Positions 1 through 64,000 are shown, counted from the first letter of the stretch. The stretch: DNA of 64,000 bases from Tubulanus polymorphus (GCF_964204645.1 NC_134032.1:15922275-15986274); one strand, 5' to 3'. Made by a program: numbers and translations. The notes: generated by a model from the sequence alone, not told the origin.

Positions 1-3000
1 GATACGTTGAATGGATACATTTGATTTTCTCCTCGTTCGACAATAAATCACAGTTTCTCATCGATTTGAATTGAACGTCTTTACGAAAGTAAAATCGCTC
101 CTGTTTAACGGCGTCTCGTCTCTGAGCTTTCTGCATGTTCTCTTCTACCTATCAATATAAACACAAATATCAGTCAGAGGGGTAGAGAGTGGGAGGGGGA
201 GAGTGGGAGAGAGAGAGTGGGAGGGGTAGAGTGGGAGGGGTAGAGAGTGGGAGGGGGAGAGAGTGGGAGGGGGAGAGAGTGGGAGGGAAGGGAGAGAGTA
301 GGAGGCAGAAGAGTGGGAGGGGGAGAGTAGGAGTGAGTGGAAGGGAGAGAGTAGGAGGCAGAAGGAGAGTGGGAGTAAGTGGAAGAGAGAGAGTAGGAGG
401 CAGAAGAGTGGGAGTGAGTGGAAGAAAGAGAGTAGGAGGGAGGAGAGTGGGAGTGAGTGGAAGGGAGAGAGTGGGAGGGAGGAGAATGGGAGTGAGTGGA
501 AGAGGGAGGGAGGAGAGTGGGAGTGAGTGGAAGGGAGAGAGTGGGAGGGAGGAGAGTGGGAGTGAGTGGAAGAGAGAGAGTAAGAGGGAGAAGGAGAGTG
601 GTAGTGAGTGGGAGTGAGTGGAAGAGAGTAGGAGGGAGAAGGAGATCGGGAGTGAGTGGAAGGGAGAGAGTAGGAGGGAGAAGGAGAATGGGAGTGAGTG
701 GAAGGGAGAGAGTAGGAGGGAGGAGAGTGGGAGTGAGTGGAAGAGAGTAGGAGGGAGGAGAGTGGGAGTGAGTGGAAGGGAGAGAGTGGGAGAGAGTAGG
801 AGGGAGGAGAGTGACAAACAGAGGGAAAACATGGAAATAAAGAGGTCAAACGTACCTTCGATATCGGAATCAGAAAATTCAAATTAAACGATAAAATGAC
901 GCGCGTCAATAAAACGATGAAAGTCGCGTAAGCTGCGTTTTCAAAATCAGTCAGTTGAACCTATAAAATAAACCACACTACTAGAGCCCTCTATTGGAGA
1001 CAAGGTTTAATAACCGTTATTACTCTCGGGATGATGATGATAAGCGAACCTCAGTAGGACGGAACTCGACCCTCCAGCCGATCGGTGAATCTGGAGGTGG
1101 CGGTTTAAACCTCATCGTCTGCCAGTTTGTAGACTGAATATTCTACAAATAATAAACATACGTATTGTGGTCAGTTAACTCATTTTCTCATCGATTCTTA
1201 CTAACGACTAACGACATAATTCAAAATTCTCTGATTATTTCCTGACCCTGTGGGGCCTATTGTCATTAACTGTCATTAGCAAGTACAACAAAAACAACCA
1301 AAAATTCAAATTCACTGATTAAATTATAAGATATCCTCAGTGAGGGCTGTTTCTTATCAAGAGGTTCCTTGTGTCACTCGTCACCAGCAAGAACAACAAG
1401 ACACCAAAAATTCAAATTCCCTGATTAAATTATAAGATATCCTCAGTGAGGGCTGTTTCTTATCAAGAGGTTCCTTGTGTTACTCGTCACCAGCAAGAAC
1501 AACAAGACATCAAAAATTCAAATTCACTGATTAAATTATAAGATATCCTCAGTGAGGGCTGTTTCTTATCAAGAGGTTCCTTGTGTCACTCATCACCAGC
1601 AGGAACAACAACACACCAAAAATTCAAATTCCCTGATTAAATTATAAGATATCCTCAGTGAGGGCTGTTTCTTATCAAGAGGTTCCTTGTGTCACTCGTC
1701 ACCAGCAAGAACAACAAGACACCAAAAATTCAAATTCCCTGATTAAATTATAAGATATCCTCAGTGAGGGCTGTTTCTTATCAAGAGGTTCCTTGTGTTA
1801 CTCGTCACCAGCAAGAACAACAAGACATCAAAAATTCAAATTCACTGATTAAATTATAAGATATCCTCAGTGAGGGCTGTTTCTTATCAAGAGGTTCCTT
1901 GTGTCACTCATCACCAGCAGGAACAACAACACACCAAAAATTCAAATTCCCTGATTAAATTATAAGATATCCTCAGTGAGGGCTGTTTCTTATCAAGAGG
2001 TTCCTTGTGTCACTCGTCACCAGCAAGAACAACAAGACACCAAAAATTCAAATTCACTGATTAAACCATAAGATATCCTCAGTGAGGACTGTTTGTTATC
2101 AAGAGGTTCCTCGTGTCACTCATCACCAGCGAGAACAACAAGACACAAAAAATTCAAATTCCATGATTGAATTATAAGATATCCTCAGTGAGGGCTGTTT
2201 CTTATTAAGAGGTTCCTTGTGTTACTCGTCACAATCAAATGATTTTTTCCAATAAGTTTATTCTTCGGTATTCAGAAACACCCAAGATAGAAACGACATA
2301 AAACAAAACAAACAAGACATAAATATCGCGTAAAACTATAGATTTGATTTTCCTAATCATAATTTGCTAGTGACGTGTAATCTAATCAAATAAGATTTGC
2401 ACAACAGGATGAATTTGACACCTTGTTCCAAACGGCTGACAAGAAAATACTTTCTAAAATATTATTTCCTATGAAAAAGTTTCAGGTTTCTCTTTCAGTT
2501 TTGACATATCAGTTTTTGAAACAAATTTGTGAGTCCACCATCTTCAAATCGTATCAAATCGCCTCCGGTGGTGATTTGATGATATGAAAAATCGATTTGA
2601 ATTTGATGCCGTGTTAAATTAAAAAATCAGGCCAAATCGAATTTGATTATGACAAGATAAAAACGATTTTAATTAAAATCAAATTTAATTTGACGTGATA
2701 AATTCGCCTTATAATTTTACCTCGAAATGATCAGTGTCTATTTCATCGTTGAGGTTGAGTTTTTCGCTGAATAAAGATATCGGATCTCTGATGAATAAAT
2801 GAGCGACGTGTTGAGCTAAAAGATGATCGACACCGGCCGAACGTAAATCGTTATAATAATCGATATTATACGTTAATTCCACGTCGTTATAGCGATCACC
2901 GCACGGCGACAGGTAACTATCGATAGAATCGTAACGAGATTTCGTTATTCGAAATCGATTCTGTTTTAACGGCTGAAAAAAGAAAAATGACAATAATAAC

Positions 3001-6000
3001 CGCAACAATGTCGTCGGTTGAAAAGACGCTCTTATAAAATTTGATTTGAATTACTGACCTTTAAACCATATTCCTCGTCTGTTCTGTCATCTACGGATGA
3101 AGCGATGACGTTCCATCGACAATCGACATCAGCGAGATATCCTCTATAGACAGGAGACGCGGCGCTCAGAGCTAACTGTTTAATTATATAAATAGATATC
3201 CTCTATAGACGGGAGACGCTCAGAGCTAACTGTTTAATTATATAAATATTTCATTATAAAAAGATCGGTATCCCGCGATGACCTCGCTAGTGATGTCATA
3301 GGGTGAATACGTACTAATATAGGACAGAGTGATGTCATAGGGTGAATACGTACCAGTATAGGACAGAGTGATGTCATAGGGTGAATACGTACCAGTATAG
3401 GACAGAGTGGAGTTAGTTGATCGTAGAGGAATCGAGCCTCGTTGATGTTACACGCCTGAAACGTCATCTGTAAACAGGAGCAGCCCATCCCGAATCCCAT
3501 CGCATCCATGTATATATGATCAGGTTTAGCAGCAGACGCTGATGATCCGTCAGTGTCCCCGTAAACGGACAAATCTTCAACAAACGGCGACGGTGTATTT
3601 TTATCTTTAAAAACTGCAACATTAAATTTACAGGCATTAATATATATATATATATATATACAGTGAATAATGACATTATTAGACAGAGTTCCAGGGCTTT
3701 GGATCCAGTTCCACAGATCTGGACTCAGTTCCACGGTTCTGGACTCAGTTCCACGGTTCAGGACCCAGTTCCACAGTTCTGGACTCAGTTCCACAGTTCT
3801 GGACTCAGTTCCACAGTTACTGGACCCAGTTCCACGATTCAGGACCCAGTTCCACAGTTCTGAATCCAGTTCCACAGTCACTCTGGATCCAGTTCCACAG
3901 TTCTGGAATCAGTTCCACGATTCTGGACTCAGTTCCACTGTTCAGGACTCTGTGAGACTCGGAGAACTGTGGAACTGAGTCCAGAACCGTGGAACTGAAT
4001 TATCTAGAACCGCGGAAATGGGTGTAGAACTGTGGAACTGGCTAGTGAGTACTTACTGGGAATGTTTATAGCTACTTTTTTTCCACGTCTCTCCCGGATA
4101 TTTCGAGTTAACGTCCTGGAGAAAATAAAAACAAAATCACACCATTAAAAACAGAATCAACTGGTACAGCGCCGACTGGTACAGTGCCAACTGGTACCGC
4201 GCCAACTGGTACTGCGCCGACTGGTACAGCGTCGACTGGTACCAAGTCGACCGGTACTGTGCCAACCGGTACCAAGTCGACCGGTAGTGCCAACCGGTAC
4301 CAAGTCAACCGGTAGTGCCAACCGGTACCAAGTCGACCGGTACTGTGCCAACCGGTACCAAGTCAACCGGTACCAAGTCGACCGGTACTGTGCCAACCAG
4401 TACCAAGTCGACCGGTACAGAGTAAGGCAGAGTCTACTGCAGTTGTTTGAAATACTGACTGAAATCTTGGATGAGACATATTAATTGCTTCCGTTGGAAA
4501 GAACAACGACCGTGACGGTCCGGACTGCGGAGTGGCTCGACAGTGAGGATACGTGAAATTAACACATCCAATCCTGAAAACGAAATTCATCGAATCGATG
4601 TAAAAAAACAAACAGCTACGAAACACATTTTGTTTTGCGGTTTTTTAAACGGAATAACGCACCTTGGAAATGCAGTGAGTGACAGCGCTATTTCACCGGT
4701 CTCCGAGTCCAACAGACGACTCACAGCTTCACGCCTGCAACAACAGTGATCATACAATCAAACGGGACACACCCCTCTTCTCTCCCCCGCCACATGTTTC
4801 TACCCCTGTCCCCCTAAAACAACACTATCATATTTCATTCAATTAACCCTTTCAGTCCTGACTAGTTAATACCCTATAGTGCAAGAGATAATTTGAAAAT
4901 TTTGAAAAATTCCACCCTAGTGTGTTGAATAACAGGAATACCACTATAGTGTGTCTACACCGCAGTGCGGTGTATCGTTAGTTACTAGTATTTCACCATG
5001 TTTGACAGGTGCTGCCATCTTTCAATAGAGATAAAAACTAATTACATCAATACACCGCAGTGCGGTGTACTAGCAAAATCCATCACTGATTCTTACACCG
5101 CACTGAGAGGCTTATAATGTACTGATAGATTTAATAGCCTCTGTCTCTCTGCTCCACCAGTTTCTAGCCCTGTCCCCCTTAAACAACACAATCACCATTC
5201 AATCAAAATGTACTGATAGATTTAATACACAGCCTCTGTCTCTCTGCTCCACCAGTTTCTAGCCCTGTCCCCCTTAAACAACACAATCACCATTCAATCA
5301 AAATGTACTGATAGATTTAATACACAGCCTCTGTCTCTCTGCTCCACCAGTTTCTAGCCCTGTCCCCCTAAAACAACACAATCACCATTCAATCAAAATG
5401 TACCGATAGATTTAATACACAGCCTCTGTCTCTCTGCTCCACCAGTTTCTAGCCCTCTCCCCCTTAAACAACACAATCACCATTCAATTAAATGTACTGA
5501 TAGATTTAATATGCAGCTTCTGTCTCTCTGCTCCACCAGTTTCTAGCCCTGTCCCCCTTAAACAACACAATCACCATTCAATTAAATGTACTGATAGATT
5601 TAATACACAGCCCCTGTCTCTCTGCTCCACCAGTTTCTAGCCCTGTCCCCCTAAACGAGCTTCTGCAACGTACCTGGATTTCATGCTGCTTTCTACGACA
5701 TTAAAACAAGCAGTCAGGGCGCCGTAGGGTTCACCCGGAGTCCCTTCTACCATATAACTAGCGTATTCAGGCCTCCATAGCGCTTCAAGTTTCGTATCTC
5801 TACAAATATAAATAACAAATACATTTAAACGCCAAAATAAGTCAGTTTTGACTAGTGAAGTGGATTTTAATCGATAATCAGCACTCTCAGTATTTCAAAA
5901 TTCTATCATTTTTCCGGGTTAGTTCTAAATAATGGCAAAATTTTCATTTTTCTATTCTTTTCTTGTTTTTTTTTCTCTCTCTCTCTTCTGTTTTTCCGTT

Positions 6001-9000
6001 TCAAGGGTGCTTGCTATAGCGGCCTTTTCGCTTTTGCTTGGCCCTCATAAGAAAGCCGTCTTAATTTTATTTTTGTCCTGTTTGTAAATATTCTTATATA
6101 ATGCTTTCTAAATTAAATAAATTGAAATTCATAAAAATTGTGCATGATACATAATTTTCTAATGAATATCAATATCATTAACTATAATATGAATAATAAC
6201 GAACTGTTTAGCGTTGAGTTCATCGATCTGAAGTGTTTCGATACATCGAGGCGCTTCCAGCAGTAAATGTGCCGTTCTATTTTCATGATCAAATTTCACT
6301 AAAGAATATTCAACCTGCAAAAACGACAATCAGAAACATTAAAATCTATCAAATGAAAAAATGATTGTAAATTTCATCAAAACTTTTCCGTTCGAAAATC
6401 CGAATCGAAATTACGATTAAATAAAGAATTCGCGATTTAAAACGTGATCGGTCGTTGCAGTTATAGTCGCCGCCGTTGTCTAGGATACCACCCCAGGTCG
6501 GGTAGATGTTTTTTGTCAGTGGCAGATCTATAGAAATCGAGAATAATTCGCGAATGGTCATAGTTCTTTTCACGTTCAGGCAGGTTTGTCGGCAACAACC
6601 ATGGACCCTTACGTTTGAGAGTCCGTGCTACAATTAACAATGCGATTAATCGGCTTGAGAGAGCAAATCGATATAAAAATTCAAAAATACTTTCAAGTCA
6701 GTTTTTTTGTTTCATTGTTTTATCTTCGACCTCGTTTATTTCAATAATTCAAGAAATCTCTTATCTATTGTACGATAACCACACTGGATTCCGGATATCA
6801 CATTCAAATAGGAGATACGTCATAAAACGATAACCACACTGAAACGTGGTGAACGGATAATAAGATAAAAATCCACTATCTACAGATTAAAAGAATTTAA
6901 AAACAAGAATTTATTTCTAAAATGTAAAACATTAATCTGTTTTCCTCTGTATATAAACCCCTGTTTTTAGTCAATATCTCACACCTGACGATGATCTCTA
7001 GGGTGAGATCGAAACGTCGTGTTTTTACATTTTAGAAATAAATTCTCGATTTTAAATTCTGTTAATTGTACATAGTGGGTTTTATCCTATTATCTCTTAT
7101 CTATTTTGACATAATTTCCGATCGTCCAAATCCAGATTCGACGAGGCGTTGTGCGTTGAATCGAACGTACGGTAATCCACACTCCGACTTCAATTAAGTT
7201 CCGAACGTCTGTAGTTCTGTGACGCGCTATTTACTGAATATCAAATTCTCTCCTATATTCTAATGAGATCGATGTAGACAAATTTTAAACCACAGTAAAA
7301 TATGATTAATTGTTCGTCATGCCAGGGCAAGTGCTCGGATCGTCATTTCTACAGAACGACTGTACTTCGAATATTCTTAGTAACAAAACTACGGCAACCT
7401 CTAGACGTTAAACCCTTATTTTCTAGTGTTGAAAAAGCCACCATTTTGTTTTACCGGCACTTATTAGATGCTGATCATACCAGGTTCCGGCACTGTAGAC
7501 ACTTTGTTCTCTTAGTTATTTAGAAGTATCTCCCGAATTTGACAAAATGAGCATTTTCATTCATCACGAAAATAAAATTAAATCTTAACAGTATAATTAC
7601 GTCCTAGTTATGTGTAATAAAACGCCAAAAAAGGGGGCTGGTCAACCGGGGGCTTAGTCAGTCACCTGACTGTGGTTTAGTTTCACGATCGGATAGTTTC
7701 ACAAACCACATAAGCCGGTATAAGCCCATCCGGTAAAAGTGCAGATCCGCACCTCACAGCGTAAACGGTTCAATCAATAACATTAAATATCATTGTTTCA
7801 AGTCAAAATGTCATCAGCAATTCAGTAAATAGCGATTGCCATTGGTTAAGTTTTAAGATAGTTAGTTACCTAATCGTTGGTGGTAAGCTTTTTATAATCG
7901 GATGGGCTTATACCAACGTTAGGGATGACAAGGACCAAAACACGGTTGAAAAAAGTAACACTTCAAAAATATACTTTCTTTTCACTTCAGTCCACAATTA
8001 ATGGCTTAATTCACAATCTAACACAGGTACCTTTCGAAATAATCCAATTTTATGTATGTTTCGAGTGGTTAATCAACATTATTTTGAGAAATTAATTAAT
8101 TTCTCCACCAATTTCGCCATTGGCCGCCATTTCTCTGTATTGCACATGTGGCATGATAAGACAAGGGGACCTACAAGGATTTATATAAAACTTTCAAGAC
8201 GAAACGACAATTTTTATTTTTGATGGTTTTCCAACTTATATTTCAAATCTTCAGGTTTTCCATATTAAATTATATTATAATAAATTCTGGTAAAAGAAAA
8301 ATGTGAATAAGTGTTGATTTCTTAATTTTTTTCAATTTCGTCGTTTCGCTTCGTTAGTTTGTGCTGTTGTCCTGGCCTCAGTCCACAGGTGCCAGCACCT
8401 CCAGTAATTTTCAAAATGGCAGCTGTTGACTGGACGGAAATTTACTCTCACTTTACGGCCGATTTGCACATGGATTAAGATCGTCAGGTGAGGTGTTATA
8501 GGTATCAGACAAACTACGAATCTGTTGTGCGTCGATTACAACAAAAATTAGACGGATATCTTAAGAGACAATGAAATGCCAGGCAAATTACTCGTCAGTC
8601 AAATTGGCTGACGAAGATTTCATACAAAAATGACCTTCCCATTCCTGACTGTGGTTTGTGAAAATATCCGATTGTGAAACTAAACCACAGACAGGTTACT
8701 GACTAGTTTTAAGATATCTTCACTAGAAAGATTTTCGCCTGGATTCTGTCATAGCCTAATGTCTATTTATTAATTGATGAGACCTGTTTTTCTGGGATAT
8801 TTTGCTTACTTTTTGGGGTACATACCTCATTTATGTCTCAACAGAATGCCAAAAATCGCGGACAACAACTGAATATCCGATATATTTCCAGTTCTGTACC
8901 AATTAGATGGATTGGCAAAAAGACTCCTTAAGTCCAGTTGAATGAGAGAGAAAATCCTCCATTTTGTCAAATTTCTTGGATTTGAACATTGTTACCATGC

Positions 9001-9576
9001 CTACGCCACCCTGATTTAGTTGTTGAGACCCCACAAGAAAAATAACTTCATTTCGTAGGCATGGTGACAATGTAAAAATTCAAGAAATTTGACAAAATGG
9101 AGGATTTTCTCTCTCATTCAATTGGACTTAAGGAGTCTTTTTGCCAATCCATCTAATTGGTACAGAACTGGAAATATATCGGATATTCAGTTGTTGTCCG
9201 CGACTTTTGGCATTCTGTTAAGACATAAATGAGGTATGTACCCCAAAAAGTAAGCAAAATATCCCAGAAAAACAGGTCTCATCCATTAATAAATAGACAT
9301 TAGGCTAAAGTAGATTGCGTCAATCACGAGAGGTGCAGATCTGCACTTTTACCGCCCATCCGATTATAAAAAGCTTACCACCAACGATTAGGTAACCAGT
9401 AACTAACTACCGCACCGGGGGCTTACCTCATCTCCCCATTTCAAATAATCATTCTGTCTGTCCTTCAGTTTGTTGTATAAATGTATGAACTGTTGAATTC
9501 CGTGTTTTCTAACGTGTTCCGCTTTACTTTCAGTTTCGGCCCAGGATAAAGGGGAACCTTCCGTCAATAAACCCAT
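1..9576 (-). CDS. GCLC: Glutamate-cysteine ligase catalytic subunit, multi-exon, 3' end outside window. Approx. exons: 9576-9427, 6314-6205, ~5800-5672, ~4733-4662, ~4573-4452, ~4118-4057, ~3614-3392, ~3169-3058, ~2972-2721, ~1142-1049, ~960-855, 148-<1
   Basis: Exon 1 reads [50 protein letters not shown]|gtaagc. Later exons give [120 protein letters not shown] and FENAAY. GT-AG boundaries. Confidence 0.97.
176..812. repeat. GA-rich low-complexity intronic tract
   Basis: gagagtgggagg / gagtgagtggaag variants. Confidence 0.95.
1295..2232. repeat. 106-bp satellite, ~9 copies; same family in reverse orientation at ~13950-14325
   Basis: Unit caaaaattcaaattc(a/c)ctgattaaattataagatatcctcagtgagggctgtttcttatcaagaggttccttgtg.. 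Confidence 0.95.
3685..4040. repeat. 20-bp minisatellite (ggactcagttccacagttct) that flips orientation at ~3955; same family as 51130-52045
   Basis: Forward units run to ~3950, then agaactgtggaactg units follow. Confidence 0.9.
4157..4400. repeat. Palindrome-rich minisatellite (accggtac / gtcgac units)
   Basis: Repeated aaccggtaccaagtcgaccggtactgtgcc. Confidence 0.9.
5117..5656. repeat. ~95-bp tandem repeat, ~6 copies, abutting a GCLC donor site
   Basis: aatgtactgatagatttaatacacagcctctgtctctctgctccaccagtttctagccctgtcccc.. Confidence 0.93.
6855..7095. mobile_element. Penelope-like retroelement remnant (imperfect inverted arms around the hammerhead motif) in GCLC intron 1
   Basis: 6855-6930 (..aagaatttatttctaaaatgtaaaac) is the imperfect reverse complement of 7020-7095 (gtttttacattttagaaataaattct..). 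The hammerhead lies between the arms. Confidence 0.55.
6981..7022 (+). ncRNA. Minimal type I hammerhead ribozyme motif (Penelope-like-element type)
   Basis: ACAC-CTGACGA-T-GATCTC(tagggt)GAGATC-GAAAC-GTC-GTGT: complete core, perfect 6-bp helix II, 4-bp helix I, palindromic ACGT in place of helix III, GUC cleavage triplet. Confidence 0.7.
7655..8706. mobile_element. ~1.05-kb putative non-autonomous DNA element with ~55-bp imperfect terminal inverted repeats
   Basis: tagtcagtcacctgactgtggtttagtttcacgatcggatagtttcacaaaccaca versus tgtggtttgtgaaaatatccgattgtgaaactaaaccacagacaggttactgacta. No ORF inside. Confidence 0.55.
8752..9307. mobile_element. Fold-back MITE: ~255-bp near-perfect inverted arms, ~50-bp spacer, TA at both ends
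   Basis: tagcctaatgtctatttattaat...ccatgcctacg is mirrored by cgtaggcatgg...attaataaatagacattaggcta with few mismatches. Confidence 0.85.
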
Positions 9577-10030
9577 CGTAGTCTAATCAAAATACAACTC
9601 ACGGGATCGCCTTCATGTCAAAATACTCGATCTAATAAAATATTCAATTCAATTCAAAGACATCACCGTCTACTGCTGCCACCTACACTCGACTGCCGCA
9701 GCTAGTGGTTCTTACATGGTTTGTTGATTATGATATTATCGGAGCCAGCCCCTGTCCCACTCCACCAATCCGATAATATTTGATAATATCGTTATTATTC
9801 GAATTATCAATCATAATCAGAATATTTACGGCTAATGTTTGAAATAATAGGAATAACTTGTTTTATTTTGGAGAATAAAAACTGAAATTTGAATCGGTGA
9901 AAAAAAAATTACGGTGAACTCTCGCGGGACGCGTTCAATACGCGCGAGAAATGGCGAGATTGATGGCGGTGTATAGCTGTAAAGCGGGATGTTGAGGTTC
10001 GACCCTGTTTTACGTGATTAACTCAGTCGA
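9577..10030. promoter_or_regulatory. Probable bidirectional promoter between GCLC and the ZNF512-GTF3C2 gene
   Basis: Head-to-head arrangement with ~1 kb between start codons. CpG-rich patch at 9920-9970 (tcgcg, cgcgcgaga, atggcg). TSS not determinable. Confidence 0.5.
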
Positions 10031-10615
10031 TTTGAAATAAACGCAAGGTCTGTGCGAGATTCACTGATCTCTTTGATCTTTAGACGGTTTTAATACCGGC
10101 GATTAATCTATAAATTAATTTGAAAAATGAGAAAATTCATCTGAAATCTGCTGGTGCCATTTTTTCCCCGGGCCCCAGAGATCCAGCACAGCAGTGTAGT
10201 CGTAGAGTAAATGCCGCCTCCAGTTCGCCAACCCCTCTAAACACAGCAGACTCCGGCTAGTGGACTACAACCCAGCTAATTTAGTCACCCCCGCCCACAG
10301 CTAGAGGCCGTAGCCGTAGGGACTAGAGAGTAGGGAGCCCCGATTCACTGACATGATGATTCCTACCTACCTGACCATCATCCATCCAATATCCTCACAA
10401 AATCATTGATTAAGGAAGATACAAGCTTAAGATGTTGTATTCATCATTTGCCTTCGAGAAAAATAATTTTGATCTCATTATTTTGATGGCGATGCTGAGA
10501 AAACTAGCGTTTTTAGAAATATTAAATTTGATCTGATTGATTTTCAGGAGATGAATTTATTTCCTGATTTACTCTTGGAGTGTTGATATAACGAACCGTG
10601 AATCGGGACTCGATA

Positions 10616-13600
10616 ATGTCTCGACGATCTCACAGCTCGGAGCGAGATGCGAAACAGTCGCCGCGGTTGACGCGGCAACGTCAAACCTCTGAAACCCGCA
10701 CGACTCGATCGGGGAAAATTATACAAAATGGCGGCAAAAAAAGGTCAGTCGAAATCTTAACAAATCAAATTGCCGTATTGTAATTAGTGAAATAATTGAG
10801 AACTTGAAACGCGTCCTAAAAACAAATACGTTCCCTAAAAACAGAATTCATTCGTTAATTTGTAGTGAATCGGTTACCATTAGCAACGCGGGTCGACATC
10901 ACAGGACGAAGAGTTCTCCAGTGGAGAAAATAAAACCAACGGAAAAAACGTCTCCGGGGTTACAGAGTTCACGGACTCCGGGTTCTCGAACTCGGAGTAA
11001 AACCGAGGAATCAACTCCGGTCGTCGTAACAACGCGAGGTCGATCTAATATAACTAATAAAAGTTCAACTGTAACCGCGGCAACAGCTGCCGGAGCAGCC
11101 GAGAAGATAACATCTCGACGGGGAAGGTCTCGGCGGGATGCCGGGGATTCCCCTCGGGACGCTGGGGATTCCCGTCAGGACGCCGGGGATTCTTCAGATA
11201 ACCTAAAAAACACTGGGGAATCCTCTGATAACCCTCAGGATACCAGGGATTCTCCTGATGCACCACAAAACACTAGTGACTCCCCTGATACAGGGGATCC
11301 CCCTGATACTCCGCAGACCGCTGGAGATCCCCCTCGTACCGTGCAGGATCCCCCTGATATGTTACGTGAATCACCTCGTGCCGCGGGGTCCGAGCAGACG
11401 ATCACCGGACCGAGGAAAGCCGGCCGTCCTAGAAAACAAGTTAAACGGGAACCACAGAGTCCAAGCCCGGCTGTGAGCAGTGTGCCGGGTAGCACACGCC
11501 CGGCTGTGAGCAGTGTGCCGGGTAGCACACGTCCGGCTGTAAGTAGTGTGCCGGGTAGCACACGCCCGGCTGTGAGCAGTGTGCCGGGTAGCACACGTCC
11601 GGCTGTAAGTAGTGTGCCGGGTAGCACACGGCCAGCTGTAAGTAGTGTGCCGGGTAGCACACGCCCGGCTGTGAGCAGTGTGCCGGGTAGCACACGGCCG
11701 GCTGTAAGTAGTGTGCCGCGTAGCACACGCCCGGTGCGCACACGTACTCCTAAACGAGATAACGATTTCGAATGGGAGGACCTGTCTCCGCGCGTCAGTA
11801 AACGAGTTGCTACGGCAACCGAACAGAAGACTCCGACTGCCGCTCAGCAGCAGCGTAAAAAACCGATAAAACACCAACAGAGTCCGCAACCGGGTGGCAG
11901 TGATTTAGTGTACGCCGATGACGAGGTCAGTTTCCGGATCAGTCCCGTCTCTCAGCAACCGGTTGTAAAATCGGAAACGGTCGCTACGGCGACAACTGCT
12001 TCGATTGTGCTCGATAATTCAGCTTTATCGCTACCAGAAACGAGTGAATTTGAAAACATCGTCGACAGCGGTGATTTAGAAGATGTCATCGTTCCCGCGC
12101 ATACTGCCGACGAATTCTGGACTCCAGTTACCACGGATACGCAGATACCGACGTCCGTCAACGACGAAGAAATGGAAGTAGATGAATCGTCACCGACGGC
12201 AACCACGATAAAATCGCAGAAAAAAAGGCGTTTTACGACTCCAGTTAAAACATGGAGTTTACGTCGGAGAACATCGGACGAGCAGCAGACGACAGCAGCT
12301 GCAGACGCAGGGATACACCTGCAGCAGACGACAGCAGCTGCAGACGCAGATGCTGGGATACACCTGCAACAGACGGATTTATCAGAGTATTCAGTGAATA
12401 CCTCTCCACAGCAGGCGGATACCTCTCCACAGCAGGCGGATACCTCTCCACAGCAGGTGGATACCTCTCAACAGCAGGTGGATACCTCTCAACAGCAGGC
12501 AGATACCTCTCAGATTGATATTAAAATGGAATTTCTTCTTTCTGGTAAATATCAATAATGTGACCCCTTCTTTAATCTATTTATTGAATATTTTCAATTA
12601 ATAGAATTATCAAAGAGATCGATATTTGTCGCTCGGAAAGATCTGAGAATTGCGTCGAAATCTCACGTAAATTATTTCGTTTTGCAGATGATAAAACGCC
12701 ACCTGGTGAAAACTCGGTGGTCATGGTTAAACGAGAGGTTTCAGATTCAGATTTTCATCCCGATCTCATAAAAGCGTTTGAGGTTTGTGTTAATTTAATC
12801 CCCTCCACTCCCCTTATACCCACCCCCTATACCCACCCCCTCTACTCCCCTCTCCCTCTCGCTGTCTCTCCCCCTATATCTGAGTTACCAACTGTTCCTG
12901 ATTTTCAGTGTTTGTTACTCTTTTATAATGAGAAATACTGATTAGATTAGATTGATGGGTACAGAAATATGAAAGATTTTATTGAGGGTCTTACTGTTGA
13001 TTACTGATTAATTTGAACAGAAATATGAAAGATTTTATTGAGGGTCTTACTGTTGATTACTGATTAATTTGAACAGAAATATGAAAGATGTTATTGAGGG
13101 TCTTACTGTTGATTACTGATTAATTTGAACAGAAATATGAAACATGTTACTGAGGGTCTTACTGTTGATTACTGATTAATTTGAACAGAAATAAGAAAGA
13201 TGTTACTGAGGGTCTTACTGTTGATTACTGATTAATTTGAACAGAAATATGAAAGATGTTACTGAGGGTCTTACTGTTGATTACTGATTAATTTGAACAG
13301 AAATATGAAAGATTTTATTGAGGGTCTTACTGTTGATTACGGATTAATTTGAACAGAAATATGAAAGATGTTACTGAGGGTCTTACTGTTGATTACTGAT
13401 TAATTTGAACATTTTCTTTCATATTTTAATGAAATAGTACTGAAAAAAATTCAATTAGTTACTGATAGCACTATTCAGAGTTTGGCAGCCCTGCTATATT
13501 CATATTAAACTGATTTGATTAATATGATATTTTTAGGATCAGTTGTCGACTGTGAAGGTATTGTTCTGTAATATGTGTTCAGTGAAGCCTCTATCGAGCG

Positions 13601-16600
13601 TCTCTTACGCTAAAACACATTATTTACAAGTTCATCCCGATGAGTGTCGCCGAGCGCCAGATCCGTCATTTCCATCACAACTTGAACTAGACTCGATACC
13701 AGCGCGACTCATTGATTGTTGGTCGGTAAGTCATCACCTAGCAACAATCACAGTTCGTATTGATGGATCAGGGTGAATCTTATCTTCAAATCCAGACATT
13801 TTCAATTGCTGTTCCTGTTGGGTTCGGTTTCACAAAAAAAGTTAATCTCAAATTTTTGGTGTAATCGCCATTGGTTACTTCATGTTTACAATGAGGACAA
13901 CAATTCAAACTTAACCGTTTTAGGCTCAAACTTTTTCGTGAAACTGGGCCCTGGTGATGAGTGACGCAAGGAACCTCTTGATAAGAAACAGCCCTCACTG
14001 AGGATATCTTATAATTTAATCAGGGAATTTGAATTTTTGGTGTCTTGTTGTTCTTGCTGGTGACGAGTGACACGAGGAACCTCTTGATAAGAAACAGCCC
14101 TCACTGAGGATATCTTATAATTGAATCAGGGAATTTGAATTTTTGGTGTCTTGTTGTTCCTGCTGGTGACACAAGGTACCTCTTGATAACAAACAGCCCT
14201 CACTGAGGGTATCTTATAATTTAATCAGGGAATTTGAATTTTCGGTTGTTCTTGCTGGTGACGAGTGACACGAGGAACCTCTTGTAAAGAAACAGCCCTC
14301 ACCGAGGATATCTTATAATTTGCTGAGTGAACGTGAATTGAATTGTTTGATTGTTTGATTTAGGAGATGTACAATGATAAATCTGGTAATATAGCATTAC
14401 CCAAAATGCACTGTCCATTGTGTCCGTTAACCACTCGTAATTTAGAATGTCTACGCCATCATTACGTTATCTGTCGTCGTGGTAACAGCAGTATGACCGA
14501 TGACGAAGTTATTGATTGTTTGAGTCAACCATCCATACCTGCAGACGTGTTGAACAAGTGGATCGTAAGTAAAGACACACGGGCACACGCCCAGCAGTGT
14601 GCGTGCTACTAGGGCACATGCCCAGCAGTGTGCGCGCCACTAGGGTGCATGCCAGCAGTGCGCGCTACTAGGGTACACGCCCAGCAGTGTGCGCACCTAT
14701 CATTCTTATCAGTCTATCTTATCTCTTCAGTCAATAAATGATATTCATTCACTGAAATGATTATTGAATTTTAGGAATCATTCAAACAGAAGAATTTGGC
14801 GTATTGCCCGAAATGTCGTTCGGCACGGCGACAAATGCAGTCGTTAAAATCTCATTACGTGTCTTGTTCGGCGAGAACGAAGCAAACAAAACAGCAGCAA
14901 CAGCAGACGCCGGTCTCAGTCGAGGAGCAGACGGCCTCAACAGAGGAGCAGACGGCCTCAGCTGAGCTGCAGTTAACCTCACTGGTACAGTGGCTCCATC
15001 TACCTCTACTTTTTCAATTTTATCGTTTTCAAAAGTTTAAAATTCTGATTTACAGTATTATACCCTTTCTATTCATACAATAGGACGATCCGTCTGTCGC
15101 TGCCATGAAAATGGAAGAACCGATGGATACGACCTTGACCCACGAGGTATGTCGTCATCGGTAACAGTTTGATTGTTGTCCATTCTAGTCGAAATTTGTG
15201 TAAATTTTTAGAGTGAAAGATGATTTGCATTTTTTTCAGGAGAATGTTTTGGTCGAAGATTCGGAACTACCAGACGCTTTGCATAATCACATAAAGGTAA
15301 GTGCAGATATGGGTCGCCCTCCGTACCAGAAATGGGTTGCGCTCGGTACCAGAAATGGGTTGCTCTCAGTACCAGAAATGGGTCACCCTCGGTACCAGAA
15401 ATGGGTTGCCCTCGGTACCTGAAACAATTGTCGCCCTCTGACGCAGAAACCTAATCAGGGTTTCCAGCGGTCCTTCCAAGTCTTTCTTAGTCCTTATTTT
15501 GGAAAAAGTTTGGACAAACATCTTTGTTCTTCTTTTTGACTCTAAGTCCTTCCTTTTGATAAAAAAAAAGTCCTTCAAAATTTGATTTTTATGTATTTTC
15601 ACATACATTTTCATGCAGATTTGTTGTGAATTCGACTGTTGAAGTATTTTCTTACTCAGACCTGGTAATTCAATTATCAGTAAGATTGAATATACAGGAA
15701 AGTGTTATGGAATTACCCTGAAATATATGACTGGTCTATATGACTAGTATTCTAGTAGAGGCATTGCGAAAATGCTCCCTTATGGGCCCTCATTATACTG
15801 GAAATAACTTCTTTCTGAGTCTCCTTTTGGGTCTAAAATTGCCGAAAAAGTCCTTCTTAGTACTTGTTTTTACTCTGGCCTTACCACTGGAAACCCTGGC
15901 CTAATGCACCTCGAAATCATTGATAATATTTCAGACATTGTCTACGACTGACGACAGTTTACAGTGCCCCCTGTGTACGACTATCGTAACTACACCGGTA
16001 GAATTGAAATATCACTACATCGAGAGTCACATGGTGGTTCGAGAACAGACTATACCTCTGAGTATCGTACAGGAATGGAAGGTATTTATTATTCCACCAC
16101 CAGGAGTCGCCTCCGTCCGCACAGAAAAATAGATCATATTTCCGTCGATTTCAATTCCAGGACCAGTTGAAAGAGGGCGCTGCGATGGTGTGTCCGTTTT
16201 GTAAAGAGAATCGTCACAATTTGAAAGTGATCGCGCTTCACTTCATAGCGTGCCGTAAACTACAAATATCCGCTATTCCGGACTCATTGCTGGCTGCGTG
16301 GCAGCAACCGGTTAATAGTGATATCCGGTGTCCGTTATGTTCTCGAGTCCGGCGTGGAATTGAATCGATGAAATCACATTACGTGCTGTGTAAAGTGCGT
16401 CGTCATGACGATGCCGTTGAACCTGATACAGGTAATTAATGATAAACGATTCATTCAGTTGAACTCGCTCTAAACTGCTGCCGATTCAACTTGAAAATTT
16501 CTTTCGTTTCAGTGATATCTCTACCTTCCGATACGGCTGCCATGACGACTGTCACTACGGCGTCGACGTCGAATCCGGTAAAGGTAGTTAGAGCGGACTC

Positions 16601-19600
16601 GATTCCGGCTGCCAGTCCGTCGACCTCTGCCGGTCGAGCGCAGCAAACAGTGCCCGCTGTAGTGATACCCATCCCACCGGTCGGTTCTACGATCGTGCTG
16701 CCATCTATTATCCAACAGCAGCAGCAACAGACCGTGTGCGCTTTAACTAAACTAGGTTTAAGCGGTAGTGGTAATCAAGCGATGGTTGAACTAGGTTTAA
16801 GTCAGGATGATGATAATTCGGATGATGAAGATGCTGACGCTATTGAAATAGATATATCTGATAGTATACGTGCTACATGGCTGGTGAGTGTAACCCCCGT
16901 ACACAGCCCTACACTACCCAGTACAGCCCCACACTGACCCATACAGCCCCACACTGCCCAGTACAGCCCCACACTGCCCCATACAGCCCCACACTGCCCA
17001 GTACAGCCCCACACTGACCAGTACAACCCCACACTGACCTGTACAGCCCCACACTGCTTCGTAAGCCCCACACTGACCCATACAGCCCCACACTGACCCG
17101 TAAAGCCCCACACTGCCCCGTACACAGCCCCACACTGCCCAGTACAGCCCCACACTGACCCATACAGCCCCACACTGATCCATACTGCCTCGTATAGCCA
17201 CACAGAGTCCATTACCTGGTATACATGCTACATTGCTCATAATTGTTCCTGACAACTCCAAACAGTCCTTCATTCCCGCACGGCCCCATAAATCCCAAAG
17301 GGTCAGTTTTATGTAAAAATATTTCAAACAAATTGTTGATTCTATGGTTTTAGCAACATCAAAAGGAGAAAGGTTCGATGCGATGTCCGATTTGTTACTC
17401 GAAACGCTCGGTAATGTCAACAATGGAAACTCATTATCGCGAGTGTTTCCGTAAAGGGGGCGTTGTTCGCAAATCACCTCAAAAACGTTACATTCGTGAC
17501 CCTAATAGTCGTCGCACGGTTACCGCGACGACCGCTACTCCGGCGTCTGTTGCTGTAGTAACGCAGTCAGCTGTTACCACGGATACACAATTGAGAGGTA
17601 ACAATCGTCGTTAGAAATTTTGATGTTTAAAATAACGACATGCGTTGCGTCTATTTTATGATTTGAGTTTGATTGTTACAGGTAAGAAGTCGACGGAGCC
17701 GCCCCAGTTAATGGAGCCACCCCAGCTGATGGAGCCGCCCCAGCTGATATTCGATGAGTTTGAGACGGAGAGTATCGTCAGCGATTGCACCGACCTGACG
17801 ACCGCGACTCAGGACAGCGAAACCTCGATAGAAACTCCTTCTCGTCGTCGTGGGCGACCGCCGAAAAAACGTAAACTAACATCAGCGGCGCCACCTGCGC
17901 AACGAGACACGCCTGGGCGGGATTATAACGATATATCGGAGATATCGCCGGACGATCTGAAAAACTGGAAGGTACGTTAACTTTCAACTAGAGCGGTTTG
18001 AATAATGAGGTAACCGTAGTGATAAGCGATTGTTGAATTTATTTACAGATACAACTAAAAACAAACGGATCAGCGAAATGTCCGTTATGTGGAGTTCATA
18101 GAAAACATATTGATAGCATTATCAACCATTATAATCACTGTATAGAGGTAATTTACTATACCATACATCTCACTCTGTCCTCCCGTCACCTCTCCTCACC
18201 TCTCTCCTCACCTCTCCTCACCTCACCTCTCCTCACCTCTCTCCTCACCTCTCTGTCCTCCCATGACCTTTCTCTCCTCTCCTGACTCCTCACTCCTCTC
18301 CTGACCTCTCTCCTCTCCTGATCTCTCTTTCCTCTCTTGACCTCTCTCCCGGCCCCTCTCTCCTGACCCCTCCTGGCCCCTCTCTCCTGACCTCTCTCCT
18401 CCTGACCTCTCTCCTCTCCTGACCTCTCTCCCGTCCTCTCTTGACCTCTCTCCCGGCCCCTCTCTCCTGACCTCTCTCCTCTCTTGACCTCTCCTCTCTT
18501 GACCTCTCTCCTCTCCTGACCTCTCTCCCGGCCCCTCTCCTCTCCTGACCTCTCTCTTCTCGTGACCTCTCTCCTCTCCTGACCTCTCTCCTGACCTCTC
18601 TTTCTCCTGACCTCTCTCTCCTCTCTGGTGACCTCTCCTTCATCTACACGATGTATTGTTATAATTTCAGACTGATTATACGTGTAAATTGTGCAACTCT
18701 GAATTCAAAACTTTGCCGTCATTAAAATTCCACTTCATGTCTGTTCATTCCGCCCTGGTAAGTGAGTCTGTCAGCAGGTTTAACCCCCCCCCCCCCGCCC
18801 CCTAGCGGAGGGTGTGAGTTGATAATCTGGTTGTACATATATTTCAGTGGAGTATGGATGTACCGGAAGGTTTAAAAGATGACTCGTCGTTAAGGGTTGT
18901 CATGCAGAAAGTCGGTCGTCTGCTTTGTCCGCGTTGTAACCGAGAAATTAGGACTTACTTCCAGTCGTATAAATACCACGTAGAATGGTGTGGTAGAGAG
19001 GTTAGTATCCTGTCTGTCTGTCTGTGTCTGTCTGTCTCCGCTGACTGTCCGTCTGTCTGTCTGTCTGTCTTTCTGTCTGACTGTCTGTCTTTCTGTCTGT
19101 CTGTTTGTCTGACTGTCTGTCTGACTGTCTGTCTCGGTTCACTGTCTGTCTGTCTGTCTGTCTGACTGTCTGTCTCAGTTCACTGTCTGTCTGTCTGTCT
19201 GACTGACTGTCTGGCTGTCTGTCTGTCTGTCTGTCTCGGTTGACTGTCTGTCTGTCTGTCTCCGCTGACTGTCTGTCTGTCTGTCAGTCTCGGTTCACTG
19301 TCTGTCTGTCTGTCTCGGTTCACTGTCTGTCTGTCAGTCTCGGTTGACTGTCTGTCTGTTTGCCTGTCTGTCTCCGCTGACTGTCTGTCTGTCTCGGTTC
19401 ACTGTCTGTCTGTCTGTCTGTCTGTCTGTCTCAGTTGACTGTCTGTCTGTTTGTCTGTCAGTCTCAGTTGACTGTCTGTCTATCTGTCTGTTTGTCTGAG
19501 CTAGGCCAACCGGAATGCTCTCAAATCGGGTTGAAATAGACATAAGGTGCATTCTTGTTATCGCGGATGATTTAAACTACCTTTTCACATTATATTCATT

Positions 19601-22600
19601 ATATATGAGAATCGGGGGTTATACACATTTAGTCAATATCATTAATTTGGGGTCTAAGGGCGCCTTCTATGTTATAATATATGATATTTATCTGCCAGTT
19701 GCCAACTATTCAGCAATTGTAGCCCCCGATGATTTCTGTGAATTTTACAGCTCTCTCCATTCACCTGGGCACAAGTTAAGCGCTTGATTTAAGTTTAATA
19801 AAGCGGTCTAACTGCAGTTTGGGTCACCTATCCACTGGGTGGCGCTAGTATTATTAAAGAATAGTGTTATGGTAAGGTTAGGTTCATAACCATTAAGGAC
19901 ACCTAAAATGCAGTCATACCAATAAAGTTTAAGAATGCTGAAATTTTAGGATGTCCCAGAAAATTGTTGGTGGTCCTGGGTTATGGGGATCTCTGTCCCT
20001 CGAAGCTGTGATTATAATCAGTTCAAATAAAGTAAACAATGATAGCAACAGAACAGTTTTAGTCTCCTCTTTACAATATTAAAATGTTGTGTTCATGTTT
20101 AAAGTTTGCATGAATAAAACATTTTATTACCCACTGTTTGTTTATCTGTCTGTCTGTTCTATCTGTCTGTCTGAAATGTCATAGTCCACTGCAACATCTA
20201 GTAAAAGTTATGTTTAATTCATAGTCTCCAAAATAAGTCAGCTACACAGATTTCAGTGGGTATCTAGGTCAAGGTTATTGCTTTGACATCATCAGTTATG
20301 CCTGGGTCAGTGAATTGAGCATGTCAATGGTGGTCATGTGACCTAGGGTTAGGGTTTGATTGGCTGGCTAGAGTCATGATGTCACTGGTGGTCATGTGAC
20401 CTAGGGTTAGGGTTTGATTGGCTGGCTAGAGTCATGATGTCACTGGTGGTCATGTGACCTAGGGTTAGGGTTTGATTGGCTGGCTGGCTAGAGTCATGAT
20501 GTCACTGGTGGTCACCTGACCTAGGGTTAGGGTTTGATTGGCTGGCTGGCTAGAGTCATGATGTCACTGGTGGTCACCTGACCTAGGGTTAGGGTTTGAT
20601 TGGCTGGCTAGAGTCATGATGTCACTGCACCTGACCTAGGGTTAGGGTTTGATTGGCTGGCTAGAGTTATGATGTCACTGGTGGTCACCTGACCTAGGGT
20701 TAGGGTTTGATTGGCTGGCTAGAGTTATGATGTCACTTGTGTTTACATGTGACATGCTCATGTAACATGTGATCAGTGATAATGAATGGTGCTAGTACAC
20801 ACACTAGTGACCAGTCATAGTGTAGTTTATACAGTGTAATCATGTGACCTCATTTCACTGAATAGTTTCATATTGCTCAATGCTGTAATTATCTGTTATA
20901 ATATAACATGTAATACAATATAATCCACATAACAATCAGTGAACTCTTCAATTTGGATAAAATGAGAATTGAATTTTCTACTGTCATAACACTGATTTTC
21001 ACATGAATTTGAATGAATTTATTCAAATAAAAGATAAACTGAAACTTTTTACTCCATAATTGACATCCCCGAAAACTAACAGTTTGCTACTGTCTAACTA
21101 TATTTCAACTGTGTAGTGTATTTAGTACATACAGAATTTTAAACCTTTGTGAATTCAGTGATGTCTGTTTTAATTGCTTTATTATTATTTCACACTTGCG
21201 TCCGGTCGCCTTTTTCTAACATCCTACCCTGCAGTAACTAAACTTGTCTGAACATCCTTTCGGATATACAGCCTCTACTCAGGCTCCTGTCACCTCATTG
21301 TCTTTAAACCTATTTTGTTATTATATATTTTGTATGTAATGATGGTGAAAAATAAACTTCTTAGTCAGATACTTCATTAAATCTGTCAATCAGATTAAAT
21401 CACCTTCTCAAGGGATACGAATTAAGCCGAATTTTGATTTACGGAATTTAAAATCTTTTTTTAAATTTCTAGAACGAAACAGAAGTTTGTACGGTGTGCG
21501 GTAACACTATAAAGCGGATGTATATGTTGGTTCACGCGAGGAAGCATCGCAAGGAACAAGCTTTAGAGGAACGCATTAAAGAGGAGCAAGAGAAGAAACA
21601 GTTTGAGGTCGACGACGATACTCCGCAGGTCGAGGGCGGACGACCGAAACGACGCGCCGCTAGACGGTTAGTTCAATAGGTGGCGCTGTTACTACCGGAT
21701 ATCTCTTCATTCGTCGCTATGACGACTGACCATTTCGATGGTTTCTATTTCAGAGCCGTCGAAAGTCTTCAGAATTTATCGAAGGAACTCGAACAGACCG
21801 GCGGAACGGGAGGTAACATTAAAAACCGGTTTATAAGTCCTCCGTTACCGAGTCCGCCGGGCGTGTTGATCGACCAGTGGAATAAACTGTTGGATGATGG
21901 AAAGAAACTGGAGTGTCAATTTGAGGTGAGTTTCACAAACTACTGGGACCCCCGTCCCTGCAAGGGATGCTCCCTCCCCCCTCCCTCTGGTATACTGATA
22001 TATCTATGAGTTGTTTGTTTACAGGGCTGTGGTAAGACACAGATAAGCGTACAGGCCGCTATCTATCACTCCCCCCTCCCTCTGGTATACTGATATATCT
22101 ATGAGTTGTTTGTTTACAGGGCTGTGGTAAGACACAGATAAGCGTACAGGCCGCTATCTATCACTCCCCCCTCCCCCTGGTATACTGATATATCTATGAG
22201 TTGTTTGTTTACAGGGCTGTGGTAAGACACAGATAAGCGTTCAGGCCGCTATCTATCACTCCTCCCTCCCCCTGGTATGCTGATATATCTATGAGTTGTT
22301 TGTTTACAGGGCCGTGGTAAGACACAGATAAGCGTACAGGCCGCTATCTATCACTCCCCCCTCCCCCTGGTATACTGATATATCTATGAGTTGTTTGTTT
22401 ACAGGGCTGTGGTAAGACACAGATAAGCGTACAGGCCGCTATCTATCACTCCCCTCCCCCTGGTATACTGATATATCTATGAGTTGTTTGTTTACAGGGC
22501 TGTGGTAAGACACAGATAAGCGTACAGGCCGCTATCTATCACTCCCCCCTCCCTCTGGTATACTGATATATCTATGAGTTGTTTGTTTACAGGGCTGTGG

Positions 22601-25600
22601 TAAGACACAGATAAGCGTACAGGCCGCTATCTATCACTCCCCCCTCCCTCTGGTATGCTGATATATCTATGAGTTGTTTGTTTACAGGGCTGTGGTAAGA
22701 CACAGATAAGCGTACAGGCCGATATCTATCACTCCCCCCTCCCCCTGGTATACTGATATATCTATGAGTTGTATGTTTACAGGGCTGTGGTAAGACACAG
22801 ATAAGCGTACAGGCCGCTATCTATCACTCCCCCCTCCCCCTGGTATACTGATATATCTATGAGTTGTTTGTTTACAGGGCTGTGGTAAGACACAGATAAG
22901 CGTACAGGCCGCTATCTATCACTCCCCCCTCCCCCTGGTATACTGATATATCTATGAGTTGTTTGTTTACAGGGCTGTGGTAAGACACGGATAAGCGTAC
23001 AGGCCGCTATCTATCACTCCCCCCTCCCCCTGGTATACTGATATATCTATGAGTTGTTTGTTTACAGGGCTGTGGTAAGACACAGATAAGCGTACAGGCC
23101 GCTATCTATCACTCCCCTCCCCCTCCCCCTGGTATACTGATATATCTATGAGTTGTTTGTTTACAGGGCTGTGGTAAGACACAGATAAGCGTACAGGCCG
23201 CTATCTATCACTCCCCCCTCCCCCTGGTATACTGATATATCTATGAGTTGTTTGTTTACAGGGCTGTGGTAAGACACAGATAAGCGTACAGGCCGCTATC
23301 TATCACTCCTCCCCCTCCCCCTGGTATACTGATATATCTATGAGTTGTTTGTTTACAGGGCTGTGGTAAGTCACAGATAAGCGTACAGGCCGCTATCTAT
23401 CACTCCCCTCCCCCTGGTATACTGATATATCTATGAGTTGTTTGTTTACAGGGCTGTGGTAAGACACAGATAAGCGTACAGGCCGCTATCTATCACTCCC
23501 CCCTCCCCCTGGCATACTGATATATCTATGAGTTGTTTGTTTACAGGGCTGTGGTAAGACACGGATAAGCGTACAGGCCGCTATCTATCACTCCCCCCTC
23601 CCCCTGGTATACTGATATATCTATGAGTTGTTTGTTTACAGGGCTGTGGTAAGACACAGATAAGCGTACAGGCCGCTATCTATCACTCCTCCCCCTCCCC
23701 CTGGTATACTGATATATCTATGAGTTGTTTGTTTACAGGGCTGTGGTAAGACACAGATAAGCGTACAGGCCGCTATCTATCACTTTCAACGATGTGATTT
23801 TAACGGATTCGAAGGTTTGTTCCGGTGTAAAAAGTGTAAGAAAGAAACGACGTCCGAACTGGGAATGAGGTATCATGTGACGACTAACCACGACTGGGTG
23901 AGTACCGGCGTACACCACCAGGGGGCGTCACTTCATCTACTCTCGATATTTTGCAACATTTTCATCGATTTATTCAAAAAAGGAAAAGTTGAGACTAAAT
24001 AGAATCACTAAACGACTACTAGCGACACCTAGATAATGCTCACTTGCCGCAGTTAGAGCGTTGCCGTGGTATTTATTTCGATGTTTATATTGTTGCAGGA
24101 GACGAGCGATGCCAGCGACTACGAGGCTCAAATCTCAAACGAAGAGGAAGAAAGCGAGGAGGAAAGCGAGGAATCGGATCATTTATCGGACGACGATTCA
24201 TTCGTTAGAGGTTGGTTACCGTAGTGATTATAACCGTCGCGCCCATTGTTACTTAGTTTAAAATCCTCCCGAGAGAAAATTTAGATTCGTTTTATTTAAC
24301 GTCGATTTTAACGAAATCGCAACCAGAAATCTCGTTACCGTAGTGACGACTGTCGTGCATTGTTAGAGTTTTGATATTTCAGAATCTCACTCGTCGACGT
24401 CTAAGAGACGAACGGCGTCTGCTGCTGGTAACACGTCGTCTGCTCGTGTGTCACGTGACGTACCACATCGTCAACGTCCGGCAGCCGCTCATCGCAACTC
24501 GCAGAATTTCTGCATTAAACCCGACCCCGAATATATCAAACGTAACTACCGATATCACGATCGCCATGACGACGCGTGGATTTACGATTGTTGGCGACCG
24601 TCGCGATCGGATTGGTCTGAAATACCGTACAGGTTCGTAATGACGATGATATCACGAAGGCGGGTCGGGGAGGCTGTTGGTTCGGGGAGGCGGTCAGGGG
24701 GAGGTGAGGTATATTAACTGTTGATTGTTTATAATTTCAGCGATCGGGAGAATTATTTACCGGTTGCGAAATTCAGTCCTCAATTCCGAGTGATTAAAGA
24801 TCAGCAGACGACAGTTGAATCAATTACATTACCGCTGTTTCAATCAGTTACTGCTAGTAAGTGTTTCATTATATTACTCGCATCTCTCCCCAGGGGAAGG
24901 AGAGATGGGAAGGGAGGTATGGGGAGCAGGGAGAGGGAGAGGGAGAGATGAGGAGGGTGAAGGAATGAGAAGGAGGGAGATGGCTCCTCTCAATGTTAAA
25001 ACTTCATTCAAATTTTTCAGCGAATTTGGTCGCGTTTTTTGTCGGTGGACCAGTTTGGGCGAGCGACTGGTGCCCGACGCCATTGGCTGAAAAATCGGCG
25101 AATCAGATCGCTGCGTTAGCCGTACAACGACGACAGGAAGCGATCGACACGGACGTACCGTCTTTACAAATCTGGGATTTCGGTGTTTTGGATCCGACGA
25201 GTTTAAACTCGTGTGAACCTCGTATTAAAACCATCATCGACGTCGGAACTAAGAAAATCTGGACGTTAAAATGGTGTCCTAGCGGGTGTTGGGAAAATAA
25301 TATAACCGGAAAACAGGTTCGTTTCATGAAGAGGTGTTCAAGGGGGTGTTTGCAAAAACAGGGTTTTGGCTAAAAAGTTAAATCAGTTAAATTTAAATTA
25401 AATCTAGTCCAATCGATGTTTTTAAATCTAAGCCATTTGCTCATTAAAGCTTTTAATAAACTCGTTTTAGTTTTATATGTTTCTATGTTCTCTTAGTAAA
25501 TTATAATAATAATAATTATTATTATTAATAACTGATGTATAAGATCAGCCCGTAAAGATACACAAGCCCTCGATAGTTATATTTTGTTATGATATGTTTT

Positions 25601-28600
25601 AGGATGGTTCTATAAATAGACTCGGTTTACTCGCTGTTGGATGTCATGAAGGTCACATTAATATCTACAGGTAACTATTCGGGTTTTCTGTTACCGATTG
25701 ACTGACTGGGGGGATTCCCCAGACAACTGCGTGCCTTACTCTACTCGCATTTCCAATAAATGACTTTTGCTGAGAGTTGTCTCATGAAAACAGATTTTGC
25801 ACAAAGATAAAATTAGTTGTTCAGTGGCAGCTAAAACATCCACTGACATCTAGGGATAGAGAATCAACTGGCCCGACTAGAATTCCTCGGAGCCAGCAGC
25901 CAGCAGCCAAATCACTGATTTATGTCGATGTATTTGTAGCATTCCTCATCTGTCGTCTGTTGAGTCTGAATCTGATCTGTCCATTCATCACGTTACACCG
26001 AAACTGAAACTCACGCACTGGCAAAAACAAAAACAGGGTAAGACAACAATTAAACTGTCACATGATATCTCGACCTAGTAACGGCTTTATCACAATTCAT
26101 AAAAAAAACTGAATTATTCATTTCACAGGTGGTGCTAGTTGCACGTGTTTAGATTGGTCGCGTAGCAACGGTCATAAAACCATCGCCGCCGGTTACAACA
26201 ACGGAGTCGTCTGCACGTGGGATTTAACGTCGAGATCGCCGTTGCTAACGACGACCGATCCGGAGTTGACGATGTATCCTCATCGCGCGTTCCAGGCTCA
26301 TCTGCTCGCCGTGGAGAAACTGTCGTTCTGTTTACAGCAGGACTCTCATTTCGCGACGTGTTCCGGTGATCATTTCATACGAGTCTGGGACATGAATAAC
26401 GTTACCACGGCGATGGAAGCTACGAGAATGACGTATCAATCGGATATTAAATGGTGCGGTAACGGCAGTTCGTACATAGCAACCACTAATCAGGATTGTT
26501 ACAGGTACGTGTTACCAGTACCAGTTATTCCACTAGATGGCGTGCTGCCCCATCAATAACTAACTATTCCATTCTGACAACTAATCACGGCAACATTCCT
26601 AAAAATGTAATTGAGTTATTTAGAATAGAACGATGATTTATACTTAACATTAATGAGTTACGAGTGAAAGTGAAAGATTGTCGTTGATTACAGATTTCAC
26701 AGAGATAATTCTATTTGATGTATTTATTACAGTTACAATAACGATAGGCTGATTGTATTTGATGTATTTATTACAGTTACAGACAGTAATGATAGGCTGA
26801 TTGTATTTGATGTATCTATTACAGTTACGGTTCGACTTGTTTGTCGTTATCGACAGTAGGAGACGAGTCTCTAGTGAGCGCTAATCGTAGACGTGTCACC
26901 AGTCATAAAGCATCCATATGGGTACGTACATTACCTCCGTTACCTCCGTTACCTCTATCCTTTAAATCTCATCCGTTACCTCTATCCTTTAAATCTCATC
27001 CGTTACCTCCGTTACCTCTATCCTTTAAATCTCATCTGTTACCTCCGTTACCTCCGTTACCTCTATCCTTTATATCTCGTACGTTACCTCCGTTACCTCT
27101 ATCCTTTAAATCTCATCTGTTACCTCTATCCTTTAAATCTCATCCGTTACCTCCGTTACCTCTATCCTTTAAATCTCGTACGTTACCTCCGTTACCTCTA
27201 TCCTTTAAATCTCATCCGTTACCTCTATCCTTTAAATCTCATCCGTTACCTCCGTTACCTCTATCCTTTAAATCTCATCCGTTACCTCTGTTACCTCTAT
27301 CCTTTAAATCTCATCCGTTACCTCCGTTACCTCTATCCTTTATATCTCATCCGTTACCTCCGTTACCTCTATCCTTTATATCTCATCCGTTACCTCCGTT
27401 ACCTCTATCCTTTAAATCTCATCCGTTACCTCCGTTACCTCTATCCTTTAAATCTCATCCGTTACCTCTGTTACCTCTATCCTTTATATCTCATCCGTTA
27501 CCTCCGTTACCTCTATCCTTTATATCTCATCCGTTACCTCCGTTACCTCTATCCTTTATATCTCATCCGTTACCTCCGTTACCTCTATCCTTTATATCTC
27601 ATCCGTTACCTCCGTTACCTCTATCCTTTAAATCTCATCCGTTACCTCCGTTACCTCTATCCTTTATATCTCATCCGTTACCTCCGTTACCTCTATCCTT
27701 TATATCTCATCCGTTACCTCCGTTACCTCTATCCTTTAAATCTCATCCGTTACCTCCGTTACCTCTATCCTTTATATCTCATCCGTTACCTCCGTTACCT
27801 CTATCCTTATTAAATCTCTTCCTCATTTTGTATTGTCAGTGTCAAAGTTATTCCTCGGTTAACGATAACTTTTTGTTTCGATGAAGAAAAAAGACCAAAA
27901 GACGTGTAACCGTAGTAACGTGTATTTATTGTATTTCTAACAGTGTTTGTCTCAATCTGATTGGTTGAATATGGGAGTAAGCGGCGATACGGTCGGTGAA
28001 GTGATCGGACGATCTCTCGTTATTCCGTCGAGTTGGGAGAAAATGATGCCTCGAATTCGTTACGTGAGTTCTTACTTTTAAATTTGAAAATTCAACTCCC
28101 TCGATTGTTGATCCGCGTTTAACCGCTGAAAGATTTCTGGATGGGTTTTCGCTGCGTGTTTCGGACGTATGACCTTGGCCCTAGAAAAAGTAAAAAAAAA
28201 AACTAGCTTAGGAAATCTGAGTAGCCACTAGAAAAATCTAGAAAATATTGAGAATTTGAGAAATTTTTGTAAAAATTTGGAAAACTCATGGAATTCATTG
28301 CTTTGATGCGTGAAATGAAAGAAACGTTAAACAGGTTTAACCCTTTCAGTGCTGACTAATTAATACCCTATAGTGCTGGGCCCAGTTTCACGAAGAAGTT
28401 TAAGCCTTAAACGGTTAAGTTTGAATTGTTGTCCTCATTGAAAACATAGATAATTTGAAAATTTTTAGAAATTCCACCGTAGTTTGTTGAATAACGGGAA
28501 TACCATTATAATGCGTCTACACTGCGGCGCGGTGTATCGTTAGTTACTAGTATTTCACTATGTTTGACAGGTGCTGCCATCTTTCAATAGAGATAAAAAC

Positions 28601-29316
28601 TAATTACCAATTACATCAATACACCACAATGCGGTGTACTAGCGAAATCTATCACTGATTTATACACCGCACTGCGGTGTAGACGCACTGAAAGGGTTAA
28701 AGAGTTCGATTAAAAAGTCGGATTATTGATTATATTCCAGTGGATCGTCCGGTTTTTAGTGGAGCAGAAAAATGCCGCTCCGAACGACATCTTCGAAATG
28801 ATCAAACCGAAGGAAGGCGGTCCGGTTGGGGGAGGTAAGAAATCAGGTCGCGGACGTCCGGCTAAACCGGTACGCCCGCGTGGACGTCCGCCGAAACGTC
28901 GTCGAGGCGGAGGGACATCCGGTGGCGGCGGTGGGAGTGCTCCGACAGAGCAGCCCGACGAACACGAAGCGAAAAACGAAGTCGAACTGGAAATGATTCG
29001 TCAACGACAACTGAAAAACGTCGGTATTTTGATGGACGAGATTTTACACTTTTCGAACCGCGATAGATTGGACGATATAATCGCCGAGATGGAGGAACGT
29101 GAGGATATGAAACATCGTCAGAGGCTGGCCGCCGCGAAACTACGAGACGTTCTCATTGACTTTCACGATCTACAGGAACAACGCATGAAACAACGATCGG
29201 AGATAGCAGGCACTGGCGAGCGAGTAGTAGCGCCGGCAGGTGGCGCCGGCGGTGACACATTCGCCAAGAATATGAACGATCTACTTACGACTAAACAACA
29301 ATTCCTGACTCAGCAT

Positions 29317-29349
<33 letters not shown>

Positions 29350-32300
29350 CACGACGCCCATGACAACGGCTCGATCGATGACATCATAGACAGTGTTGTA
29401 TTTCAGTCGTCGGAGGGAAATTTAGACACGAGTTTCATCGAATCGTTCATGAACGACGAACTCTCTGAGCTACCGGCGCCACCTACACTACCCGCTACCG
29501 TTAACAACGCTCCCGTCGCCGTGGTTATAGACAACAATAATCACGAGAATAAACCGGTAGTCAAGGAAACGGCGGTAGCGTTAACGCAGGAAGTCGTAGC
29601 GCGACACGATTTAAACAGGTATCACCCGCACGCCGTAACCGTGGTAACCAGTACCGTTAACACGCGACCGTCGTCGGCTCCGAGTCTCATGCTAGCTCGT
29701 TACATCGACACGCAGAACACGGCGCCATCTATACCGGTCTCGGTTACTGACGAGAAAACGTTACGTAAAACAACTCAGCAGCAGCAGCCCGATAACGGAC
29801 TGGTTAAACGACCAGCGCAGAACAAGCGGCGCCACCACGAGGCGGAATTCAGCGATAACGAGACGACGAAGTCGAGTCGTCGGAGTTCGTTAAACGCGAT
29901 CCTCACCGAGGTGATGGATCAAACCGATCACGAGTGTTCCAAGTTCGAGGGTTACGAATCGTCGAAACTCTATCTGGACGAGATGATCGAAACGGCGCTT
30001 CATTCGTCGCGACGTCGTGTCAACTCGGAGCGCGACGTCGTACGCGAACGTGTCAACGTGTCGACGATGAGCGACGCCGAACTGTCGTCGTTAACCCGTG
30101 ATTTAACGCGTCACCTCGACGACGATACGATCAATCAGGTCGTCAAGTGGAACGTCGATCAGATATTCCGTAAATGCGGTTACGATCGGAGGCCGAAACG
30201 ACTGAGACAACGCAACAATAACTCGAATCTACGAGCTAATGTTCGCATGAAGAATTCACTCATCAAAAAAAGTCTAAGGTTTTTCCGTGAAGTGACAACG
30301 CACCAGCAGCACCAGCAGCGTCAGACAGTTGAGCACCAGAAGCAGCAACAGCGACAGACAGACGCGCAGTTGACACAACTCCAGCAGCAGCAGATGAAAA
30401 AACAAAAAACAACAATCAATAACGTCAAAACAGACCAGCAGACTGTCGTCATGACGACTAATTGTTATTCGAACGACGGCGTAATTTTATACGGAGACTC
30501 ATCAGCGCCATCTATTATGAAGAATAGTCCGACATCGCGTAAATGTGAGAGTTCAAATGAAATTGAAAAGGCTGTTGAGATGAGCGAGAAAGAGGGGACA
30601 CCACAGCTGGAGCAGTCCTCACAGATGGAGCAGTCCTCACAACTGGAGCAGTCCTCACCGATGGTTAACGGAGGTCAAACATCTCCGCTGGATTTATCCG
30701 TACTCCACGTCGAAAATAACACCGACCAAACAGTGGATATCACTAAAACACAGTACGCCGCGCTGGATGGAACGGTGGATATCACTAAAACACCTTACGC
30801 CGCGCTAGATGGAACGGTGGATATCACTAAAACACCTTACGCTACGCTCGTCGCGCATTTAACGTCCGGAGTTGATTTAGATTCGGTCGCTACGGATGGG
30901 AAATTACCGAACAACGTCGTCATGGCTACGCAACAGAAGAACGACGATACGTTGTGTTTGATGAAGAAAGAAGACGATTGCGGATTAGATTTATACGAGA
31001 TTAAACCGTTATCGGCGTCATGTGACCCGGTTCAACGCGACTTACTACCGAATCTAAACGTACTGGCAGCAGTCGCCACGGGAACGGCTGTATCCAACGC
31101 AACAATGAACGTTATACCCGGTTATAACGTGGTGGCGCTACCGTCGACTCCGGTCGTCGGGGCGATAACGATCAGTAGTGTTGAGACTAATAACTCGACG
31201 ACCGCGGCGACGTATACGATATCAGCTCTTCCGAATACGGGTTCGTCGGTTACCGGGGGTGATAGCGGTATTCCAAAACGACCTCAAACTATCGAAATAA
31301 TACCCTCCGCGCAATCTCAATATCACGTTCAAAATATCGCCAAACAGGAGCAGTTTGATTTATTGAAATCGGAGGAACGCTTACCTTCACTGCCTCCGCT
31401 CCAGAAAGTGGTTAGTACTCCGGAGTACGAGATGTACGGTACCCACCCTGCGGAGGTAGTTACTCCAGCGCTCCAGAGTACTCCGGAATATGAAGTATAT
31501 GGTACTCACGCTGTTCCTCCAGCGCTCCAGAAAGCCAGTACTCCAGAGTATGAAGTATATGGTACTCACGCTGTTCCTCCAGCGCTCCAGAAAGCCAGTA
31601 CTCCGGAGTATGAAGTATATAGTACTCAGGCTGTTCCTCCAGCGCTCCAGAAAGCCAGTACTCCGGAATATGAAGTTTATGGTACTCAGGCTGCACCTCC
31701 AGCGCTCCAGAAAGCCAGTACTCCGGAGTATGAAGTTTTCGGCACTCACGCTCCGAGACTCATTGAACTGCAGCCCGGAATGAAACCTACTGCGGCAAGT
31801 TATGTACTACACGACATGTCGACATTAAACAGTCTTTCGTCGGAACTATCGTCAGTCGCTAGTACGCCTATAGATGGCAGCAGTAGTACAACGGCTTCCG
31901 ATACGTTATTATTCAACAACGACGTATCCGCGGTAACGAATAACGAGTATATGTCGTCGTTAGGTTCGTATTTAACGGATGTAATTCAAGTGACGATGAA
32001 ACAGAAAGAAACGATCGATAATTTAACGGCACGAACGACGAACGCGTTCGATAATCACATGCCTGAATACATGGAACTGTGTCGCCGTAACGACGAATTA
32101 AATTCGACGTTCGAGGACGATAAACACGTTCCGGAAATCCCGTCGTCGTCGTCGTCGAGGGCGACAAAGTGGATGAATTTCGACGGAGTAGTTTCGGACG
32201 TCGTTGCGGCGGCCGTCGCTCGTAACGACGAGAAAATATTCGAGAGAGTTTTACGCAAACGATGGCATCGTGAAAACTGGATGAAATATAACCGTAAAAC

Positions 32301-35300
32301 CGGACTGGAACCGGTCGCAGTCGGACCCGACTCGCGACCGGTCGGACCAGTCGGCGGACCGGAGTCGGCGAGTTGCGAGTCTTGTCGCGCGGTCGAAGCT
32401 GCGAGGCACTACGATAAACTAGCGTGGGACACGGTTTATCTCGTCAAGTGCGAAAACCGTTCTAAAACTATCGAGGATATACCGAGCGGAGTTCGATATT
32501 TCGCGCGTCGATTGAAACGCTCGAAATCGGTCGAGAATATCCACATGCGTTGGGTCGGTATGACCGATAAATGTTCGCGGTGTCAGAACGGCGGAAAACC
32601 GGTCGCCGTCGTCACGCGTCCCGACAACGCATCGCAATTAAAACCGTGGTCGACGCTCGATCACGTGTTAAACAGCGTCGTCTGTAACCCGGAGAAAGCT
32701 ATCAAAAATCTACCGGAGAATCGCGTAAAGCGCCACCTGGAGGCGGTTCTACAACGCGTTATAAAGGACGATAGTTTAACGGTGAATATGGCGGAGATTA
32801 ATCGCGATCTCAAAGGTGATCCGTTAATGATTGAATTCCACCGCGAACGTCGTCTTAAACGTAAACTGCGTAAACAAAAACAGACAGTAAAACGACTTCA
32901 ACAACAACAATCGGTCGTTACCGCGCCAACGGCGACCGCTCAACGACGATACCCGACGCAGGATTACGACGTGTTTATGAATTCGGCGTGCGTCGCCACG
33001 ACGACCGAGCACGGTTTCCGTCTGCCGAGCGTCGCCGAATTATTGCAACCGATGGCGACGATTCAATCACAAAACAATCAGGGTTCGTTACCCCCGATAT
33101 CGGCGCTGAGGAGTTCGTTAGAGAGTTCACCGGACCACCAGGGGGCGCTACCTCCGCCGGTCGTGTATTCACCCGGTTACTACGGTAACTGGTACGGATA
33201 TGATCACTCGCCGCATTCGGCTCTTCTCTCGCCGTCCGACCTCGTGACCTCGACCTCTGCTCCGTTACCGACTACCGTTCTCGATATGACGGACGTCGTC
33301 ACGGCGCCAACGCAACAATCCGAGCAGACGGATTTAACGTTGAAACGTAAACGATCGCCGAACGAAGAATTGGCTCCGATATCGGACGTGATGAGAAACT
33401 GTTACAGCGTTCCGTCTGTCGATCAGATCGTCATCGGTGACAATAAAACACGCCACAACAATAACAACAACAACATGGCCGCCGCCGCCGGGGTTCGTGG
33501 GAAAATTCCATCAACAGTGCCATCTGTGTCTACACAACACATTAATTATACCCCGGAGCCAGCAGCAGCAGCAGCAGCAGCAGCGGTAAACGTGAACCAG
33601 GAATACACGGATTATCCCGTTACCACGACAACTGGAGGAGGATATTCGAGTGTTGCCACGACGACCGGAGGTGGTTATTCTAGCGTTGATCACGTGTTAG
33701 GTAACGATAGCTGGACTCAGAGCGCGATCGCGGCCATCGCGGAATCTCAATCTAATCTGCATTTACTCGCTGAATTAATGGACATGCATCATCAACACGA
33801 GTTAAAACAACAGCAACGTCAGGAGACAGCAGCAGCTGCAGCTGCAGCAGCAGCAGGTGCAATCCATCAAAACAGCAGCAGCAGCAGCAACAATCACCAA
33901 CAATCACTCTCCACGCCAAACCAGTTCAACTCGGCTACAGTCACAGTGCTGCCATCTATTGATCAAATACAGCAATCTGTTATTCCAGTTGCACCAGCTA
34001 CCACTGCACCAGCTACGTCTGCACCAGCTATGAGTGCACCAGCTGCACCAGTGAGTCATAGAGCCACGAATAAAACCATGCCGCCTAAAGGTAACAAGGG
34101 TAAGGTCAAGGTCGTTGCGAAAAAACGCGCCCCGCGTAATTCTTCATCCGTAACCGCGACGACGAAAGGAAAATCGAGTAAAAAGACGATGGCGAGCTCT
34201 ACGGGTGTTGCCGTGACGACAACGCCGAATAATACCATTCAAACGAATCTCGGCGCGATCGTTTGTCCAGACGCGCCAGTAGAGGGCGCCACCGCTGTCG
34301 ATAACGGAGATATACAAGTTTTATGTTTGGAAGAATGCGGGGAAGAGAATTACGCGACGCTCGTATCGATAGACGAGGAGTTCAATGAGACGGAGAATCG
34401 AGTTCGTGTAGATATACCGATTCAACAATCAGCGCCATCTACGTCTAAACAATCAACAGCAGTTTACACAAGTAACGCGGATCTGGAGAAAGTATTCGCT
34501 GATGTTCGTAACGATTGTTTGAAATGGGCGGAAGAACGAGATCGTGTTAATTCGGTACAAACTGCGTCTGCCGAGAACATCGGTACCGTCGTCGAACAAC
34601 AGGTGGCAGCACCTGATGGTGAAGAGGTGGACGACGAGGAGGAGGAGGATATGAAACCGCTGTACGATAGCGATGATGAAATAGTTTGTCACGGATTGTT
34701 GGAATATCATCGAAAAATCATCGATTTATCTCAAACTGACGACGATGCAGAGAATGTTGTCAAGGTCGATGTGGAGAATGTCATCAAGGTCGATGCGGAG
34801 AACGTCAGCAAGTTCGATGCGAAGAATGTCAGCAAGGTCGATGCGGAGAAAGTCAGCAAGGTCGATGCGAAGAACGTCAGCAAGGTCGACGTGGAGAAAG
34901 TCAGCAAGGTCGACGCGGAGAATATCAGCAAGGTCGACGCAGAAAATGTTGTCAAGGTCAATGCGGAGAATGACGTGAAATCCCAGTCCCTGAAGACAAC
35001 CTTGACGGTTCAGCCAAAGGTCATCGCTATGGAGATCGATGGTAACAATAGTAAACCGAATCCTGGTGATGGTGGTGATGCCGATGGTGAACAAAATAAT
35101 GGTGGTTGTGGTGGTGGTGATGGCGATGCGCCATCTGGTGGCATTCAGGAATCAACGCCGCCTGGTGGTAGCGATGGTAAACAACCAGCAGACGATGGAA
35201 AAACTGATGAAAAGACGAATTCAGAATTAAACGATGAGTTCAACATGGTGTTACAGGAATTTGATTTGGTAAGTTTTCAATCCTGCTGCCTCCTCTCACT

Positions 35301-36437
35301 GCCTACCTCTCTCTCACTGCCTCCCTCTCCCCCTCACTCTCTCCCTCTCCCTCTCCCTCCCTCTCTCCATCTCCCTCTCCCTCACTCCCTCTCCTTTCCT
35401 CATTCTCTCCCTTCTCTCCCTCTCCCTCACTCCCTCTCTCCCTCACTCCCTCTCCTTTCCTCATTCTCTCTCTCCCCTCTCTCCCTCTCCTTTCCTCATT
35501 CTCTCTCTCCCCTCTCTCCATCTCCCTCTCCCTCACTCCCTCTCCTTTCCTCACTCCCTCTCCCCCTCACTCTCTCCCTCTCCCCCTCACTCTCCCTCCC
35601 TCTCTCCATCTCCCTCTCCCTCACTCCCTCTCCTTTCCTCATTCTCTCTCTCCCCTCTCTCCATCTCCCTCTCCCTCACTCCCTCTCCTTTCCTCATTCT
35701 CTCTCTCCCTCACTCTCTCACACTGTATTTCAATGTTGCCAGTAATAGACAGTAATGTTGATATGTTTGTAGAAGGATATAGTTTCTGATTCGAGATTGA
35801 GTATGATGTCAGATCTACGCAGTTCACAGGTTGACCACACTCCGATTACTTCAGTTACACAGGTACGACGTCAGTTAAACAGTTCCAAACTTCTGTCCAA
35901 ACCCGCACTGTAGATTTGTAGAAAGAGTTTATTTTCTAACAGTTTCTGAACAGGCTCTGAAGATGAGGTTTAGAATTAACCTAGAAAGAAATTAAACCTA
36001 GTTAGAATTAACCAAGTTAGAAAATAAACTTCAATTTCTACAAATCTACTGCGGGTTTTACTTTCTATACTGATATTTATATCAGTTCACGACAGTCAGT
36101 TTCAAACGTCAGTTCATCGAAAGATTTATTCAGAATTCAGAATTTTCAGTTTTAAACTATAAATTATTTTAAACTATAAATTATTAATTCAGTCGGTTCG
36201 ATGTATTCATTAATTGTTGCGTGTTGCTATCGGCGACGCATCGCCCTCATGAATTAAACGACGACGATTGTTGTTTTGTAGTTATGTTGGAATCCGAACT
36301 ACAGCTCGTACACGTGGTTACTAGTGACCAGTCACTCGGGTATCGCTACGATACACTGTCTGTCGGGACTCGCGGCAACAATCGACGAGCGCAACGCTAC
36401 GACAACAGACGGCGCCGCTGCATCAACTACGACGTGA
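10616..36437 (+). CDS. GTF3C2: Fused ZNF512/ZNF512B-like zinc-finger + TFIIIC subunit 2 (GTF3C2/TFIIIC110-like) WD40 protein, ~31 coding exons, ~4,400 aa
   Basis: Phase-compatible GT-AG exon chain from ATG 10616 to TGA 36437. Finger region 13537-23897 (e.g. WKIQLKTNGSAKCPLC..HYNHC..YTCKLC..LKFHFMSVH; GRLLCPRC..YKYHVEWCG; FRCKKCKKETTSELGMRYHVTTNH). WD region: YLPVAKFSPQF, FFVGGPVWASDWCPTP, IWTLKWCPSGCW, RLGLLAVGC, HKASIWCLSQSDWLNMGVSGDTVGEV. Last exon 36282-36437 reads LCWNPNYSSYTWLLVTSHSGIATIH. Confidence 0.85.
11466..11733 (+). repeat. Coding 33-bp repeat (PAVSSVPGSTR x8)
   Basis: In frame within exon 10866-12544. Confidence 0.9.
12961..13411. repeat. 56-bp intronic tandem repeat, ~8 copies
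   Basis: acagaaatatgaaagat(t/g)tta(t/c)tgagggtcttactgttgattactgattaatttga. Confidence 0.93.
15456..15898. mobile_element. hAT-like MITE
   Basis: Termini cagggtttccagcgg / ccactggaaaccctg. Flanks acctaat / gcctaat resemble an imperfect TSD. Confidence 0.55.
16895..19500. repeat. Three separate intronic simple repeats: 21-bp tacagccccacactg.. (16895-17180), CT-rich (18170-18640), TCTG-rich (19010-19500)
   Basis: Direct inspection. Each starts just after a splice donor. Confidence 0.9.
20325..20735. repeat. 53-57-bp tandem repeat containing ctagggttagggttt, ~7 copies
   Basis: gtgacctagggttagggtttgattggctggctagagtcatgatgtcactggtggtca. Confidence 0.92.
21970..23783 (+). repeat. 95-bp tandem array (19 acceptor copies) made of an intron 3' end plus the first 45 nt of a coding exon
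   Basis: Unit ..gttgtttgtttacag|GGCTGTGGTAAGACACAGATAAGCGTACAGGCCGCTATCTATCAC-tccccc.. First exon-start copy is at 22025. Only the last copy (23739) continues into the coding exon. Confidence 0.95.
26922..27810. repeat. 36-bp intronic minisatellite starting at the splice donor
   Basis: ccgttacctccgttacctctatccttta(a/t)atctcat. Generates the spurious ORFs 26841-27884 and 26893-27813. Confidence 0.95.
28337..28700. mobile_element. piggyBac-like MITE (TTAA-flanked, CCC/GGG ends) carrying a nested fragment of the GGGCCC MITE family; truncated sister copy at ~4842-5110
   Basis: ttaa-ccctttcagtgc ... gcactgaaaggg-ttaa. Internal sequence is nearly identical to 4842-5110. The extra piece 28378-28447 matches the end of the 62294-62423 family. 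Confidence 0.75.
28741..35268 (+). other. Single giant coding exon (6,528 nt, 2,176 codons, phase 0-0), low-complexity/disordered, with N-terminal AT-hooks
   Basis: ttccag|TGG acceptor at 28741 and TTG|gtaagt donor at 35268, with a stop-free frame (ORF 28726-35745). Contains GRGRP/RGRPPKR, polyQ, polyA and internal 20-aa and 8-aa repeats. Confidence 0.85.
35898..36058 (+). mobile_element. Second Penelope-like remnant with a degenerate hammerhead core (35957-35988), in the last intron of the GTF3C2-like gene
   Basis: Inverted arms aaacccgcactgtagatttgtagaaa..ttattttctaac / gttagaaaataaa..tttctacaaatctactgcgggttt flank CTGAAGA-T-GAGGTT..AACCT-AGAAA. Confidence 0.4.
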
Positions 36438-39184
36438 CAATAGAGAGCTTCAATCGAAACCTAGTCTAATTCACGGTTAGACTACCAGGTGGCACTACTG
36501 TACCGAGTACCTGCATTTCAGAGTTTTATTTTTGTAACTTCAGAGTTTAAAAAAGAAAGAACAATTTCACGGTTTGTGGAATGAACGTGGAATAAATGTG
36601 GATATTCCACATGTGTATCTATTACACTGGAACTGAAAACCAATTCCTGGCAGCTGTATTTCACTATTACAGTAACAACAAGGGAATAGAATAACTAGGG
36701 GTGATTCAATATGTAGGGGTAGGCAGGAGTGGGAGGAAGGAGTGAGAGGCAGGAGTGGGAGGCAGGAGTGGGAGGCAGGAGGGGAATGAATGAGTGCGAA
36801 TTATGCGTACATTCTTATGAAGAGAGTTGAAGATGTGTCATCACTATCCGTGTGGTTTTTATCTGCGTTTTTAAAAAAAAGTTTTGAAATGATTTTAACC
36901 GCTGGGGTGACTAGTAAACCTGGCCAGGGGTGACTAGTAAACCTGGTCAAGGTTGACTAGTAAACCTGGCCAGGGTTGACTAGTAAACCTGGCCAGGGGT
37001 GACTAGTAAAACGTAACATTTTCTAGTTAAATTCTGATGTTGTTGGTGAACAAGTTCCTATTTGTAACGCTATGAGGCTGTTTTGAAATAATGAATAATA
37101 GAAACAAAATTCTGTGTGAACTTTTGACCTTTTTGTAAATAAACAAATAGTGTAGAAAAAACTCCTTATAGGAATAAAAACTGATTGAATTGATGTTGAT
37201 CACTGGTTAATGCTGACCAGCTGACCACTGGTTAACGCTGACCAGCTGATCACTGGTTAATGCTGAGCAGCTGACCACTGGTTAACGCTGACCAGCTGAC
37301 CACTGGTTAACGCTGACCAGCTGACCACTGGTTAATGCTGACCACTAGTTAACCAATCCGCTTTGTAGTTAGTTAAAGTACGGGTTATTCTTTACATCTC
37401 TTCCATTTTTGTGTTGGATCCGGGTCTCAGTCCGGTTCCACAGTTTGTTGTAAACCCGCTGGGCCCAGTTTTACACAAAGAGATGAACTTATTAGAAAGT
37501 TATTTGGGAGAAACTGGGCCCGGGTAGGCATCGGGAAGGGAAGGGAAGGGAGGGGAGGTTGAGGCAGATATCTCCTGTAGAGTAGAAGTTCTCATTGGCT
37601 CATAGACTGTTTATTCTAGTATACCTTTGTCTCCCCTCCCCTCCCCCTCTCCTCCCCCTCCCCCCTGTATTTGTATCAATAGCTTGTAGATTTTGAATTC
37701 GGTCTGGGATTTATCATTGTTGTTGTAATTGTAAAATATTTTTTGTTATTATCCGTTCTGAATTCTTTGATACATGTATTCTTCGTGTAGGCATTTATAT
37801 TTCATGTGTTTGTATTTTCCACTTTCTGAGAAATGTAAAAAAAAAAACGCTGAAACCGATTGTTGGGCACTTGTTGTGTCCCTGGACCCTTGTGAGGGCT
37901 GTTCCTGGAACCCTAAGGACATTTTATTGTGTCCGTGGATCCTTAGTTTGTGGTCTCCGTAGTTTTGAAATTTGTTAATTTACAAACTATAGTTGAAAAG
38001 GTTTTGCTAAAGTACCCGCCAGGTCGGCAGGTTCCTTTTCTCTTAATTTGTTTGTTTCGTATTTTTGTATTATTTCTATTAGGTTCGGTTCGTTGCATGG
38101 TAGTTATAAAACATAACATTGTAATTGTGTGATGAATTTTCGGTAAATCGGGGACCATTTATTTTCATCACTACTTCATTCGAGGAAATGAAACAAAACC
38201 AGAAGATGACGAAATAACGTCAATATATGCATAAAATGAATGATCCCTCGTGTCTTATTAATCTTGTAATTAGGGAGTAGTGAGTAATTATTATGTTCAC
38301 CGGGAATTCTGCGATGCTGCTCCGTTGAAGTTGACGTCAAAACATTTTAAGTATCGATATTTGGAAACCGTTTTATCGTTTGAAAAAACTGTTGATGACA
38401 GAGTAAATAAGAGCACATGGAACGTTGAACTCTGTGAACTAAACAGTAACATCGCGCATCTCCTGGGTCTCACTCGTAAATAGTATAATCTCTCTCATGC
38501 AGTTGTATTTTTACTAATTTGATGTTGTCAAATCATATCTACTATTATCGATCCATATGTATTATTTGCATAAATAGCCACACCTTCATTAATCTCATTT
38601 ACATAATCGCATATGCGACATATATTCTCATTTATATATTCTCATCATTTATTGGCTAGATATAATCAGAATTATGATGAAATTCGTTTTATGAAAACGA
38701 ATTGGGATTGAAGTAATTCAATACGTGAATAATTAATTAGTGAATTATAATAGAATTGTTAACTCCAACGCTTAAATATCTATTCATGCGTACAAAATAT
38801 TAATGAAAAAAATGTATTTTTTTATGACGTAAATAAAATAATGAAATACTTTTTGCCATGAATATTAATCGATCACATTAAATACATTAAAAGTTACGGT
38901 GCAAATAAATGGTTCGTATTCAAAATTATTTCTTTTTGTATCTTTTTTTTGAATCTTTTCATATCGCGTTGGATTTTCAGGCCCAGTTTCACAATTGTGC
39001 GCGGGTTTGTGACTGGTGGTATTTCCTCGGGAATTGCCACAGAATTTCAGTCAGAACCCGGGCCCACCTCCAGTCGCGTCAGATATAACTTTTTCCTCCT
39101 GACTGAATTAATGATAGTATAAGGAGGTCCTAAAAAGATCACAGAGAAAATAATACAGTCTTTAGAAAATACGAATACGCTGAT

Positions 39185-41375
39185 AAGAGGATGTAAAGGG
39201 GTGTCCCAGGTTCGAACCCAGTAATTACTGATACTGATTCAGAGTGGTCCTGATGCTGAATACAGGATGTACAGGGGTGTCCCAGGTTCGAACACAGTAA
39301 TTACTGATACTGATTCAGAGTAGTCCTGATACTGAATAGAGGATGTACAGGGGTGTCCCGGGTTCGAGCCCAGTAATTACTGATACTGATTCAGAGCGGT
39401 CCTGATGCTGAATAGAGGATGTACAGGGGTGTCCCGGGTTCGAGCCCAGTAATTACTGATACTGATTCAGAGCGGTCCTGATGCTGAATAGAGGATGTGC
39501 AGGGGGTGTCACGACCGTACGGTGCTGCCGCTATGCTCATCGTTAGCGGGATTTTCATACACTAACTAAAGTCAACTCTGGCAATCGACGTGCTCTCCAG
39601 TTATACTCCGTAACCCTTGCTTGCCAAAGTTGACTTACGTTAGTGTATGAAAATCCCGCTAACAATGAGCATAGCGACAGCACCTTACGGTAAAATGTTG
39701 TTATCTTAGTAACTTCTGATACTGATTCAGTGTGGTACTGATGCTAAATAGAGGATGTACAGGGGTGTCCCGGGTTCGAACCCAGTAATTACTGATACTG
39801 ATTCAGAGTAGTACTGATGCTGTATAGAGGATCTACAGAGTATCCCGGCCGTACGGTGCTGCCGCTATGCTCATCGTTAGCGGGATTCTCATACACTAAC
39901 TAAAGTCAACTCTGGCAATCGACGTGCTGTCCACTTATACTCCGTAACCCTTGCTTGCCAGAGTTGACTCACGTTAGTGTATGAAAATCCCGCTTACAAT
40001 GAGCATAGCGACAGCACCTTACGGTATTATGTTGATATCTTAACAAAAGTAATTACTGATGATGGATGTTGGTCAGTCCAGATGCTGAGTAGAGGATGCA
40101 TAGGTGCGTCCCGGGTTCGAACCTAGTAATTACTGACACTGATTCAGAGTGGTCCTGATGCTGAATAAAGGATGTACAGGGGTGTTCCGGGTTCAACCCA
40201 GTAATTACTGACACTGATTCAGAGTGAGTCCTGATGCTGAATAGAGGATGTACAGGGGTGTCCCGGGTTCAACCCAGTAATTACTGTTACTGATTCAGAG
40301 TAGTCCTGATGCCGAATAGAGGATGTACAGGGGTGTCCCGGGTTCGAACCTAGTAATTACTGATACTGATTCAGAGTGGTCCTGATGCTGAATACAGGAT
40401 GTACAGGGGTGTCCCGGGTTCGAGCCCAGTAATTACTGATACTGATTCAGAGTGTTCCTGATGCTGAATAGAGGATGTACAGGGGTGTCCCGGGTTCGAG
40501 CCCAGTAATTACTGATACTGATTCAGAGCGGTCCTGATGCTGAATAGAGGATGTGCAGGGGGTGTCACGACCGTACGGTGCTGCCGCTATGCTCATCGTT
40601 AGCGGGATTTTCATACACTAACTAAAGTCAACTCTGGCAATCGACGTGCTCTCCAGTTATACTCCGTAACCCTTGCTTGCCAAAGTTGACTTACGTTAGT
40701 GTATGAAAATCCCGCTAACAATGAGCATAGCGACAGCACCTTACGGTAAAATGTTGTTATCTTAGTAACTTCTGATACTGATTCAGTGTGGTACTGATGC
40801 TAAATAGAGGATGTACAGGGGTGTCCCGGGTTCGAACCCAGTAATTACTGATACTGATTCAGAGTAGTACTGATGCTGTATAGAGGATCTACAGAGTATC
40901 CCGGCCGTACGGTGCTGCCGCTATGCTCATCGTTAGCGGGATTTTCATACACTAACTAAAGTCAACTCTGGCAATCGACGTGCTGTCCACTTATACTCCG
41001 TAACCCTTGCTTGCCAGAGTTGACTCACGTTAGTGTATGAAAATCCCGCTTACAATGAGCATAGCGACAGCACCTTACGGTATTATGTTGATATCTTAAC
41101 AAAAGTAACTTACTGATGATGGATGCTGGTCAGTCCAGATGCTGAGTAGAGGATGCATAGGAGCGTCCCGGGTTCGAACCTAGTAATTACTGACACTGAT
41201 TCAGAGTGGTCCTGATGCTGAATAAAGGATGTACAGGGGTGTTCCGGGTTCAACCCAGTAATTACTGACACTGATTCAGAGTAGTCCTGATGCTGAAAAG
41301 AGGATGTACAGGGGTGTCCCCGGTTCGAACCCAGTAATTACTGACATTGATTCTGTGGTCATGATGCTGAATCTG
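39185..41375. repeat. 76-bp satellite containing GGTTCGAACCC, interrupted by four ~177-bp hairpin elements (39514-39691, 39849-40025, 40570-40747, 40905-41081); ~1,056-bp higher-order duplication
   Basis: Unit gaggatgtacaggggtgtcccgggttcgaacccagtaattactgatactgattcagagtggtcctgatgctgaata. Inserts have ~70-bp inverted arms ccgtacggtgctgccgctatgctcat... / ...atgagcatagcgacagcaccttacgg. Confidence 0.9.
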
Positions 41376-42603
41376 TGGAGCACGGCAGGGTCGAATACGA
41401 ATACACTACGAAATTTATAACAACCATTGCCGGAGCATAACAGTATTTACAATTATTTACAAAAATGGTCCGGTGATCGAGGTCGCCCGCTTTACAGGCG
41501 TGGGGCATAATCTATCGGACAGAGTAGATGGCGATTTGACAATTTATTTACAGGTAAGAGATTAGACCCAATCCTGAACTGGAATAAACAGGTCACTAAG
41601 TCGTCATCAAGACGATTTATATAGTTTTAGCAATCCTTCTTATATTGCTAAAAAAATTATTCCCGTCAAGTCCTGCCCCTGTACGAATCAGTAGCGGTTA
41701 ACATGTGAACTAACGTCGCAGTATAAAATTCTTACGGTGGCATGCGAGTTATAAGTTAGTTCACGGATTTGCCGTTTACGATATAGGGGCAGCACTTGAC
41801 GGTTCAAAATTTCTGAAATTGCCTTTTTAGATACAAAATTCAAGAATGAAAACTTATGAAGTTTAAATTTTCTGAAGGATTAGTCCTTTACACCCCAAAA
41901 CCCTGTATCAATTGCTGCGCCTTGCGGGCTTTATACTCAACCCACTTCTCGTTCCAATCCGACTTCTTAGACACCAGGCATCTCATGGCAATAAAATAAA
42001 CTGAACAGAAGTTTTCTAATAATTCTTAAAATGAATTTTTATTGAAATTGCCCAGCAATAAGAGTGAATATACCATGTACAGGTTTTAATATGACTTGTA
42101 CAGCGACCAGCGCTTTATTCTAAATAACAGGAAACACTTGCTGAAAAGTTGGTTAAAGATAACTTACTGGCGGATAAATACCAAAGTAACAACAAACGTT
42201 AGATTGTCACTATGTCAACTATCCACTGATTAACTGTAATCAAGAATAATTTTTAAAATGAATTTTTATTGAAATTGCCCAGCAATAAGCAATTAGAGTG
42301 AAAACACCATGTACAGGTTTTAATATGACTTGTACAGCGACCAGCGCTTTATTCTAAATATAACAGGAAACACTTGCTGAAAAGTTGGTTAAAGATAACT
42401 GGATATATATCAGAGTAACAATGATATTTCAATAGTCACTATGTCAACTATCCACTGGTTAACTGTAACCAACTTTTCAGCAACTGCAGCGCCCCATAAA
42501 ATGCAAATCCAGCCTCAGCTTTTTAATTAAAGAAAGGATAAAACTTTGGGACTTTAAATGCAAGGATTTTTTCATTATTTTTAACAATGTTTGGATTTTT
42601 CAA

Positions 42604-44689
42604 TCATATTGAGATTTCAGTTTTAAGTTGTGGCGACTCCATCTTTGTCCGCAGTTTCAAATACTGAAAAATAGAAACAACAGTGACAAACGAATATTTA
42701 GAATGAGAAGTTGGTTTTGACGACTGTTCACCGCTAGTATCAGTTTTAAACTGCTTACATTCTTACGACTGTCTATCGCCTGTTGAATCCACAGAATTTC
42801 CAGACACATTTTCTCTCTCAATGCTCTCAAAGCTTCTTTATCTCCGGCTTTAGACTCGATCTCATCATCGGATATGAACAATTTCGCTGCGTTTTCTCGA
42901 GATTCCGAACCATTGTTTCGTACAGGATCTACAAAATTAGAAATAATGATTACAAAAGAAATATTACAAGTTGAGCAAAAAGCTTATCTACATCGATTAA
43001 ATGAAATTGTAATTTGATGATGTCATAGGGGGATTCATTCCACCTACACGACATGTGCTACCAAAGAGTGATGCATTGTCTTGCACAGGGTCTAACCATC
43101 TTCACCCGTCAAGGGATTCACCCACTACGCTAAAGCTGTTCCCCGAACCCCTTGACCTCACGAGTCGTTGAAGTCGTTACTAGCCGACCAGAATCCGGTC
43201 GTACCAATCACAGCGCTTGTAACAAACCGACAGTAGACTTCTGTTGGTTTTCCCGTTAAATGGACCAATCAGCGAACGTTTTACCGAACAAGGAAGTATT
43301 TCGCAAATCGATATATGACGTCATGCGCAACAGCGCCAGTAATGAAATCACGCTTCGTGAGGCCAGGGGGCTGGTGGAAGCGAGTTCGGGAGTGTGATAT
43401 CGGACCCCTGGCAAGCGAGGATGGGTCTAACAAGATAATCACAAATTGAATTATTGACAGTATCTTAAGTTTAGCAAGCCTCGATTACTTCAATTACACG
43501 CCAATCGCAATTGATGATGTCATAGGGGGAATTACCGACGCAAGTCGATGATAATGATGTCATAGGGGGAAAATAATCAGCCATAATCAGCCATCTTCAG
43601 GTGACAGAAAAATAGTTACTTCATAAATATGTTGATTGTGATTCGCAGAGTTAGTTGGGTATAGGTACCTTCAGAGGGGTTAATGACACTGGATACCTCC
43701 CACAGTGAAGCATCCACCGTTAGATTCAGAGTTTCATCTTTAGCCGGAGAACTGGAAACAGTAACACGTCCGGCTCCGACTTGCTCCGACGGTGCGTCCC
43801 GAGTCGGCTCCTCTGCCGTTATTTCCAGTAAGGATTTGTTTCTCGTGATCGGTTTATCTCGGCGACAAGCCGCGAACGAGTCCACATTTCTGGACTCTTT
43901 TATTAAATTGTTATTCGCGATCAGTGAAGGAGTTGAGCTCCGTGGAGTTGGGGTCAGCTGGTTCCCTGGATCAGCTAAATATTCATCTCTCCTGCTGCTG
44001 AATCGCGGTCTGCAGGGTGTGTTAACTAGCCGGAACGTCACGATCGTCGATTTGGACTCGGTGTCCTTATTTTCCTGTTCGATCGTGTTGAATATATCTT
44101 CGTAAAGACTTCTCAATTTATCGAATTTGCGTTGAATCAAGAAACGTCGAACGACAGACTGAAATTACAACAACACCAGAAACATTCAATAAAACCAGAC
44201 CCGATATAACTCACTACCATACAACAGCGCCACCTTCTAGTATTGTATGAAACTACCCCACGCGTATTTCTGTAAGATACGTATTGCGTATAGCATCCAC
44301 TTGTCTCTGGTTCCCTCCCCTCACCCGGCCTCTAGTTCTAGTTCTACCTATTACTGGCCAACTTCATCATGTTGTAGATTTTTTCCAGGGACAGACTTTT
44401 GTTTTTAAATCAGTGAGTCAACCTCTCGGTTGTGAGTCAAACACCTTATCCACCATGCCACAAGAATGACAGGACAATGTCTGGAATTAGGCCAATCCAT
44501 CTCTAATCACAAAAACTTCAACTTTCTTGGGATTAATCTTTAAGTTTTTAAGGTCACCTTTCCACAGTGTGGCGCTAGTGTTATCAAAGAATAGTGCCAT
44601 GGTTAGGTTAGGCACATAATCATTAGCGCCTTGAAACTACAGTCACTCTAAATATTTACCTGAATCTTTATGATTTTCGCTTCTTCCAT
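42604..44689 (-). CDS. IQCC: IQ motif-containing protein C-like; exons 44689-44660, 44158-43669, 42928-42759, 42663-42604
   Basis: N-terminal IQ motif split by an intron (MEEAKIIKIQ|SVVRRFLIQRKFDKLRSLYEDIFNTIE). C-terminal LEILWIQQAIDSRKN|YLKL is typical of IQCC. Exon phases are consistent. Confidence 0.85.
43097..43423. mobile_element. hAT-like non-autonomous element with an exact 8-bp TSD, in an IQCC intron
   Basis: GGTCTAAC directly flanks both ends (43089-43096 and 43424-43431). Termini catctt.. / ..aggatg with degenerate subterminal inverted symmetry. Confidence 0.6.
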
Positions 44690-45134
44690 GTCTGACCGTC
44701 AAAGAATTCGATTCGCAAGCGTCCGCCATAACTCAATAATCCATTCCCAGCCGGTGCTGCCATCTATGAATTATCTACGAATTATGGAGATTTTTTCTCT
44801 CTCTTTTCTTATCTCTATGTCTCTTGTTTGTTTTAATTCCTTAAATGAATTGCCAAACCGATGCATTTGGTTTACATTAAAAACCAATTAAGTTAAAATT
44901 TGAATTTGCATTTGAGTAATCGAGTAGACCGTCTGGTGCTGTCACCTATCAGTAATCGAGTAGACCGGCCGGTGCTGCCACCTAGCAGGGGTTCATTTAT
45001 AGCCAGCACTAGGGTTATCGCTATCACACACAGTACTGCTTGAAACAAAGAGGCTGTAACGGCACTTTTATTGCGGAGTATATTGGGAGATTAGGAGATG
45101 CGGGTCTGATTGTAATCTGTGAAATATATTTCAG
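44690..45134. promoter_or_regulatory. Probable bidirectional promoter between IQCC and the C2H2 gene, plus a non-coding first exon ending at 45134
   Basis: Head-to-head genes. Strong donor cag|gtaagc at 45134. Tandem 35-bp duplication with a CTCF-like motif at 44915-44990. Confidence 0.5.
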
Positions 45135-45454
45135 GTAAGCAAAGATTTAGATTCTTCGTTCCATCGATCTAATTGATTTGATTGATTCCTGAAAAATTTT
45201 TAGGGAGGGCTGCTAAATTTTTAATTTGGGCCCTGCTGCCGTGCTGCGCTGGCCCCGTGACTGATCATCGGCTTTCACTTTACTGTAACCTGTAAGAGGA
45301 TATAGGGCTGTGTGTTTGTGTGTTGAGGAGCTCTCTTCAGTCACTCAGTACAAAGATCTACTTATGGGCTACCTGCCCAAGGGCGGCATGAGACAATAAG
45401 TGGGCTGGGTGGGCGTCTTCCTTTTGGCTGGGTGTGGGCTTCAGATATTGTGCT

Positions 45455-45915
45455 GGGCTGGGGCTGGGGCTGGCTATTTTGTGCTGGGCTGGGGCTGGGG
45501 CTGGGTATTTTGTGCTGGGCTAGACTGGGGCTGGGTATTTTGTGCTGGGCTGGGGCTGGGTATTTTGTGCCGGGCTGGGGCTGGGTATTTTGTGCTGGGC
45601 TGGGGCTGGGTATTTTGTGCCGGGCTGGGGCTGGGTATTTTGTGCTGGGCTGGGGCTGGGTATTTTGTGCCGGGCTGGGGCTGGGTATTTTGTGCCGGGC
45701 TGGGGCTGGGTATTTTGTGCCGGGCTGGGGCTGGGTATTTTGTGCCGGGCTGGGGCTGGGTATTTTGTGCCGGGCTGGGGCTGGGTATTTTGTGCCGGGC
45801 TGGGGCTGGGTATTTTGTGCCGGGCTGGGGCTGGGTATTTTGTGCCGGGCTGGGGCTGGGTATTTTGTGCCGGGCTGGGGCTGGGTATTTTGTGCCGGGC
45901 TGGGGCTGGGTATTT
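45455..45915. repeat. 25-bp G-rich minisatellite in the 5'-UTR intron of the C2H2 gene
   Basis: gggtattttgtgccgggctggggct, ~18 copies. Confidence 0.95.
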
Positions 45916-46010
45916 CGTGCTAATCAGTTAATGAACGCTAATTTACTTCTAGATCATACACGTAACTGTATTAGTGATTGGATGCTGGTTTAACAAGTGA
46001 AAGTGCCGCC

Positions 46011-49000
46011 ATGTTGTTATTGGATGGTGTTGGGTTACACGTCGTCGAGAGTGAATTAAAACAATGTATACAGCGCCACCTGGATTGGTTAGATGATATT
46101 GTATTAACGGTAGATGAATCGACGTGGTTACGTTGGAGTAAACAGAGACGCAGCAATGCCGCTAAATGTAAGTCATCCTCCCCTGCCAGAGGAAACTACA
46201 ATATTTAAATCAATTTCGATACAAATTCCGTTGATTTTGAATTTTTTTCGAGGTCTAATTTTATTTTTTATTTTTTTGTAAGAATTGTAATCAAACGCAG
46301 AATTTTAGGCTAAAAAAAAATTGATACCTTGTTTCTCCGCTCTGCTGAGCTTAAATGTTGACCCGGCCGGCCGCCTATCTGAACTGTTTATAAATTTTAT
46401 CATATTTTACAAAAATGACCCGGCCGCTGCGGAGAAACAAGGTATCATTTTTGTTTAGCCTTAGTGACTTCAAAATCGAGGGATAAATTATTGAAATTAT
46501 GAATAAGAAACTGAAGATGTTTTTTGTCAATAATTTCAGGTCAAATTCGACAACAATTCAACAATAGCGGCGTTGCCGGTGGCAACAAAAATCAAAAACA
46601 ATTAAACTGTAAGGCGGAATACAAGCACGAGAGGGCGCCACTGAATAGAGATTTCTACGAACAGGGGGCGCCACCGAATCGAGGTGTCGGTCAGAAACGG
46701 CGGTTAGAAATGAACCGAGCGAAACTCGTCGCTCAGAATGTTTTACGGGCAGTTAAACGACGCCGGCCGACGGGACCGAGCCCGGGGGCACGTCGCCCAT
46801 CAGCCCTCGTCGCGAGCCCGGGGGCGCGTTGTCCGGCGAACTCTGCAGTCAATAACGTTCAAATCCTTCACAATCCCAACAGACGACTTAATCAAACGGT
46901 TACCACGGCGATGTCGCGTACTCCGTCTCATATACGAGTTGTAGCTAATCACCATGACGACCGTAAATTAGACATTGTCACCGATAGAGCGGTGCCATCT
47001 GTGAACAATACCGAACATCACGCACCGTCGTCGTCAGTGAACTGTACGAATAATGGCGGCATAACAATTAAACAAGAGGAAGGTAATAGTTGTCATGACG
47101 ACAGTGTTGAGTGTCAGCAGCAGACGGATGGAGCGGCGTCCGAGTCGAGTAGTGGCGATAATGACTGTGATACAGCGCCACCTAGTGAAAACAAACCGAT
47201 ACCTCCGATTACTTACTTCAATGCGGTGAAACTAGAACCAGACGACACAGATTACTACACGATAAATGATGATGTCATCACCGATAATGATCAGCAACAA
47301 TACGGATTTACAATACCTGCGGGCAGCAGCGGTGTGGGCTCGGGCGGCGCGGGCTCGGGCGAGGAAAATGGACCAATACCTGGAACTAGTGCTCAAATAA
47401 CCGGTAAGATTCTTAACTATTCATATACTAACTAGAGTCCGGTTACTGGACCAAATCTGCAGTCCAGTTACTGGACTAAACCTGCAGTCCGGTTACTGGA
47501 CTAAATCTGCAGTCCGGTTACTGGACTAAATCTGCAGTCCAGTTACTGGAACAAACCATAGTCCGGTTACTGGACTAAACCTGCAGTCCGGTTACTGGAC
47601 TAAATCTGCAGTCCGGTTACTGGACTAAATCTGCAGTCCAGTTACTGGAACAAACCATAGTCCGGTTACTGGACTAAACCTGCAGTCCAGTTACTGGACT
47701 AAACCTGCAGTCCAGTTACTGGACTAAACCTGCAGTCCAGTTACTGGACTAAACCTGCAGTCCAGTTACTGGACTAAACCTGCAGTCCAGTTACTGGACT
47801 AAACCTGCAGTCCAGTTACTGGACTAAACCTGCAGTCCGGTTACTGGACTAAATCTGCAGTCCGGTTACTGGACTAAATCTGCAGTCCAGTTACTGGAAC
47901 AAACCATAGTCCAGTTACTGGACTAAACCAGCAGTCCAGTTACTGGACTAAACCTGCAGTCCTGTTACTGGACTAAACCATAGTCTGGTTACTGGACTAA
48001 GTCAGTTTGATCCTATTTTAAAATGATATTTGTTTCAGGAGAATGTTCTAAATGACAAATGAGTTATACTTATTGATTCTCCTAAAGTGTGCAAGAGTGA
48101 ACTGTAACTATTTTAAAGTGTTTTTTGGTTGACACTATTAAGTGTAGGGCTGTGTAGGCCTCTATATCATCAGCCTAAATTGAGGGCCTTCCCTCTGGGT
48201 CCGTGGCCCTATGAGGTTATATTGAGGGCCTTCACTCTGGGTCCGTGGCCCTATGAGGTTATATTGAGGGCCTTCACTCTGGGTCCGTGGCCCTATGAGG
48301 TTAAATTGAGGACTTTCACCCGGGGTCCGTGGCCCTATGAGGTTGAATTGAGGAAAACTGTGTACTACTGCAGAGTACTTATATATCTGTATCAGGTGCC
48401 TTTTTGTCTAAGGCTGTTTTTTTGTGCCATTCCGATCAGTGTAGATTATGTTACTATGAGCCCAGCAGAAAGGGCTGTTATCACTGAACATCAGGAATGC
48501 AGATAAATGGTGTTTTTCTTGTTAGAAAAGTGCCTTATTCCTATTGGTTGAATGGTCAGTTTTTACCCCAAGATTGGCCCATTTCAGGAGGTAGAAGATT
48601 TACTGCTTGCTGGTGCAATTTTCAAGCTCAATAAATGAAGTCCTGGTGCAAAGTGCTTTCTAGAAAATTCACAGCATTGAGATTTAGTTTCTCGGTAATA
48701 AAGATGAAATCCCGAAGAACCGTGTGATACCTTTTTGTGAAAGATTATCTAGTAAAAATGGTTTACCATAAAGTGTAAAAATAAAAAAGGAATCTGTGGT
48801 CTCCATGCTGCTGCATGTTGGGCTCATAAATATTCTACAGTTATAGGATCTAAAAGTAAAGCCCCGATACTGTGTAGTACTCGGAAGACAGGTAGCCTGT
48901 TCCAGTATCTCACAGTAAGCGTCTGCTGCTGCTTGTGTAGTTAGAACTGTTAAACATTGCCCTAGAACTATTCTCTCAATATCAGTTGAGTAGTAGTATA

Positions 49001-49196
49001 GCCTACTGGTGTGTTATACTGTATAGCTGTGCTGCCCTATAAACTACCAACAGACCCTGTATATATATATATGTGTGTAATGTGTATATGATTATACTTA
49101 GAATGACGCATTGCCCTAATTTAACTGTTAGCTATTATTATCAGGTCCCAGGAATACTCATTTCTAGGTAGCAGGCGGGCAGACACTGGCAAGCGT

Positions 49197-49295
<99 letters not shown>

Positions 49296-52200
49296 GTGTG
49301 TAATTCTTCTGTTCAGGAAATGGCCCCATTATAGTATTAATTATTTCAATAATTGATCTGAGTTAGATCATTCTCGAACCCATCGTGTCCAAAATTATTC
49401 GACTTTAATCTGGATGTTTGCTGTTTGTCCTATTAGAATGTGTAGAGTTGAGGGTATACGGTGAGTGTACTGTAGTGTTAGTCAGTGTGGAGCTGTGGGT
49501 TTTTACTCTTGGCTCACGAGCAATCTGTATGTACCACAACTGACTGACTGTATCCCTGAGCGTACTTCTCATCCGTACCCAGCTTCTCTGCTGGCTCCCG
49601 TCGCCATGGTTACATCTATAAGATAACCTGCAGGGTAGGATGATAATCAGGAGAGCCCTGGGTTAACCCTTTATCTGCTACAACAGCAGCAGCAGTAGTA
49701 GTAAAGCCCTGGGTTAACCCTTTATCTGCTACAACAGCAGTAGTAAAGCCCTGGGTTAACCCTTTATCTCCTACAGCAGCAGCAGCAGTAGTAGTAAAGC
49801 CCTGGGTTAACCCTTTATCTCCTACTGCAGCAGTAGTAAAGCCCTGGGTTAACCCTTTATCTGCAGTAGCAGCAGCAGTAGTAAAGCCCTGGGTTAACCC
49901 TTTATCTCCTACAGTAGCAGTAGTAAACAGCAAAAAACATATCTGAAAATCTATAGCAGAAACTTTTAAATGACATGAAAAGCCTGGCTCAGTAAAAGTC
50001 GAATCAATTAGAAGCCTTCACTATTTGTTAGTGGTGTTGAACAAGAAGTGATAAGTGGGTCCAGGCCGGGGGGAATTAAATGGGCCCCCAGCAATAACAA
50101 ATTTAAGAACCTTAACAAATAGCAGGGGGGGTGGGTGTGAGGTCTTCCAATCTGTATCTGTATAATTTACATATCTAGATAAATTTTGAATTGTGCAGGA
50201 ATTAATCAGACTGACTTTTAGAGGAGTTGCCTGTAGTCCGCCCGTAGGTTGCCCGTAATCCGCCCGTAGGTTGCCCGTAGTCCACCCGTAGGTTGCCCGT
50301 AGTCCACCCGTAGGTTGCCCGTAGTCCGTGGTCAACCACCAGTCCGCCTGTAATCACTCCGTAGATGTGACCTGTTCACGGTCGTTTGTTACAACTGCCT
50401 CCATTGTTGCAGTGTTTCAGTGATGATACGACTCCGGTTCGTAGTAAATCTCTAGTTTCCCTTCGCCTCTTCCAGGTGGCGTTGGCTTCATCGCTATGGC
50501 GACGAAATCGTCGATAATGTCACCGCTGAGGAGGGAACGGAGAAATCACTCATCGTCATGGCAACAACAACAGAACCGCGACGGGGATGATGTTACTAAA
50601 CGAGCACTAGGTGGCGCTGTTTTTGATAAACCACGGGTAGACTGGTCATCTTGCAGGCCGCTAGATGGCGCTGTTGTTGATGGACGGTCATCTGGCAGGG
50701 CACTAGATGGCGCTGCGTTTGACGGACAGTCGTCTGGCAGATTCCCGTGTCCAACATGTGATAAAACGTTTAAACATAAATCTAATTTGTATCGACACGT
50801 CAGTGTTCACTCAGGGCGTAACGTTCACACGTGTCCGGTGTGCGCAAAAATATACTTCAGATCAGACCTGTTTAAATCACACCTTATTAATCATCACTCC
50901 TCCAAAACTACGCCCCCTCTTCCTCCGAGGAGGAGGTAACTCCTCATCCTCCTAAACTACACCCCCTCCTCCAAGGAGGTAACGCCTCCCGGACCCTGCC
51001 GTTCATTGATAGATTATTATTGAGATTAGAGTATGATATAAAGTCAAACTTTTGATAATTAGATATTTTGCGAAATAATAAATATGTATTGTGAAGTGTG
51101 ATTCATTGGTTTGATTTATTCCTTGGTGTAGAACTGGGTTCAGAACTGTGGAACTGGGTTCAGAACTGGGTTCAGAACTGTGGAACTGGGTTCAGAACTG
51201 TGGAACTGGGTTCAGAACTGTGGAACTGGGTTCAGAACTATGGAACTGGGTTCAGAACACTGTGGAACTGGGTTCAAAACTGTGGAAATGGGTTCAGAAC
51301 TGTGGAACTGGGTTCAGAACTGTAGAACTGGGTTCAGTACTGTGGAACTGAGTTCAGAACTGTGGAACTGGGTTCAAAACTGTAGAACTGGGTTCAGAAC
51401 AGTCGAACTGGGTTCAGAACTGTAGAACTGGGTTCAGAACTGTGGAACTGGGTTCAGAACTGTAGAACTGGGTTCAGTACTGTGGAACTGGGTTCAAAAC
51501 TGTGGAACTGGGTTCAGAACTGTGGAACTGGGTTCAGAACTGTGGAACTGAGTCCAGAACTGTGGAACTGGGTTCAGAACTGTAGAACTGGGTTCAGAAC
51601 TGTGGAACTGGGTTCAGAACTGTAGAACTGGGTTCAGTACTGTGGAACTGGGTTCAAAACTGTGGAACTGGGTTCAGAACTGTGGAACTGGGTTCAGAAC
51701 TGTGGAACTGGGTTCAGAACTGTGGAACTGGGTTCAGTACTGTGGAACTGGGTTCAAAACTGTAGAACTGGGTTCAGAACTGTGGAACTGGGTTCAGAAC
51801 TGTAGAACTGGGTTCAGAACTGTGGAACCGCATTCAGAGCTGTGAAAATGGATTCAGGATTGTGGAACTGGATGCTGAACTGTAGAACTGGGTTCAGAAC
51901 TGTGGAACCGCATTCAGAGCTGTGAAAATGGATTCAGGATTGTGGAACTGGATGCTGAACTGTAGAACTGGGTTCAGAACTGTGGAACCGCATTCAGAGC
52001 TGTGAAAATGGATTCAGGATTGTGGAACTGGATGCTGAACTGTGGGTGGAACTTTGTGTAGGGTTTATGGGTTTTGCTGGATGGAAATCTTTTAAATATT
52101 TTTTGTATGATTTCAGATGCGTGTGATGATGAGCCTGTCAGTGGTTGGCACGGTGATGAGTCTGTCAGTGGTTGGCACGGTGATGAGCCTGTCAGTGGTT

Positions 52201-52982
52201 GGCATGGTGACGTATATGTATTACCCCCGAGTGATTGTGAGGATGATACGATCGTTACAGGGGGCGCCACTGGTTTCAACTTTAAAATAGAATCGGTCGA
52301 GGGTAGTTACTACGACGACGGTGATGATGATGATGATGATGAAGATGATGATAGAGGAATCGGAGAATCACGATTCCTGCGTACCGATTCAGATGACGAG
52401 GTTATCGTCGTTATGCCTCCCTCCTCCGTTCAGCCTCATTCTCATTCATCTCGTAAATCGTCGACTCCTCGTAAAATCAATAAACACGGGTTTATACAGA
52501 GCGTTACCGCCGGCGACCATAACAATACGAGTAGCGTCGGCGGGGTCGTCGTCGGTAACGATTCGAACGAACAATGTCAGTCGATTTTCCCCGAGTTACC
52601 GCAGCAGTTCGTCGTCGGTGATTCTAGTCAACAATCGGAGCAGTTCGGAGACGTTTATTACGCGTCGTCGACGGCGACCGATCATCAGCGATCGCCGGGC
52701 GCGGATAAAAGTAAAAAACGGTTCGGATGCGATCAGTGTATGGCGACGTTCGCGAGTACCCGTAATCTGCGGCGTCATAAACTCATCCACACGGGAGTCC
52801 GTCCGTTTAAATGTGACTATTGCGATAAAGCTTATTGTCGTAGAGATCAACTGAAAATGCATATGACGAGTAATCATTTAGAACGTTTCGATGAGTCGAC
52901 TGACAATCAACAATCATCATCACGTCACATGCAGGACAATCATCAGCAGCAGCAGCAGCACGCCTTAAACGAGACTATTTGA
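46011..52982 (+). CDS. C2H2 zinc-finger protein: common exons 46011-46167 and 46540-47403, alternative terminal exons 50476-50939 or 52117-52982 (two fingers each)
   Basis: GCCGCCATG start and a phase-1 donor at 47403. Both downstream exons have phase-1 acceptors and their own stop codon. Fingers: [34 protein letters not shown] and [38 protein letters not shown]. Confidence 0.8.
46308..46460. mobile_element. MITE with ~30-bp TIRs and TTA TSD; longer sister copy at ~63262-63476
   Basis: tta-ggctaaaaaaaaattgataccttgtttctccgc ... gcggagaaacaaggtatcatttttgtttagcc-tta. Confidence 0.7.
47435..48000. repeat. 25-bp hairpin-forming minisatellite
   Basis: cagtccagttactggactaaacctg; contains the inverted repeat agtccagt/actggact. 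Confidence 0.95.
49198..49294. repeat. (TA)n microsatellite
   Basis: ~48 TA units. Confidence 0.98.
51130..52045. repeat. 20-bp minisatellite between the two alternative zinc-finger exons
   Basis: gaactgggttcagaactgtg. Confidence 0.95.
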
Positions 52983-53325
52983 ATACTTGAGTACTAGCCA
53001 TAGTTAACTCATGGTTTAAACACAAGACTATTTGAGTACTCGAGTACTAGCCATAGTTAAGTCATGTTATAAATACAAGACTATTTGAGTACTCGAGTAC
53101 TGGTCATAGTTTACTCATGGTTTAAACACAAGACTATTTGAATACTCGAGTACTAGCCATAGTTAAGTCATGTTATAAACACAAGACTATTTGAGTAATC
53201 GAGTAAACTATAGTTAAGGCATGTTATAAACACAAGACTATTTGAGTACTCGAGTACTGGTCATAGTTTATTCATGGTTTAAACAAGACTATTTGAATAC
53301 TCGAGTACTAGCCATAGTTTAGTCA
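52970..53325. repeat. ~53-bp tandem repeat whose first unit overlaps the stop codon of finger exon B
   Basis: agactatttga(a/g)tactcgagtactagccatagtt.. The first copy is GAG ACT ATT TGA. Confidence 0.85.
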
Positions 53326-53635
53326 TGTACACTGGTTATTGTATTCGATGAGTACCCATTCTGATAGTTGAGGTACTCTTACTCATTCTGTTAAATACCG
53401 ATTAACAGTTCTAAGAGTACCCCATCTCCCAAAATAGGTTTCATGCTTATGATATTAGGTATCCGTATTTCGTCTGTGGATTAATTTGTTCATCCCTCAG
53501 AATATTGAGTTTTGCCCAATTAAGAAATTCTTGAATGAAATTAGAATCAACTTTGTTAACTGATTTCAATTAACAGTCTCAGATCTACAGTAGACTGTAA
53601 GCAAGTAGAGTCCAGGGCACGTAATAAACAGAGGC

Positions 53636-54940
53636 ATTCTGCTCTGTGGCAAGCACAGTCTGGGGCACTCTACTCTGTGGCAAGCACAGTCTGGGGCACT
53701 CTGTTCTGTGGCAAGCGCAGTCTGGGGCACTCTGCTCTGTGGCAAGCGCAGTCTTGGGCACTCTGCTCTGTGGCAACCACAGTCTGGGGCACTCTGCTCT
53801 GTGGCAAACACAGTCTGGGGCACTGCTCTGTGGCAAGCACTGTCTGGGGCACTCTGCTCTGTGGCAAACACAGTCTGGGGCACTCTGCTCTGTGGTAAAC
53901 ACAGTCTGGGGCACTCTGCTCTGTGGCAAGCACAGTCTGGGGCACTCTACTCTGTGGCAAGCACAGTCTGGGGCACTCTGCTCTGTGGCAAGCACAGTCT
54001 GGGGCACTCTGCTCTGTGGCAAGCACAGTCTGGGGCACTCTGCTCTGTGGTAAGCACAGTCTGGGGCACTCTGCTCTGTGGTAAGCACAGTCTGGGGCAC
54101 TCTGCTCTGTGGTAAGCACAGTCTGGGGCACTCTGCTCTGTGGCAAACACAGTCTGGGGCACTCTGCTCTGTGGCAAACACAGTCTGGGGCACTGTGCTC
54201 TGTGGCAAACGCAGTCTGGGGCACTCTGCTCTGTGGCAAACACAGTCCGCAGCACGTGATATCCAGTGGTTATCATACAGTCTGGGGCACTCTGCTCTGT
54301 GGCAAACACAGTCTGGGGCACTCTGCTCTGTGGTAAGCACAGTCTGGGGCACTCTGCTCTGTGGTAAGCACAGTCTGGGGCACTCTGCTCTGTGGCAAAC
54401 ACAGTCTGGGGCACTCTACTCTGTGGTAAGCACAGTCTGGGGCACTCTGCTCTGTGGCAAACACAGTCCGCAGCACGTGATATCCAGTGGTTATCATACA
54501 GTCTGGGGCACTCTGCTCTGTGGCAAACACAGTCTGGGGCACTCTGCTCTGTGGTAAGCACAGTCTGGGGCACTCTGCTCTGTGGTAAGCACAGTCTGGG
54601 GCACTCTGCTCTGTGGCAAACACAGTCTGGGGCACTCTGCTCTGTGGCAAACACAGTCCGGGGCACTCTGCTCTGTGGCAAACACAGTCTGGGGCACTCT
54701 ACTCTGTGGTAAGCACAGTCTGGGGCACTCTGCTCTGTGGCAAACGCAGTCTGGGGCACTCTGCTCTGTGGCAAACGCAGTCTGGGGCACTCTGCTCTGT
54801 GGCAAACACAGTCTGGGGCACTCTGCTCTGTGGTAAGCACAGTCTGGGGCACTCTGCTCTGTGGTAAGCGCAGTCTGGGGCACTCTACTCTGTGGCAAAC
54901 ACAGTCCGCGGCACGTGATATCCAGTGGTTATCATACAGT
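53636..54940. repeat. 31-bp minisatellite with three inserted cacgtgatatccagtggttatcata segments
   Basis: ctctgtggcaa(a/g)cacagtctggggcactctg. Confidence 0.95.
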
Positions 54941-55894
54941 CTACTCTTTTGCTTATTATTCATTCATTGTTCTTTATTTAATTCCGATGAAATATGTTAA
55001 ATAATTGTCTCAAACCAGTTGAAATTTGAAAAACAAACTTTACTCAAACACATCAGGGGCTGGTTGCATAGTCATGGCTTAGACTTAAGACTAGTCGAAG
55101 ACCAACTTTGTTCTATAGCCAATCCAACAATTTAAGACCGGTCTTATGATTTAAGACCATTTTTAGACTTAAGTCATGACTGTGCAACTGGCCCCTGATC
55201 TATTTATGTTATTAGTAAAAGAAAAAATATCCACAATTCAGATTGATTTTCGTACGCTTCGCGGATGCCCTTGACCAGCTTTAAAAATACAACAAACAAC
55301 TTGAATATTTCTTCGACCGTTTAAGTTTAGTTTCGGTTGTCATAATTTTCAGAAGCATAATTGTATAAATCTTGATTAACAAGAATTTTGAAGAAACTTG
55401 TGGTAGTAACAACCTGCGTATATCTGGTATGATTTGTTGTTTTTTATGTTACGGTGCTTCAATGCATTTAAATTATTATTCTAATATTGTAACTGGGCAG
55501 AGTCTGATGATGTCATCGCGTTCGAAACTTGAGTGAGTTGACAATATTAATCTGCCTTAACTCGCAAATTCTAATCAATGAAAGCAAATGTAAATCAATT
55601 TAATTATCATTATTATTAATATTATTATTATTATTATCATTGTACTGTATTGAATAAGTCTGAAAAATTAGTCGTATTTCCTGATGAATTTCTAATGAAT
55701 TATTTGCTGGATGATGACTGTCATATTAAACTCTGTCTCAAAATTATTGTCTAATACCACTTAGGTGCATTATCTGTGCAGAGTTGCTAGTAGTCTCCGT
55801 TCAGTCTGTGCTAGTAGTCTTTGTTCAGATCTGGTTTTTGAGCTTATCCGACCTGGCTACTGGATGTTTTGCATGACCCTGTCGTTCATTTAGA

Positions 55895-55930
<36 letters not shown>

Positions 55931-57685
55931 AATAGGTTAAATTCTATTTTATGAATTGCATATAAAGATTGTAAGTAGATTGTTGTGCATGGATCGATAT
56001 TATTACTTTCATAATGATATTAAGTAAGTAAAAAACAGCAGTACCTTTTAATAAAAATAGGTGGCGTACGTGTATGTGTGTGAGTATCCGGAGATTATTG
56101 AATCAGTTCTGTTAGATAATAATCACTCTGATATTCAGATAAATATTATTGAAATCTTTTTGTCATTTTGAGTCGCATTCAGTATTTGCAATTCACATAA
56201 TTGTAAGTCTTCATTTTGGATAAGTCGTCAAAACGTCCTGACTGATGGCTTGAGCTGTGAGTCCATTGTATCTTTGCGTCAAATTTGATGATCGAACTGT
56301 GTCCAGTGTCAAGGGCGGATCCAGATATTTTGCGTGGCCTCAAAATTGTTAGGAAATTTAAAAAAAAGAATTTTATAAGAAAATATGAATTATCTGTCAC
56401 ATAGCCTTGGAGAACTCCAAAATATCAAATATCATTGGGAAGCCGTTCGTGATTACTTTTATGCCCTTCAATACCCTGGTCCCCCACCTTCCAAAAATCC
56501 TGGCTCCGCCCTTGAGTTTGTTCAGCTTTGTTGCTCATCTTGTTGATTGCAAAGATATTGATACAATATTTACCTAAAAACTAAACCGGGTTATTTTTGT
56601 TTTGAAATATGAGTTTGTGATGTGTAGGGGTGTGTGTGTGCGTGTGTGTGTGCGTGTGTGTGTGCGTGCAGGTGTTATCAGAAAATTTGAGAAGAAAAAA
56701 ATAATAAATCGACCCATTGTGGTATGAATAGGTAAAATAATGAGGTGTTGTGTTCGTAGACTCGAGGATCGTGGTTCCCACAGAACCACCGGGGGGAACC
56801 ACAGAACCACCGGGTCGAACCACCGGGAATTCGGGAAAAACTTGGAAATTTTGAGATAATGATTCCCAGTTTGGAAATATTTGGAAAAAAATTTCCTCAA
56901 ATCAGGGAAAATATTTGGAAAATTCATTTACATTTCACATATTGCATTTGATATTTCAGCAATTTCCCATTAAAATCACCTTTATTAACGAGTCGCCACT
57001 AACATGTTGACTGTAGAATGATGATATCTATTAATTTTTATGAAGTCCCGATTTCCCATTTTGGAAAATTGAAAAATCACCGATCATGAAGTACTTTGGA
57101 AAAATCCTGGGTGACACTGTTGGAACCATGGAGGATGTTTTTGAGGATACCACTGTCATTGATTCATTGACTCGCACTCGCTTGTTAACCAAGAACCGGA
57201 TAATTAACAACATGAAATTGGTGGCTGATTTCCTAAAATGAATCCAAAAACATGATCAGTCCTTGAATAAGGGCGATTCAGGACATCGGAAAACGCGATA
57301 ATAGTTCACGTGTTCGCCGCCAATGGTTTATAGAGGGGCAGCACTTGACGGTCAGAATCTGACCTACCTATATTCCAACTGTGGCACGCGAGTAACAACG
57401 TATACATCATTCCACGCTATTTTAGACGTCATTTGTATTTGTATGTTATTTCCCGGCATCGGTTTAACTAGATTTTAGCAGCATTGGCGATATGATAAAA
57501 GAAAGGAACATTTTGCAAACTTCTCACAATAAACATACATTTGCAGTTGTGTTTCGTGGAGCTGATTTATTGCATCCCTCAGACCTCATGTTCCATGGAG
57601 CCTCCCTTAATGAATGTAAAATACAAGTACAAATAAACTTTATTGAACAAAGGGTGACAAGCTAGCTGTCATTATCAGTAAAATA

Positions 57686-60600
57686 ATGAGTATTAGAAGT
57701 CGAAGTGATGTTTGGTTGTTCGCTCATCAGTCGATGGAGAGTCTGGCAAACAGTATAGCGGACAGGTGTCAGGATGACACATTCAAACTATCCGACGAAT
57801 CCACTGCCAAAAGACAGGTCAAACCACCAACTAGACCCCCGGCGGCCGGCTATCCCCCTCCCCACACACAGCTGTTTAATTACTGCACTATCAATAAGTG
57901 CTCTTAGCTTTATCTTTATCGAATTTTAAGCTTTTTGCCAAAATCTTTGCCGAAAAAAATGCCTGTGTAAGGCGTTGAACAAGGCTACAGTCTACTAGAT
58001 CTGCGACTCACGTAGTGGACCTCGCTGAAGCCGTGGATGTGGTTAGTCAGTACCCGCCTTTACCATGGAGCAGTCACCAGTTCACTGGTACTGAAACTAC
58101 TTTAAACCCTCAGAATCCCATAAAAACAGCGCCTAGGATACCGGTGCTAAGGGGCGGGGGCAGTGGGTATGAGGCCCCCAATAACCGTTCTTTTATCTTG
58201 TATCCTTGGCCCCGGGGGTTTGGGCTCGTTTTCTGGCCGGAATACAGGTTGAAGATTAGACGATTGTGTTTTACAGGAATACGTGAGGCAGCTATCAGAA
58301 CATCGGTCCACGACGAAACGATCGTTAGAACTTAAAACCACGATTCAATGGAAGAAATTTCCCGACGGTTTTCCAAATTTATTCATCGAAGATGTTAAAC
58401 AAATGGCTGGCAAAGATGGTACGCATGCAACGTTTGATTGGTTCATCGGTTTTAGACACAGTTCTGCTGTTATGAATCCAGGGGCTGCAGTTGCTCAAAA
58501 GTTCGAGTTAACCATTGTATAGTTGACAATTAAAAGTTCATTGTTACTACAATGGTTATCTTTAACCAACTTTTCAGCAACTGCAGCCCTAGTTCCACGG
58601 TTATGAATCCATTTCCACATTTAAGCTGTGAATCTGGGCCTAGTTTCATAGACCGAGTATCAAAGTTATCCCTAGGGGTAAATCCTCAATCTGGGTGACA
58701 ACCACCATAGTTACAATGAGAAACCATGGTTATAACTGACAAATTTCAAAATGTTCCCAGGGAATAATCTTTAACGCTGACACTTTTTTCCGTGTAATGT
58801 TTTAGGATACTGTGATATTTTTCAGTTTTATTTCTGGCTAGTTTCCACACACCGGAGGTGATATTTCAACAGTTGTCCGTCCTGTATGCGATACCAAAGT
58901 AAGTCCTGTCGGCAGCTGGTGTCCGGTCTGTTGTAAAGGGCTCTTCGGGTTAAATGTTTTAGTGTTTTTGAATATATTGTAGATATCTGGCGAGGTCGTT
59001 TACTGTAATACTGCCGTATTTCCCAACTGGTACAATGGAACGAGTCGATACCGAAGGACAAATCGCTACTGCTAAGGTAACGTATGGTAGCTCATCGGTA
59101 ACAGAGTTTTAAAACATTCAAAATAAACTGCTTCAGTTAAAATCAGCCGAGAACTTCATAGAACTAGATACAGGACACAGTTTCACAAAAAGGATTAAAA
59201 AAGGCCTTAATCGATTTAAGAAGTAAACCTTTTTGTGAAACTGGGCCCAGAGGTTTAATTCCAGTTAAAATCAAAACTCTCTTCTTGCCTCAATCTGTTT
59301 GGGTCCCCACAGTTTAGTGAAAGTTGTAATTCATGTTCAATTCTTAGTTAATTATGAGTCAAATTTTAATACCGCGATCCATCTCTTCAACTGATTGAGT
59401 TCATTTTTGACTTAAGATCAGTTCTTTTTTCATTGGTTTAACTCAAATCAACAAAACAACTGTGGAACTGGATCCTGGTGCAGTCAGAGGCTGCAGTTGC
59501 TGAAAGGTTGTTTAGAGTTAACCAGTGGGTATTTGACATAGTGACAATTAAAATTTCATTGTTACAGGGGAATTTATCCGCTGGTTATCTTTAACCCAAT
59601 TTTTGAGCAATTGCAGCCCCTGTATTATAGATATATAACCAGGTTTTTCTGGACTGATTTATTTCAGACATTAGCGACAATACTATCGGCGATACCGATG
59701 ACATCACGAGGTCCGGCTCAGATCATGGTGTTCGATATTCACGCTTTACAAGAGCGATTCTACTTCTCGGAAACCGTCATTCCAAGGTCAGTCGGTCAGC
59801 GAACGACTCCTCACAGTCGCAGCGTATAAATCTGGTTGCTTGGCTACCTTTGATTATATATCGTAAAAGTCCTCCGTGATAATGCCATTGTTGGGATCCA
59901 TGAAAAACAAAGCGTTATGATGAATTTGGCAGTGTTATAAATAATGGTATTTATACTGAATTTGAATTTGATCGAGCAAATTTGTTCTCTGACGTTAAGC
60001 GAGCGGTGGTATAAAACAAGGGGTCCAGGGACGCCGCGCCTGCTCGGGAAAGTTGTTTCAAATTCTCAACAATCTGACAATTTCAATATTCAACGCCCCC
60101 TGGTGACCATATACAAAATAAAATATTGACGTTAAGCGAGCGATGGTATTAAACAAGGGGTCCAGGGACGCCGCGCCCGCTTGGGAAATTTGTTTCAAAT
60201 TCTCAACAATCTAACAATTTCAATATTCAACGCCCCCTGGTGACCATATACAAAAAAAAAATATTGACGTTAAGCGAGAAGTGGTATTAAACAAGGGGTC
60301 CAGGGACACCGCACCTGCTCGGGAAAGTGGTTTCCAATTCGCAACAATCTAACAATTTCAATATTCAACGCCCCCTGGTGACCATATACCAAAAAAAAAA
60401 TATTGACGTTAAGCAAGCAGTGGTATTAAATAGATTGTAGGGTTATAACGTATTGTAACTGTGCATCTGCGATTGTTGATTGTTTGTAGACTTGAGACGG
60501 CGATTCCGTTGTTACACCGAGAGGTCTCGACCCGTCCGGAGATTAACGGTAATATCGCATACGCGTTTCCCGACGACGGAGCGTTCAAACGATTTCATCA

Positions 60601-61689
60601 TTTTTTTCCCGAATCGCAGACGATAATTTGCACGAAAATCCGGGACGGCAACAAACGCATCGTTAAAATCAAAGACGGTGAGTTTAATTCATCGCCGTGG
60701 TTACCGTACGGGTTAGTAGCCGTGGTAACGTTGTGAATTGTTGTCGTTGCAGGTCCGGATCCGGCTGGTTTAAACGTGATCATCATAGACGACCTCATTC
60801 AAACTGGCGGAACTATGAAAAACTGTGGCAAGGTAATTTATTAGATAGCCGTTTAAATTTCAGTGTTTAAAGCCCGACGCTAACGACAGGAGACAGAAAC
60901 ATAATTCCTGTTTCTTATTAATACATGGGGTGCAGAGAAATCGTGTTTCAGTGTTTCCTGCGTCAAGTGGACTGGGCTTTAGTTGGTAAAATATGGACAG
61001 AGTCCTGGGGCCAGTTGCTCAAAGGTTAGTTAAAGATAACCGGCGGATAAATTCCCCTGTTACAATGCAATTCTAATTGTCACTATGTCAACTAAAACTG
61101 GTTAACTCTAACCAACTTTTGAGCAACAGCAGCGCCGGGTTTTGTTTCTGTGATTGCTGAAAGTGTTTAGAGTCTCTGTTTAGAATAGATGTCTGTCTCC
61201 AAGGAATCCCCCTATGACATCATCAAATATCCTACAGATAGAACAGATATCTGCGACAAGGAATCCCCCTATGACATCATCGAAATTGTCTAGTGATTTA
61301 ATGCGAAGCCTCCTTTAGGAAAAGATGTCTGCATCCATAAATCCCCCTATGACATCATCAAATTGTGTACTAGTGATTAAATGCGAAGCCTCCTTTAGGA
61401 AAAGATGTCTGCCTCCATAAATCCCGGTGTGTATATATTTCAGGCTGTGTTGGATCGTGGAGCGAAGTCAGTGAGCGCGTTCGTAACTCACGCTGTTTTC
61501 CCGAATGAATCGTGGAAACGATTCACTACGGAATCGAACACCGGAGCAGACGCCGTGAAGTTCGATAATTTCTGGATCACCGATTCGATTCCGCATGCCG
61601 CGGAAATCTCGAAACATCCTCCGTTTAAATTACTGTCGCTAGGAGACGTCATCGCTGATATTCTACTCGGATACGACTTATTACGATAA
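57686..61689 (+). CDS. Ribose-phosphate pyrophosphokinase (PRPP synthetase), class II / plant PRS3-PRS4-like; exons ~57686-57817, 58277-58418, 58826-58898, 58983-59076, 59668-59786, 60491-60677, 60753-60832, 61445-61689
   Basis: IQWKKFPDGFPNLFI, FLASFHTPEVIFQQLSVLYAIP, LPYFPTGTMERVDTEGQIATA, FDIHALQERFYFS, AFPDDGAFKRF, ICTKIRDGNKR, PRPP-binding motif VIIIDDLIQTGGT, VSAFVTHAVFP, FWITDS. Confidence 0.93.
59990..60430. repeat. ~137-bp tandem repeat x3, each copy with a CTCF-like motif
   Basis: tgacgttaagcgag...caacgccccctggtgacc. Confidence 0.9.
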
Positions 61690-61737
61690 ACAACAAACAA
61701 CAATCTCTGTTTACAGTCAAACTTGTATTGTTACTAA

Positions 61738-62125
61738 GTCGTAAGTCGTCATTTAGGATAAGTCGTCACATGACTGAAGTCATCTTTATTTTTGAGCCTC
61801 AATAAACTGAATTTCTAATTCAATTAACTAAGTGTAAGTCATCATTTGGATAAGTCATCACATTACTGAAGTCATCTCTATTTTTGAGTCCCAATTTCTA
61901 TTTCTAATTCAATTTACTAAGTGTAGGTCATCATTTGGATAAGTCATCACATTACTGAAGTCATCTCTATTTTTGAGTCTCAATTTGTATTTCTAATTCT
62001 ATTTACTAGGTTTAAGTCATCATTTGGACAAGTCGTCACATTACTGAAGTCATCTCTATTTTTGAGTCTCAATTTTCCATTTCTAATTCAGTTTATTAAG
62101 TGTAAGTCGTCATTTAGGATAAGTC
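61738..62125. repeat. ~90-bp tandem repeat downstream of the PRPP synthetase stop
   Basis: taagtcatcatttggataagtcatcacattactgaagtcatctctatttttgag.. Confidence 0.88.
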
Positions 62126-62293
62126 AACATAATGATAATTGCAACGACTTAAGCAACGAGTTTTAGACTGCTGTATATTAAGTTGGATAGTGCAATTAAT
62201 AAAATTAAGTGTAAAATATATGTCGCCCTTTAATTGGGGAAAATGAGTGTAAATCATGTAATAGAACCAGATTCTATGTAGTCTGAATACCAG

Positions 62294-62553
62294 GGCCCAG
62301 TTTCACGAAAAAGTTTAACTCAAATTTTTGGTGTAATTGCCATTGGTTACTTCATGTTTTCAATGAGGACAACAATTCAAACTAAACCATTTTAGGCTTA
62401 AACTTTTTCGTGAAACTCGGCCCAGGGGTCGATTGCTCAAAAGTTGGTTAGAGTTAACCAGTGGATAGTTGATATGGTGACAGTTGAAATTTCATTGTTA
62501 CTATGGTATTTAACGGCCGGTTATCTTTAACCAACTTTTCAGCAACTGGCCCC
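62294..62553. mobile_element. Two adjacent ~130-bp PIF/Harbinger-like MITEs. Family A also at ~13822-13951, ~63858-64000 and as fragments; family B also at ~58480-58590, 59488-59620, 61007-61135, 42370-42495
   Basis: Family A TIR gggcccagtttcacgaaaaagttta; family B TIR gggg(c/t)cagttgctcaaaagttggtta. Several dispersed copies in both orientations. The superfamily assignment is an inference from the GGGCC-type ends. Confidence 0.65.
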
Positions 62554-64000
62554 AGACCTTGTTACGGTCCGTTGTTTGAGGAATAACGGCTGGATACTAG
62601 CCTAGATTCTATATTATGTTTGGATGAGTTATTAATTTGAAAACCTCATATTTATTTCCCCAATTTCTGCTGAAAAATAAAATCTCCATTCTTTGTGCTA
62701 TAATTATTTATTTATTTATTTATAAATCACCTTTTATTGTCTCTATTGATGGTGGTACTCGTCGTATCCGTATTGTAGTTTTTGATAGGTTGATATTTTT
62801 GCGTAACTTTATTATATTCGTAGGCACAATATTTTTGTTATTTTATCAGTTATAATGGATCTTTGGGTTCGAATAAATACACATTCAATATAGGTACATA
62901 CTTGGATTTCATTTCTGGCTGGGTTTCATCAGAAGTGCGCGAATTTGTTGATTTTTGCAATAGGATGGATGAGGATGAAATTGTTCGTGGTCATCCTTAT
63001 GGACCCATTCCCTTTTCCTCTATGTATTTCATTCCTATAGCTCTTTATACTGAATCTACTTGTTTTGTTTTTAACATTCTCCGTTCATTTCGGCAACTTA
63101 TGAAAGAAAATCTGTGATAAACATTTATAAAATCTGATGTGCACTTTAAACAGATGAGTTTGATTTCATGTCCAAAACGAGAGACACGAAATTTGGACAT
63201 TTTGACTCGATGATTACCCTATACACTCGTTGCGTGTAATGTCAAATAGATTTGGTGCCCAGGCCAAAAAAATTGATACCTTGTTTCTCCGCTCTGCTGA
63301 GCTTAAACTCGACCCGGCCAGCCGCCTATCTACCCGTACATTACTTTTTTAAATCGTGATCAATTTTACCATAACAGACCCGGCCGCTATAGAAATGAAC
63401 TGTTTACAAATTTTATCATATTTTACAAAAATGACCCGGCCGCTGCGGAGAAACAAGCTATCATTTTTGTTTAGCCCCACACGAGTCTCATCAGAGATCA
63501 GAGATAGCTGAAACTTTCTCAGCCTCCATTAGTTATCACGTTCTCCATCTGAAGTTTTAGTCCCACCAACTATGTCTCTACAGTAGATGTCACCAGCAGG
63601 GTTTGGTGTAAAGGGGATTTTCAAATCGAAGAAATTGGTTTTGTCTGGCCGATAAAGGTCGAGCCAAAATACATGTGGAGCCGGTTGACATTAGGACTGC
63701 AGGACTCTCTACTCTAAAAGCCAGCAATGTGATGTAAAGCGCTTGTTATGCTCTTTATGGGAACGATTTTGCAGCTGTTAGATTTTGGTAAACTGTTTAG
63801 TCAGTGATCTGATCACCTCTCAGGCCCTTCCACTCCGTCTCGCTTGTTTAATTATCAGAGCCCGGTTTCACGAAAAAGTTTAAACCTAAAACGGTTAAGT
63901 TTGAATTGTTGTCCTCATTGAAAACATAAAGTTACCATTGGCAATTACACCAAAAATTAAACTTCTCAAAGTTTTAAAATAAAACTTTTTTGTGTAACTG

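What the first reader, a model, noticed from the sequence alone, without database searches (positions are those of the whole stretch)
10616..36437. ZNF512-type zinc-finger protein and TFIIIC110 (GTF3C2) encoded as one reading frame
Seen: exons 17682-23897 reproduce the ZNF512/ZNF512B layout (W..G.CPxC C2HC + C2H2 pairs, LRVVMQKVGRLLC, GRPKRRAARRAVESLQNL linker, final C..C..SELGMRYH finger). They splice in frame (phases 0,1,2,1 via 24099, 24383, 24741, 25021) into GTF3C2 sequence, with no stop or separate start exon visible. Established: in vertebrates these are separate genes and both map to human 2p23.3. ZNF512/512B target pericentric repeats and are linked to SUV39H/NuRD, while TFIIIC binds B-boxes and acts as a chromatin barrier. 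Inference: this may be an ancestral composite gene later split in vertebrates, or a lineage-specific fusion. Either way it tethers a repeat-reading finger array to the Pol III/insulator complex. This is the best candidate for an undescribed system in the window.
Basis: partly seen in the sequence, partly recalled or inferred. Interest (0 to 1): 0.88.

Follow-up and report, generated by a model that had tools for sequence, protein, structure and literature searches.

The report
TFIIIC110 gene carrying a ZNF512 finger arm
In this ribbon worm, as in sponges, sea anemones and most invertebrates sampled, one gene encodes both a ZNF512-type zinc-finger array and the Pol III factor TFIIIC110, so the vertebrate genes ZNF512/ZNF512B and GTF3C2 look like the two halves of an old gene that was split.

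Summary
Canonical GT..AG introns join the finger exons (about 17.7-23.9 kb) in frame to GTF3C2 exons (24.1-36.4 kb). One spliced contig of an RNA-like run crosses the key joint 23897|24099, with only 30 nt on its 3' side. No in-frame ATG lies in exons 24099-25316. Both halves are single copy in the 268-Mb genome, which is Tubulanus polymorphus.

The GTF3C2 half matches human TFIIIC110 (E 3e-11 and 4e-14). A vertebrate ZNF512/512B profile hits the finger exons collinearly (best E 2e-6).

The fusion is not specific to this lineage. The same finger-acidic linker-WD40 order occurs in predicted proteins of a sponge, a sea anemone, an annelid, an octopod, arthropods, echinoderms, a hemichordate and amphioxus, and in an uninterrupted 1519-aa ORF on a transcript-sized contig. 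Vertebrate ZNF512/512B, lamprey included, stand alone. In stickleback znf512 lies 3.2 kb upstream of gtf3c2.

The best reading is an ancestral metazoan composite gene that split in vertebrates. No paper found describes this, and one calls ZNF512B vertebrate-specific. The function of the finger arm is inferred only.

The parts
10616..12544 (+). Putative N-terminal low-complexity exon(s) with an AT-hook (core at 11422).
   Evidence: Open frame only. There is no RNA or homology support, so membership in the gene is unverified.
13537..17596 (+). Upstream extra finger exons: seven C2HC or C2H2 fingers at about 13537, 14364, 14775, 15905, 16161, 16299 and 17354.
   Evidence: Finger motifs were read. 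All map to the same C2HC/C2H2 unit of the ZNF512 profiles (E 1e-5 to 1). Pfam ZNF512_C2HC gives 18 bits at 16167-16436, below the cut-off. The exons are not linked to the gene by RNA.
17668..17971 (+). Exon with an AT-hook (RGRPPKKRK) and the Trp lead-in of finger pair 1. The 5' boundary is uncertain.
   Evidence: The donor AAG|GTACGT is in phase 0.
18049..18147 (+). C2HC finger of pair 1.
   Evidence: Invertebrate composite profile E 1e-7. Vertebrate ZNF512 profile positions 355-388.
18671..18757 (+). C2H2 finger of pair 1.
   Evidence: E 7e-8 and 3e-4. PDB 2gqj (ZNF512B) and 2ctd (ZNF512) are among the top five hits.
18848..19000 (+). C2HC finger of pair 2 (LRVVMQKVGRLLC...).
   Evidence: E 2e-9 and 1e-3. 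2ctd is the second PDB hit.
21473..21666 (+). C2H2 finger of pair 2 plus the basic GRPKRRAAR motif.
   Evidence: E 1e-4. The same motif is present in amphioxus, crinoid, sea star and sea anemone proteins.
21754..21925 (+). Linker (AVESLQNL...) and the first half of the C2HC finger of pair 3 (..ECQFE).
   Evidence: Phase 2 acceptor and a 6/6 donor. The 5' loose end of X2 contig 9 reads this exon's end.
21974..23784 (+). Intronic tandem array of 19 copies of a 95-bp unit. Each copy repeats the acceptor and the first codons of the next exon.
   Evidence: (97% matches). The RNA contig lies on the last copy only.
23739..23897 (+). Second half of the C2HC finger of pair 3 and the last C2H2 finger. 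This is the last ZNF512-type exon.
   Evidence: E 2e-6 against the vertebrate ZNF512/512B profile and 3.5e-10 against the invertebrate profile. X2 contig 9 covers it. It is single copy in the genome.
23898..24098 (+). The 201-nt intron at the junction of the two halves.
   Evidence: GT..AG. One X2 contig skips it, at depth 14.4 with 30 nt on the 3' side. It holds no AATAAA or ATTAAA. It does hold the only ATG (24083) that could start a separate GTF3C2.
24099..24210 (+). Acidic linker exon.
   Evidence: An acidic stretch follows the last finger in all composite orthologues inspected.
24383..24632 (+). Basic, Trp-rich pre-propeller exon.
   Evidence: Frame and phase were checked. The match to the GTF3C2 profile is weak (E 0.3). 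The 3' joint 24632|24741 is seen in X2.
24741..24856 (+). Pre-propeller exon (..NYLPVAKFSP..).
   Evidence: X2 joints on both sides. Profile E 0.015 and 5e-4.
25021..25316 (+). First GTF3C2-specific propeller exon (FFVGGPVW..WCP).
   Evidence: Human GTF3C2 8cli_C residues 403-509, E 3e-11, the only PDB hit. Profile E 8e-30. Single copy. X2 joints.
25603..25670 (+). Small propeller exon.
   Evidence: X2 joint 25316|25603. Profile E 4e-5.
25940..26037 (+). Propeller exon.
   Evidence: X2 joint 26037|26129. Phases were checked.
26129..26504 (+). WD40 exon.
   Evidence: Human GTF3C2 residues 570-692, E 4e-14. Profile E 2e-37. Single copy.
26825..26921 (+). Propeller exon.
   Evidence: X2 contig 13, whose loose end reads the start of exon 27944. 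Phases were checked.
27944..28063 (+). Propeller exon.
   Evidence: Profile E 9e-4. X2 loose end.
28741..35268 (+). Giant exon of 6528 nt (2176 aa), phase 0 in and out. It is low-complexity, carries AT-hooks, and sits inside the propeller-coding part.
   Evidence: No Pfam family. The only database hit is the species' own RefSeq model LOC141909648, which covers 31432-35268.
35773..35862 (+). Small exon.
   Evidence: Used by the RefSeq model P0310. The profile match is weak.
36282..36437 (+). Last exon, holding the GTF3C2 C-terminal blade (..CWNPN..) and the stop codon.
   Evidence: Profile E 2e-8. tblastn hits from many GTF3C2 orthologues. Used by the RefSeq model.

Best explanation
The locus is the single Tubulanus polymorphus gene for TFIIIC110 (GTF3C2), a subunit of the tauB module of the RNA polymerase III factor TFIIIC. 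It is in the composite form that I infer to be ancestral for animals.

One reading frame encodes, in order:
- a low-complexity N-terminus with AT-hooks;
- ZNF512-type pairs of C2HC and C2H2 zinc fingers (three core pairs, plus extra upstream fingers that may be lineage-specific);
- an acidic linker;
- the GTF3C2 pre-propeller segments and WD40 propeller, here interrupted by a 2176-aa exon.

Vertebrates carry the two halves as separate genes (ZNF512/ZNF512B and GTF3C2). This is best explained by fission of the ancestral gene.

Shown here: the in-frame exon chain, RNA-like contigs across most joints including the junction of the two halves, single-copy status, homology of each half, the wide distribution of the composite form, and znf512-gtf3c2 adjacency in a teleost.

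[quoted passage not shown] The flexibly tethered finger and AT-hook arm would give TFIIIC a second DNA or chromatin contact. By analogy with vertebrate ZNF512/512B, it might also recruit SUV39H or NuRD-type silencing factors.
For: - Splice chain and phases.
- RNA-like run X2 covers exons only and shows joints 23897|24099, 24632|24741, 24856|25021, 25316|25603 and 26037|26129.
- There is no in-frame ATG in exons 24099-25316, and no poly(A) signal in the 201-nt junction intron.
- GTF3C2 half. ZNF512 half: five collinear hits of a vertebrate ZNF512/512B profile.
- A single profile built from nine invertebrate composite proteins hits both halves of the window in order.
- Both halves are single copy in the genome.
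- Composite orthologues: 34 of 150 GTF3C2 representatives match the ZNF512 profile at E<=1e-3, and more show the same finger spacing.
- Named taxa include Sycon, Actinia, Owenia, Argonauta, krill, millipede, scorpion, beetles, ants, sawfly, whitefly, mosquito, damselfly, crinoids, a sea star, Ptychodera and Branchiostoma.
- Pfam ZNF512 models pass their cut-offs in amphioxus and Ptychodera.
- The amphioxus finger region hits only ZNF512B and ZNF512 in the whole PDB.
- A 5399-nt Logan contig holds one uninterrupted 1519-aa composite ORF.
- Vertebrate ZNF512/512B, lamprey included, lack WD40 families.
- In stickleback, znf512 is followed by gtf3c2 3.2 kb downstream on the same strand.
- The sea anemone has an intron at the same place as the window, two to three residues after the last finger histidine.
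Against: - The RNA contig has only 30 nt beyond the key joint, one short of the tool's own bridging rule.
- X2 is not on record as RNA; I judge it so from its splicing pattern.
- No laid contig covers 24129-24587, so no single RNA molecule is shown to run from fingers to propeller.
- An ATG at 24083 inside the junction intron could start a GTF3C2-only product.
- The window's finger exons stay below Pfam's ZNF512 cut-offs (18 bits against 27). Generic fingers elsewhere in the window score about E 3e-4 against the invertebrate profile.
- Most composite orthologues are automatic gene models. A predictor can merge neighbouring genes, and the Chanos chanos model probably shows this.
- About 90 positions of the GTF3C2 profile (463-556) were not found in the window.
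- RefSeq annotates only a 1360-aa 3' part of the locus.
- Function was not tested at all.
Confidence: 0.85

Rival explanations
1. There are two neighbouring genes. A ZNF512-like gene ends at or just after 23897, for instance by intron retention with a stop at 24000, or in the acidic exon with a stop at 24222. GTF3C2 starts from its own promoter near 24.0 kb at the ATG at 24083. The observed joint would then be an occasional read-through (conjoined) transcript.
For: - An in-frame ATG at 24083 precedes the acceptor.
- The RNA contig carries only 30 nt past the joint, and X2 shows a hole at 24129-24587.
- Gene predictors do merge znf512 and gtf3c2 where they are neighbours, as the Chanos chanos model shows.
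Against: - There is no poly(A) signal in the 201-nt intron.
- No X2 contig was laid on the intron. The depth of the bin 24024-24131 is fully accounted for by the 30 spliced letters.
- The gap between the two genes would be under 100 bp, in a genome with kilobase-sized introns.
- The acidic stretch follows the last finger inside one protein in every composite orthologue inspected.
- Uninterrupted composite ORFs sit on transcript-sized contigs.
Confidence: 0.08
2. The fingers are ordinary C2H2/C2HC fingers with no specific relation to ZNF512/ZNF512B. The resemblance reflects the general finger fold.
For: - Single exons score below Pfam's ZNF512 cut-offs, and a genome-wide scan with PF21276 finds nothing.
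- For exon 18671-18757 the top PDB hit is DPF2, not ZNF512.
- Unrelated fingers at 50.7 and 52.8 kb reach E 3e-4 against the invertebrate profile.
Against: - Five hits to a vertebrate ZNF512/512B profile run in the same order along both the profile and the genome, best E 2e-6. Unrelated fingers in the window score E 0.3 or worse.
- Orthologues that align collinearly with the window score 240-256 bits against that profile.
- Those orthologues pass Pfam's ZNF512 models and hit only ZNF512B and ZNF512 in the PDB.
- The C2HC-then-C2H2 pairing matches the published ZNF512B layout (PMC11602157).
Confidence: 0.04
3. The fusion is real but arose several times independently, or in nemerteans alone. The separate vertebrate state would then be ancestral.
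For: Fusion of neighbouring genes is common. Many of the 150 GTF3C2 representatives lack detectable fingers, though several of those are fragments or vertebrate proteins.
Against: - The same order, the same basic motif between pairs 2 and 3, and the same acidic linker occur in sponge, cnidarian, protostome and deuterostome proteins.
- The intron after the last finger is shared with a sea anemone.
- Only vertebrates show stand-alone ZNF512 genes.
Confidence: 0.03

Closest known systems
Human TFIIIC110 / GTF3C2 (PDB 8cli chain C). From my own knowledge, the yeast counterparts are tau91/Tfc6 and S. pombe Sfc6.
   Same: Both have the WD40 propeller with the family-specific first blade (FFxGGPxW..WCP), the pre-propeller segments and the C-terminal blade. 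The gene is single copy. [quoted passage not shown]
   Different: The human protein (911-925 aa) has no zinc fingers. The window's gene adds a ZNF512-type finger arm in front and a 2176-aa exon inside the propeller-coding part. About 90 profile positions were not found.
Vertebrate ZNF512 and ZNF512B
   Same: Both have pairs of an atypical C2HC finger followed by a C2H2 finger (PMC11602157). The window gives collinear profile matches, and the basic motif between pairs is shared. The literature reports that ZNF512/512B bind pericentric satellite repeats and recruit SUV39H (statement in PMC13537249), and that ZNF512B binds NuRD through RBBP4.
   Different: The vertebrate proteins stand alone and have no WD40 domain. 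The window's fingers are divergent (below Pfam cut-offs), the array has extra upstream fingers, and it continues into GTF3C2. DNA specificity and partners are unknown here.
Composite GTF3C2 gene models of other non-vertebrate animals, such as Branchiostoma lanceolatum CAH1248446.1, Ptychodera flava XP_070533169.1, Anneissia japonica XP_033100681.1, Owenia fusiformis CAH1793672.1, Actinia tenebrosa XP_031550880.1 and Sycon ciliatum XP_065190309.1.
   Same: They share the order fingers, basic motif, last finger pair, acidic linker, pre-propeller, WD40 propeller, and they align collinearly with the window. These are the true orthologues.
   Different: They are 1050-1725 aa long and lack the 2176-aa exon and the seven extra upstream fingers. 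Identity to the window is only 25-45%. Most are labelled 'uncharacterized protein', and I found no paper describing the architecture.
Chanos chanos 'general transcription factor 3C polypeptide 2', XP_030628070.1 (1519 aa)
   Same: It is one model with ZNF512 in front (about 75% identical to human ZNF512 over the region covered by 2ctd) and GTF3C2 behind.
   Different: It is the only composite among the 120 listed vertebrate hits. It is probably a merged prediction of two neighbouring genes, which are separate in stickleback.

Membership tests
TFIIIC110 / GTF3C2 (tau91, Tfc6, Sfc6) | Family-specific first propeller blade and WD40 repeats with best match to GTF3C2 | tested here: met
   human GTF3C2 is the best or only PDB hit; profile E 8e-30 and 2e-37.
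TFIIIC110 / GTF3C2 (tau91, Tfc6, Sfc6) | Complete propeller through to the C-terminal blade | tested here: inconclusive
   The C-terminal exon was found (E 2e-8), but profile positions 463-556 were not detected and a 2176-aa exon lies in between. A fold of the joined protein was not attempted, because the joined step was left out.
TFIIIC110 / GTF3C2 (tau91, Tfc6, Sfc6) | Sole orthologue in the genome | tested here: met
   Two propeller exons each match one place in the 268-Mb assembly.
TFIIIC110 / GTF3C2 (tau91, Tfc6, Sfc6) | Assembly into tauB with TFIIIC90 and TFIIIC220, and a role in Pol III transcription | not testable with these tools
   Known for the human complex (PMC11811891). This needs biochemistry.
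ZNF512 / ZNF512B | Pairs of an atypical C2HC finger followed by a C2H2 finger | tested here: met
   Three pairs at 18049-23897 with all zinc ligands present. The layout is as described in PMC11602157.
ZNF512 / ZNF512B | Match to Pfam PF21276 (ZNF512_C2HC) or PF21367 at the curated cut-off | tested here: not met
   The best score is 18.0 bits against a cut-off of 27, and there is no genome-wide hit. The models score exons one at a time. The orthologues from amphioxus (30.9 bits) and Ptychodera (39.3 and 27.5 bits) do pass.
ZNF512 / ZNF512B | Specific, collinear similarity to vertebrate ZNF512/512B over the whole finger region | tested here: met
   Five ordered hits to a profile built from ten vertebrate sequences, best E 2e-6. 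Other fingers in the window score E 0.3 or worse.
ZNF512 / ZNF512B | Stand-alone finger protein that binds satellite DNA and recruits SUV39H or NuRD | tested here: not met
   The protein is not stand-alone, since the frame continues into GTF3C2. Binding activities are not testable here. One iNIM-like RKxxxPxK string at 11413 may be chance.

The most novel reading that the evidence does not exclude
The ZNF512-type finger arm is an original, built-in part of animal TFIIIC. It directs or anchors the complex at repeat or AT-rich DNA, such as extra-TFIIIC, boundary or heterochromatin sites. After the vertebrate gene fission, ZNF512 and ZNF512B would still act together with TFIIIC. A fusion in some species would then point to a partnership in others, linking the establishment of pericentric heterochromatin to the Pol III and insulator machinery.
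Probability: 0.3. Interest if true: 0.85.

Novelty: new variant of a known kind. Interest (0 to 1): 0.66.

Why it matters
TFIIIC110 and ZNF512/512B are studied as unrelated proteins, and a 2024 paper calls ZNF512B vertebrate-specific (PMC11602157). If the composite gene is ancestral, three things follow.

- ZNF512/512B have an origin and invertebrate counterparts.
- TFIIIC of most animals carries a sequence-reading arm that the human and yeast structures do not show.
- There is a concrete, testable link between TFIIIC, which is known for boundary and genome-organising roles, and the factors that seed pericentric heterochromatin.

For this genome, it also shows that the public annotation covers only a 1360-aa 3' fragment of a gene of roughly 4000 codons.

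Tried and rejected
- Pfam on single exons gave no ZNF512 hit above the cut-off.
- A genome-wide PF21276 scan found nothing.
- PDB searches with single finger exons were weak.
- The search for homologous proteins with the amphioxus finger region reached only amphioxus, because the word index limits its reach.
- Run X5, a guessed RNA run, held nothing of the stretch.
- X1 and X3 are unspliced, DNA-like runs and uninformative for splicing.
- tblastn of a vertebrate GTF3C2 on the cod locus found nothing, because only the 5' 3.5 kb of the downstream gene lies in the fetched stretch. Cod adjacency therefore rests only on that gene's length and WD40 families.
- The giant exon has no Pfam family and no homologue outside the species.
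- I considered a nested independent gene for the giant exon. I rejected it as the simplest reading because the exon is in phase 0 on both sides and the RefSeq model splices it to the GTF3C2 C-terminal exons.
- Not done: the exons were never joined into one protein for a search or a fold. All searches were made exon by exon, by reference. No structure or complex prediction was run.

Full report
**What is there**

The window is a eukaryotic locus with short exons, long introns and many intronic tandem repeats. It lies on contig C8 of a 268-Mb assembly. The only database protein identical to part of it is an NCBI model from the ribbon worm Tubulanus polymorphus.

**The GTF3C2 half**

- The open frame around 25021-25316 matches human GTF3C2 (8cli_C residues 403-509, E 3e-11) and nothing else in the PDB.
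- The frame around 26129-26504 matches residues 570-692 (E 4e-14), ahead of generic WD40 proteins.
- I built a profile from 42 GTF3C2 C-terminal halves. It hits the window in order at 24481, 24739, 25017 (E 8e-30), 25609, 25929, 26137 (E 2e-37), 27947 and 36285 (E 2e-8).
- Two of these exons occur once in the genome, so this is the only GTF3C2 gene.

**The finger half**

Between 13.5 and 23.9 kb lie exons with C2HC and C2H2 fingers. The core, 18049-23897, forms three C2HC-then-C2H2 pairs. This is the layout published for ZNF512B (PMC11602157).

Single exons are too short for Pfam. ZNF512_C2HC reaches only 18 bits against a cut-off of 27, and a genome-wide scan with it is blank.

A profile of ten vertebrate ZNF512/ZNF512B proteins gives five hits in the same order along profile and genome:

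| Window | Profile positions | E-value |
|---|---|---|
| 18046-18144 | 355-388 | 0.2 |
| 18671-18769 | 392-424 | 3e-4 |
| 18884-19006 | 436-477 | 1e-3 |
| 21533-21667 | 502-546 | 1.6 |
| 23736-23897 | 612-668 | 2e-6 |

Unrelated fingers elsewhere in the window score E 0.3 or worse. The upstream fingers (14.4-17.5 kb) all map to the same C2HC/C2H2 unit and look like extra copies.

**The junction of the two halves**

I read the sequence directly.

- The last finger exon ends at 23897 before GTGAGT, in phase 0.
- A 201-nt intron ends in TTGCAG, and an acidic exon runs 24099-24210.
- No in-frame ATG exists in these exons. The only candidate start for a separate GTF3C2 is an ATG at 24083 inside the intron.
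- The intron has no AATAAA or ATTAAA.
- The rest of the chain, worked out from splice sites and phases, stays in frame from about 17.7 kb to the stop at 36435-36437.

**RNA evidence**

One reads call was allowed (3231 letters).

- Run X2 covers exons only and shows GT..AG joints at 23897|24099, 24632|24741, 24856|25021, 25316|25603 and 26037|26129.
- The contig across the key joint is 813 nt long. Its 5' loose end reads the end of exon 21754-21925, so it links several finger exons to the acidic exon.
- That contig carries only 30 nt beyond the joint, one below the tool's bridging rule.
- No X2 contig was laid on 24129-24587, so joint 24210|24383 rests on frame and homology.
- X2 is not on record as RNA. 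I call it RNA-like from its pattern.
- X1 and X3 are unspliced, and X5 held nothing.

At the 3' end, the RefSeq model LOC141909648 (1360 aa) maps to 31432-35268, 35773-35862 and 36282-36434. This joins the giant exon to the GTF3C2 C-terminal exons. The model begins at an internal methionine, so the public annotation covers only a fragment.

**Is the fusion peculiar to this animal?**

No. I searched the first propeller exon against 1.84 billion representatives and got 178 hits. Many carry fingers 150-500 residues upstream of the propeller, with a repeated spacing. Thirty-four of the best 150 match the vertebrate ZNF512 profile at E<=1e-3. The strongest are:

| Organism | Bits against the ZNF512 profile |
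|---|---|
| Amphioxus | 242-256 |
| Ptychodera | 250 |
| Crinoids | 121-140 |
| Sea star | 137 |
| Sea anemone (Actinia tenebrosa) | 105 |

- Named sources also include an annelid, an octopod, krill, a millipede, a scorpion, beetles, ants, a sawfly, a whitefly, a mosquito, a damselfly and the sponge Sycon ciliatum. The sponge entry of the same length is also in a EukProt set.
- Pfam's ZNF512 models pass their cut-offs in amphioxus and Ptychodera. ZNF512_C2HC is the only family hit, below cut-off, in the sponge and annelid finger regions.
- The amphioxus finger region hits only ZNF512B (2gqj) and ZNF512 (2ctd) in the whole PDB.
- These proteins show the same order as the window: fingers, a basic GR.KRRAA-like motif, the last finger pair, an acidic stretch, pre-propeller segments, then the propeller.
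- One profile built across both halves of nine of them hits the window in order.
- A 5399-nt Logan contig carries one uninterrupted 1519-aa composite ORF. Ten near-identical members come from other contigs. The composite is therefore not only a product of gene prediction.
- The sea anemone gene has an intron two to three residues after the last finger histidine, as the window does.

**Vertebrates**

- Among the 120 listed relatives of fish Znf512 that are long enough to be composites, only the Chanos chanos model carries WD40 families. ZNF512 and ZNF512B from lamprey to mammals stand alone.
- In stickleback, znf512 is followed 3.2 kb downstream, on the same strand, by gtf3c2.
- Cod shows a 1001-aa WD40 gene in the same position, but I could not confirm it as gtf3c2.
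- In human the two genes lie in one 417-kb interval with ten genes between them (PMC2570409).

The simplest history is one ancestral animal gene that split in the vertebrate stem, with the halves first staying neighbours.

**How it probably works**

[quoted passage not shown] The finger and AT-hook arm is joined to it by acidic and basic low-complexity linkers. It most likely acts as a flexible second DNA or chromatin anchor.

Two things are untested: whether the arm reads repeats, and whether it recruits silencing factors as reported for vertebrate ZNF512/512B.

**Novelty**

Seven full-text searches found no paper linking ZNF512 with GTF3C2 or TFIIIC beyond co-listing at the GCKR locus. ZNF512B is described as vertebrate-specific.

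The composite models are public but mostly unnamed. I cannot exclude that orthology databases already show the relation. The scan's own notes hold nothing on it from other genomes.

All searches used single exons by reference. 

Noticed in passing
window 21974-23784: The intron before the last finger exon holds 19 tandem copies of a 95-bp unit (97% alike). Each copy repeats the polypyrimidine-AG acceptor and the first ~15 codons of the exon (GCGKTQISVQAAIYH). The RNA-like contig lies only on the last copy, with the exon starting at 23739.
   Followed up: partly
window 28741-35268: A 6528-nt (2176-aa) exon in phase 0 on both sides sits inside the propeller-coding part of GTF3C2. It is low-complexity with two AT-hooks and internal repeats. 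It has no Pfam family and no homologue outside the species. About 90 positions of the GTF3C2 profile are unaccounted for around it.
   Followed up: partly
window 31432-36434: The public RefSeq model LOC141909648 (1360 aa, 'uncharacterized protein') starts at an internal Met of the giant exon and ends with the GTF3C2 C-terminal exons. No protein of this species containing exon 25021-25316 appeared in the representative library, so the locus seems only partly annotated.
   Followed up: partly
window 11413-11436: The string RKAGRPRK fits the internal NuRD-interaction consensus RKxxxPxK described for ZNF512B and overlaps an AT-hook. The motif is short and sits in a basic, low-complexity exon, so chance is not excluded.
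   Followed up: no
L002 10001-24451 (stickleback) and L004 10001-33548 (cod): In teleosts znf512 is followed on the same strand by gtf3c2: 3.2 kb downstream in stickleback, confirmed by tblastn. In cod a 1001-aa WD40 gene lies 6.5 kb downstream, unconfirmed. The Chanos chanos RefSeq 'GTF3C2' of 1519 aa merges the two genes.
   Followed up: partly
window 13537-17596: Seven further C2HC/C2H2 fingers lie upstream of the three conserved pairs. All resemble the same unit of the ZNF512 profile, which suggests exon duplication in this lineage. Their inclusion in the mRNA is unverified.
   Followed up: no
window 18186-18639, 19010-19498, 26972-27822, 35289-35724: The introns carry long simple or short-period arrays: CT-rich 17-mers, a CTGT microsatellite of about 120 copies, and a 36-bp unit in 24 copies. 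Translated, they give long stop-free frames that mimic exons.
   Followed up: no
window 24177-24588 and 25544-25584: Contigs of X3 and a minor contig of X1 carry a shared set of base differences. This fits a second haplotype of the locus.
   Followed up: no
I used them only as in-window controls. They score E about 3e-4 against the invertebrate composite profile and E 0.3 or worse against the vertebrate ZNF512 profile.
   Followed up: no
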